Translations under genes and position numbers: made by a program
Shown here: positions 1 to 64,000 of the stretch, in pieces
How the letters are laid out: every line of letters starts with the position of its first letter
Numbering within the stretch: position 1 is the first letter of the stretch
Notes under the pieces: model-generated
Told to the model about the DNA's origin: nothing
The model's input: the letters and a program-made list of their open reading frames with translations, nothing else
Databases searched by the model: none
Origin: Octopus vulgaris
Taxonomy: Eukaryota
Direction: 5' to 3'
NCBI GenBank assembly: GCA_951406725.2
Contig: OX597820.1
Span: 46,562,001-46,626,000, forward strand
DNA: 64,000 nt

Positions 1-400
1 CATTTTTATTTGGATTACATACATTTTATTTAGATTATAAACAATTGTATATAATAATTCTAATTGCATCAAAATAGAATGAAAACAAAGAGAGGGAAAA
101 TATCTATCAGAATATTCTCTATTGGAGTTTACAATTATCGTCATTTGCATCTGCTTTTCATACTTGCATGGGTTGCATTGTTCACGATAGTCCAGATCAG
201 CTCTTATTTGGAATTACAGCACTCCTAGACAAGTCAAAGGACTATACTTTGCTCATACATTACATTTATGAATGAGAGATTAAAATTTCTTGATAAGTTT
301 ACAGAGAGGCCAAATACACAATTATACATTTCAGTAAACAATCACTGTAACAATGTTTACAGACAGATACTGATGATCGTAAGGAGGTATTAACACTTAC

Positions 401-759
401 CTGACCTTGTCCAAGGGATATAGTCTGTATCTTTTGTGTGAAACCTTTGTCTTCACCAAACTTGAGCAGTGCAGCCATAGGGTCAGCACCAGGGGATAGG
501 ACAAATATGAGAGGGGCACAGCAGTTTGAATCACCAAAAGAACCTTCAAGATCAAAAGTTGGGGGATCAATGTAAGCAGGGCCGAGGTTGTTGATAATGA
601 ATTCTTGCACTTTTGGTATCATTTTGTCAGGGCGCAAACATCGCAGGATGATCATGCATTCCATCTCAGTACACGCGTTAAATTGAGCAGGCACTGGCAA
701 AGTATGTGGAGATGAATGATCATATATTTCCTTCCACAGATTTGGGTCATTTTGGACAC
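401..759 (-). CDS. DNAH3: Dynein heavy chain exon, start of AAA6 (gene continues left of the window)
   Basis: VQNDPNLWKEIYD...LRCLRPDK...PLIFVLSPGADPMAALLKF...ISLGQGQ; tag/gtaag. Confidence 0.94.
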
Positions 760-1648
760 CTAAACAAATATATACATATAAATACTCATGTTTAGAGTTA
801 CTAATGACAAAAAAGGTACTCAATATACATAATAAGGAATGAAAACAAGAGGCGGAATGTATTTACTTGTATAAAGTTGATGATCCACTCCCTAGCTATA
901 CATGATATACTCATTCAATCTTTAAAAGGATGACTACTGAAAAGTAAGATGGTAGAAATGTTACTGATTCATGGATCTCTTTGGTTTGTATAAGTCATGT
1001 GTTGAGCTTCAGTGTCTGATGGTTATTGGTGGAAGTCAAGGGAGGCAGGTTAATATTATTCAATTAGTCCAACAGCCATAGTGGAGATTACTTTTGTGTA
1101 ATAGTGTTTGTGATTGAAAAACATTTTGCAACTGAATTTTTTTTTTTTTTCTTTTTAACCAAATCAATTCCTTCCAAAATCTCAATGATCACCTGACCTG
1201 AATCATCTCAAACAATCATCTTATATCCATATATCAGCAGACAAGTCAGAAACATAATTTATATAATCTACACATCAAATGACACAACAAACTTCTCTGT
1301 AAGACAACATCACTAAAACACACAAGAAAATAAACCTTAATATCTTTATTAAGGCACAGGCATGGCCGTGTGGGTAAGAAGCTCATTGTGCAACTGCATG
1401 GTTTTGGGTTCAATCTCATTGTGAAACACCTTGGGCAAATGTATTCTACTATAGCCCCAGGTCAATCAATTCCTTGTGAGTAAATTTAGTACATGGAAAC
1501 TGTGTTGAAATCCACTTGTGTGTGTGTTTTGTGTGTGTGTGTGTGTGTTTATAACCCACCACTGCTTGACAACTGGCATTGGTTTGTTTACATTCCCCAT
1601 AATTTAGCCAAATGGTAAAAGAGACTGATAGAATAAGTACCAGACACG

Positions 1649-1885
1649 GTACCAGGCAGCGAGCTGGCAGAAATGTTAGCACACTGGGCAAAATGCTTAG
1701 CGGTATTTCGTCTGCTGCTATGTTCTGAGTTCAAATTCTGCCGAGGTCAACTTTGTCTTTCATCCTTTCAGGGTCGATTAAATAAGTACCAGTTATGCAC
1801 TGGGATCGATATAATCAACTTAATCCGTTTGTTTGTTCTTGTTTGACCCCTCTGTGTGTAGCCCCTTGTGGATAGTAAAGAAATA
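1649..1885 (+). mobile_element. tRNA-derived SINE nested inside another SINE (host about 1355-1990)
   Basis: ggcagcgagctggcaga head, gagttcaaat B-box-like motif; 19-bp TSD agaataagtaccagacacg at 1630-1648 and 1886-1904. Confidence 0.85.
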
Positions 1886-2141
1886 AGAATAAGTACCAGA
1901 CACGAAAATAAGTACTAGGGTAGATTTGTTTGACTAAACCCTTCAAGGTGGTGCCGCAGCATGGCTGAACCAAGTAAAAGACAAAAGATTGAATATGGAG
2001 GCAAAAGTCACACAACTAAAAATCAAAAATAGCAGGAAGCACCTGACTATATGAACACTCTTCATCAGCCTTAAAACTTCTTTCTCTGCCCTAAAAGAAG
2101 GTTAATCAAATTCTCTGTCACCAAAATTGAAGTGATTTTAA

Positions 2142-2363
2142 CCCTTTCATTACTGTATTTATTTTGAGATGCTCTGTGTTTCTTCCAATTACTTAAAATA
2201 TAACAAAGAATTTATAGTAAAATAATTTAGTTGTCATTCAGCTAGTGTTGGGAACATAAATTGTGACTAAGGTTTTGTGAAAGATTTTAATTCAAAACTT
2301 ATGAAAACAAGACATTTGTATTCAGAGCCAGAGCCGGTTTCAGCCAGATTGGTAACGAAAGGG
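2142..2363. mobile_element. piggyBac-type MITE (family A; inverted copy at 17045-17266)
   Basis: TTAA|ccctttc…gaaaggg|TTAA. Confidence 0.8.
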
Positions 2364-3280
2364 TTAATCAGTGGAACATTTATTTCCATTAATCCCAAAA
2401 TTAGAAATGCCAATGGGATTATAGTTCTATAATAACTAAGCAGTTAAAGTTATAGAAGATAAGTCAAAACATTTACCCAGTTTGACAGAGACTGATAGAG
2501 AAAAAATACTACTTATCTTTATTCAAAACTTTTTTACTGAAAGCTTTAGAATATGATACAAGAACAAACAACTCCTTCAGTCATATTAATTTCAGTATTG
2601 TCATGAATGCTAGAAAGTCACTTCCGTTTTTGATGACTCTAACTGGCTTTAAAAAAGGTGAAACCCTGTCTCTAATGTTTTGATAGAATAAGGTACTTAA
2701 ACTAGTTGGCTTTTTCATCCAAGATGAGCTTCCACAGTTTCCATCAACCAAATTCACTCTCAAGAACATTGGTCAGCCCAACACTATTGTAAAAGACACT
2801 TGTCCAAGGTGCCACACAGTAGGACCAATCCTGAAATTAAGTGGTTACAAAGCTAACTTCTTACCCACACAGCCATGCCTGCAACTAGTGTTTTCTTTTT
2901 AAGTGACCGCAAAAGGAAGTAAGACAAAGTTGACCTCAAAAAGGATTTGATCTCAGAGAAACACAGAGCGACAGAACAAATATCGCAAGGTATTCAATTT
3001 GCTGTTCTAACAATTCTGCCAGTCCACTTTCTTATATCATCTTCGAACATTTCACTGTTGTTTCCCAGTTCTATCAAATTCAGAAGATTGTTATCCTCTT
3101 TACATTTTGATGGTGATTATTAGATTTCATGAAGTAGCAGATTTTATTTCCTGACAACACATATGATCACCCATCATGAGGTAAATAAAGGTTCACTGTT
3201 TCCATTGCTAATGTCACAACCTACAGTCATTATTCCACCTAGCTAATTAAACACACAGTGATTGATTGATTAATCCTTAC

Positions 3281-3438
3281 TTGTCATGAACTCTTCGAGA
3301 TTCAATAAATTTGAAGCCCTCACAATTTCTGCCCAACTTTTCTCAGTCAACCATTCAGGGGCTGGATTAGGGTATGGATTATCCAGAGCCACACCTCCAG
3401 TTAACAGAAAACGCCAAACATCTTCATCAACATTTCCT
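3281..3438 (-). CDS. DNAH3: Dynein heavy chain exon
   Basis: GNVDEDVWRFLLTGGVALDNPYPNPAPEWLTEKSWAEIVRASNLLNLEEFMT; cag/gtaag. Confidence 0.93.
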
Positions 3439-4182
3439 CTGGAAAAGAAAAGAGGACATTTGTTACAACTCTGTAAAAGAACACTAAACAGACAGTTGGC
3501 CACAAATACATCATGGGTACAACAGAAGTTAGACTCCTCAAACTGAAGATATTTACTGCATTGTTATCGGAGAATCTCTCATTGCCACACACCTTGGAAA
3601 AAGCATTAATTATCATAATTCACCATATCTTTTAGTTTTAGTCTAATTTATAGGTTCTATTGTCCAATAAGAGACACTATTAATAATGAATGGTCCGGCA
3701 GAAGATACGCATAATATCATCACAGGCATATTTTGATCAGCTTCATCTTCAATTGTTCAGTAATATATTATTTAATTCTTTAATTTACTTCAGTCATTTG
3801 ACTGGCCGTGCTGGAGCACTACCTTTAGCTGAACAAATTGACCCCAGGACTTTGTAGGCCTAGTCTTTGTAGGCCTAGTACTTATTCTATCAGTTTCTTT
3901 TGCCAAACTGCTAAGTTACAGGGACATAAGCACACCAACATCGGTAGTCAAGCAATGGTAGAGGGACAAACACAGACACACAAACATATATATATATATA
4001 TATATATACTTTATTGAGAGACTTCTTTCAGTTTCTGTCTACCAGATCCACTCGCAAGGATTTGGTCAGCCCAAGGCTATAGTAGCAGGTGCTCGAGGTG
4101 CCATACAGTGGGACTGAACTCCGATTCATGTGGTTGGTAAGCAAGCTACTTACCACGCAGCCAAGACTAAAGTTGTTGTAGC

Positions 4183-4970
4183 AAGAAAGGAAATAAGACA
4201 CCCATTCCAGCTGGTAAATGACCCTGATCAATATGTAGACAAGGAGTGGGATGTAATTCCATTTGCAGCACCAAGTGTAACCTATGGACACATAAGTGAT
4301 GCTGTGGAATTGTGGGTAGGTTATCAGATAGCATCACTTTCATGTGTGGTAGATGTGCAGGAACAATAAGTACTAAGAGCACATGGGACTTAAACTCTCT
4401 CAAAGGCCTCTTGAGGTAGTAGATAGTTTCTGCTATTTAGGTGACCAAATTAGGAATGGTGATGGATGTTCTGAAAGTATTCTTTCTAGAATAAGAATAG
4501 GATGGAGGAAGTTCAGAGAACTACTACGATTTTGGCAGCAAAAGGACTCTCTCTCAGAATGAAAGGTAGATTGTATGAGAACGGCTGTTACATGGTAGTG
4601 AGACATGAGCTCTGACTGAAGAGGACATGTGTAGACTGGAGAGGAATGAAAGTAGTATGTTGTGTTGGATTTGCAACATCAGTGTGCATGACCAACAAAG
4701 CACAACTGTATTGAGAGAAAAGTTAGAGGGACTAAATGTGATATGCAGGAGAGAAGAATGCATTGGTTTGGACATGTGATGTGTATGAGTGAAGATAGCT
4801 GTATACAGATGTGCCTGTCACTGAAAGTGGATGGTACCCGTGGAAGAGGGAGACCCAGGAAGACATTGGATGAAATAGTTAGGACTGATCTTAGGAGATT
4901 GGGGCTCACAGAGGAAATGATAATGGACCAAGATGTATAGCAATATGAGATTCAAGAGAAGACCCATCCA
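4183..4970 (+). mobile_element. RTE-clade LINE 3' remnant, degraded
   Basis: LLHGSET-AL…RLERNE; QERRMHWFGHV…GTRGRGRPRKT, typical of an RTE ORF2 C-terminus. Confidence 0.8.
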
Positions 4971-6212
4971 TGAAACTGAATGCTAGAAAAGTTGTGTCCT
5001 ACCCACATCTAACAACACACTTTTCACTCACTCTACCCTAAGAAACCAAACAACTTTTCTTCTAACTGCATCTTTCTCTTCCTTACATTCCCTCTTCATA
5101 AACTATGATTGCTTTCCAATCCCCTTTCTGGCCCTCACTGCCAAGCTCACTGTATTGCTACCACCCGCCACCCCACCTTCAAACCCTATTTTTCTACCCA
5201 GGTTCTATGCTCAGATCTTTGTTACATGTGAGTATACCCTACACCATCTCTCTTCTGCTCTCTCTCTATCTCTCTTACATTTTTGCTCTTTCTTACTCTC
5301 TCTCTCTCTTTCCCTTGGTCACTCTCTTTCTCCCTCTCTTGTTTTTCCTCTGACTAGGTAACCAAGTATCTCCCTTACATCAGCACACTTGTTTCTGGCC
5401 TCTTTCTTGTACCTCTTTCTCACTCTCTATCTCTTTCTCTCACTGGGTAACCATGTACCTCCTTTGTAGCAAGACACCTATTTCTGTCTCTCTATTTCTC
5501 TGTTACACTCTAACCTTTCATCATCTACTACTGGATCACTTCCTTTAATGTCCCCTCTGTTGTGGCAAGACACCTGCTTCTGTCTCTCTGTCTCTTTGTC
5601 ACACTCTAACCTTTCATCCTCTAACTCAAATTCCCCTCCTCAAATGCCCCTGCCCCTCTCATGATTCCTTGTCATGTGAGTTACTTGGTTACCCTACTAG
5701 TGCTGGTGCTAAATTAAAAGCATCCAATCCACACTGTAATGTGGTTGGCGTTTAGAAAGGCATCCAGCTGTAAAAACCATGTCAAAACTAACCTCACCTG
5801 TGCTGGTGCCATATAAAAAGCACTGAGTTCACTCTGCAGAGCAGTTGGTGTTAGAAAGGGCATCCAATGACAAAATCCCTGCCAAAATAGACACAGTAGC
5901 CTAGGGTAGTTCTTCTACTTGGCTGGCTCCCTGTTAACCATCCTACCTAAGCGTGCATGGAAGATGGACGTCAAACGAGGATGAGAATGATGATGAATTT
6001 AAGTAGACAAAGATAGTTATGGCCAGTAAATGGGGTTACTCAGAGTTTCACATCTATGGCCAGTCTATGGGGTTACCCAGGGTTTCACGTCTTTGACCAA
6101 TCCATGGGGTTACCTAGAGTTTCATGTTCATAAGGCGCTTAGCTTTATGGCATTTTTTCAGACGCTTATGGCCGGTGGCCTATGACCACTCTTTCAGATT
6201 TATGATTTACTG

Positions 6213-6269
<57 letters not shown>

Positions 6270-6271
<2 letters not shown>

Positions 6272-6592
6272 TCATCATCATCATCATCATCATCATTTAA
6301 CGTCCGCTTTCCATGCTAGCATGGGTTGGACGGTTCAACTGGGGTCTGGGGAGCCCAAAAGCTGCACCAGTCCAGTCAGATCTGGCAGTGTTTCTACAGC
6401 TGGATGCCCTTCCTATGCCAACCATCCGAGAGTGTAGTGGGTGATTTTATGCCACCGACACAGGTGCCAGACGAGGCTGGCAAACGGCCACGCTCGGATG
6501 GTGTTTTTTATGTGCCACCGACACAGGTGCCACCGACACAGGTGCCAGACGAGGCTGGCAGACGGCCACGCTCGGATGGTGTTTTTATGTGC
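6270..6592 (-). mobile_element. SINE-like element with (GAT)n tail and internal ~60-nt tandem units; copies at 8440-8697, 11016-11350, 29265-29478, 42146-42451, 44274-44586, 56990-57345
   Basis: Shared gagtggttggcgttaggaagggcatccagctgtagaaac core and …gacgttaaacgatgatgat tail. Confidence 0.8.
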
Positions 6593-6863
6593 CATATATA
6601 TATATATATAAATGGATCACTGGATGGATGTTGCAATACATATATACATACATTATACTGGACTTGAGATGCAGGCATGGCTGTGTGGTTAAGAAGTTTA
6701 CTTCCCAACTACATGGTTTCAGGTTCTGTCCCCCTCCATGGCACCATTGCCTTGTGAGTAATTTGGTAGTCAGAAGCTAAAAGAAGTTATCATGTGTATA
6801 CACACACACACATACAGACATATATATGTACACCACACACACACACACACGTATGTAAATAAA

Positions 6864-7373
6864 CCGTAAATCCTCGAGTATAGTTCGCCCTTGAGTATAA
6901 TACGCAAGGGATTTTTAGGGGACTGTACCTCTGAAAAAACTAAACCTTGTGTATAATACGCACCCCTTCTCTAACTTGAGTCAAGGAGGTCTATATAACG
7001 TCCTTGGTTTGTAAAAATGTAAACAGTAACGTCCTTTATTATTATTGTATATTTAACATAATGCAAACATGTAACTTTTTTGTGCATTTTGTTTGCAGAA
7101 AATAAATAAATAATAGTAATTACATTTAATAAATGTTGTTTATTGCAAGTTATGGATGATTCTTTTATGACTTCATTGCTTTCAGGCTTAGCTTAAGGTA
7201 TTTTTGCCCAACATCACAAAATGCGTCTGAATAAACATTGCCAGACAGCAAATAGAGTCTCGGACATCGCTTAGAAAATCATTTTCATTTTTAACCTCGT
7301 ATATAGTATGCACTAGGGAATTTGACCTTTAAATTTTGGGGAAAAAATGTGGATTATACTTGAGGATTTATGG
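6864..7373. mobile_element. pogo/Tigger-type MITE
   Basis: TIRs ccgtaaatcctcgagtata…tatacttgaggatttatgg; second copy inverted at 28660-29172. Confidence 0.85.
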
Positions 7374-7639
7374 TACACACTCTTCCTGCTGTCAACTTCC
7401 ACTTATTTCTGAGCAAGGTAATATTTCCACATGGCTATACATGTTCTCAAGGAAGATTAGAAGCCTAGAATTGAAGGATGCCTCTTGTATGAGAGTGAAA
7501 CCTATATCTTTCAATAACACCCTTAAATTAGGCTAAGCCACATTCTGATAGGACACTAAGCAACAACAACAACAACAGCAACAACAATATTTTGAAGAGG
7601 TTCAAAGTAATCCAATATCCAAAACAAATGAATGCTTAC

Positions 7640-7800
7640 GCTCCTTTCATGAGCTCAACACATAAAATGAATGAGAAGAGAAGCTTGTCTTTCTCAAACA
7701 AAGACCGACACACATTCCGATAGATGCTGCTTGTGAAATACAAGTTGAGGTTTTCAATCCGTTTCTCAATATATGATGCTGATGGGCTGTTGGTTATACA
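7640..7800 (-). CDS. DNAH3: Dynein heavy chain exon
   Basis: [53 protein letters not shown]; cag/gtaag. Confidence 0.93.
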
Positions 7801-7889
7801 CTGTAATGTACAGATAAAATACAATTAAAGTCAGGTCATACTACATGTCACATGTTGTACTGACAGTACGGTCTTAATATCCTTACCAC

Positions 7890-8410
7890 TATATTATCAT
7901 CATCATCAACATATTATCATCATCATATCACCACCACCACAACATCATCACTACCAATGTATTATCATTGTCAGCATTATAATCTTACCCCATCATCATC
8001 AGTAGCAGCAACCTTGTAATTATCATTACCACCATTAAAATCACCATTGTCCACATTACCATTGTTATCAGCATTGACATCAACGTTGTTAACCATCATC
8101 ACCATCATCATCACTATCAAACCACTGCCGTTATTATTGCCATTATCGACATCGCCATAGCCACAGTCATCATCGTTGTCATCGTTACTCAGAAAGATCG
8201 GAATTATCATTGCAATATCAACATCATCTTCTTTCTTTATTATCATCATCACCATTGAAACCAATATGACCATCATCAGCATCATCACTGTCATTGTCAT
8301 GCTTATTACCACCACCACCACCACCACCACCACTACCAAGGCATCTAACACCACCACCACCACCACCACCACAACTATCCCCATCAACATATTTATTGTC
8401 ATTATCACTA
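7890..8410. repeat. Degenerate (CAT)/(CAC) low-complexity tract; similar (GAT)n tract at 23354-23485
   Basis: Direct reading. Confidence 0.85.
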
Positions 8411-9247
8411 TGGAGTCCTGAGTCCTGGTCACAGCAATTTTGGCATCAGTGCTGGTGGTACGTAAAAAGCACCAACCGATTGTGGCCATTGCCAGCTTTC
8501 TCTGGGCCCAGTGCTGGTGGCATGTAAAAAGCACCCACTACACACACAGAGTGGTTGGCGTTAGGAAGGGCATCCAGCTGTAGAAACACTGCCAGATCAG
8601 ACTGGAGCCTGGTGCAGCCTCCTGGCTTCCCAGACCCCAATCGAACCATCCAATCAATGCTAGCATGGAAAACAGACGTTAAACGATGATGATGATGAAC
8701 TGTTGGTACAATACCTGTCACAAGTAAGCTGGGAATAGATTTTATGGTCATTTATCAAAACTGATCACTCTCCACCTCATTGAAGATCTGCTTCTGAAGC
8801 TGGGTACTAAACCAATTTCTTCTTGTCTTCTCCATGTTAGTAGGAAGACTACAACACAGCACTATGAAACTGACAAAACACTCGTTAATTATAGTGTTAC
8901 ATTCTCCTCCCACCACTAGTCTGGCATCATACTCCCTGCTCTTGTGATATTGCATCCTCCTGCCACTACTCTCATATGTTACACTTTCCTTCCAGAGAAT
9001 TTTATACAAGTGGGTATTGGAAATTTCCTGGCTTTAGGTAAAAGAAAACACTAGAGGATCAGTTAATTATTTTATTCAACATATTACCCTTTCAGATTCA
9101 CACACTTATCGCAACAGTTCTTTCCTTTTTTCAATGCCTTGTAAAAGAACTTGGAATGTTAGACCTCCAACCAGGCCTTTCGTGATACCTTTTTAGTGAG
9201 CTTGAAGCCCATTAATTTGATAAAATATCAGGTAATCCTTCAATAGC

Positions 9248-9647
9248 TGTAAGAGTTAATCCAATGAAAAAACAACAACAATTCGTGTGAGTTTTTGAGG
9301 CCTTCGTGTACATGGTATGTTTATTCCGATCCGGGAGGAGAGCATTCGTATGCAGCTTGAACTTTTAACATTTTACAGAACAGAATGAAGTTGAACAAGA
9401 AAAGGTTTTCGTCTTGCAGCCTTCCATGACTGGTATAGTGGATTCCACTCAATTCAAATCGGCGCGGGTAGTCTAGTAGCAGAGTGAGACGATGCAGTTA
9501 GCAGCAAGCTGCCTGGTGAGCAAAAGAGGTTGCTCTTTGGTCTGGTTGTCTATTTATCCCCTTTTCACGAGCGCCACCTCATTGTTAACGATGTGACCAG
9601 GGGAGATAACTCCAGATGACCCACGGTCGGGCATGGATTTAACTACA
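9248..9647 (-). mobile_element. Probable solo LTR
   Basis: 400 bp TG…CA with imperfect terminal inverted repeats; TATA-like gataaata and AATAAA in order on the minus strand; TSD not clean. Confidence 0.5.
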
Positions 9648-10141
9648 GTTGCCTACACCCTTAAAACTATCAATTTTTCAGCACCCATTCATACTTCCTC
9701 TGACTATAGAAGTTACATCCTCTCTGACCTCCACTTAGAGAGAAAAATGAAAAACCTTGTTTAATAACTGTAGCTGAAACTGACATATAAACCATAAGCA
9801 ATATGATCTGAATGTAGTAGATAGTGTATGTGTGTGTGTGAATGCATTTGCCATGTAGCTGAGAAGCTTGCTTCCCAACCATGTGGTCTTGGGTTCAGTT
9901 ATGTATGGATGCATGTTTCTGTGTTATGCAATGGGTGCGTGTTCGTGAAAGATGTAATGCTCCTGGTATATGTGCAAACATATATGTTGTTACATATGCT
10001 GTTTGTGTGTGTGTGCGTGTGTGTGTACGTGTGTGTGTATGTGTGCGTGTGTGTGCACACTTGTATGTGTGCATAGATGTATAAATAAATAAATGTATAT
10101 GCATGCAATACAGAAAAGTGAAGGTTAAGTAAAGAAATCAG

Positions 10142-10510
10142 CATGTAGTGTATCACATGACAACAACACATGACAACTAATTGGTGTGAACATGTGATTG
10201 TAGACATGATTTTGTGTGACTGTAACAGAGGTGAAACATGTAGTGTACCACATGACAACACAGCAATCTATCAATGTGAACATGTGATTATAGACACTGC
10301 TTTGTGTGACTGTAAAAGATGTGAAACGATAACATGTAGTGACTGATATGATGCTATGCTATGGGAAGGCAAACAATACAAGCCTCAACATTTAGTGTAC
10401 CACATGGTAACAATGTACAGCATCCAATTAGTGTGAACATGTGATTGTAGACATGACTTCGGGTGACAGTAAAAGTGAAACAACATAAACATGTAGTGTA
10501 CCACATGGAA
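10142..10510. repeat. Degenerate ~95-nt tandem repeat, 3-4 units
   Basis: Recurring catgtagtgtaccacatg…tgtgaacatgtgattgtagacatga…gtgactgtaa…gtgaaac. Confidence 0.8.
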
Positions 10511-10637
10511 ACAACCATAGAAGGAAATTGAGATAACAGCCACATGTGTCTGAGAGCCATTTTAGTGAGTATGTGTGAGTATACATGTATGCATGTGTAC
10601 ATGTCCAAGTGTTTGTGTGTGCACTTATATTTTCAGT

Positions 10638-10978
10638 TTTTAAAGACCCCCTTCGGTCATGAATGACCATGGGATTGCACCTAGAAAGTTACCCTCCTAG
10701 ACACAAGTCCGGGCAAGGTTGTTTATGGAAGACCAGCAGTCGCCCATGCATACCAGCCTCCCTCTCCACGCCACCAGTGTTATCCAAGGGAAAGACAAAG
10801 GTCGATACAGCTTGGCACCAGTGACATCGCAACTCATTTCTACAGCTGAGTGAACTGGAGCAACGTGAAATAAAGTGCTTTGCTCAAGAACACAACACGC
10901 AGCCCGGTCCGGGATTCAAGCTCACAACCTCACGATCGTAAGCTCGACGCTCTAACCACTGAGCCATGCGCCTTCACC
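10638..10978 (-). mobile_element. Young tRNA-derived SINE
   Basis: Head ggcgcatggctcagtggttagagcg with tRNA A/B-box-like motifs; CpGs retained; 12-bp TSD tatattttcagt at 10626 and 10979. Confidence 0.85.
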
Positions 10979-12032
10979 TATATTTTCAGTATGTTTGTAT
11001 ATGTGTGTGTATATATCATCATCATCATCATCATCATTTAACGTCCGTTTTCCATGCTAGCATGGGTTGGACAGTTCGACCGGTGTCTGGTAAGCCATAG
11101 AGGCTACACCAGGCTCCAGTCTGATTTGGCAGTGTTTCTACAGCTGGATGCCCCTCCTAACACCAACCACTCCGTGAGCATAGTGGGTGCTTTTTACATG
11201 CCACCAGCACAGGCGCCAGAGGAGGTTGGCAAATGGCCACGATCGGTTGGTGCTTCTACGTGTCACCGACATGGACGCCAGTCAGGCGGTGCTGGCTTCC
11301 GCCACGTTTGGACGGTGCCTTTTACATGTCATTGGCACAGGTGTCTAAAACCACAACTTCCATTTGATTTTTATTTTGATGGTGTTGACGAACTTGACTC
11401 AACAGGTCTCCTCAAGAACAGCGGGCCACTCTACAATCCAAGGCTAGCACAGCAAGCCGTCCCACGAACCATGAACTCACTTCATTTGTCAGGTCCTCAT
11501 AGTCACAGCATATCTCAGGGGTCTCAGCCTCCGTCATTTCCTCAGTGAGGCGCTACATGCCACCGGCACAGGTATCACAACTACAATATCCATACGATTT
11601 TTATTTTGATGTTGATGAACTTGATACAATAGGTCTCATCAAGCGCAGCAGGCCATCCTGCAAGCCATGAACTCACTTCATTTGTCGGGTCTTCGACATA
11701 TAATGTATGTATGTATACATACACACACATATACACAACAGGAAAAAGTGTTTTGCCGAAGAAAACAAAGCCCTGCTGATCTTGGAATGAAAACCACAAT
11801 TTAACAATTGTGAGAGCAACACCCTGACCACTAGGTTATACATCTTCAGATATATAATGCATATAATGCAATAAAGCATAGTGGTTAAGTATCCCATTGC
11901 ACTTAGAACAGCCAATGCAGAATTCCAAAAGTCCAAACATCCACAATGTTGAAACATATGTAGGAACAAATAATATAAATTTGTGTTTATTGTAACTTTG
12001 TGTGTGCATGTGTGTATTTGTATGTGTGTGTA

Positions 12033-12070
<38 letters not shown>

Positions 12071-12541
12071 GAATACTTGTGAATAATGATCAACAAAAGT
12101 TCAAACAAACCACATAAAGAAAAGAAATTCTTGAGAGACAAAAAAAAAATCCTCACCTCAAAAAGATGGAATATATTAAAGTTATGAAAAGGACATGCAA
12201 GATATGAAGGGATACAGACAGTGGAAAAGAAGGCGCAATGTAGACAGACAACAACCTGTAGTGTGTGTGTATGTGTGTGTGCGCGTGTGCATGCATGTGT
12301 GAGATATTGTGACGTAAGGTGATGAGACACGAGACATGACACAGTGAAGTTTGTGATGGAAGTGTTTGTGAAAGAGGCAGGCTGAGTGAGATGTATCAGA
12401 ATAGAAGAGGAAATTCAATGAAAGCAAGAGGACAGTGGAGGAAGTGTGATCCTGTGAATGGACAGGGAGACAGCACTTGGGGTTAAAAGTGAGAGCATTG
12501 CATAACACAGACGGCAGATTGGGAGGACGATGGGGAGGGGG

Positions 12542-12622
12542 GAAGAAGAAGAAGAAGAAGAAGAAGAAGAAGAAGAAGAAGAAGAAGAAGAAGAAGAAGA
12601 AGAAGAAGAAGAAGAAGAAGAA
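12542..12622. repeat. (GAA)n microsatellite followed by a purine tract
   Basis: Direct reading. Confidence 0.95.
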
Positions 12623-12703
12623 AAGGCAGGAAGAAAGGAAGGAAGGAAGGAGGGAAGAGAAAAAGAAGAGAAGAAAAAGGGAAGAAGGGGTCATAAGAAA
12701 GAC

Positions 12704-12734
<31 letters not shown>

Positions 12735-13994
12735 GGATCTAGAACCTGTAGTCCAAAATATGTGTAAACACAGTCTATATCCTAGCCTCTGTACAGAACA
12801 GAATCTCAAAAGAATCAAAGACACAAGAGAAGTGAGCATTTTTCCAATTTTATGTTGATTAGGGTAATAATTAGCTGAGTCTGCATCATTTAGTTCACAT
12901 CATTTATTCTTTCTATTATTGAATTCTGCAGTAATCAGTAGCATGGAAAAAAGATGAGCTTCAACAATATTGATTATTCTCTACAATTCATGGAACTGAT
13001 GCTTATCTGGAGGACCTATAAGGAGGGGTAGTGAAGTTCAGCCAGTACATTGGACTGGGCCTGTGACTATCTTCCAGGCTCATTCCTAAAAATAAACTCA
13101 CAATCCCTTGAATTCTGAGATGATGCTCCTGTCCAGGGCTTGAAAGCATCTTTAATCTACTTTGCCAAACTTCTCTTAAAGGAATAGCTGTGTGGTTAAG
13201 GTGTTTGTTTTCCAACCATGTGGTTTTGAGTTCAGTTCCATCCCACCTTGGGCCAGCCAAAACCTTGTGAACAGTTTTGGCTGTGGGGTTAAGTAGCTTG
13301 TTTCTCAACCATGTGGTTTTGAGTTTGGTCCTATCCCTTTGTGTGGCACTCATCTTGAGCCAACCAAAGCCTTGTGAGTGATTTTGGCTGATGGAAACTG
13401 AAAGAAGCCTTTTGTGTGTGTGTGTCTGTGAGTGTGTGTGTGTGTGTTTGTGTGCGTTCATGTGCATGTGAGTGTGTCCGCTTGTCTTGACATTACATGA
13501 CAGTTCTAAATGAATGTCAATGTCAGACAAGTGATGTAATTTGTTTCCAGTCTCCTGTGAGAACTTGCCTGGCCATGCTTGGGCACAGGTGAAAGTTGGG
13601 AGCAGGAACAGTCTCTGGTCACAGAAAACCTATCTTGATGAATCCCATCTGCCCCATGTAAGCATAGAAAAGTGGATGTTAAAATGTGGAACATGAAATC
13701 TTGTTCATTTCCAAGTACTCCTGATCAACTCCAGACAGATTTTTAAAAGTGGCAACCAAATTTCACAGAATGAGTCAATGGATCGTTTGTCAATTCCAAA
13801 TGCTACTATCACTGACTATAGAGTAAAACATACAGCCTTGTAATACATGTTTAGTTAGGTGGACTGTACTACTCTGTGGAACCAATATAATAGTAGAACT
13901 ATATCACAATGCAGTATCTGCTAAGAGCTAGATGGATTATAGCTCACTCTGTTTATATACAATTAGTTCAGCTATATCTCAATGTAGTATCTAC

Positions 13995-14166
13995 AGACAT
14001 AGGAGTGGCTGTGTGGTAAGTAGCTTGCTTACCAACCACATGGTTCCGGGTTCATTCCCAATGCGTGGCACCTTGGGTAAGTGTCTTCTACTATAGCCTC
14101 AGGCCAACCAAAGCCTTGTGAGTGGATTTGGTAGACGGAAACTAAAAGAAGCTCATCGTATATATG

Positions 14167-14256
<90 letters not shown>

Positions 14257-14452
14257 GTTTTTATGTTTGTCTGTCTGTGCTTGTCCCCCCAACATCACTT
14301 GACAACCAATGCTGGTGAATTTACGTCCCCGTAAATTAGCAGTTCGGCAAAAGAGACCGATAGAATAAGTACTAGGCTTACAAAGAATAAGTCCTGGGGT
14401 TGATTTGCTTGACTAAAGGCAGTGCTCCAGCATGGCCACAGTCAAATGACTG
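13995..14452 (+). mobile_element. SINE with internal (TA)n(TG)n; many other copies, e.g. 3785-4162(-), 20300-20675(-), 23833-24200, 46900-47330, 47682-48200
   Basis: Recurrent ggagtggctgtgtggtaag…ggttcagtccca head and gaataagtactaggc…cagcatggcc tail. Confidence 0.85.
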
Positions 14453-15753
14453 TATTTCATGTGTGGCATATTTAGATCTTTGTAGAGATGGTCTTTAAGT
14501 ATTAAAATATCTAGGTTACAGATAGAATGTATTAGCAGTGATGATATATGAACCAGCAAAATCTCAGACAATTGTGTAATACACAACTGACTTGACTGTC
14601 TGCATTCACTCTCAACAAACTCCATGGAGACAATGGTTATTCTAGGATTATGCAACAAGCCATAAACACAAAATAGATTATTCATTCAGAATGGTAGTTA
14701 AAGAATTTGATGGTGTCCTCTTCTTTTTGAGATACTGTTATCAGAAACTGAATAAGAGAAGAGAACTAGGCCACATATTCAACACGCAGATATTGTAAAT
14801 AAAGTGGGTATTTCAGATATTCATATCACAAGTGATAAAGGGTGGAGCAACAAATGGTGAAGAATAGAAAGAGACATTTAGTGAGCTATTGAGAGTTCAG
14901 TGTATAGATATATCTCCAATAAATCACCAGCGATAATGGTTTTTAAAACATCAGGAACTTTGTATTATCTTTACTACTAGACATAAATCCATCGTTTTTA
15001 AAAATGTTTATTCAAAACTTTTTATACACATTACCAACTAATAAACTTTACTGGCAGAATCAATTTGGCAGCACCAAACAAAATACTTTGCAATATTTAC
15101 TTCTGATTTTTAACATTCCGAATTTAAATCCCACTGGCATTGACTATGCTGTAGGGGTTAATATAATTGATTGTACTCCTCTAGTACTTGTGGCTTTGTG
15201 CCTCTGTTAGAAATTGCATTTTTTTTTTTTTTAAGAAAGACCTATGCTATTTTCAGAGAATTATCAAATATCTTGTTCTTTCACATTTTACAAAACCTTT
15301 TCAAAAAGAGTATCGATAACATTTCAGTCTTTAACCAATACCAGAGAACTACCAACATGCAAAAATGGTGCTTTACTATGTTATGGTTTTCAATAAGTGG
15401 AACATTTTGCTAAAGCTATTAAAAAGTAGTCTCAGAGAACCCAGTAAATTGGAGTTTTTATCTGCTAACACCTAATTTCAAAATTATTTACCAATTTATC
15501 ATGTTAGTAACAGTTATGATTTTTTATTAAAACTAAAATGAGTCATCAATACTAATTAAATACTTGGCAATATTCGGAGCACTAAATATTTCTTGAGATG
15601 AAATTTGCATAAAACTTACACTGTTTGATAATCCAAGATGATAGAAAGGAATGTAGTGGGGGTGTCAACATTATAAAGGGGCTGTAAGGCACACATTGAA
15701 GATATATCTGTAACTCAACACAAACATCTCTATACCTCATACACAAACATACA

Positions 15754-15808
<55 letters not shown>

Positions 15809-15809
15809 G

Positions 15810-15867
<58 letters not shown>

Positions 15868-15927
15868 TACATACATATATATAAACACACAAACACGTGT
15901 GTGTGTGCCTCTGTGTGTGTATGTGTG

Positions 15928-15963
<36 letters not shown>

Positions 15964-16426
15964 CACATTCACATACATATATGTACACATATACATATAT
16001 CACACACACATTTAATATACACACGTGCTCACCACCAACAGGCCCCTTCCTCAGACAGACATAGTTACCTTCTGCAGGAAATCACATTGTGGTATAAGCT
16101 GGAAGAAATGGCAGGTCAAGGATGAATTATATAAAAAGAAGAAGAAACAAAACTGAGATCTAAAATGGAATTTTTAAAAAAATTTCCATTGCAGTTATAT
16201 TTGATATTTGCATGACACGTGACTAATAGTTGTCATCATAAAGATGTTCATTGGCTACAGTCAAACGTTTAATTAGCATCTTCTCTGCCAAGTGTTCTCA
16301 TTTATTTAACAGTAACACCAGCATCAATAACAACATTAGCAAATCTACCTTAACCTACTATTTATTATCTTCATGAGAAAAACCCTAAGGTACCTAAGAC
16401 ATAGTTGAACAAACATTAGTCTTTAA

Positions 16427-16645
16427 CCCTTTAGTGTTTAAACCAGCCATATCCGGCCCAAATAATCTACCTGTTTTCTGTTAAAACTGCCCAGATTTGG
16501 TATCTCACACCAACCTCTAATGTCAATCTAAAAACAGGTGATAACATCATCGAAATCTTAAAGCTACGAAATAATGCATGATTAGCTTAAAACAATATAG
16601 ATGAATAAATATTATATTTGACAGAATAATCTGAATGCTAAAGGG
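16427..16645. mobile_element. piggyBac-type MITE (family B; also 17852-18028 and about 46289-46510 in the opposite orientation)
   Basis: TTAA|ccctttag…ctaaaggg|TTAA. Confidence 0.8.
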
Positions 16646-17044
16646 TTAAAGCTATAGGATTATCTGAGGGATAAATTTGTAAATTGAGACAAATATCAAA
16701 CAAAGCTAACTTTGGCGACTTTGCAGATATTGGAGAGATAGAATCAAATAATTGACTAGACAAACAAACAATTTCTCTCCGTATCTTAGCTGAAGTTGAT
16801 ACTAGGAGAATAATTTCACTGGACAGTAGTGAGAACAAAATTTGGTCACCGGGAAAATATTTGTATTGTAAAAAGATTAACATAAAGACGAGACAAGGCA
16901 AGAGTCAGATCTCCCCCAAAGAAGAAACAAAATGATCATTTTATACATTCCTTTTATGCTTAGACTTGTGCCTTGGTGAGGAACTTTCTAGGTGCAATCC
17001 CATTGTCATTCATGACTGAAGGGAATCTTTTACATTCACTTTAA

Positions 17045-17266
17045 CCCTTTTGATACCAAACCACCTGAAACCGCCTCAGGCTCTGTAGTAAAATATCTTG
17101 TTTTCAAAAGTTCTGAATTAAAATCTTCCACCAAACCGTTAGTCACAATTTATGTTCCTAACACTAGCTTAATGATAACTAAGTTATTTTACTAAATTCT
17201 TTGTTATATTTAAAATTAATTGAAAGAAACACAGAGTGTCTCAACAGAAATATGGTAACAAAAGGG
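17045..17266. mobile_element. piggyBac-type MITE (family A)
   Basis: TTAA|cccttttg…caaaaggg|TTAA; reverse complement of 2142-2363. Confidence 0.8.
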
Positions 17267-17480
17267 TTAATAAGTCCTCAAGTAACTGTCCACTAATGGT
17301 ATGTGAACTAGTTCACATTGGCAAGGGGAGAAAAAAGTGGTTCACAAACTCTTTAACTAGAATACTAGGTTCTTAACACTTACGATGACCCAAATGAACA
17401 ACAGTAAAAGATATCACAGATAAATACGAGTACACTGTACATGAATGTGTAACCAAACCCTTGATATAAGAATAACTTAC

Positions 17481-17723
17481 ATGTAGATACAGGTTGATAA
17501 ACCAAGTGAGAGAATATTGGTACATGGGTTCAATATTGGCAAGTTCTGTAATACAAAAGAATAATATGGAAGAATGAACAGCCACAGGCCGGTAACCATT
17601 CCTTGTTTCATCAATCTCTTTCTCTGTTGCTACTGCAATAGCTTGCTTTGCTGATATCTCCTCTGCCAAAAGTTTTGATGAAGTTAAGACTTTATTTGCA
17701 GTTTCATCTTCTAGAATATTTCC
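17481..17723 (-). CDS. DNAH3: Dynein heavy chain exon
   Basis: GNILEDETANKVLTSSKLLAEEISAKQ...YRPVAVHSSILFFCITELANIEPMYQYSLTWFINLYLH; cag/gtaag. Confidence 0.94.
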
Positions 17724-17851
17724 CTGAGTGTGAAAAAAAGAGCCAAAGACAAATTGTAAAGAACATTTCGAACAGAAAAAAGATAATAAATTATAAAAAT
17801 AAACTGTTCAAGGTGTGAAAGGATACTTAGTGTTTATAATAACATGCTTAA

Positions 17852-18028
17852 CCCTTTAGCATTCAAATTAATTTATAAAATGTAATGCTTATTTATCTCT
17901 ATTTTTTTAAAATTGATCATGCATTATCTTGAAGCTCCAAGATTTTGAAGATATGACTGTTTATTTTTACAATGACATTGTAGGGTAGGTGTGAGAGGTT
18001 TGATCTGGCCAGTTTAAATGCTAAAGGG
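17852..18028. mobile_element. piggyBac-type MITE (family B)
   Basis: TTAA|ccctttagc…gctaaaggg|TTAA. Confidence 0.8.
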
Positions 18029-18544
18029 TTAAAACTTACATATCATTTCTGAAAAAATGAACACTATTGGACATAAATATATATATAAATTTAGATTTAG
18101 ATGAATATGGTACTTAGGTTGAAGCACCAGAATTTAGTACGGTATTATCCATACAATTTCAAAATAAGGTGATTAAAATCCAAATAAGCAACTAGGATAT
18201 CCAGAGGTAATGCAGTATGATCGTTTCATGCGACTCCATTTAAATGAAGTTTTAATATATATATATTTGATATACATATATAAATAATACATGTCATCCA
18301 CAAAGGTTTTTAAATGAAAGAACGCAAGAATAGGCATTTCTTTTAAATTTTCATTTCATATTTCAAAAAATATTCAGACAGTGGATATTCAAAAGAAAAT
18401 CCTGCTCAGTTTACCAGCTATGATCAGAAAGGAGTAAATCTTGAGAACTAGAAATCAAAGCCTTTCAGTTACAATGTATTGAAGAATACTCAGCATTTGT
18501 ATTGAGACTTACAGTTCTTTGCTTCTGATGAATCAACATGTGTA

Positions 18545-18576
<32 letters not shown>

Positions 18577-18733
18577 TGTTTTCCCATGTGTCTGTGTGTG
18601 TGTGAGTGTATGTGTGAATTATATATATATATTTATATGTATGTGTGTATATACATATTTCGTTTTGGGATTTGGTTTGCAAGATTCTTTATGTGAATTT
18701 GTGTGCTGAAGCATATTTTGTTGTGTCTGGGGA

Positions 18734-18942
18734 GAGTCATTTTCTTTTTGTGCCTTATAATTTAACACACTCACCGGTAAAATTTCCACTTATTTCTTAT
18801 TTTTATTTTCCTAAAATTTTCGTTGCGTCTTGCAACCTTTTCAATAGTGTAAAAGACTATTGAAAAGGTTGCAAGACACAACGAAAAGTGGAAATTTACC
18901 AGTGAGTGTGTTAAATTATAAGGCAGAAAAAGAAAATAACTC
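18734..18942. repeat. Inverted repeat with a deletion in the right arm
   Basis: …ttgcaaccttttcaatagt gtaaaag actattgaaaaggttgcaa…. Confidence 0.9.
18811..18847 (-). ncRNA. Hammerhead-like motif (UUGAAAA core)
   Basis: cta TTGAAAAG gttgc-aagac-gcaac GAA AATT T tag. Confidence 0.45.
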
Positions 18943-19281
18943 ATCGAAGGCCAGTCAGGCGGAACTGGCAACAGCCATGCTCAAATCATGTTTTTTATGT
19001 GTCACCTGTACAGGAGCCAGTCCAGCAGTACTAGCACCGACCTTGCTTGAATATTTTTTCTCATGCCACTCGTACAAGTGCCAGTAAGGTGACACTGGTA
19101 ACGATCATGCTCAAATAGTACTTTTTATGTGTCACTGGCACAGCAGCCAGTCAGCTGCCCTGGCAATGATCACGCTCAAATACACATGTATATTACAACT
19201 TTATACATTAAATGTACTCTCTCACACACATAAAACATGTATACAAACACACACAAAATGTATGTACACAGATACTGTGTG

Positions 19282-19317
<36 letters not shown>

Positions 19318-20785
19318 CATATTCATACACACATGTACATACATATACACACACACACACACTCGCACAAATGGTATTGGTATGGGGAAAATGGTTGAAT
19401 TAAATTTATTTCAAATGGCAAAGTTGAGAATCAGAATAGAGATTGTTTAAACAAGATATCAAAAATTCTACCCATAACAGACAGTCACAGGATGAATCAA
19501 AACACACATCATACTGAATAAAGACTTCCACCAAATCTATTTTTAACCTCCTTCATCAATTATTATTATCTCAGCTAAGACTGCGGAAATCCTGGAGTAG
19601 ATCCAGTGGAAATATACCCTAACTGTAGATGACACCAGATGGCTCAAACTGTGAATGCACTTTACTTAACACACTAATTGACATATACCCATTAGTCCAA
19701 AAAATTACATACAAATATGTGTGTGTGTATGTGTGTATAATGAGTATATAGTAATAAATTATCCAAGAGTGTACTGTACGAGCATGCAGTTATAATCTGG
19801 GTTCAGGCTAAAAGCATCGAGTCGTAAGGAGCACTTAGGATAACTTAGGGTGAGCAATACCCAATGTAATTTTTCCAATGGGTAAATCTTGGATTTGCTT
19901 CTCTGGAAGTACAATGAATATGGGGATTAGTACATCTGTATATTTTAAAATAATTTTTGCAGTCAATTATACAGCATATTTGGTTACAAAATGACTGAAA
20001 TATGTTTTTGCTGCATAGGGAATAAGTAATTGCATCTGCTTCTAGCTACTTTCAGCTATGCAATTTTATACATCACAGATAAGTGAGGGATAATTTAGTA
20101 TCCTCCACACAGATACGAGGTGTCTGAGTTTACACGGTAAAAGTCAGAATAATACCTAGTTTAACTTTTGACTAGCAATCAATATTCTCATTAAATCAAA
20201 CCATCTTGTATCAACGTATATAGGATACACAAACTGCAAATAATCTAAAACTCCATTATGCAGAAGAAATTCTTCATACCACATATTCTTTTATTCCTTT
20301 ACTTGTCTCAGTCATCTGACTGTGGCCATGCTAGAGCACCGCCTTAAAGGGTTTTAGTCAAAGAAATTAAGCCTAGTACTTATTCTATCAGCCTTGTTTG
20401 CTGAACTGCTAAGTTATGGGGACATAAACTGACCAGCGCCAGTTGTCAAGTGATGGCGAGGAGACAAACACAGACACATACACTTAAATACACAAACACA
20501 CACACACTCACACAACAGGCATCTTCCACTTTCCATCTATCAAATCCACTCACAAGGCTTTGGTCAGCCTGCAGCTATATAGTAAAAGACATTTGCCTAA
20601 GGTAACATGCAGTGGGACTGAACCTGGTACCATGTAGTTGGGAAGCAAACTTCTTACCACACAGCCACACCTGTACCATATATTTAATTAAATGTAATAA
20701 AATTTAATTTGATTGATGATCACCATCATTACTTAGTGGCTAGCTGTTGTATAAAACATTGAAAGATCATACACTCATAATCCAA

Positions 20786-21204
20786 CTAAAAATACACTTT
20801 GACCTACTTAAAGATCAAGGACTCTAATTTCTTGCTTAAATCTAAGGTCAGTGTGAGCTCAATCATATTTTTCTCTCAAAAGCCACACACAGTCTGCTTT
20901 GGACCACATCTGTAGAGAGATGTTGAATAAAGTTGCAAAGGCAAAAATAGCTGCATACGAATGCAATAGGTAGTTCTCTATGCTGCAGAAGCACGTGTCT
21001 ATCTGCAGCATAGAGAACTAGCTACTGCATTCGTATGCAGCTATTTTTGCCTATGCAACTTTATTCAACATCTCTCTACAGATGTGGTCCAAAGCAGACT
21101 GTGTGTAGCTTTTGAGAGAAAAATATGATTGAGCTCACACTGACCTTAGATTTAAGCAAGAAATTAGAGTCCTTGATCTTTAAGTAGGCCAAAGTGTATT
21201 TTAG
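20786..21204. repeat. Inverted repeat, ~200-bp arms, 12-nt loop
   Basis: Arms read directly as reverse complements with a few mismatches. Confidence 0.95.
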
Positions 21205-21289
21205 AACATGGTTGAGTCCATAAAATGGGATTTGACTACACCTCCATTTGGAGCACAGTTTAAGCTATCTTTTCGTGGAAGAAGATTTA

Positions 21290-21552
21290 TTTTCCTATAA
21301 CCTGTGTTAATTCTGTAACCCTTTAAAATGGAAGATAAGAAAGCTCATTTTTGGCATTTGATGCTTTGGGAACCAGACAAAACTTGCTGCAGCTCGGCTG
21401 GGATGTGTTACCCTACCCTCCATATTCACCAGATATTGCTCCTTCGGATTTCCACTTATTCAGGTCACTGCAGAATAGTCTTAATGGTAAAATTTCAATT
21501 CCTTAGATGGCATAAAAAGATACCTTGATGAATTCTTTGCCATGAAACCACC
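21290..21552 (+). mobile_element. Internally deleted mariner relic
   Basis: MEDKKAHFWHLML N-terminus fused to the P-PPYSPDIAPSDFHLFRSLQNSL motif. Confidence 0.7.
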
Positions 21553-22585
21553 TCAATTCTGGGAATTGATATTATCATTATTATCGCTGTTTTCCCCTGT
21601 GATGGGGATGGGGGTGTCGTTCTCATTGACAGAGCTACCATTATTCATGTCTATGCCAGTGTGTCTGTCAGGGGCGGTGCTGCTTCTGTTGGTGCTGTGG
21701 CTGATATAGTTTGGTCTGACACTGCTGGAATGAGAGCTATCAGTTGGTATGTTGTCCTGTCTACTATTTATAAAGTTGGTGTTGGAGGCAACACCACTTT
21801 TGTTAATGCTAGTGATGGTGACGGTGCCATCAGGGATGTAGTGGGAACTGTTAATGTTGCTTTTGTTAATATCGGTAAGGCTGTTCACTGTGATGGAGGT
21901 GGGGATGGTGGTAGTGATGTTGGCTCTGTTGTTGGTCCTGCCTTTGTGTCTACAGCTACTATGACTGCTATGGTTCCTGCCGATGGAACTGGCCAGGTTC
22001 GCCCATATCTCAGCCTTATAGATGACACCTTTGGTTTGGCAGCGGTCTTCTACTGAGCAACTGTTGTGGATCCTGCATGAACAACCTGCCTTTTCCCATT
22101 GCTTACGGGTACTAACTAAGATACTCTTAATGTTAGGGGCACAGCTAAACAAGACCCTAACATTGTGCTTGTTGAAAATGGGAGCATACTTATGGGAGTT
22201 AGTAAAGTGTTTGTCTATTAACTTAAGGGAAAATCTACCCACGAACATTATAGTGTTAAGGGAGAAGGGTTTAGGCAAACCAAATTGTATTCCTGTGGTG
22301 TTTCCTTCTGAAGTTGTTGGGTCCTGTCAGAACTGAGGAAGGTTATTGTAAAGGATGCATTTCCTATTATATATTATGTAAACCTGAAACGTTCATATTA
22401 AATGATTTCAAAATATCATTATTTGATTTGTTTGATTTCATTATTACAATTTATGTATTAGGAGCCAGTCTAGCTGGTCTAGACTCCACTTATCTTAATA
22501 CTCTAACAAAAATTTGGAGTAGTTCATTATATTTGACAGGAGTCAAAAATTCTGGTACCATGCACTTCTTTGGTATAACATGAAA
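21553..22585 (-). mobile_element. Penelope-like retroelement fragment (end of RT, thumb, Cys linker, start of GIY-YIG)
   Basis: PFSLN…VGRFSLKLIDKHF…IFNKHNVRVLFSCAPNIKSIL…CSCR…C…C…GVIYKA matches the PLE RT-endonuclease linker pattern. Confidence 0.75.
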
Positions 22586-23561
22586 TGTGTGTGTGTGTAT
22601 ATTTATTCCAAAACTGCAAGTGGACTGTTGGTGATTTTTTCCTCCGTCATCCTTTTCTTTTGGACTTTCCTATGTCTCCTGTTTCTGAAGCAGAGCTATG
22701 CTTGAAACATAGAACAACTACTCTTTCTTTCCTTCTCTGAGCATCTTATTAATACTTTGCATGTACCATGTCCTCACATTGTTGTTTGTTTCTTGTCTGT
22801 CTTTTTTACTCTGATTTTTATTAATTATATATATAGATATATATATTTTTTTATACACACACACAAACACATACACACACACACAGACATTGGTCAACCA
22901 GGGGCTACAGTGAAAGATATTTACCCAAGGTACTACACTGCATGCTTGAAACCAAAAACCATGTGGTTGCAAAGCAGGCTTCTTAACCACACAGCCATGC
23001 ATGCACCTTTGCGTGCTTGTGTGTGTGTGTGCGCGCGTGTGTGTCTGTCCATCTGTGTCAGTGTGTATATGTGTGTGCATGCATGTGTGCATTCATGCAT
23101 ATGCATCTGTTGTGTGTGTGTGTGCATGCTTGTGTGTACATGTATGTGTGTATGGGTGTGTGTGTGTGTGTGTGCGAGTATCTAGATGAACAGATTTTAG
23201 ATCATTAACCCTTTCCACGGGAGATTGGAAACAAATGAAGCTCCTTGTATGATGGTGATGCTTGCTTACAAATAATTGATTTGTACAATGACAATGGATA
23301 TTGCAATAAAGTAATTTGGAGAGCAGAATAAAGCTGGTAGTGTGAAGATGAGAATGATGATGATGATGCTGATGCTGATGATGATGAGGATGATGACGAT
23401 GACAATGATGATGAAGATGATGATGATAAAGATGATGATGATAATAACGATGACGACAATGATGATGATGATGATGATGATGATGCTGACGACAACGAGG
23501 ATAATGAGAAGTAGGATGGTTATCATGGGAAATGATGAGTGAGAAAGATTTCAACTCTGAC

Positions 23562-23747
23562 CTCTGATGCAGTCAGCACTTCAAGAATTTTGTCTTCTAT
23601 CTCTTTCAGCAGTCTTTTGTTCTCAGATCCCTGCACAATCAGCTCGTTCTTCTTCTCCTCTAATTTTGGTTTTTCCTTTGCTGCCACAATACCCAATAGC
23701 TGGTCTTGTAGTCCTTGTGGTGTGATCATAAAGTTTAGCATGCATAC
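23562..23747 (-). CDS. DNAH3: Dynein heavy chain exon, AAA5/strut
   Basis: VCMLNFMITPQGLQDQLLGIVAAKEKPKLEEKKNELIVQGSENKRLLKEIEDKILEVLTASE. Confidence 0.93.
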
Positions 23748-24216
23748 CTGTAAGAAATAGCATTGGATTATTACCATGTAACAATATACATGCATGGATA
23801 CACCTTTACATACAAATACATATATACACAATAGGTGCAGGAGTGGCTGTGTGGTAAGTAGCTTGATTACTAACCACATGGTTCTGGGTTCAGTCCTATT
23901 TCATGACACCTTGGGCAAGTGTCATCTATTATAGCATCAGGCCATCCAAAGCCTTGTGAGTAGATTTGGCAGACAGAAACTGTAAAGAAGCCTGTCGTAT
24001 TTATATGCATATGTGTATGTCTGTGTGTCTGTTTGTTCCCCCACCATTGCTTTACAACTGATGCTGGTGTGTTTATGTCTCTGTAACTTAGCAGTTCAGC
24101 AAAAGAGACCGAGAGAATAAGCACTAGGTTTACAAAGAATAAATCCTGGGATCAGTTTGTTCGACTAAAGGTGGTGCTCCAGCAAGGCTGCAGTCAATAA
24201 ATAAAAGAATATATAT

Positions 24217-24990
24217 ACATGGTCTGATCAATAAGTATCCCAACGGTTGCCATAGTAAGCACATGGAGTGAAGTCACTTGGTACAGATTGACCTTAGACT
24301 CTGCAGTTCATGCACACTGAGTTTTAACATTCCAGCTTAGGTCCGCTGTTTACAGCAGTGCTTAGAAGGAATGTGTGTTGTGTGTGATCATTGCATTGAC
24401 CATGACAGAGAAAGTTGAGCAGAGAATCTGCATTAAATTATGCCAAAAGCTTGGTGATACCTACTCAGAGGCCTATGCAAAGTTTTCAAAAAGTTTTCAT
24501 CGTTCTTGATGCAATCAAGATCTTGTGCAATTGAAACCCTGAGTGTCTTTTTGATCAGCTGAAAGCAGTTTTGGCACAAAACTTGGCAGATATGCGTCTC
24601 ATACCAAAATCTTCAGTGATAATGAACTGAACTGTAACTAATCTGCACATCCTCTGATAACACATGGATGGTGATTCAATGATCTCTCCTCACAGCTGCA
24701 TGCACATTTGCAATGTTTTTCTTAGTTCTGCTGGTTGCAGGTATCCTAGGATGTTTGTCAATATCAACATTCCTTTGGCCATCTTGGAAACGTCTGAACC
24801 ACTTGTACACTTGTGTGCGACTCATACACTCCTCTCCATACACTTTCTGGAACTTTTCATAGGCCTCTGAGCAGGTGTCGCCATAACAACTTTCTCTGTC
24901 ATGGTCAATGCGACAATCACACGCTATACACCTTCCTTTCAAGCACTTCTGTAAACAGCAGAAATGAGCTAGAATGTTAAAACTTAGTGA
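24217..24990. mobile_element. Mariner relic with two oppositely oriented 5' segments
   Basis: MTEKVEQRICIKLCQKLG on +; SEAYEKFQKVYGEECMSRTQVYKWFRRF helix-turn-helix on -. Confidence 0.7.
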
Positions 24991-25507
24991 AGGGTACTAG
25001 TTAGCACCAACATAGCAAGAAATAAGAGTCAAAACAACTCATATCCATATATTAATGCTTGTATTACTAAGGGCTTAACTACTGAACTTTGTATCTTTGA
25101 CCTTTACATTATCGAAACAAAAGGATTAAATCCAATAATATTAAAAATAACAAAAATACTGTCACATCTTGTACATACTAACAAAAGAGAAAAGCTATAC
25201 ACATGTATTCAAAGTTCTACATACATGAATAAATTCTAAATGATAAAAATTTTCTCCAAAACACCTTTCCATAACAATCAAATAAAAATCTAATTATTAC
25301 CCCTCTCAAACCCACACACCTAAGATGATTTTAACTCAACAGAGACTATATAAAGGCAAGACTAAATCTGATGCATCACTGTTTAACAATGACTTAGCAG
25401 ACAAAAACTTCGAAGTCTCTATCAATAACATTCTTGTATAAGAATAATAAATATATATACACACACAGACACACACACACATACATACACACAGAAATAG
25501 AAAGAGA

Positions 25508-25772
25508 GGCGGCGAGCTGGCAGAAACGTTAGCAAAGGCAGCGAGCTGGCAGAATCGTTAGCACGCCGGGTGAAATGCTTAGCAGTATTTCGTCAGCCGT
25601 TACATTCTGAGTTCAAATTCCGCTGAGGTTGACTTTGCCTTTCATCCTTTCAGGGTCAATAAAATAAGTACCAGTTATGCACTGGGGTTGATATAATCGA
25701 CTTAATCTATTTGTCTGTCCTTGTTTGCCCCCTCTGTGTGTAGCCCCTTGTGGACAGTAAAGAAATAAGAAA
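25508..25772 (+). mobile_element. tRNA-derived SINE with duplicated head; same family at 31227-31467(-), 45250-45990 and 61615-62030 (several copies in AAT tracts), 59474-59696
   Basis: ggcggcgagctggcagaa occurs twice, followed by the family body. Confidence 0.8.
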
Positions 25773-26400
25773 TAGAAAGAGAGAGAGAAACAGACACAGA
25801 ATTTAAGATGAAAGGATGGATAGATATGAATTAAAATATTGTTAAAGATTGTGAAATTAATCATCATCAGCATCATCATCATTTGACATCCGTTTTCCAT
25901 GCAGGAATGGGTTGAACAGTTTGACATACATAGAGCAGGCTAGCAGGGAGCCGTCCAGACTCCAACTGTCTGTTGTGGCATGGTTTCTATGGCGGGATGC
26001 CCTTCCTAACGCCAATCACTTAGCAGAATGCGTTAGGTGCTTTTTACATGCCACTGGCACAGATGCATTTACGTAGCACTGGCACAGGCATGTTAATGCA
26101 GCACTGACATAGGCACTTTTTAAGCGACATCAGCACTTAGGGCTGTATGTGTAGAAGACAGTGATTTTTACCTAGCTTGACACATCTTATCAAGTACAAC
26201 AAATCACCACATCTCCCAGTCGATTGTCATATCCTCAATGAGGCCCAGTGTCAGAAGATCCTTTCTTACTACTTAGTCCCACGTCTTCCTGGGTCTACCT
26301 CTTTCACAAGTACCCTCCACAATTAGTGCTTGGCACTTCTAAAAGACAAACAAATGCCAAGGGAATAGAAGGAAACCAATAAAAGCAATAGACAAATTAC

Positions 26401-26708
26401 CTTGACAGAAATTTCCGGCAAATAATGTGGGTTCCTTAGCCGTGTCGTAATATAGAGGCGGAAGTACGGCGAGTACTCAATCAGGTTGTCTCCAAGGCGC
26501 ATGTACTCCACACCTTGTTGTTTGAAGGTTGATTTTTGTAGCACTGGCTCGAGCAGAGGATCAAGCTCTTCACCAACGTTCTCCAGCAACAGAGGTAACC
26601 CAAACTGGATGCAGTTCTCCAATGCGCGCACATAGTTACTGTCAGACAACTTGATGACAGCCAGTTTGTTGGCTTTCTCCATGTTTTTTATCCACTTATT
26701 AGCTTGTC
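26401..26708 (-). CDS. DNAH3: Dynein heavy chain exon, AAA5
   Basis: GQANKWIKNMEKANKLAVIKLSDSNYVRALENCIQFGLPLLLENVGEELDP...LYITTRLRNPHYLPEISVK. Confidence 0.94.
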
Positions 26709-26894
26709 CTGAAAGTGAATCAAGTACAACCAAGCACATCAATGCAATAATATAGCATAAAAAGACACACAAAGAAAAACACATGTGTAATGTAAAATAA
26801 CCCTTCAGTTTCAAAAAGGGGATGTTGGTGTTTAGCCCTAGATTCATTAAATGAAGTAGATAAAAAACCTCTTTCTTTCTGGATAGAATACTAA

Positions 26895-27286
26895 TCTATA
26901 TATATATAAAGCTGAAGTTGTCTGTGTGTGGCAGGTTTGGTAGCCTTCAACTAACACTATTGCCTTCAAAACCCTACAGCGCAAGTTGACCAAAATTGAG
27001 AGTATGATAGAAGAAGGCTTGCTCTTCATTCCGTAGAAGAAAAAGTTCAAATCGGACCATGTTAACACCAAAAATTATTTACATAAAAAAGGTGCTATTT
27101 TTCTATGAAAATCCCTATTTTTTATGATTTTTTGACTGCTGTGTCACCATTTTTCGGTGTATTTCAACCAGAAAAATGTTCACTTAAAGAGAATAACAAG
27201 TTACATAAAGCAAAATTTTTACTTTTCAAAAATTCCAATTCTAAAGGGTCAAAACAAACCCGAGCAACGCCGGGCGATACTGCTAG
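26895..27286 (+). mobile_element. Non-autonomous Helitron
   Basis: 5' TC, subterminal GC hairpin cccgagcaacgccggg, 3' CTAG; inserted between A and T with no TSD. Confidence 0.8.
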
Positions 27287-27907
27287 TATATAATATAATC
27301 GTAATATCATGCACAAAATACCTATTTAACAGTTCAAGCTGAACAGTAACCATATCAAACCTCATTAGTCAATGGGCAACAGAAAAAAGAAAAAGCACAC
27401 TGTCCTTTCTCACGCATTCTTCAGGTAGGGTTGTTTTAAGTCATTTAGACAGATTTATTCAAATTGGACCACTCACCAAGAGAGGACTCTGCACACACAC
27501 TCAAGCAGAGGACATATGATGAATTTTTAGTATATCATTGGGGCAAATGACGAAGCCTCAAATCCTTGATGCTTTTTGGCTGGAACTGGCATACTTCATG
27601 AGACATAAAACATCAATTTTCAGCATTTGTAGAGTAGAGGACCTCACTAACAATTCTTTAATTGGGCCCTGCACATCCTAGCATCTGGCCCTGCTTCAGA
27701 TTACATAATTACAAAAAAAGAAAACCAGTATAGGTGGACCAATCTAACACTATTCTAACAACTGTAGCCTGAAATTTAAAGGAATTACAAAGTACTAGTT
27801 AGACAAGTGATTGACATGCCTGCCCTCATCTAACCAGCTCAGTGTGATAAAGCAATAAGCATCTGCTCCTTTATGTGACTAGGGGCATTACATAAGATCC
27901 AACATAC

Positions 27908-28109
27908 CTTGTGGATCAATCATAAGAGGCCATCTTCGTGACTTAGAGGTGATAATAGCATTATCAATACTGAAGTTATCTGCAGGAAGCCCTGCTATCT
28001 GCCACTCGCGAATCTTCACCTGGTCACCAAGACAGGTATTGAAGGAAAAGTCTGGGGAACAAGGAATATTTTTCTCTTGACACAGTTCCACCCACTCTTT
28101 TATGATAGT
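27908..28109 (-). CDS. DNAH3: Dynein heavy chain exon, start of AAA5
   Basis: TIIKEWVELCQEKNIPCSPDFSFNTCLGDQVKIREWQIAGLPADNFSIDNAIITSKSRRWPLMIDPQ; cag/gtatg. Confidence 0.93.
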
Positions 28110-28659
28110 CTGCAAAATAAAAGCATGTTGCATATATGTAACAAACAAACTACAGATGTCTGACATACTGTTGATATTGCTATAAAAAAATAAATGCGCC
28201 CTTTTTAAAGCCTAGCCAGATTCATGGGCCTGGTTTCCCGGTTTCTATGGCATATGTGTTCCCTAGCTGGACGAGACGCCAGTCCATCGCAGCGTTACTC
28301 ATTTTTTCCAGCTGAGTGGACTGGAGCAACATAAGATGAAGTGTTTTGCTCAAGAACACAACGCATCGCCAGGGTCCAGGAATCAAAACCACAATCTTAC
28401 GATCATGGTGCTGACACCCTAACCACTAAGCCATGCGCCTCCACTGATATTGTTATAGTGTAACATTAATGATTGTCTACAAAATAAAAGAATGTTGCAA
28501 ACATGTATCATACAAACTAAAGACTTTTGACACACTGCTGACGTTACAGTGTAATGCATACAACAGATAGAAGTTAATCTGTACCACACAATGTAGATAT
28601 GTTTATAGTGTAACACATTCTCTCTTTTGAGTTGCAGTGTAACGCACATGAAAAATATA

Positions 28660-29172
28660 CTGTAAATCCTTGAGTATAATCCGCATTTTTTCCCCAAAAT
28701 TTAAAGGTCAAAATCCCTAGTGCGTACTATATACGAGGTTAAAAATGAAAATTATTTTCTAAACGATGTCCGAGACTCTATTTGCTGTCCGGCAACGTTT
28801 ATTCAGACGCATTTTGTGACGTCGGGCGCAAAAATACCTTAAGCTAAGCCTGAAAGCAATGAAGTCATAAAAGAATCATCCATAACTTGCAGTAAGCAAC
28901 ATTTATTAAACGTTATTACTGTTATTTCTTTATTTTCTGCAAACAAAATGCACAAAAATGCTACACGTTTGCATTATGTTATATATACAATAATAATAAA
29001 GGACATTACCATATATATTTTTTCACAAACCAAGGACGTTATCTAGACCTCCTTGACTCAAGTTAGAGAAGGGGTGTGTATTATACACAAGGTTTAGGTT
29101 TTCCAGAGGTACAGCCCCCAAAAATCCCCTGCGTATTATACTCAAAGGTGGACTATACTCGAGGATTTACAG
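28660..29172. mobile_element. pogo/Tigger-type MITE, inverted copy
   Basis: Same TIRs; TA target duplication on both sides. Confidence 0.85.
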
Positions 29173-29801
29173 TATGTTATATTGTAACATACACTGTATG
29201 CTACAGAGTCATATAATACTATAACATCCAATGCTAAAATATTTACTGTGTAATTTTCTTTCAGTGCCGATTGACTGGCTCCTGTACTGGTGACATGTAA
29301 AAAGTACCCACTACACTCTCAGAGTGGTTGGTGTTAGGAATGGCATCCAGCTGTAGAAACCTTGCCAAATCAGATTGGAGCCAGGTGCAGCCTCCTGGCT
29401 TGCCAGTCCTCAGTCAAACCATCCAACCCATACCAGCATGGAAAGTGGATGTTAAACGATGATGATAATGATGATGATAGGTACAGTGTCATGGAGATAT
29501 ATGGTTTACAGTGTAACTGTGCATTGTATCAATAATAAGGCGAAACACAAACACATCTTTTATCTTTCTTTTGTATTTTACTAGTTTCAGTCATCAGACT
29601 GTGGCCATGCTGAGGCACCACCTTGAAGAATTTTAGTCAAATGAATCGACATGAACACATCAGTACCTAAACACATACATACACAGCAACTCTCAAATAC
29701 TCACGCCTACCCTATCATACACACACAAACACAATTTTCTGATGGAAAACAAGGCAAGACAAACAAGTGCAAACATCGATGATATTAAACTCAGGACTCA
29801 C

Positions 29802-30062
29802 TTGTCTGAAATCTACAGTAAAAGCACCAAGATATGCAACTACACCAGATGCAAGCAGAACATCTCCAGTAATGCAATCATACAATTCTCCCAGTCCTTT
29901 AGCAGCTTTTGTCCAACGGTCTTTCTCTCCCCCTAGACCACCAATCAGCTGTTCAGCCCGGTCCAGTTTCTTGGAACAGATATCAATGTTGTCTTCAAGT
30001 TCTTTCTTTTTCTGGGTCATTGCTTCAAATTTATCATTCAATGCTTGTAGTTTATCTGCAAC
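29802..30062 (-). CDS. DNAH3: Dynein heavy chain exon, end of stalk
   Basis: VADKLQALNDKFEAM...KLDRAEQLIGGLGGEKDRW...GDVLLASGVVAYLGAFTVDFRQ; tag/gtgag. Confidence 0.93.
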
Positions 30063-32033
30063 CTATGATAAAAGATAAGGAGATAAAGATAGGGAAATAA
30101 AGGTGAGAGGGAATGAGAAAGAGAAAAAAAAGGTCTTGTATTGACAGATTAATTAAAAGTAGTACAAGTTAGCTATTGAATAATTACTTACATTGACACA
30201 AAGTCACAGATTTGCAAAGGTATAGTTGACTGAATCAACTAACCTCAGCACATGACGGATGCATTTATTTTATGTGAGATGGAAAAAGGCAAAGTCAACT
30301 TTGTCAGAGTTTGAACTTAGGACATAAAGTAATGTAACTAAATCAGGGACTCTCCTGTCGTAGGTAACAGGTGAGGTTCAGCAATTTATTGTTGAACAAC
30401 CTGCACAGGTGATTTGGTTTTGGGAATCAAACATTTGTTTTTTTGTATGCTAGCTCACTCCTTCCATCAAATTGAAATTGCCTGAACAGGTGCATGGTTT
30501 ACAACACACCAGGTGTCAAAGAGATTGCAGAGTAATGTGAGATGAAGTGTTTTGCTCAAGAACACAATGCACCACCCAGTCCAGGAATTGAAACCACAAT
30601 TTTGTAATCATGAGTACAACGCCCTAACCACTAGACCAAGTGTGTTCACAAAGTACCTAAATTTCAGCAATTTCAAAAATCAATTGTTTCCAATGTCGGC
30701 AGAAATTTGGTGGAGGTTAGATGATTAAACTGACTCCTGTACTTGACGAGTACTTCATTTTATAGACTCTAAAAGGCAAAGCTGACTTTGACAAGATTTG
30801 AATTCAGAATGTAAAAAGGCAGAGGAAGTCCAAAGCTCTAACTGTCTGTTTCCATGACTGTGTTTATGTTAGCACCAGGTTAAAGATCTGTGTTATTTCA
30901 TATCTGTTTATGTCCTGTAACTTAACTATTCAACAATTCTTCACCATCGTATCATCATTATCATCCTCATTGTTGCAATGTCAACTTTTCCATGTTTGCC
31001 TGAATCAAATAGAGTTAAGTAAGGCAGATTTTTTTCCCTTTCTGCTACCAAACAACTTGATAATTTCCCATGGCCAGCCATCCAGGCATGTTTTTACAGA
31101 ATATTGGAAATGAATTATTCTACTTGTTTGACAGTGACACTCATTTTCAACCACCATGTAATATCAAGACATGGAGACAAACATACACACATTCACATTT
31201 ACACACACACACATGATGGGCTTCTCTCAGTTTCTTATTTCTTTATTGCCCACAAGGTGCTAAACATAGAAGGGACAAACAAGGACAGACAAAGGGATTA
31301 AGTCGATTACATTGACCCCAGTGCATAACTGGTACTTAATTTATCGACCCCAAATGGATGAAAGGCAAAGTTGACCTCAGCAGAATTTGAACTCAGAACG
31401 TAACATCAGACGAAATACCACTAAGCACTTCGCCCAGTATGCTAACGTTTCTGCCAGCTCACCGCCTTCTCTCAGCCGGCTTCTCTCAGTTTCTGTCTAC
31501 CAAATCTGCTTGCAAAGCTTTGGTTGGCCCATGGCTATAGAAGACACTTGCCCCAAGTGCCACACATTTTACATCTCTTTTAGTAACTATGTTCTTTATG
31601 TCTGTTTATGCTCTGTAACTTAACAGTTCAACACAGAGAAGTCAATAAAATATATACAAGCTGAAATATGTATTGGTATTAATATAATCAACTAAACACT
31701 TGAAGATGGTGCTCCACCCCAGTATGGTTGCAGTCCAGTGATTGAAACCGGTAAAATAAAAGTCATTTCTAGCAAATCTGAAGTGAGATTATAGTTAGCT
31801 CAACTGAATCAATTCTCAGTATATAGCACTATCAACTAAGTCATACCAGTAATTAGTAACCTACCAACCATCTGGCACTCTCCTGACACTCCATTGGTTA
31901 CAACAACAAGGGTTCCAATTGATCCAATCAATGGAACAGATTGCTGGTGAAATTTACATGCAAGTGGCTGACCACTCCACAGACATATGTACTCTTAATA
32001 TGGTTCTCATGGAGATTCAGCATGACACAGAAA

Positions 32034-32541
32034 GGATCAATCTAACACTATTCCAACAACTGTAGCCTGAAATTTAAAAGAATTACAAAGTACTAGTTAG
32101 ACAAGTGATTGACATGCCTGGCCTCATCTAACCAGCTCAGTGTGATAAAGCAGTAAGCATCTGCTCCTTTATGTGACTAAGGCATTACATAAGATCCAAC
32201 ATACCTATTTCTTTACTACCCACAAGGGACAAACAAGGACAAACAAACAGATTAAGTCGATTATATTGACCCCAGTGCATAACTGGCACTTATTTAATTG
32301 ACCCCGAAAGGATGAAAGGCAAAGTTGACCTCGGTGGAATTTGAACTCAGAACGTAACAGCAGATGAAATACGGCAAAGCATTTTGCCCGGCGTGATAAC
32401 GTTTCTACCAGCTTGCTGCCACAACATACCTTGTGGATCAATCATAAAAGGCCATCTTCATGACTTAGAGATGATAATAGCATTATCAATACTGAAAGTT
32501 ATCTGCAGGAAGCCCTGTTATCTGCCACTCGCGAATCTTCA
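32034..32541 (-). pseudogene. Duplicated, inactivated 3' half of exon 27908-28109 plus about 170 nt of its downstream intron, interrupted by a SINE
   Basis: Near-identical to 27736-28018; carries a CGA>TGA change and a 1-nt insertion (ctgaagtt>ctgaaagtt). Confidence 0.9.
32207..32421 (-). mobile_element. tRNA-derived SINE inserted in the pseudo-exon copy
   Basis: Same family as 1649-1885; 10-bp TSD caacatacct at 32197-32206 and 32422-32431. Confidence 0.88.
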
Positions 32542-33633
32542 AGGCTGGCCCTTTGAATTACAAGAACTCATTTTTGCCAGCTGAGCAGACTGGAGCAACA
32601 TGAAATAAAGTGTCTTGCTCAAGAACGGAGTGCGTCACAGGAGACTGAACTCATGACCATACGATTGTGAGCTGAATACCCTAACAACTAAAGCATGTGC
32701 TTTCACTTACCAACATTATATAACAATAAAATCAATACATACCAAAACAGACACAGGTGTGGCTCTTTGGCTGAGAAGTTTGCTTCTCACTGCACAACAC
32801 CTCGGGCAGGTATCTACTACTATAGTCCTAGGCCAACCAAATCTTTAAGAGTAAATTAAGTAGACAAAACCTGAAAGAAGCCTAATGTATGTCTGTATGT
32901 ATGTATGATTTACATTCTTTTTGAGAGAGTTCAAGCCAGTCACTAACAAAGCAACAAGACTTTTTGAGTTAAGATCTCAATGTTTGAAGATATGTAGTTG
33001 AGTTGGTGTGTTGATTAAACTGTCAATGCATACACCCAAGTGTGTGCATCTATTCACATAAGAATCTGAGATGGAAAATCCTTGGAACGTCTTACAAATC
33101 TTCACTATACCACTGATAGATTAGATTTGGAGAATCTGTATCAGTTTCTTTTGCTCTTGTTCCTGAAACCAAGAATTTCTAGGTTTTTGTGTTAATCTGT
33201 TGGTACATAACCTAATGCACTTATGATGATAGGTAGAAATGAGAATTCATAGTCAGGGTACAAGAGCTGTGAGTTCTGCATTAATTCACCATAAATGTTC
33301 TTTCTACTGGACTTTTGATGCATGTATGTGTGTAAGCACATGTGTGTGTGTGTGTGTGTGCGCGCGCACATGTGTGTGTACCCTCATCTCACATGATAGC
33401 AGTGAATGAGCATCACCATCATATAAGCGATGCTCAGTTCCAGTCAGCCATACAAAACATTCTTGGTGATGGGGAAATATTACCATACTTGGAAACCGGT
33501 GAGGGTTGGCAACAGGAAGGTCATCCAGCTGCAGAAAATCTACCTCGACAAATTCTGTCTGACCTGTGGAGGCATGGAAAAGTGAATGCAAAATGATGAT
33601 AAAAATAGTATTAAAAGTGGGGGCCACATTTAC

Positions 33634-33841
33634 CTCTTTCAGTTGTGCTCGTTTCTCATCAAGTTTCTGCATCTGCATACTCAATTCAGTTTCTGCTTCC
33701 AAAAGTTTAATTTTCTTTGGAGCCACAACTTTGGCTACTTTATCATACTGGTCCATTGCTCTGACCCAACGGCAGAGACCTTCACAGGCAGTTGATGCTT
33801 GTTTCACTACATTGGGATCAAATTCAGGATTTGGTATATAA
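33634..33841 (-). CDS. DNAH3: Dynein heavy chain exon, MTBD into CC2
   Basis: YIPNPEFDPNVVKQASTACEGLCRWVRAMDQYDKVAKVVAPKK...KRAQLKE; tag/gtaaa. Confidence 0.93.
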
Positions 33842-33951
33842 CTAGGAGAGAAGAAAGAACACACCAGATATATATGTATGTATATATATATATAGTACGT
33901 TTAAATATTTGTTGTGCAAGATTTTTTATGTGAAGTCATGTGTTGAAACAG

Positions 33952-34419
33952 ATATTGTTATATTTCGGAATGGTCATATTGCCAGTTTAGCCAATAAAAA
34001 CACACGCACTATATATTTGGTGTTATTTTGCTTCAGTGATATTTATTTTTTACATTAATCTTAATCTTATTTCGGCCAAAGTTCTTTCGTCACACTCCTG
34101 TGACCGCATCAGTGGTCCTTTGTTTTCTTCTCACTTATTTGTGTCTCTCCTTACTAACCATCAGCCATTTTGTATTTCTATTGTATACAATAGAAATACA
34201 AAATGGCTGACGGTTAGTAAGGAGAGACACAAATAAGTGAGAAGAAAACAAAGGACCACTGATGCGGTCACAGGAGTGTGACGAAAGAACTTTGGCCGAA
34301 ATAAGATTAAGATTAATGTAAAAAATAAATATCACTGAAGCAAAATAGCACCAAATATATAGTGCATGTGTTTTTATTGGCTAAACTGGCAATATGACCA
34401 TTCCGAAATATAACAATAT
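33952..34419. repeat. 468-bp near-perfect palindrome with no spacer
   Basis: Centre ttgta|tacaa at 34185/34186; the ORF track shows mirror ORFs on both strands. Confidence 0.95.
34254..34297 (+). ncRNA. Degenerate hammerhead-like motif (mirror copy at 34074-34117 on -)
   Basis: gacca CTGATGCG gtcaca-ggag-tgtgac GAA AGaaCT T tggcc. Confidence 0.4.
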
Positions 34420-34907
34420 ATATATATATATACAAATATGAGAGAGAATCCACTATGTGGACGCTCTTACGCTAGATAGATCCGCAGATCTATATCTAGC
34501 GTAGATATAGATCCGCGGATCTATATCTAGCATAACAGCGTCCACATAGTGGATTCTCTCTCATATTTGTGTATTAATAATATTTACTGAATCTCAGTCT
34601 TGTTGTGCTAGGCCACTTGGTGTTTAAATTGATGTTATTAAATTAATATCCAATTTTTTCACCCTCATTTTGACTTTAATTATATATATATATATGTGTA
34701 TGTATGTATGTATGTATGTATGTATGTATGCATGTAAGTATATATACATGCATACACACAGACACATATACTCATATACATATATATGTCTGTGTTAATC
34801 TAATTACTTTTAAGATTGAAGTTTTTATAACTGATAATTTTTAGTGAAAGAAAACTTTTTTTAGATATTGAGACTGTATCAAGAAATTTTTCTAAAATAC
34901 TTTTTAA

Positions 34908-34939
<32 letters not shown>

Positions 34940-36027
34940 GTATTCTAACAGAAGCTTTAACTATTATGTACCCACAGTAAATATTTAATTCACCTAAAAT
35001 ACTGATATCTTGTTTTCTTTGCTTGTGTTTTAATGTATGCTTAATTAATGTCACTTACAAACACATTATTTCACGACGATGATGACGACAAGGGATGGAT
35101 GGATGGATGGATGGATAAGGAGGGAAAGGCAGCATGCAAGACCATCTTTCTCAAGGCCTCAAAGACTAGTTAGTGACAGGAAGCAACAAGAATATACTTA
35201 AAGCAGAGACTTGGCTCAAATTCCTACAAGAAAGTATCTCTGCTAAAGGCACCCAAGAGCCAGGTAGCAGTGCTAAATTGAACAGAAAATTAAGTCCACT
35301 ATTCAAGAACTCAGAATGCAAAGAGTTGAAGCAACTACCACAAGACATCTTAGTTGATGCTCAGACAATTCTGCTAATCTACAGACAGGCATTTTTTATT
35401 TTACCAATACCAAAACAGATAAAAGATACAGGTGACCTCAGTGACAGCAGTGGTGAGGTCAACTGAAGAAAGTGGTTGTTGACAAAAGAAGAAGCTCATT
35501 GTATGTCAATATGTGTGATTCATTGCATCAACCAGACTATAAAATGTGGTTATACACTGCTGATTACAATGCGCTTCTGCATATCATTGCAGCTTTTGAA
35601 TGATGCCACCTCGCTGGCTAGGTGGGCAGGCCAACTTTCTCCTTGAATGGCACACCAGTCCATTGCATGGGTACCCATTTACAGCTGAGTGGATTGATGT
35701 TTTGCTGCAGAACACTAAGTACTGCCTGTCTGGAAACTGAAAGCAAAACCTTGCAAATTGTGAATGCAACACCCACCCGAATCACTATGCCATATTCTGT
35801 GTATGTGTGAGCCCAAACATTTCATTTCACATTGTCCCAGTCCATGCAGCTATAAATGGATAACCTTGCAATGGACTGGTATTCCATTCAAGGAATACCA
35901 GGGAATGTTGGCCTGACCACCTAGCCAACAGGATGGCATCATTCAAAAGCTGCGACAATACAAAGAAGCACATTGTGATCAACAGTGTATAATCATGTTT
36001 GATAGTCTTGTTGATAGAATGATACAA

Positions 36028-36062
<35 letters not shown>

Positions 36063-36074
<12 letters not shown>

Positions 36075-36310
36075 GAAATAAGGTACTCAGAAATCTGGAT
36101 GGTTTTATATTTACAGATTTTTATTAAAATGTCACATGTTTTTATAAATTATATATTAGCGCTTGCATCCACTCTAGTAGATTCTTCAGAATCTACTAGA
36201 GTGGATGCAAGCACTAATATATGATTTATAAAAACATGTGACATTTTAATAAAAATCTGTAAATATAAAACCATCCAGATTTCTGAGTACCTTATTTCTT
36301 CTAATATATA
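36063..36310. repeat. Inverted repeat, ~123-bp arms, 2-nt loop
   Basis: Centre gattct-tc-agaatc; flanked by (TA)n. Confidence 0.95.
36157..36189 (-). ncRNA. Hammerhead-like motif, A13 mutated, stem I truncated
   Basis: CTGAAGA atctac-taga-gtggat GCA AGCGCT A. Confidence 0.45.
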
Positions 36311-37239
36311 ATAATATAATACCTGTACATCACCTCCAAACCTTCTAACATATGCATGTGTGTGTGTACCTACAATGGGCCTCTTTTCTGTATTTGTGAG
36401 AGTGTGTATGTTTGTGTCTCCTTATTTTGACATCATGTGATTCTTGTAAATGGTAGTGTCATTCATTTTCAATCTTCAGCGATTACATATCTGACCATGA
36501 AAAATACTACTCTTGAGATGAGTTGACACAGTAAGAGACGAAACTCTTCTGTGGGACAGGACTGACAACAGTATGTTTCCTAGGATCAGGATACATTCCT
36601 ACTGAGAAAGAAACTGAAGAGGAGCTTTGTAAGTATACAACCTATCTCTGGAGCACATTGTTTTAAGAAAATGGATGACAGGACCCTACTAAGACTGGTT
36701 GTCTCTTTTGAACTAGAGAGATTGAATGAGTTTTCATACAAGCTAATTATGTGTATGAGTGGGTGCTGAAAAGTTCCTGGCTGTGGGCAAAGAAAATACA
36801 GAAGGATCAGTTAAATATGATTTTATATGTAATATATTGTATTTGATATATTTCCCTCTTAGATTCACACATTTATTACAGTGGTCCTTCATTTATTTTA
36901 GCCCTGGAAAAGAACTCAGAAGGTTGGGCCATCAACCAGTCTTTCGTGATACCCCAAAATTCAGGAATTTTTCAGCATCCACTCATATATGTGGTAGTGA
37001 AACAGGATAGTGCAGAAAAGATATATTGCAAGAGGTCACATTGTATAGAGAGGGTGGTGATGTATACAGCAAAAAATAGAGGCTTTTACAATGAGTGTAC
37101 TGCTATCAGTAGACCCATGTTAGCAGTTGTCTCGGTTAAAAAGTGATAAGTAGGAGGATTTCAGAAAGTAAGAGCAACAGTAAAATGGCAAAAATAATAT
37201 ATAATAAAACAAGTACAAATTTTAACAAGAAATACCAAC

Positions 37240-37451
37240 ATTTTCCTGATACGGGACATAATAGCTGGTGCTATGTTGTCTTTGTTGTAAGTTTTCAGTT
37301 TTTCCAAAAACTTCATGTCACCAAGGAGCTTCAGTGAAGGTCCCCAATAATCATCAAACATTTTCCCACTGCCATCAGGTTTTCTTTCAGGTTTAATCAT
37401 TAACATGACGCATACTGATTCCATGACCAATTTCACAACTGTTGGTGGATT
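37240..37451 (-). CDS. DNAH3: Dynein heavy chain exon, microtubule-binding domain
   Basis: NPPTVVKLVMESVCVMLMIKPERKPDGSGKMFDDYWGPSLKLLGDMKFLEKLKTYNKDNIAPAIMSRIRK; donor gttggt chosen because the phase requires it. Confidence 0.88.
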
Positions 37452-38967
37452 CTGAAAGATAAGACATATAAAGTTTGAACATATGTACACACACATACAC
37501 ACACACACACAGGTCATTCTGGTGATATGGATTGGACAAAGAGAAAGAGGTCACTTTATTAACAACAGATGTACACAGAGATTCAAATTAATAACAAAAG
37601 TTAGTGGATTTTGAAATATAAGAGAGAGTGAATGGCAATTTTGGTAATTTTATGCAACGTCTTCATGAGTTAAATTTCTTACAAACGCTAAGGCCTACGT
37701 TTTTACATTTAAAATTCAGTTAAAAAATTTTCTTAGATAAGATAAGTAATGAATTTCCTTATAACAAACAATATTGTTGCATTTTGAATTGAATTTTGTT
37801 TGATTATTATTGTAAAAATATTGCTTTCTATATTGTTATTTGATAATTATACATTACGATACATATATTTATTTACTTATTATTTTTATTATTGTTATTA
37901 TCTTGTGAATTAACGTATTACATATAATTTACATTGGGAAATAGTTTTGTAAGACAAAATGTTATCGAATAGGTAGGAATTTTTATTTGTTATGTAATAT
38001 TGCATTTAAGTAAATACTTTTAATAATAATAGAAATTTTGGTTACTTCTATAAATGAGTGTAATATTAAATCTATATATAAACTGAATTAATTATAAAAC
38101 AAGTTTCACTAATTTGTGTGCATATATTTGAACCATTTTTCTATTTTTAATTCTTGTAGTCATAGTTTGTGGTAGTATTTTGTATATAAGTTAGCTTGAA
38201 GTTTTTTAGTATATATTACTTAATTAGAATAAGATTTAACTTACTTGTTTATTAAATAAATAAATTAATTAATTAATAATTAAATGTATGTAGATTAAAT
38301 TATAGTATTTTAGCTTCACTTAATGTATATTATGTATTTGATATATATATATTTTTTGTTTTAAATATTTTGTTTTAATTACTTGTATTTTAATTTTCCA
38401 GTAATGATATACTATAGTTTGTTATTTTTTTTTCTATAAGCTAAAATATATTTTCATAGATAAAATAAATATTTATATCTATTTATTCTAGTTCTATTTA
38501 CACCACGTTTTTAATGCGCTAAATGCATTATAAACACTAAGTCCTATATGTTAAGTTTAAAGATTTAGTTAACAGAATATATTAGGTAAGATATTTTGTG
38601 TTTTGTTTCAAGATATATTGTTGAATTTAGTTCGATTAATTATTGAAAAATTACGTATTTTATATATATTTATATTTTCTTATAAGATGATATATGTACA
38701 TTTATTTAATTATTTTATTGTTTTTATCTTGGACTTCATGAGTGACTATATTTAAATTGAATTGATTTTACTGTTATCAGTTTGAAAATATAGCCACAAA
38801 ACACGTGTAGTCTCTTTACTAATTATATACTATTTATTATTATTTCATACTTTATTTAGCTTTAGGTAAATGTTTTATCATATCTTTAATTTTTTTCTAT
38901 ATGGTATGAATTAATTATATCATTGTTGAATTGCTACATGGTGGTTCTTCTCTAATTTATACACATG

Positions 38968-39043
<76 letters not shown>

Positions 39044-40026
39044 TTACATATATGTGCACGTATGTATGTATACACGTGCACATATATATGCAGATATATA
39101 TATGTATATATGGGTACAGGACATTACCAACTTTGTAAACAACATGAAATACATAGACCAACGAGTTAACTACATAAATACACTGTGTTAAATACATAAA
39201 CGAGAGGAAAATGGAAAACAGGACAAGTAAACATAGAGAAACGACTCTTCATCAGTTTTCAGTTGTCTATCTACTCCTCATTTCAAGCATTCAACGACAA
39301 TATGAATTTTCAAAGACAGTTGCTCCCATAAATATAAATGTATAGATAGATTGATATATATATATATATATATATGTAAAACTTAATTGGAAGAGGATGC
39401 GTGGTGTTCAATCATATAATAATATAAATAATATATGTATGTGCATATATACATACATATATATACATACTTACATCATTATGTATATATATATATGCAT
39501 ATGTGGGCACAGGATGTCACAAAATGTGTACAACAAAAAAATACAAAGCACAAGTACATGGAACATGAACTACTCTTTCAAACAATAAAAGACACAAAGC
39601 AAGCAACATAAAGAATGACCCTTCATCAGTTGTTGGCTGTTTTTCTAGTCTCATATTTTGATCATTTAACAAGATACGCTTTTGATAAAACATTAGCTCC
39701 CGCAATGCAAATTAAATAAATTTTGGGATTTTGTGGAGGGTCAAAATTGATAACACAAACAGGACAGTGAAAATGAACAGGAGGGGCTGCTAAGCCTAAA
39801 TGAGGTTGTGGTGGCAAATGCGTAAATCAAGCTTGGGCAGGAGACAAACAAGAACATGTCTTCCTTGTACCAGCTACAATGGAGAGAAAGAAACACAAGT
39901 TAGGAGAAGAAAGAAAGATGGCCAATGGTCACATGGGAGCCACGTGAGCAAGGGAGGAGGAGTGAGGAAAAGAGAGTTACAGAATAATATATATACAGAG
40001 AGAGAGAGAGAGAGAGGGGGGAGATA

Positions 40027-40808
40027 CTGTGTATACTAGAATAATAGTTGATCTTATGTAAAAGTCAACCCTTATTTTTGGCCAAAAATTGGGAATTTTC
40101 TATAGATTCTGTATAAAAGTCAACCCTAGTATTTCATGAACAACAGGACAATATTTGCAGGCCAAGGTACCATATTATCCTGCACATAGAAATAACACTG
40201 TTACAAATTTGTGTGGCTACCTTTGTAGGTGAAATGCTTGGTGCTAATAATGTAATGCTCAGTGCTTACAATAAAACACCATTTAATACCGAGCACTACA
40301 CATCTGTTGATGGGCACCGTATTACCATTACTAAAATGTATGCACAGGATATGTTGCAAACCGGCGTACATCTTGAAGCACAATAAACACATGCATCATA
40401 CGCTCGTTGTTTACATGGTGGGAAACATGTTTCATAGATTGCACAATTGTCAAACAATAGCAAATCTCACTGTCTGAATTTGCACAAAGGCATGACTTTG
40501 ATAAGCCTACACCACATTATTGACATTTACTGGTAACTGCACATGAGAGCTACACAGTCTTGTTAATGGGTTTCGCTATTTACTAGGACACATGTTTTGA
40601 TGCATAGAATTGGTAATATTACTGTAATCCATTATGTTTTTGTTTTTATTTGCTGAGATATCAGTTAGGTTTCTGCTGCTGATATGGTACTTTGGATTCT
40701 AACTTGGATTTTGGCCCCTCAAAAGTAATATCCGTGTAATAGTCAACCCCATAAATTTGACCTTAAAAAATGGTCTAAAAGATTTGACTTTTACACGACT
40801 ATACATGG
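40027..40808. mobile_element. Older pogo/Tigger-type non-autonomous element
   Basis: Degenerate TIRs ctgtgtatact…/…actatacatgg flanked by TA; repeated aagtcaaccc subterminal motifs. Confidence 0.55.
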
Positions 40809-40866
<58 letters not shown>

Positions 40867-41460
40867 TACACACACATATAAATCTGAGAGCAGAATAAAA
40901 GAGATTTAGTTTATCTTTCTACTACATTAAAAATTACATAACCTATACACGTGTTTCACTAGCAAATACTAGTATGTTATGAAGTAATTGTTATATAGAT
41001 GATTGCATAATCACATTGGAAAGAATTAAATTACTGTTTTCTTCTAAAGATCTAATGTCAATAAATTATCATAGATATCTGTCAAATTCTGAAATATGAC
41101 CTATTTGACCACATTTAAATTTATTTCAGGATGGCCACATGCTAAAAAAGAACAACAGAATTACTGCTAATTAGGGAGTCAAAACTGCTTCTAATTGAAG
41201 ATAAGGAAAATAGTGCCCTATTTGGCTGATAGAGGATGATTTCTGAAATAGGGAATTAGTCATAGCAGAACTTATTAAGGACTTGAGCGAGGCACAGATA
41301 TAGCTTTTCACTTGATTCCACTGAGTGGCCAACCTTATGGCAAGTAATTGCATTTGCAGATCAATCCAATCCATGTATTGCATGGCAAGAACTATTGTCA
41401 AAGCACAAATAATTAAAAGGAACAATGAAACACAGAAATAAGGATAAAAGGATATCTCAC

Positions 41461-41628
41461 CGACATTGTTTTGAGCAAAGTGATGTCAGAAGGTTTCAAT
41501 GTGTTGAGGGCATGAATAGCAGACTCCAATGCAGGAATTGCTTCCGCCAAGTCACTTTCACACTCATCTTTGATAGCCTGGGAGGCTGCAGCTGCCTCAT
41601 TAGCAATTGCTTCATCAGCAGCAACGAC
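41461..41628 (-). CDS. DNAH3: Dynein heavy chain exon, stalk CC1 into MTBD
   Basis: VVAADEAIANEAAAASQAIKDECESDLAEAIPALESAIHALNTLKPSDITLLKTMS; cag/gtgag. Confidence 0.93.
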
Positions 41629-42548
41629 CTGTAACAGATGATCACCATGGTAACTAATAACAACACTGATTGACTTCAAATAAATTCTTTACTAGAGATA
41701 TGGAGAAATATTAAAACTTTGGTACCATTACTATTACTACTACCACTACTATTACACAATGCTATTGCAGCTCTTACCGTCACTACATTCTCACGACTAC
41801 TACTACAACAATACTTTTATTACCACTCTTAATAACACCACTACCGTCGCTATACTACTGTTATTACCATTCCTTCATATACATCAACCATACTACTACC
41901 ACACCAACCACTACTACAACTGTTTGACATTGAATTATTGTAACATTGATTATCTTCCTTGTATTGTTCTTCTTGCCATCTTCCTTACTAGCATCTCTTG
42001 CTTAAAAGCCATCTGCTCAAAAGACAACTGATAACTGTCTAGTTCTCAGCTTAAGAAATGGGGAAATAAATTATTTTGCCCAAGAAACCCTGAGTAGTGG
42101 TATTTAACAAGATTTGTGGTTTTTATTATAACACTATATATTGGAATGTAAAAAGCACCATCTGTACGTGGTTGATGCCAGCACCATATTGACTGGTTTC
42201 CGTGCTGGTGGCACGTAAAAAGCACCAACCGATCGTGGCCGTTGCCAGCCTCCCCTAGCACCTGTGCTGGTGGCACGTAAAAAGCACCCACTACACTCAC
42301 AGAGTGGTTGGCGTTAGGAAGGGCATCCAGCTGTAGAAACAGTGCCAGATCAGATTGGAGCCTGGTGCAGCCTCCTGGCTTCCCAGACCCTGGTCAAACC
42401 ATCCAACCCATGCTAGCATGGAAAACAGACGTTAAACGATGATGATGATGATATATATATATATATATATCAAAGTGAAGTTGTAAGGTACTGCACAAGT
42501 GGAAATATATAAGAAAGAAGGTTTGAAAATGCAATTTTAAAGATGTTT

Positions 42549-42598
42549 ATTCACTTGACCAGTTTCACTTTTTTAGAAAAAGATTGTCAAAAGTAAAA
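42549..42598 (-). ncRNA. Candidate minimal type I hammerhead ribozyme (UUGACAA core, GUC triplet)
   Basis: ttttactt TTGACAA t cttttt-cta-aaaaag t GAA ACTGGT C aagtgaa; stems I, II and III all pair by eye. Confidence 0.5.
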
Positions 42599-43286
42599 TG
42601 TAAAGCATTGTATAAGCTTTGTTGTGTTAAATACTGGTTGTCACAAAAGTATAAAAAAAGAAATATACATTCTTTGATATAGATACTACCAAACAAACAT
42701 GATTTTTTTAGTGAACTCCTAATACTTTTTGTTGAATATTTTCTTAAATACTTTCTTGTAAACTGTTTTTAACATTTTCTTATTATCAAAGAATGTATAT
42801 ATGTATCTTAATACTTTTGTGATAACTAGTAATTAACACAACAAAGCTTAATTCAAAGTCTTATTCCTTAAGCCTGCAATTGTCGGCTACACCGACCACA
42901 TAATAACTACTATATCACACTATGACAATCCTACCACTCTATGATGACAGCCTCTACTCACTATGACAATTTTAATCAGCTATGAGGTACTGCTCTCATA
43001 TCTGGGATAATTTAACACTTTTCATAACTTATAATTATTTGCCATTATTGTCTGCATGATAATTTGTCAGATATAGAAGTGGGAAGTGATCTGAAACACC
43101 ACATAAAAATTTTAAAAATTAAAATTTAACATGGCAATTTTAATTTCTACCTTCAAAACTATATTTCTGAAAAATTTCTCTAAAACATATTCATTTTAAA
43201 GAAAGTTATGAGGAAACAAATTCAGGGGCGGAGAGGCACATTGTTGTAATTATGCCACTATAGTTATATCCAGTAGCAATACTGAC

Positions 43287-43572
43287 CTCCTTTTTGGCCT
43301 CAACTTCCACAGTATCCTGCTCAATTTTCACCATAAGTTTCTCAGTATCTTCAGATGTCTTTATTAGTTCTGGTTGCAACTCAGTCAGTTCCTGCTGCAT
43401 TATAGACACTTGTGAAGCAGCAAATTGAAGCTGCTCCAAACCAGTTAGATAACGGGTCTTCATTGTTAGGATCTCAGTTCGTTTTGATGTCAAAAGATTT
43501 TTGAAGGTCATGATTAACTCCAAGTACGATGTTGGGGTGACATAATTGTGTCGTCGTAAGATTTCGTAATAG
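43287..43572 (-). CDS. DNAH3: Dynein heavy chain exon, start of stalk coiled coil
   Basis: YYEILRRHNYVTPTSYLELIMTFKNLL...IEQDTVEVEAKKE; aag acceptor after a pyrimidine tract, gtcag donor. Confidence 0.92.
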
Positions 43573-44647
43573 CTTTGGGCGGAAGTTAAAAAAGAAAAAA
43601 AGGACAGGTTGAGGTTTAATCCATTTAATCAAAAATGATGAGAGCTGGCACTTGGTTATGTCCCATAACATTCTGAGTTCAAATTCCACATTGGATGACT
43701 TTAACATTCACCCTTTGAGGTTTATAAAATAAGAGCTAGCTAACTACAGGGGTGTATGTAATTGACTATACTACTGAAAGTGTTGGCCCTTTAGTTTGCC
43801 GCATTTAGTAGGGCTATAGTAGAAGACACTCGCTCAAGGTGCCATGCAGTGGGACAGAACCTGAAACCATGCGGTTACAAAGCAAACTTCTTAACCACTC
43901 ACTTCCTTTGACATGGCTGAACAATCAAGCCCAACCAGTCAGGATTCACAGGATGAATTCTGAATATAAAATGTAGCTCACAAGACCTCCATCCAGGTGA
44001 TTTTCTTGAGCCACCATCTCACCTTCATACACCAATCCATTACAAGGTAACCCAGTTACAGCTGAGAGGACCAGAGCAACATGAAATGAAGTATTTTGCT
44101 CAACGACACAATGTGTAACTGGTCTGGGAGTTGAAACTATAATCTCACGCTCGTGAGTGCAACACTCTAACCACTGAGCCACATGACTTTTTTAACCACA
44201 CTGCTATGCTCACATGTAAATATGGTTTATTAATCAAAGAGTGAACAGTAAATTTGCATTTATATTTTTAAAACGTAAAAAGCACCATCCGAATCAAAGC
44301 CGAAGCCAATGCCGCCTCAACTGGCTTCCGTGCAGGTGGCACATAAAATGCACCAATCCGACCATGGCCGATGCCAGCCTCGCCTGGCACCAGTGCAGGT
44401 GGCACGTAAAAAGCACCCACTACACTCACGGAGTGGTTGGCGTTAGGAAGGGCATCCAGCTGTAGAAACATTGCCAGATAAGACCGGAGCCTGGTGCAGC
44501 CTTCTGGCTTCCCAGATCCCCGGTCGAACCGTCCAACCCATGCTAGCATGGAGAACGGACGTTAAACGATGATGATGATGATGATGAAAACAAAGTGAAA
44601 GAAATATTATGATTGCTTTTATGTCTTTCATTAATAATGATGATAAT

Positions 44648-44653
<6 letters not shown>

Positions 44654-44716
<63 letters not shown>

Positions 44717-44731
44717 TAATAATAATAATAA
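44654..44731. repeat. (AAT)n microsatellite; others at 45990-46111, 61542-61612, 61868-61943
   Basis: Direct reading. Confidence 0.95.
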
Positions 44732-45699
44732 TTGTCTTGGTATAAAAGATGGGCTACAGCAAATATTCTGCTCAATACCACAGATTTGCTTGTCAGTTGT
44801 TTGACCTTAACCAGTTGACCATGTCCCTTGGTGTCTGATGATATGTGCAACTCTGATCACAAGCAGAAGTAGTCGGGGAGCATCATAGCCGTGTGTTGAA
44901 AGGAATTCTTAGAGGTTTGAATAATTCACCTTTGGAAACATGGGTGGCTCATTCAACATACTTAAACAATCTTTATTCAGGGACCTTTTGAGTAGGATTG
45001 GCTACTCGACCAGAAGAAAATTCTAACTGGGCCCCACCTGCAAGGTCATGCACTGTTTATCTTGATATGAGATCACTATGTCACGCACATATGGTTGTGA
45101 TGCATTGTGCCTGGTGTACCCTTATCAGATGGGTAGTCATGATGGGTATACAGGGCCTTATATATTTTACCCCAGTGTCACTTTGATGGCATACACTGCT
45201 CTCTCAATCAATAATAATAATGATAATAATAATAACAATAATAATAAGGCCTGAAATTTCAGTGGGGAGGGAGTCAGTTGCTTACAATGATCCAGTGCAT
45301 AACTGGTACTTTTCTCATCAACTCTGAAAGGATGAAAGGCAAAGTTGACCTTGGTAGAATCTGAACTCAGAACGTAAAGATGTGCAAAATACCACTAAGC
45401 ATTTTGCCTGGTGCAATAACCATTCTACCAGCTCATCACTTTATTATTAATAATGATGATGATGATGATAATGGTTTCAAATTCTGGTACAAGGTCAGCA
45501 AGTTTGGGGGAGGGGGTAAGTGGATTATATCAACCCAAGTACTCGGCTGGTACTTATTTTATCAACCCCAAAAGCTTGAAAGGTAAAGTTGGTTACAGCA
45601 GAATTTGAACTCAGAACGTCAAGACAGACAAAATACTGCTAAGCATTTTGCCCAGCATGCTGATGATTCTGTCAGCTCACCACCTTAATAATAATAATC

Positions 45700-45730
<31 letters not shown>

Positions 45731-45988
45731 TAATAATAATGATGATGATGATGATGATAATAATAATATTAATCCTTTCTACTATAGGCACAAGGCCTGA
45801 AATTCTGGGGTAGGGAGGGGCTATTTGATTTCACCGACTCCAGTGCATAACTGGTACTTAAATTATCAACACCGAAAGGATGAAATGTCAAGTTGACCCC
45901 AGTGACATTTGAACTCAGAACATGGAGACAGACAAAATACTAATAATCATTTCGCCTGGAGTGCTAACAATTCTGCCAGCTCGCCACC

Positions 45989-46058
<70 letters not shown>

Positions 46059-46070
46059 TGATAATGATAA

Positions 46071-46115
<45 letters not shown>

Positions 46116-46559
46116 ACTCATTGTACATAGCGCTCAGGTGCACTACAACTTATCAGAGAAAGTAGCCAAAACTGCATGAACGGTACGTAAAATATGCACA
46201 GGAAGTGAACAGTGAATAAGCCTTTAAAAAAATGATTACTTTTATAAACAAAAATAGTAGAAAGCCCATTATATTGAAGCTTTGTTAACCTTTTAGTATT
46301 CAGATTACTTTGTCAAATGTAATGCTTTTTTATTCACATTGTTTTGAATCAATCATGCATTATCTCATAGCTTCAAGCTTTTGATGATGTGATTGTTTAT
46401 TTTTATATTTGACATTGTAGGGTAGGTGTGAGAGGTTAGATCTGTCTAGTCTGAACATAAAACAAATTGAATACTTGGGCCAGATATGGTCAGTTTAAAT
46501 GCTAAAGGGGTAAGGATTAATATGATATAATGATGAAAGAAATTGTTGTATACAGTGTT

Positions 46560-46860
46560 CAGGTGCACAACTGAAAACGAAAAAAAGAAAGGCCATCAGG
46601 TGCACTGTTGGTAGATTTCAGGACACACAAAAGTTTTGAAGGATGTAGTGTCTTGACAGCTAACATCTGATGCAGGTAGTTTATTCCATCCTTCAGCAAT
46701 TCTGAGCATGAAAAAATGTTTCCAAAAGTAATGGGTGCTGTGATGTTTTTTGATTTTATAAGCATGTCTGCGAGTGTTTGTCATAAGAAATTCAAAAAGG
46801 TACCCAAGGTCATTGTTGGGAAGATGGTGGATAATCTTGTGGGTGCCTACCAAGTGGCTT
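46560..46860 (-). mobile_element. CR1-like LINE 3' remnant
   Basis: TRRHAYKIKK…KHFFMLRIAEGWNKLP resembles the CR1 ORF2 terminal motif. Confidence 0.7.
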
Positions 46861-47060
46861 AATATGACCACATTCTACTTAACCTAAAAATGTAAACATA
46901 GGTGCAGGAGTGGCTATGTGGTAAATAGTTTGCTAACCAACCACATGGTTCCGAGTTCAGTCCCACTGCGTGGCATCTTGGGCAAGTGTCTTCTGCTATA
47001 GCCCCGGGCCGACCAATGCCTTGTGAGTGGATTTGGTAGACGGAAACTGAAAGAAGCCTG

Positions 47061-47114
<54 letters not shown>

Positions 47115-47815
47115 ATGTGTGTGTGTTTGTGTGTTTGTCCCCCTAGCATTGCTTGACAACCGATGCTGGTGTGTTTACGTCCCCGTCACTTAGCGGTTCG
47201 GCAAAACAGACCGATAGAATAAGTACTGGGCTTACAAAGAATAAGTCCCGGGGTCGATTTGCTCGACTAAAGGCGGTGCTCTAGCATGGCCGCAGTCAAA
47301 TGACTGAAACAAGTAAAAGAGTAAAAGAGTAATATATTCTCACTATTCACTTGTAGGTCAGTCTAACAATAAATTTTAGGTTTACTATATTGATTAGGAG
47401 GGAGGGGAAGGAGAAAGGAAGGGAGGGAGGGAGGGAGAAGAAAGAAAATAAAGAGAATAGAAAGACAAAAAGGAAGAAGGATTTTTATTTAATAAGGTAA
47501 AACAGCAATATGATCCGAGGTTCAGTCCCACTGTGTAGAAACTCGAGCCACTATTTCGTTTTCATATGCCAAGTTACCTAGTTACAGCTGAGTGGACTGG
47601 AGCAACATGAAATGAAGTGTTTTGCTCAACGACACAATGCATAACTGGTCTGGGAATTGAAACTATGATCTCACACTCATTCTACTTATTCTTTGTAGGC
47701 CCAGTACTTATTCTATCGGTCTCTTTTGCCAAACCGCTAAGTGACGGGGATGTAAACACATCAGCATCAGTTGTCAAGCAATGCTAGGGGGACAAACACA
47801 CAAACACACACACAT

Positions 47816-47867
<52 letters not shown>

Positions 47868-47973
47868 GACAGGCTTCTTTCAGTTTCCGTCTACCAAATC
47901 CACTCACAAGGCCTTGGGCCAAACAAAACCCTGTGAGTGGATTTGGTAGACAGAAACTCAAAGAAGCCCAATG

Positions 47974-48007
<34 letters not shown>

Positions 48008-48439
48008 TGTCTGTATTTGTCCCCAACTACTGCTTGACAACTGGTGTTGGTGCGTATATATCCTCGTAACTTAGTGGTTCAGCAAAAACAGATCATTAGA
48101 ATAAGTTCTAAACTTTAAAGAAAATAAGCCCTGGAGTTAAATCTTTAAGATGGTGCCCCCAGCATGGCCACAGTCTAATAACTGAACCAAGAAAAAGATA
48201 AAAGATACGTATTCAAGAATGTTAGTGATGCTAGATGTTTGAGCTCAAAGTGGGGTCATGCATCATGTAGTTTCATGAGTGGGAACAATATAAGATGTCT
48301 GTGTACTCAGCTTCTCAAAGTTTATATTCTATCACCTGAGATCAATTTCAATTACAACTTTTAGCAGATTTTATCAAAAGTGATTTACAGCTAAGTGCAT
48401 AAAGTTGTTAACCAATCAATGGATCTTGGCATCATCTAC

Positions 48440-48880
48440 TGAATCCTTATGTAAAAATACCTATACTGAAGGGGTAGAATAGCTCTAGGCTTCAATAGGG
48501 AAAGCGCTCACAAGGCGGCCAGAAGAAGTGCTTTAAGGACACACTGAAAACCTCACTGAAAGCCTTCAACATCGACCATGACACTTGAGAGCAATCTGCT
48601 CTAGACAGAGAAGGGTGGTGATCAGCTGTCCACAAGGGTGCCAACACATGCGAGACCAATAGGATCGCTGCTGCAGAAGACCGCAGACAAGCCAGGAAGA
48701 ACAGAGCTAACAACTCTGGAAGAACAGAGCTAACAACCCTGTAGCAGGCGCTACCATTCCCTGTCTACACTGTCAAAGACTCTTTCAGGCACAGATTGGC
48801 CTCACTAGCCATCTGCAAACTCACAAAACAAGCTCACCCCCACCCCAGAATGATTAGGTGGTTTTCGTTGCATCGACGGA
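48440..48880 (+). mobile_element. RTE/BovB-like LINE 3' remnant
   Basis: GKRSQGGQKKCFKDTLKTSLK…DREGW; terminal CxxC…SHLQTH zinc-finger-like motif; in-frame stops. Confidence 0.75.
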
Positions 48881-49518
48881 CAAACAACACACACAGCTTC
48901 TGTGTATATTTTATAAAGGAATTGTTGCATGCGATGCAAGAACATGCAAACCATAAGTAAACAATGTAAAAGAAAAAGAGATATGGAAAGCTACTACTAG
49001 CACTCCACTGGTTATGATGAGGGTTCCAGTTAGTCCAATCAATGGAACAGCTTGCTCGTGAAATTAATGTGCAAGTGGCTGAGCACTCTACATACATACA
49101 TACATACCTTTAATGTCGTTCTCAGGGAGATTCAGCATGACACAGAATACGACAAGGCTAGCCTATTGAATTACAGGTACAACTCATTTTTGCCAGCTGA
49201 GTGGAATGGAGCCATGTGAAATAAAGTGTCTTGCTCAAGGACACAACACAGCTCAACCCAGGAATCAAATCTATGACCATACGATTGTAAGCTGATTACC
49301 CTGACCACTAAACCACATGCCTTCATTAACATGGAAAACATTACAACCTTAATTAGCTGCTTTCAGCAATGATTAAATGAGGTTACAAGTTTATCCTTAG
49401 TGAACCACTAAAATGGTGAATCAAAAAAGCTTAAAAAAGGAAATACACTAAAAGCCCATCAATTTCCAAGGTAAAGCAGAAGGGTATAGGATGAGAATGG
49501 AAAAAAGTTGTTACTCAC

Positions 49519-49652
49519 TTCTCGGACATTAGACGAACTGATTCATGGAAATGTTTGCACATCACAACACATTCATGCTTGGTAGATTCATCCATTTCAG
49601 TTTCCTCCAGAAATTTGTTGGCAACCATCTCCAGAGCATCTGGAGGCCAAGC
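49519..49652 (-). CDS. DNAH3: Dynein heavy chain exon
   Basis: AWPPDALEMVANKFLEETEMDESTKHECVVMCKHFHESVRLMSE; tag/gtgag. Confidence 0.92.
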
Positions 49653-49894
49653 CTATAAAGATAAGCTCTTAATATATAGAACTGTTGGTGGCAAAACTGT
49701 TAGCATGTCAGACAAAATACTTAATGGCATTTCGTCAGTTTTTACTTTTGGAATTCAAATTCTGCCAGAGTTGACTTCACCTTTTATCCTTTCACAGTTG
49801 ATAAAATAAAGTACCCATTGAGCACTACATCATACAGCAGATTATAATAGTGTTGATGTATGTATGCCCCGGACATGTACACCCTGGACATGTA

Positions 49895-50550
49895 TGCTCA
49901 GGATGAAACATGGGCCCTTCACAATGATCCTGAGACTAAAGTCCAGCTGAAGCAATGGAAACATAACCCACCACCTCCAAAGAATGCTTGTTTCCAACCA
50001 TCAGCAGGCAAGGTGATGCTCACAGTCTTTTGGGACTAGCACATAGTAATGATGATGGATTTTCTGGCAAAGAGCACCACAAATATTATGTGTCTTTGTT
50101 GCAGAAATTGTGGGACACCATCAAAGCAGAGAGATATGGTATGCTGACCAAAGAAGTCTGCCTCCTCCAAGACAACACCCGAGTTCACAATGTGTGAGTT
50201 GCCCGGATGAAAGTGTACTCGTGCAGCTATGAAATCCTTCCTCATTCCCCTTACTTTCCCAACCTTGTACCATCTGACTTCCACCTCTTTTCAACCATGA
50301 AGTCTTTTTTGAAGGGGAAGCACTTTGCAGATGATGATGAACTTATTTCCAAGGTAAAGTCTTGGCTCCAGACATAACCTACTGACTTCTATAGACGAGG
50401 TCTTCACAGCTGCATAAAGTGATAGGATAAGTGTGTCACCATTGGTGGTGGTCATGCAGAGAAGGACTGAATAATTATGCCGTGTTTTGTTTATCCCAGT
50501 CCTTGGAAAGTGGGTCAGGGGAAATCTTTAATGAACACCCCCCCCATGTA
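49895..50550 (+). mobile_element. Mariner transposase 3' relic
   Basis: DETW…DPETK, KVMLTVFWD, LLQDN and ILPHSPYFPNLVPSDFHLF motifs, with frameshifts. Confidence 0.8.
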
Positions 50551-51104
50551 TGAGTATATATATAAGGTGAGTATATATGGATAAATTCTCAGGTACATTT
50601 CAGGTTTCAACTAACCACATCAAGTAGAAATAAACATAAATAATCACGTAGTATGAGCAATCCCACTGTAATTCTTTTGATGGATAACTCCAGGTTTACT
50701 TCCCTGGATTATGAATATTATCAGAAGTGTAAATTTCAAACAATTACAAAGAATATGGAGACTGGTAAATCTCAAAAGCAGTATAGCTGTGAAAACAGCA
50801 GAGAAAGATTGGGTCTTGTCTCTAAAATACCAACACATTCAGTGCCTTCAAAATTTGTTTATAAAATGTTCTTACATTTGTAAAGCTATTATTTAGCATT
50901 AAAATTGATGGTGATTGTTGGTTAGAGCACGCAGATAGTGTCTGATGGGTACGGGGTTTCACTCCCTGTAGCTGCCTACTGGCAACATTTTTCCATCTTC
51001 TAAGACTAAATACCCAATCTTTCTCTGCTGTTTTCACAGCTATACTGCATTTGAAATTTACTTTATAGCCTGTAAAATAAATAGATATGTATGTGTGTTT
51101 GTGT

Positions 51105-52290
51105 GTGTACAAGATGTCTGAGCAAAATTTGACAGTTTGCATAAAAGGAAAAGAAAACACAATATTCCATCCAAAAATAGAAGTATTTTTTTTTAAGTCA
51201 AAAAAATTCAACTAGACTATGGCTGAGATATAACAATTTACCCAATGTAGCCACCCTCATCTTACACCACAGCCTCAAGTTGGCTCTAGAACTTGCACAT
51301 ACAACCCTCACTGTGTCCTTGGGATGTTCGTTGAGCACTGCCTTGATCTTGATCACCAACTTGGGCTTGGTGTTGCAGGCAAAGCAGTTGGTGTCTTTCT
51401 AAACTATACTCCACACAGTAATTCATGAGGTTACAATCGAAGGAATTAGTAGGGCCAGAAACTGGTGATAGTGAAGTCATAGAAAGTCTTTGACAACCAC
51501 TTCTGACTTTTTCTGGAGGTATGGCAAGGAGTTAAATCCTTCCAGCAGCAGCTCTTTCAAGCCAAAGTCTGACTACAGTATTTAACAGCTTCATGTTGAT
51601 GTCTGAATTGAGCCTAAGGCCCTGTTGAAAGATATTGAATAATATGATGTCACCCTCACAGGAAACACACCCAAAGACCATCACAGTTTGGGGGAATTTA
51701 TTTTCATATGTGGGGCATCACATGGATTGTAGGCAAGCCACCAGTTGTTCTGAAGGTTATGCAACTGATCCTGGCAGAAGTTCTTTTCATCTGAGAAGTA
51801 GATTGTCACCAGCTCAACAGGATACCTCATTTTGTTTGGGAGCTTCTTTGCCTTCATCAAGCAGTTCTCCTTTGCCTTGGCTGTCAGAATTTGTCCCTTG
51901 TACCTCTTGTACAAATGGAAGCAAAGAGCCTCATTCAGAGCCTCCTTTATGATGGAGATGCTAGCAACCATCTATCTCACCAAATCCCAGATTCTCTTGC
52001 TTGGATCTTCCATCGTCTTGTTCTGCAGTTAATGGATGAATTCTGACAGTCAATGAATGAATGCCTGCTATGTCCCTTTTTGCTGCCCATGGCTTTGTAG
52101 TCTCCATTGCAGCTGTCACTGTCACATCTTACAGCCTCTATAGAGCATTGAGCAGCAGCAGTGATATTGACATTTTAATATTAGGCACAAACCACCATGA
52201 TACAGGTAACTCTTTTCTGATATTCTGATGGATTCCAGTCCTCCATGCCAGCTAACTTTTTCTCAGCTACAACTTTATGCTCACTAATGC
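51105..52290 (-). mobile_element. Tc1/mariner (maT-like) transposon relic
   Basis: IYFSDEKNF and a degenerate WPPxSPDLNP motif (PTNSFDCNL). Confidence 0.7.
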
Positions 52291-53343
52291 CATTAACTTT
52301 TCACCAATACATTAAGCTGTTCCTGACAAAAGATGTAAAAAAAAATCATCAAATTTATCTTGAATACCCTCTCTCTCTCTCTCTCTCTGTTTGTATTTTT
52401 ATGTGTATACACACTAGACACGCACACATACACACAGAGGTACAGCCTGCATGGTCTAGTAGTTAAGAGGCCCATTTTGCAATTCACAAGATCCAAGGTT
52501 CAATCTCATTGTGCAGCATCTTGAGCAAGTGTCTTTTGCTACTGTCTTGGGTCAACCTCAGCATTGTGAATGAAACAGGGTCAACAGGGAACTATGTAGA
52601 TGTTTGTTAGATGAATTGCTGCTGTAATTCAAAGGTCTACCCTAGTCACACACTGTTCCACACTGACTCTACTCGAGAATTACATTAAATAGTACACCAA
52701 GGCAGAAAGCTGGGCAAAATGCTTAGTGGTGCTTCGTCTGTCATCATATTCTGAGTTCAAATGCTGCCAGGGTCGACTTTGCTTTTCATCCTTTTGGGGC
52801 CGATATATCAAGTACCAGTTATACATTGGGGTCAATGTAATCGACTGGTCTCCTCACCCAAAATGTCGGGTCTTGTGCCTATAGAAGAAAGGATTAAATA
52901 GTACACCTGTCTGTAGAATACTCAGCCTCTTTATAAATTATTTCAATAAACTGATTGAATGGATGGATGGAGAGATGGATGGCATCAAAGGCTGCTCAGA
53001 AGAATGAATATTTTCCTATATTTGTATGTGCACATACACATAGTTGTATACTGGAAAGAGCATTAGTGAACTATATAAGGTGTGTTTGTGTATACGTCTG
53101 TCTGTCTCTCTCTCTTTGTCCATCTGTCTCTCTCTCCCTCTCTCCCCAAAGATGTGTGTGTGTGTGCTATAGACAACATCTACATCAGTGTTCTGTGTCA
53201 CATGTGAACATGTTTCTATGCACATATGTGTAGGTATGTGGATGCTTAAGAGAGAGCATGTCTGTAAGTGGATGTGTATATGCATGCATATCATACACAG
53301 AATCCCCAGCATTAGTTTATCATGAAAACGAATTGCAACTTAC

Positions 53344-53511
53344 CTTGAACCAATCAATGGTACAACAGTTTATCAATGATGGAAACATACGGAGACGATT
53401 GCGAAAAGCATCTCCGATGGGACTAAGAGTGAGGGCAACATGAAGGTTTACCTTCACTCGATCAATGAAGAAATTATACAGGGCCAATGGTGACGCATCT
53501 ATCTTTCTCCC
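53344..53511 (-). CDS. DNAH3: Dynein heavy chain exon, AAA4
   Basis: GRKIDASPLALYNFFIDRVKVNLHVALTLSPIGDAFRNRLRMFPSLINCCTIDWFK; cag/gtaag. Confidence 0.93.
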
Positions 53512-54984
53512 CTGTAAACAACAGCAAAAACAATAAAAATAATATTTAATTTTATCTTCATAGAAAGGAGGGTCTGAACAAGACTCTCTAGATCACTCAC
53601 CTTTGATTTCAAACTGGACAAATGGAAAACTAACATGTATTGGCATTTCATCTTGAAGAGTGACCAATCTGATTTAAAACTTAGGCAAGCAGAACCTTAT
53701 TAACATTTTCAAGTAGGCTGTGCTGGGAAAGGAAACTCTAACCAATATTCTTAATAGTTGCCAAAGCTACTCTGAAGTATCTCTGGTCCAAACAAAAAAA
53801 ATGTTTCCATTTTCTGTTATGATTTTTGGTTTCATCATTAGAATTTAGATGGGCTGAAAAGTGAACCACCAATGAGGGATTCAGTTTATAAATAACGGAT
53901 TTCTATAAAAATGTACAATCCACAAATTTTTAAGGATAAGATTGATAATACTGGTACTTATTTTATTAATCCCTAGAAAGGTGAAAAGGCAGAAAAATCT
54001 ATGTCAGGAGAACCATGAATTCCCTAATATGGTGGATATCTATTATAGACTAATTTCCTCTGAGAGTGAAAAAGTATTGACAGAATATAAATAACAAAGT
54101 CTTAATTCAGTTCTGTGTGCACAGATGATAATCAGGTGAGAGGGTATTTTAGGAAAGGACAGTTAGTACCAAGTGATGACAGTTAATTACTATTTAGATT
54201 CACCTCCTGACATACAGAAATTAAATTCAATCTATAAACTATTATGCATAATAATTATGCTATGGAACCAAAAGTGATCTTTTAAAGATATGCAGGCTGT
54301 AGTGTTGGGTTTGTTTTAAAATGGTAAATATTGTTGATTCTAATAAAGTGGAAATGATAAATATAATAACAAAATAAACTTAATTATTTATAGTTACAGC
54401 AAAACATGAATACTAAGCTAGTGTCAAAATACAATAGCATTTATATCATAACATACTACAACTTAACAACATAAGCACAGTGAATATCTCAACTGAAAAT
54501 CTATCACTATAAGCCTCAAGATAGCAAAGGAGAATGGGCACCAGCCAGCCCAAAGGTTGGGGTGGTCTGCATCTGCCTACCTTTGTTGCTATGGCATTGA
54601 GGTAGATCTGGCCACCTCCGTTAACAGGGACAAAACCAGGGTTTAAAACACTGGATGATGATGATGATGATGACAAGCAACATCTCACCATGTGAGCCAA
54701 TGAGGGAAGCCTATTTGTAGTTAAAAACCTTCTAGAAATAACAGCCAACACCCCTCAAAAACTTAAAAACGAAGGGAAACATTGGACAATGTAGTCGCCG
54801 ATAAGATAATCCATAGTGGAATGTCTTGAAACAAGGGGTCATCTTGAAATGGAGCAACTTGAAGCGAAATAACACCACTCCATCAACATCGTTACTGCAA
54901 GTAATAACACAACTACCACCATGACTCACACCACTGCAATCAACACTAGTACCACCAGTAAGTAATACAACAAAAACGGCTCAC

Positions 54985-55170
54985 CTCATGACGTGCAGCA
55001 CCCTGCATCTTCTCAATGATCTCAGCTTTCTCATCAGAAGCATAGAGATTGGGAACAGCTCCAGTGTTAAGAATCATACTGATATCTTCCATAAAACTTT
55101 CATCTTTGATTTGGTTGTCAGAGAAGAGAAACACATGAGGCTTGGCATTGCACCCTGTACGTAATAACAA
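54985..55170 (-). CDS. DNAH3: Dynein heavy chain exon, AAA4
   Basis: LLLRTGCNAKPHVFLFSDNQIKDESFMEDISMILNTGAVPNLYASDEKAEIIEKMQGAARHE; cag/gtgag. Confidence 0.92.
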
Positions 55171-56079
55171 CTGTAATAGTGGAAATTATAGTCAGCATGA
55201 TAAACAACAAAATGTAATTCAAGTAGCAAACAGTTGATAAAATTACATGAGAGCACGTACATAGTCGGGTGGTCGGCGACTAAACTGGCAACCCCACCAA
55301 GCTTGCTTGGTGAGGAGGGCGTTTATTGGACACCCTGTGGGATGAAAAACAAAACTCATCAAAGGGAAGAGGAACTCTTGAGAGTCAACGGCCATCTAAT
55401 AAATGTCTTAAAGTTGTATCATGCACGGGGACATAGAAATAATCGGACTGAATACCCGATCGCGCGGTTAAACCATTGGGAGTGAAGGACTCCTAGCCTT
55501 TGTTAGGGCATCCTTCTAGAAGGTAACTCAGGTAACTGGGATAACTCCGACATAAAACCTGCGGCTCGGTGGTTACCGATGATGTTGACTTGTTCTTCTT
55601 TTCGTATTATGGCTGCTGTTGCTTAGTGAGTGGGATTGACTCAGTGCACAGCCTTTCTTCACTTTAAAAAAATTTTCTTGCACAGGCATTGCATGATAAC
55701 AACATTGATTAAGCTTCGTGCAATGGCCATACTTGATAACGAGGAGGCAGCCACCATATATATATGTATGTATGTATATATATATATATAAATTTAAGTC
55801 ACAATATATGGATTCAACTTATTCAATGGTACTCATAAAAAAAGCTCCTTAATGTATTATTCTACAAAACATATAGAATATATAGTACAAGAGAAAAACA
55901 CTCTTTATGTTTTCCTTTTGTATTGTTATTTATAATTATATATATATATATCATCCGACCCATGCTAGCATGGAAAGCGGATGTTAAACGATGATGATAT
56001 ATATATATATATATATACATATATATATAACCCATGCTAGCATGGAGAACGGACGTTAAATGATGATGATATATATATA

Positions 56080-56979
56080 CAAGGGGGTACCCAAAAGAAA
56101 CCGGAATTTTGCAATATTAATTTATTCACTTCGTTTTACATGTTTACATTTTTATTGCCTTCAAAATATTCCCCATTTGAAGCAATGCATCAGAACTGAA
56201 GCATTTTCCACTGTTCAAAGCAATGCTGGAACTCTTGTGAAGTGATGCCTTTTAATGCCTCCATCATTTTCTTCACCTCTTCCACATCCACACATTCTAT
56301 AGCACCACCTTTTCTCACCTGTGATGGCCTTCAGAAAAAGGTCCGGATCAACTTCCAACTGCTCTTTCAGTTCATGACATGCATTCACTTGTGACTGCTA
56401 TCGATCTGCCATGAGCAAGCAAGTCACAAATTTTGTTGCAACTCTTTTCATTTGTAATTCCTAGCACAATATTCATTGGCAGGAGCTGCAGGACACATCA
56501 TTCATATCAACAAGTTCATCCATTATTTGGTGACTGCCTTCCAAGATCAGTTCAAGAATTTTCGTGCTTTCATTTGTTCAGGAGGTCGACAGTCATCCTG
56601 AATGAGGTTGGTCCTCAAATGACAAGTGACCATTCCCAAAGTGTCGAAACCACTTGTAAACTTGTATTATGCTCATGGCAGCATCCTTGTATGCTGTTTG
56701 AAGCATGACAGCTGTTTCAGGTGCTGTTTTCCTCAGCAGAAAACAGAATTTCAAAGAAGCACACTGTTCCCCGGTTTCAGTCATTGCAAAAATCAACAAA
56801 CACTGGGGAAGCACTGCAAAACAAAGATGCACCATGTGGCAGTACAACTTCATTGGACAATACTGGATGGCATGCTGATGCCTGAAGGTTGCACCAAGTG
56901 GCTTCTAGCGATGGAAGCCTGAACTACAATGGGTTTGTTCCACAGAGAACATTTCCTATTACCTTTGGGTACCCTCTTG
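56080..56979 (-). mobile_element. Mariner relic with both TIRs
   Basis: caagggggtacccaaaag…ctttgggtaccctcttg; EQCASLKFCFLLRKTAPETAVMLQTAY…QVYKWFRHF. Confidence 0.8.
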
Positions 56980-57462
56980 TGTGTGTGTATATCATTATCA
57001 TCATCATCATCTTTTAATGTCCGCTTTCCATGATGGCATGGGTTGGATGGTTTGGCTGAGGACTGGCAAGCCAGAAAGCTGCACCAGGCTTCAATCTGAT
57101 CTGAAAAGGTTTCTACAGCTGGATGCTCTTTCTAATGTCAACCACTCCAAGAGTGTAGTGGGTGCTTTTTATATACCACCAACACAGGGGCCAGTCAGGT
57201 GACATGCATCAACCGTGCTCGAATGGTGCTTTTTACATGCCACCAGCACAAGTGCCAGTCAGGAGGCATTGTGGCATCAGTCACACTCAAATGGTGTTTT
57301 CACATGCCACTGGCATGGGTATCAGTCAGAAGGCACTGGCATCTGACTGAGAGTGAAAGAAAGAACGAGTACATGTGTGTATGCATGTATGTAAGCATGC
57401 ACATGTGTGAATGATTCAGAAAAGAAAAAGTAAGAGATTGTGAGAAAGAGAGAGACAGAAAC

Positions 57463-57587
57463 CTTCTTCAAATCCTCCTTCCACTCATTATTAGTGTAAT
57501 TACGTGTTATCTCAATTTGGAAAAGGTCATATTCAGCCATGTGGCAAGCCAGCTTGGTCACACTCTGTCGACCACTTCCTCCAATAC
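57463..57587 (-). CDS. DNAH3: Dynein heavy chain exon, AAA4 P-loop
   Basis: [42 protein letters not shown]; AG/GT boundaries, in phase. Confidence 0.92.
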
Positions 57588-57891
57588 CTAGGTATAAAAA
57601 GAAACAAAAAAAAAAAACAGTACAGAATTGAGTAAGACACAGTTACAGATACAGAATGAATTATTATCCAAAGGATATGTATGCATTGCTCAATTACATA
57701 GATAACTAATCTGAAAACTTACATATCAAATGTACGTATGTGTGTGTGTATGTGTGTGTGTACGCACACGAGTATGTGTATGTATGTGCATGTGTGCATA
57801 TAGGGTGTTTGAAGTGGTGTACATATATTGTATATTAAGAAAAAGGAGGTCGTCAGAACTATCCAAAATTCTAACTGCCTTCTTTTTCTTA

Positions 57892-57936
<45 letters not shown>

Positions 57937-58411
57937 CTATATATAAATATATATATAGTATATACATATATATATATAAATATATATGTATATGTATATC
58001 TATATATATACATATTTATATATACTATATAACTAAGCTAAGAGCATTAGATTCCTTGGAAGAAAGCAGCGAATGTATATGAAAACAAGGATATAAAAAA
58101 ATGAAGAAATGTTACACAAATGCAAATAACAGGACATAACATCAGGTGTACATTTGCTGCTTTCTTCCAAGGAATCTAATGCTCTTAGCTTAGTTTTTCC
58201 TTGGGGCTGGCCAGATTGGAGCAATCTCGAGTATAACCACCTGAAATGGCAAAGATGATCTGGAACTCGTCTGATGAAAGAAAACTCCGACTGACCCATC
58301 CTTGTTTCCTTTGTATCGTCTGTCTGGATGTTTTGTGTTCTTCTCCCATTTTTATATGTTTTATATATAAAACTATAGTGGCGTACATACACTTTGGTCT
58401 CTTATATGTAA

Positions 58412-58461
<50 letters not shown>

Positions 58462-59124
58462 ATATATGACAAGCTTCATTCAGTTTTATCAAGATTTCAT
58501 TACTTAACAGCATGCACAAGGCTTCCTCAAGGCACAAGTCACATATATTATCTGGCATATGTGACTTGTGCCTTGAGGAAGCCTCGTGCATTCTGTTAAG
58601 TAATGAAAACTTAGTAAACAAGGGTGCTGATAAAATACCAAGATGTTGTCACCGTGCCAAATTTGCCTTTTCCATATACAACACAGTAGAATAATAATTA
58701 TAATTCAGCAAAATTTCTCCCTCTCTCCTTCCCCCTATCCATGAGTGCGTGAGCCTGGTTGCATTTCTATATGTACGTATGCATGCCAGTCCACATCTCT
58801 AGTATGCATGGATGTATGTATCTATGCATGTGTATATGTATATAGATGTAAATATGTGTGCACTTGTGTATGTAAATGCATGTGTATGTACGTGTGTACA
58901 TATATTTGTATATGTGTATGTATATGTGTATGTATGTAGGTGCACGTACATATCTATATATGTGTGAGTGTGAGTATATATGTATATATGCATATGTATA
59001 TATATATAAATATATAGGGGGAGAATTCACAAAAAAAAACAAACGAAGAAATATATATATGCATATATATATATATAAATTACTTAAATTACTTAAATTA
59101 TTTTGTCAGCATTTTCTTCATTTC

Positions 59125-59176
<52 letters not shown>

Positions 59177-60105
59177 ATCAAAATAAGCAACAGGATATCA
59201 AGTAGGGATGCAGTACGACTGTTTCAAGTGACTCCATTTAATTGAACAATGCAATCATTGCATCGTTTAAATGTAGTGCTATCCTCGGCTGCACAAATAT
59301 ATAAATAGAATTTTAACAAAGGTGTCTCGTTTATATAATTTTTCTCAAATATTTTAACAGAGCAAGAAGATGGAAGAAATTCATGTGCGTGCATGCGTGT
59401 GCGTAAATATATATATATATAAATGGCTATCTGTAGAGATGACAATGATAACATCAGCAATGACAAATTAAGAGGCTAGTTGGCAGAAACATTAGCATGC
59501 CGGGTGAAATGCTTAGTGGTATTTCGCTTGCCATTATGTTCTGAGTTCAAATTACTCCAAGGTCGACTTTATCTTTTCGGGGCTGATAAATTAAGTACCA
59601 GTTATGCCCTGGAGTCGATGTAATCGATTTCATCCCTTTGTTTGTCCTTGTTTGTCCCCTCTATTTTTAGCCCCTTGTGGGCAATAAAGAAATAAGAGGG
59701 GAAATGAGGATAGGTTCTAACACTGCAGAGATAAAAGTCGAAAAACCTTTATATATTCCAGGTGCAACGAAATGTACAATCAAAGAAATCTATATCTATG
59801 TAGATCCTGCTATCCAAATGGCAGGATCTATGTAGACACACTTTTCTTTGATTGTATCTCTCTGAAGATGGACCTTTGCACTTGAAATATATAAAAGCTT
59901 TTCAAGTTCCAATTCTGCATTATTAGCTTTCCTCACTTCCCCTTTTCATTTATCATTCCACTTCTGTACTTCAATGCTTCAAGCAAACTACAACACTCTT
60001 CTTTCAACAACAATAATGATTACAATAACTACCACAATGATAGTCATAATGATGATATCAGTGGTGGCATTATCAATATCAAATATGAAAAACCATAGAA
60101 CTTAC

Positions 60106-60233
60106 CCACAAGGAGTACATGTCCATTGTCTTGCAGCAGAACTCGGCTGACCCTAGAGATGTGTTCTATAGCAAATTTGAACATCACTAACGACATAGGA
60201 CTTTTACTGTTGGCATTGCATTCATCCAGATAA
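60106..60233 (-). CDS. DNAH3: Axonemal dynein heavy chain (DNAH3-like), first exon in window, start of AAA4
   Basis: Translates [43 protein letters not shown]; cag acceptor and gtaag donor; phase joins the next exon. Confidence 0.9.
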
Positions 60234-61560
60234 CTGTAGGATTAGAAGAAGGTCACCTTGACATTATAATTCATTTTAGGTATACTCAATTATAATCAAT
60301 AGCAGACAATGACATTGGAGTTAAAAAACCTTCATTCAGAATTAATAAAACACTGTTTTTAGTTCTGAGTTGCAACTCTGAGATTTGATTTTGTTGTTAC
60401 TTAAAACCCTTGGTCAAACTAATTAAGCAGATCTATGATGAACGGCACTCCAAACATGATCCATTCCATCATTGTTTCAAGTATGACATATCCTAAGACC
60501 ATCGTTTACTTTTTGAAGACAGAAAGGAATGTATGAGCTGAAGGAGATTTGCTCTCCAATTCTAACAGTTTGTGCCACAACATAAAGGTTCACCAATTGT
60601 AGGATGTGATGTTGGCACTGGTTGGGTACCTCACATTTCCTTACATAGTTGCAGAATGGAAAAATAGCGGGAACAAGAATCTCCGAACAAATAACAATAA
60701 TAGTTTATTTCGCCGAAATAAGCATTTCATCTCTGGACATCGGTAGCCTGGACACCTTGGGGATGGAAGCAGCAGAGTTGGTTTAAATCACCATTGTGAA
60801 GGCATTCTTCACAGATTCACCTAAGTCGTATTTGCCTTTACACACAGCTTGTCTTGTTGCATCTAGTTCCATTGCCAGCAGGAGCAAAAAGAGAGAGAAT
60901 AATGGTAAAAACCTAGCTGCTGATGATGACAGCGCATGCACATAAGGGACTTCCGGTAGGCCTTCCAGAAGACTAATACTTGCGCATGCGTAGATGAAAA
61001 TCCCAAAATGGTGTCTGGAACCTGATATCACTACACTCAGGTTTGTATCAGGTCTAATGAGTTGGGGATCAAATATTTATTTGAAGTGTCAGTAGCTCTC
61101 CACCACCACTAACCAGTTATGTGTTGGCATCACTAAAATTGTAATGTGACCCTTACAAACACATTTATACATGCAATTAACCTATCTGCTTGTGTATAGA
61201 CGTCCTGAGTAGCCCGTCTACCTTGGATAGGCAAAACAGTCTGGAGAGATACAGTAATGATTGATCAGAAGTGGAAGCAATGCATACTTAACAAGTGTTT
61301 TGCTAGTTTGTTATGTTACCTCTAAATGCAATCAATGTAAACAGCCCTGAAACCCCAGATACTTAGCTTTAGTTTCATTATACAAAACAGATAAGAAATA
61401 AATATACTATTGGATAGAGAACCAGTCTATCACTAGGTAATATTCCAAGAGAATTAGATAGCACCATTATGGATGTAATTAAATAAAACCTGATATTTGT
61501 TTTAGTGTACCAAACTATAGATCTTGTTACTAGACAGGGCCAATAATAATAATAATAATA

Positions 61561-61609
<49 letters not shown>

Positions 61610-61866
61610 TAATCCTTTCTACTATAGGCACAAGGGGCCTGGATTTTGTTGGGAGGGGAACAGTTGATCACATTGACTGCAGTGTTCAACTGGTACTTAT
61701 TTCATCAAACTCAAAAAGATGCAAGGTAAAGTTGACCTCAGCAGAATTTATAATCAGAACATGAAGATGGACAAAATACCACAAGCATGTTGTCCTGCAT
61801 GCTAACAGTTCTGCCAACTAAGCATTTTGCCTGGTGTGTTAACAATTCTGCCAGCTCACCACCTTC

Positions 61867-61943
<77 letters not shown>

Positions 61944-62833
61944 TCTTTCTACTATAGGCACAAGGCCTGAAATCTTGGGTAAGGGGGCTATTGTTAACAT
62001 TGACCCCAGTGTGTAATTGGTACTTATTTTAACGCCGCATTTTGCATTCAGAACCCATGTCTCACTACCATGGAGTGTAGCCGTTCACATACAAGCATCA
62101 TACAGTCTACCTTTCACTCTGAGAGAGAGTCCTTTTTTTGCCAACAGAGATAATAGCTCTCTGAATTCCTACAACCTATTCTTTTTCTAGAAACAATACT
62201 TCCAGAGAACCCACCACCATTTACCAAGTTTAAAAGCATGGTATGATTTGCTTAAGTTAAAGTAGGCTAATGGTGAAACAAACTGTTATTTTCTTTGTTT
62301 CTAAATTCTGGTTAGTATTTTCAGGTGGCCACTAATAATAATTATTTTTATCACAAGCTGAACAAAGAACAATATACATTTCGAATACTTCTTTTTTTAA
62401 TTTTTATTTTATATGGCATTTTGTGAACAACTGCTTTGTTGTTTAGTGAGTCAATCACTAGTTTGCTTGACAATCTTGATTCTTGCAGCAACGTTACCTA
62501 TTGTAATTCAACTCCAATGTTACTATATAAGAAGCAATTTAACACCTCTATATCTAAGCAAAATAAACAAAGTAAAACTTATTTTCATTCGGTAAAGGCA
62601 GACCTGTGTAGTAGGAGTATAGTAACTTAACTGGAGTTCATTATGTTAGTGTTTGTTTTTCTATTGGAAGTCTTGGCTGACAACCTCTCTAGTGATGGTA
62701 ACATAACAACTGGGTGGTGGTAATTATGAGAGAGAGGTAAATAATGAAAAGTAATCCTAATGACATCAACAAGGCTAGTATTTTTAGAAAACTGGTCAAA
62801 TTCAGCAGGTATCTTGTGGAACAGCAGCCGCAG

Positions 62834-63000
62834 TGGAGGCGCAATGGCCCGGTGGTTAGGGTAGCGGACTCACGGTCGTATGAACGTGGTTTCGATTCCC
62901 AGTCCAGGCACCATGAGTGTTTATTGAGCAAAAACACCTAAGCTCCACAAGGCTCTGGTGGTGGGGTGGGGAACCCCACTGTACTCTTTCATCACAACTT
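62834..63000 (+). mobile_element. tRNA-derived SINE head
   Basis: tggcccggtggttagg A-box and ggtttcgattccc B-box followed by a non-tRNA body. Confidence 0.65.
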
Positions 63001-63296
63001 TCTCCCTACTTCTGCCACAAAGCAGAGGAACCATGGTGTAACCCACTATGGTGTAGTAAACTTTCAGGCCCTAGTCTAGATTGCGAATCCTCTGTACCCC
63101 AGGATGGTTCAGCTCTCCACCCATTAAAAGCCACTGTTTACAGAATGAGGATAATAACAAAGCTTTCACGCCCGTGCAACCGCCAGTCTATCACGTGTGG
63201 TGGCTTGATCTTCAAGTTGCAACACACATTCTTAGTAGCTTAGAGTAGGCTTGAATTAGAGATTATTCTTTGTGGCTAATGGCGTGAGTCCTGATT

Positions 63297-63470
63297 GGAG
63301 GAGGAGGAGGAGGAGGAGGAGGAGGAGGAGGAGGAGGAGGAGGAGAAGAAGAAGAAGAAGAAGAAGAAGAAGAAGAAGAAGAAGAAGAAGAAGAAGAAGA
63401 AGAAGAAGAAGAAGAAGAAGAAGAAGAAGAAGAAGAAGAAGAAGAAGAAGAAGAAGAAGAAGAAGAAGAA
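63297..63470. repeat. Compound (GAG)n(AAG)n microsatellite
   Basis: Direct reading. Confidence 0.95.
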
Positions 63471-64000
63471 AGCAGCTCAAGCCCAATCATAATCAAGCTA
63501 CTTCTGACCCTCAACAGTGAAGGAGATTAAAATGGACAAAAGAGAACAACAAATCATTGTTTGAATGTTATATTAGGAATGAGCGAGAGAAAAGAGGCTA
63601 TCAGAAAAGGTTACTAGAACTCTGGAAAAATATCACTATGAAGAGCTGAAAGATGTGATTGAACAAAGATTGGTTAATCAGATTAGACAAATTAAGATCA
63701 AAAAATGGTTAAAGAAGATGGAACAAGAGGAGACTATAATGGAAGAGTGAAAGGAACTGTAGGGAACTACTGATCCAGATGAAATGCTCATGGAACAGGA
63801 GAATCTACAGAACTTGGACATGGAGGGAGGGAATCCACCATATACAGAAGATATTAGCGTACCTCCAGCTAGAGAGTCACTGGAAAAAATTAGCCCAGAA
63901 TTAGCTGCTTTCATTGACACAATTCTGGAAATAATGTTTCTTGAGGGAAGGAAAAGGTTACCATCACTGAAGTCATGTAATAGAGCAAAGCTAAGACCAG

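What the first reader, a model, noticed from the sequence alone, without database searches (positions are those of the whole stretch)
18734..59919. Candidate system: diverse fold-back elements carrying minimal hammerhead-ribozyme motifs at (TA)n sites
Seen: about ten inverted repeats whose arms are unrelated in sequence (18734, 20786, 33952, 34432, 36063, 42613, 50765, 58031, 58495, 59724), most beside (TA)n or (TG)n tracts. At least six have a shared pattern within, at the centre of, or next to them: (C/T)TGAN(G/A)A, a short hairpin, GAA, a self-complementary 4-8-mer (AATT, AGCGCT, ACTGGT, ATATAT, CACGTG), then an H base. Established: Penelope-like retroelements (PLEs) carry minimal type I hammerheads with palindromic stem III in their pseudo-LTRs, often acting as dimers, and PLE insertions often have inverted 5' pLTR copies. 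Inference: these are short non-coding PLE termini or retrozyme-like RNAs from many families. A ribozyme-defined RNA end plus fold-back during reverse transcription would then seed long dsRNA hairpins in introns. The structure is conserved while the sequence is not, so ordinary repeat masking would miss the link.
Basis: partly seen in the sequence, partly recalled or inferred. Interest (0 to 1): 0.75.

Follow-up and report, generated by a model that had tools for sequence, protein, structure and literature searches.

The report
Penelope retrotransposon stubs forming hairpins
These ten intronic hairpins in an octopus dynein gene are real; most are back-to-back pairs of short tail pieces that likely come from Penelope-type jumping genes, and six carry a motif predicted to be a self-cutting RNA, which is a known kind of repeat debris, and the motif does not sit where the hairpins fold, with one exception.

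Summary
All ten inverted repeats exist, in introns of a dynein heavy chain gene; each belongs to a dispersed repeat family. The 33952 family is the 3' end of a young Penelope-like element (PLE; 1312-aa RT plus GIY-YIG ORF). The 36063, 42613 and 58495 families also attach to PLE endonucleases. Family-level hammerhead (HHR) motifs are canonical in three families, core-variant in four and absent in three. A stricter descriptor on 800 kb gave 26 hits vs 0-2 shuffled. All 12 hits at fold-backs point outward, with cut sites 36-408 nt from the centre. So the centre is a variable 5'-truncation junction, not a ribozyme end. Outer ends fall at two fixed sites, often beside (TA)n. Only 20786 folds at its predicted cut. 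PLE minimal HHRs, U3-A8 cores, opposite-strand pairs, inverted 5' copies and tails are published. This scan has also noted the same layout before, in this genome and others. Modest additions: a U3-A8 majority, high extrapolated density, and a possible source of octopus dsRNA. Cleavage and editing are untested.

The parts
18655..18848 (-). 18734 family, main copy with one-sided tail; canonical U3-A8 minimal HHR at 18814-18844
   Evidence: U3-A8 core in 52 of 61 local copies; 1263 first-look candidates
18856..18942 (+). 18734 family, inverted 5'-truncated copy without tail, HHR partly deleted
20700..21202 (.). Old family; tail-to-tail palindrome, arms 20789-20989 and 21002-21202 (5 differences in 201); right side cut off by a very high-copy repeat, mariner-like by inspection
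20923..20999 (+). Decayed HHR-like motif (U3-A8 core with one extra base, long loop II, CACGTG palindrome); predicted cut after 20999, 2 nt before the second arm
   Evidence: similar motif in about a dozen of 19 family loci at 72-88% identity
33885..34185 (-). 33952 family: 3' end of a young EN+ PLE with an ~80-nt tail running into (TA)n; HHR-like motif with A9C at 34079-34112
34186..34419 (+). 33952 family: inverted copy ending at the short 3' end; HHR-like motif with A9C at 34259-34292
34432..34650 (.). 34432 family head-to-head pair with one-sided tail; the family's long-stem-II HHR variant lies about 190 nt upstream and is absent from this copy
36063..36308 (.). 36063 family pair; HHR-like motif with A13C and 2-bp stem I at 36157-36189 (minus strand); junction at the core start
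42470..42850 (.). 42613 family pair; U3-A8 minimal HHR at 42550-42597 (minus strand), outside the arms in the one-sided extension
50765..51065 (.). About 255-bp unit that occurs in tandem elsewhere, with a tRNA-like segment and a 53-bp inverted copy; no HHR found
58031..58400 (.). 58031 family pair (4110 first-look candidates); core-like 7-mer present but no HHR fold; no ORF link found
58485..58700 (.). Palindrome made of the C-terminal coding end of a PLE GIY-YIG endonuclease; no HHR here
59700..59940 (.). 59724 family pair; C3-G8 minimal HHR at 59862-59893 (+), decayed in this copy; core deleted from the left arm
299..57642 (-). Host gene: dynein heavy chain exons; nine elements lie between identified exons, and 59724 lies 5' of the last exon identified here
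   Evidence: 5 of 6 exon frames hit dynein Pfam domains

Best explanation
The ten hairpins are back-to-back pairs of repeat fragments; four families join Penelope-like retroelement coding sequence, the rest likely share that origin, and the pairs were likely made when both ends of a cut in AT-rich DNA primed reverse transcription and the two unfinished copies joined at their 5' ends. Shown: nine of ten are read as head-to-head with 3' ends outward (firm for 33952, 18734, 36063, 42613, 58495, 59724; inferred from tails or TA flanks for 34432, 50765, 58031). In two families tested the outer ends fall at two fixed sites and the centre is variable. The same layout holds for multi-kilobase ORF-containing copies. 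Inferred: the two outer ends are the two internal RT start sites, and joining uses microhomology. The hammerhead is a passenger of the element's 3' repeat. It is predicted to be weak, dimer- or protein-dependent, and sequestered inside long hairpins. It likely plays no part in forming the fold. When the host intron is transcribed the arms would pair as dsRNA.
For: 33952 family: all 6 extended long copies carry a head-to-head inverted copy, and one has an open 1312-aa frame. Its homologues include a 98%-identical Octopus vulgaris protein labelled RT-domain-containing, and relatives with PF00078 or PF01541. Inverted copies end at +119 to +130 from the predicted cut in 10 of 12, main copies at +206 to +215 in 28 of 29. 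18734 family: adjacent inverted copy in 29 of 48 loci, 23 of them ending at +94 to +103; main copies end near +160. Endonuclease upstream in the same sense for 36063 (L291, L299, L293) and 42613 (one locus, with an RT fragment hitting RVT_1 at 8.9e-08). 58495 is endonuclease coding sequence. Unbiased 800 kb: U3-A8 15, C3-G8 5, U3-G8 2, C3-A8 0 hits vs shuffle means 0.6, 0.1, 0.5, 0.1; 12 of 22 lie within 150 nt of a fold-back, which cover 7.8%. With the palindrome left free, 12 of 13 hits were palindromic. With stem I left free, 12 of 16 had 3 bp or more, vs 2 of 19 shuffled. Extended descriptor: 26 vs 0-2; 12 of 12 at fold-backs point outward, none within 10 nt of the centre. Fold-backs near (TA)5: 41 of 85 vs 27.4 +/- 4.1. 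Published: inverted 5'-truncated copy, tail and (TA)n bias (PMC8557442); both strands cut and extended, two internal RT starts, HHR mutants still insert (PMC11167929).
Against: No ORF link found for 20786, 34432, 50765, 58031 or 59724. Only one doubtful link for 18734 (L061). 20786 is tail-to-tail, with the turn 2 nt after its predicted cut, and its arms differ at 5 of 201 sites while the nearest other copies are 72-88% identical. No HHR in three families. Pfam gave no hit on the 1312-aa ORF itself, nor on a PLE-like frame at 21553-22326. Only 6 of 85 sampled fold-backs carry an intact HHR, so most sampled fold-backs are unclassified. Tails here are 60-85 nt, not the 30-40 nt reported. A few 18734 copies start within 3 nt of the cut. 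Twin priming was not observed directly.
Confidence: 0.8

Rival explanations
1. One reading: hammerhead cleavage defines an RNA end that snaps back and primes reverse transcription, making the hairpin.
For: 20786 turns 2 nt after its predicted cut, at a palindromic stem III. One short-read joint in the 33952 family lies at the cut position, among 15 shown of 53 scattered joints. A few 18734 copies start at -2 to +3.
Against: 0 of 12 sampled HHR hits have the cut within 10 nt of the centre and all point outward. 0 of 30 junction ends within 10 nt in 33952. 14 of 47 ends in 18734 cluster at -45 to -35, upstream of the ribozyme, against 2 within 2 nt of the cut. HHR mutants insert normally in vitro (PMC11167929). 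The 5' cleavage product ends in a cyclic phosphate, a poor primer (own knowledge).
Confidence: 0.08
2. The hairpins arose at the DNA level after insertion, by fold-back repair or replication template switching in AT-rich, fragile repeat DNA, and the HHR link is incidental.
For: Fits 20786: no near-identical source copy among 22 candidates, arms 98% alike, and only 1 of 18 other family loci shows a short local inversion. A short microhomology lies at its turn.
Against: In 33952 and 18734 the inverted copy ends at a family-fixed site and lacks the tail, with (TA)n outside. A DNA-level fold-back would copy flanking host DNA at random lengths. All 6 long copies show the same layout.
Confidence: 0.1
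3. They are MITEs or fold-back DNA transposons with terminal inverted repeats.
For: Short palindromes in TA context; the window holds a mariner-like element with 103-bp inverted ends at 24315-24989.
Against: Arm length and centre vary copy by copy, the arms are asymmetric (one tail), many copies have no inverted partner (19 of 48 in 18734), and long copies run into RT/GIY-YIG ORFs.
Confidence: 0.02

Closest known systems
Metazoan PLE minimal hammerheads (Cervera and de la Pena 2014, PMC4209133; read parts 1-2 of 4: abstract, results, discussion)
   Same: Minimal type I fold, short stem I, palindromic 15.2-16.2 region, extra base after A9, U3-A8 covariation, many unrelated families per genome, mostly in truncated PLEs, and pairs about 100-700 bp apart on opposite strands.
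   Different: U3-A8 is the majority here (15 vs 5; in Schistosoma about 1300 vs 2000). Extrapolated density is higher. A9C, A13C, extra-base and U4C long-stem-II family variants are not in the parts I read. The supplements were not read and may list them.
EN+ PLE insertion structure, Neptune/Nematis type (Craig et al. 2021, PMC8557442; passages)
   Same: 5' truncation, adjacent inverted 5'-truncated copy, tail on one end, (TA)n bias, CX2-5CxxC linker before a C-terminal GIY-YIG.
   Different: Tails 60-85 nt rather than 30-40 nt; long CA- or TA-rich 3' UTRs; clade not fixed by a tree here.
Anolis Poseidon element PAc in vitro (Frangieh et al. 2024, PMC11167929; parts 1-2 of 4)
   Same: Two RT start sites downstream of the HHR explain the tail; AT-rich target; both strands cut and extended; HHR dispensable for insertion.
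   Different: Different clade; the parts I read do not address how the inverted copy forms.
Metazoan non-LTR retrozymes (PMC7229834, passages; bioRxiv 10.64898/2026.07.22.740005, parts 1-2 of 5)
   Same: Short non-coding HHR-bearing repeats tied to PLEs.
   Different: Retrozymes are tandem monomers with an HHR per unit. The HHR-bearing families here are mostly inverted pairs and several join ORFs; the one tandem unit (50765) has no HHR found.

Membership tests
EN+ Penelope-like element | Single ORF with RT and C-terminal GIY-YIG endonuclease | tested here: met
   33952 family: 1312-aa open frame with RT and GIY-YIG motifs; homologues annotated RT/GIY-YIG. 42613: degenerate RT plus EN in one locus. 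36063 and 58495: EN only.
EN+ Penelope-like element | ORF link for the 20786, 34432, 50765, 58031, 59724 and 18734 families | tested here: inconclusive
   EN profile search over all held loci found none, except one doubtful 18734 copy; about 20 loci per family were held, most with 1.5-kb flanks.
EN+ Penelope-like element | Inverted 5'-truncated copy adjacent at the 5' end | tested here: met
   6 of 6 long 33952 copies; 29 of 48 18734 loci. Not met by 20786, which is tail-to-tail.
EN+ Penelope-like element | Tail extension on one end only | tested here: met
   Two fixed 3' ends in 33952 and 18734; seen by inspection in 34432.
EN+ Penelope-like element | (TA)n insertion bias | tested here: met
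   TA-rich tract at the 3' end of the 33952 copies printed; 41 of 85 sampled fold-backs near (TA)5 vs 27.4 +/- 4.1.
Neptune/Nematis clades | CX2-5CxxC linker before the endonuclease | tested here: met
   Seen in translations of L332 and L299; partly decayed in L308.
Neptune/Nematis clades | RT phylogeny with reference elements | not tested
   No named reference PLE set was on hand.
Minimal type I hammerhead | Canonical core with a paired 3-8 position in families 18734, 42613, 59724 | tested here: met
   Exact majority core in 52 of 61, 27 of 33 and 11 of 20 local copies.
Minimal type I hammerhead | Canonical core in families 33952, 36063, 20786, 34432 | tested here: not met
   A9C in 39 of 51; A13C in the five commonest variants (27 of 37); one extra core base; U4C in 2 of 4 copies of the 34432 family. 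They look like HHRs but fail the strict core of PMC3088659.
Minimal type I hammerhead | Any HHR in families 50765, 58031, 58495 | tested here: not met
   Standard, long-stem and any-order scans found nothing shared by more than 2 of about 20 copies.
Minimal type I hammerhead | Stems I, II and palindromic III with covariation across families | tested here: met
   Features left free were enriched. 11 of 12 pairs change on both sides in 10 descriptor-selected sequences (partly circular).
Minimal type I hammerhead | Self-cleavage after H17 | not testable with these tools
   Only assembled contigs were available. Co-folding gave the expected dimer for 1 of 6 motifs tried, none from the window.
Non-LTR retrozyme | Tandem monomers each with an HHR, no ORF | tested here: not met
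   HHR families are mostly inverted pairs and several join ORFs; the tandem 50765 unit lacks a detected HHR.
Non-LTR retrozyme | Circular RNA | not testable with these tools
   No raw RNA reads were offered.
MITE / fold-back DNA transposon | Fixed symmetric terminal inverted repeats | tested here: not met
   Variable centres and asymmetric ends.

The most novel reading that the evidence does not exclude
Head-to-head Penelope insertions are the main source of the unusually abundant, near-perfect local dsRNA in octopus pre-mRNAs that ADAR hyper-edits. Porath et al. 2017 (PMC5625713) measured that excess but had no repeat annotation for octopus. Scaling my sample gives roughly 2 x 10^5 non-SINE fold-backs and 5-10 x 10^4 intact-looking minimal hammerheads genome-wide, mostly with the U3-A8 core.
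Probability: 0.35. Interest if true: 0.6.

Novelty: new member of a known kind. Interest (0 to 1): 0.3.

Why it matters
The kind is known, so the finding mainly extends PLE hammerheads to octopus, for which my searches found no dedicated description. Three points have some use. The junction data separate two models and favour variable 5'-5' joining with two fixed outer ends over a ribozyme-defined fold. A young, 98-99% identical family with an open ORF carries an A9C core, a natural test of whether cleavage matters to transposition. And these insertions make ready-made long hairpins in introns of an animal with extreme A-to-I editing, which is testable with existing RNA reads.

Tried and rejected
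Rfam scan: no hammerhead among the listed matches; hits were microsatellite or miRNA-like noise. Covariance model from 10 motifs: in the window it recovered only the two families it was built from and missed 18734, so it adds little. Fossil A-to-G editing: none in the window's arms. The four biased family alignments among 528 did not hold up when re-aligned, and the two strongest of five one-sided fold-backs among 97 were microsatellite artefacts; the other three were weak and not checked. Arm homogenisation: the analysis was noisy, with few shared derived changes, so no evidence for general gene conversion. Cap-G signature at the 18734 5' pile-up: 3 of 9, inconclusive. Permuted hammerheads in 58031, 50765, 58495: nothing recurrent; the script is crude and did not recover the 59724 control. 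Single-motif folding: only the 18734 copy and L226 had z below -2; one of the nine inputs missed its motif. Expression: no RNA holder listed on record and only contigs, so no evidence either way. PDB sequence search and Pfam on the long ORF: nothing. 5' end mapping for 36063 on an unbiased set was not done; the 19 copies seen were selected with a query that includes the core. The fold-back count of 85 includes about 18 chance inverted SINE pairs and at least one microsatellite artefact, none removed before the counts.
Full report
Setting. The window is G000:C7:46562001-46626000 of a 2.8-Gb genome in 227 contigs. The retroelement protein recovered here is 98% identical to a public Octopus vulgaris protein, so the organism is very likely an octopus. 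Minus-strand frames hit dynein heavy chain domains in 5 of 6 tests; the elements lie between or 5' of these exons.

Observation. All ten inverted repeats exist. The 20786 centre is bridged by contigs from two other runs. The 18734 and 33952 elements are related; the other 44 pairs are not. Five of ten touch (TA)n directly and two more through a tail. Rfam listed no hammerhead.

Families. Each element is a dispersed family, with 22 to 4110 first-look candidates (lower bounds). The 33952 family is 98-99% identical between copies. [quoted passage not shown] Pfam missed it. It aligns weakly with an RVT_1-positive fragment, and its homologues carry RT and GIY-YIG annotations. All six extended copies have a head-to-head inverted copy; the window's 468-bp palindrome is the short form of that layout. 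The 36063 family follows an endonuclease fragment in L291, L299 and L293. The 42613 family follows RT plus endonuclease in one locus. 58495 is itself endonuclease coding sequence. No link was found for 20786, 34432, 50765, 58031 or 59724, and only a doubtful one for 18734.

Hammerheads. Family consensus gives canonical minimal type I motifs in 18734 and 42613 (U3-A8) and 59724 (C3-G8). Core variants occur in 33952 (A9C), 36063 (A13C, 2-bp stem I), 20786 (one extra core base, long loop II) and 34432 (long stem II, U4C in some copies, upstream of the window copy). None was found in 50765, 58031 or 58495. U3-A8, an insertion after A6 and a U-U mismatch at the base of stem II are natural variants in PMC3088659 (section 8 read); A9C and A13C are not named there. 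On 800 kb of unselected sequence (200 kb next to the window, 600 kb spread over 30 large contigs), a strict descriptor gave 15 U3-A8, 5 C3-G8, 2 U3-G8 and 0 C3-A8 hits against shuffle means of 0.6, 0.1, 0.5 and 0.1. Twelve of 22 lay within 150 nt of a fold-back, which cover 7.8%. Features left free were also enriched. An extended descriptor gave 26 hits vs 0-2. So the motif class is real and tied to fold-backs. Scaling gives 5-10 x 10^4 motifs genome-wide, an extrapolation from 0.03% of the genome with clustered hits. Only 6 of the 85 fold-backs carry an intact motif.

Where the fold is. All 12 sampled motifs at fold-backs point outward, with cuts 36-408 nt from the centre. In 33952, none of 30 junction ends is within 10 nt of the cut; outer ends fall near +126 (inverted copy) and +208 (main copy). 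In 18734, 14 of 47 ends cluster at -45 to -35, 2 lie within 2 nt of the cut, and only 3 extend beyond -45; outer ends fall near +100 and +160. The pile-up may be a transcription start: an initiator-like step has a DPE-like pentamer at +28 to +32 (consensus recalled, not tested), but the cap signature was inconclusive. In the 33952 hairpin both motifs are buried in a 234-bp stem. The exception is 20786: tail-to-tail, turning 2 nt after the predicted cut, arms differing at 5 of 201 sites, nearest relatives 72-88% identical. A cut-primed fold-back or a later DNA-level duplication could explain it; I favour the latter slightly because no source copy was found.

Mechanism. Shown: geometry, two fixed outer ends in two families, variable centre, TA bias, ORF links. 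From the literature: a PLE protein cuts and extends both strands of AT-rich DNA, starts at two internal RNA sites that define the tail, and inserts normally with a dead HHR (PMC11167929). Inferred: both DNA ends prime, both cDNAs stop early and join 5' to 5'.

What is known. PMC4209133 reports minimal HHRs, U3-A8 and opposite-strand pairs 100-700 bp apart. PMC8557442 reports inverted 5' copies, tails and (TA)n bias. PMC13282606 (main text read) reports 31 recently active PLE families in O. vulgaris; I saw no mention of ribozymes or palindromes in it. Searches for octopus with hammerhead, Penelope, palindrome or editing terms returned no paper on octopus PLE hammerheads; subscription papers and supplements were not seen and may hold such lists. 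PMC5625713 (passages) finds exceptional dsRNA potential and hyper-editing in octopus, leaves octopus out of its repeat analysis, and notes heavy editing of Penelope in lizard. Earlier notes of this scan describe the same head-to-head layout in this and other genomes, and fossil editing and permuted hammerheads elsewhere in this genome. I found neither of those two in these ten elements.

Verdict. Interest 0.3.

Noticed in passing
window 18845-18857 region and loci L333-L422: 5' ends of the 18734 family pile up about 44 nt upstream of the predicted cut, at an initiator-like step with a DPE-like pentamer 28-32 nt downstream inside stem-loop II; possibly an internal promoter overlapping the ribozyme.
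   Followed up: partly
window 50815-51065; L132:1589-1662: The 50765 unit has a tRNA-like segment (ARAGORN called a tRNA in 1 of 8 loci, on the minus strand), occurs in tandem and with inverted partial copies, and sits beside a remnant resembling the 20786 family at about 50655-50764.
   Followed up: partly
L065:740, 1225, 2547: A 485-bp tandem pair plus an inverted copy, each with a U4C long-stem-II hammerhead related to the 34432 family motif; retrozyme-like.
   Followed up: no
L226, L227, L238, L245: A family with a clean U3-A8 hammerhead (6-bp stem I, ACGCGT-type stem III) on both arms of fold-backs; co-folding gives the expected dimer. Best candidate for a cleavage assay.
   Followed up: partly
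L232, L243, L254, L288: C3-G8 hammerheads with 55-60-nt stem II and 8-nt palindromic stem III in four apparently unrelated repeats.
   Followed up: no
window 33850-33885: The 33952 insertion ends within about 35 nt of a dynein exon's predicted splice acceptor, placing a 234-bp stem about 100 nt upstream of it in the pre-mRNA.
   Followed up: no
window 21553-22326 (-): 257-codon frame whose first part resembles a PLE linker and endonuclease start, followed by a threonine-rich low-complexity run; no Pfam hit.
   Followed up: partly
window 24315-24989: Mariner-like element with 103-bp terminal inverted repeats and transposase-like remnants.
   Followed up: partly
   Followed up: no
L223:4652-9853: 5.2-kb inverted pair containing endonuclease fragments related to the 58495 family.
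   Followed up: no
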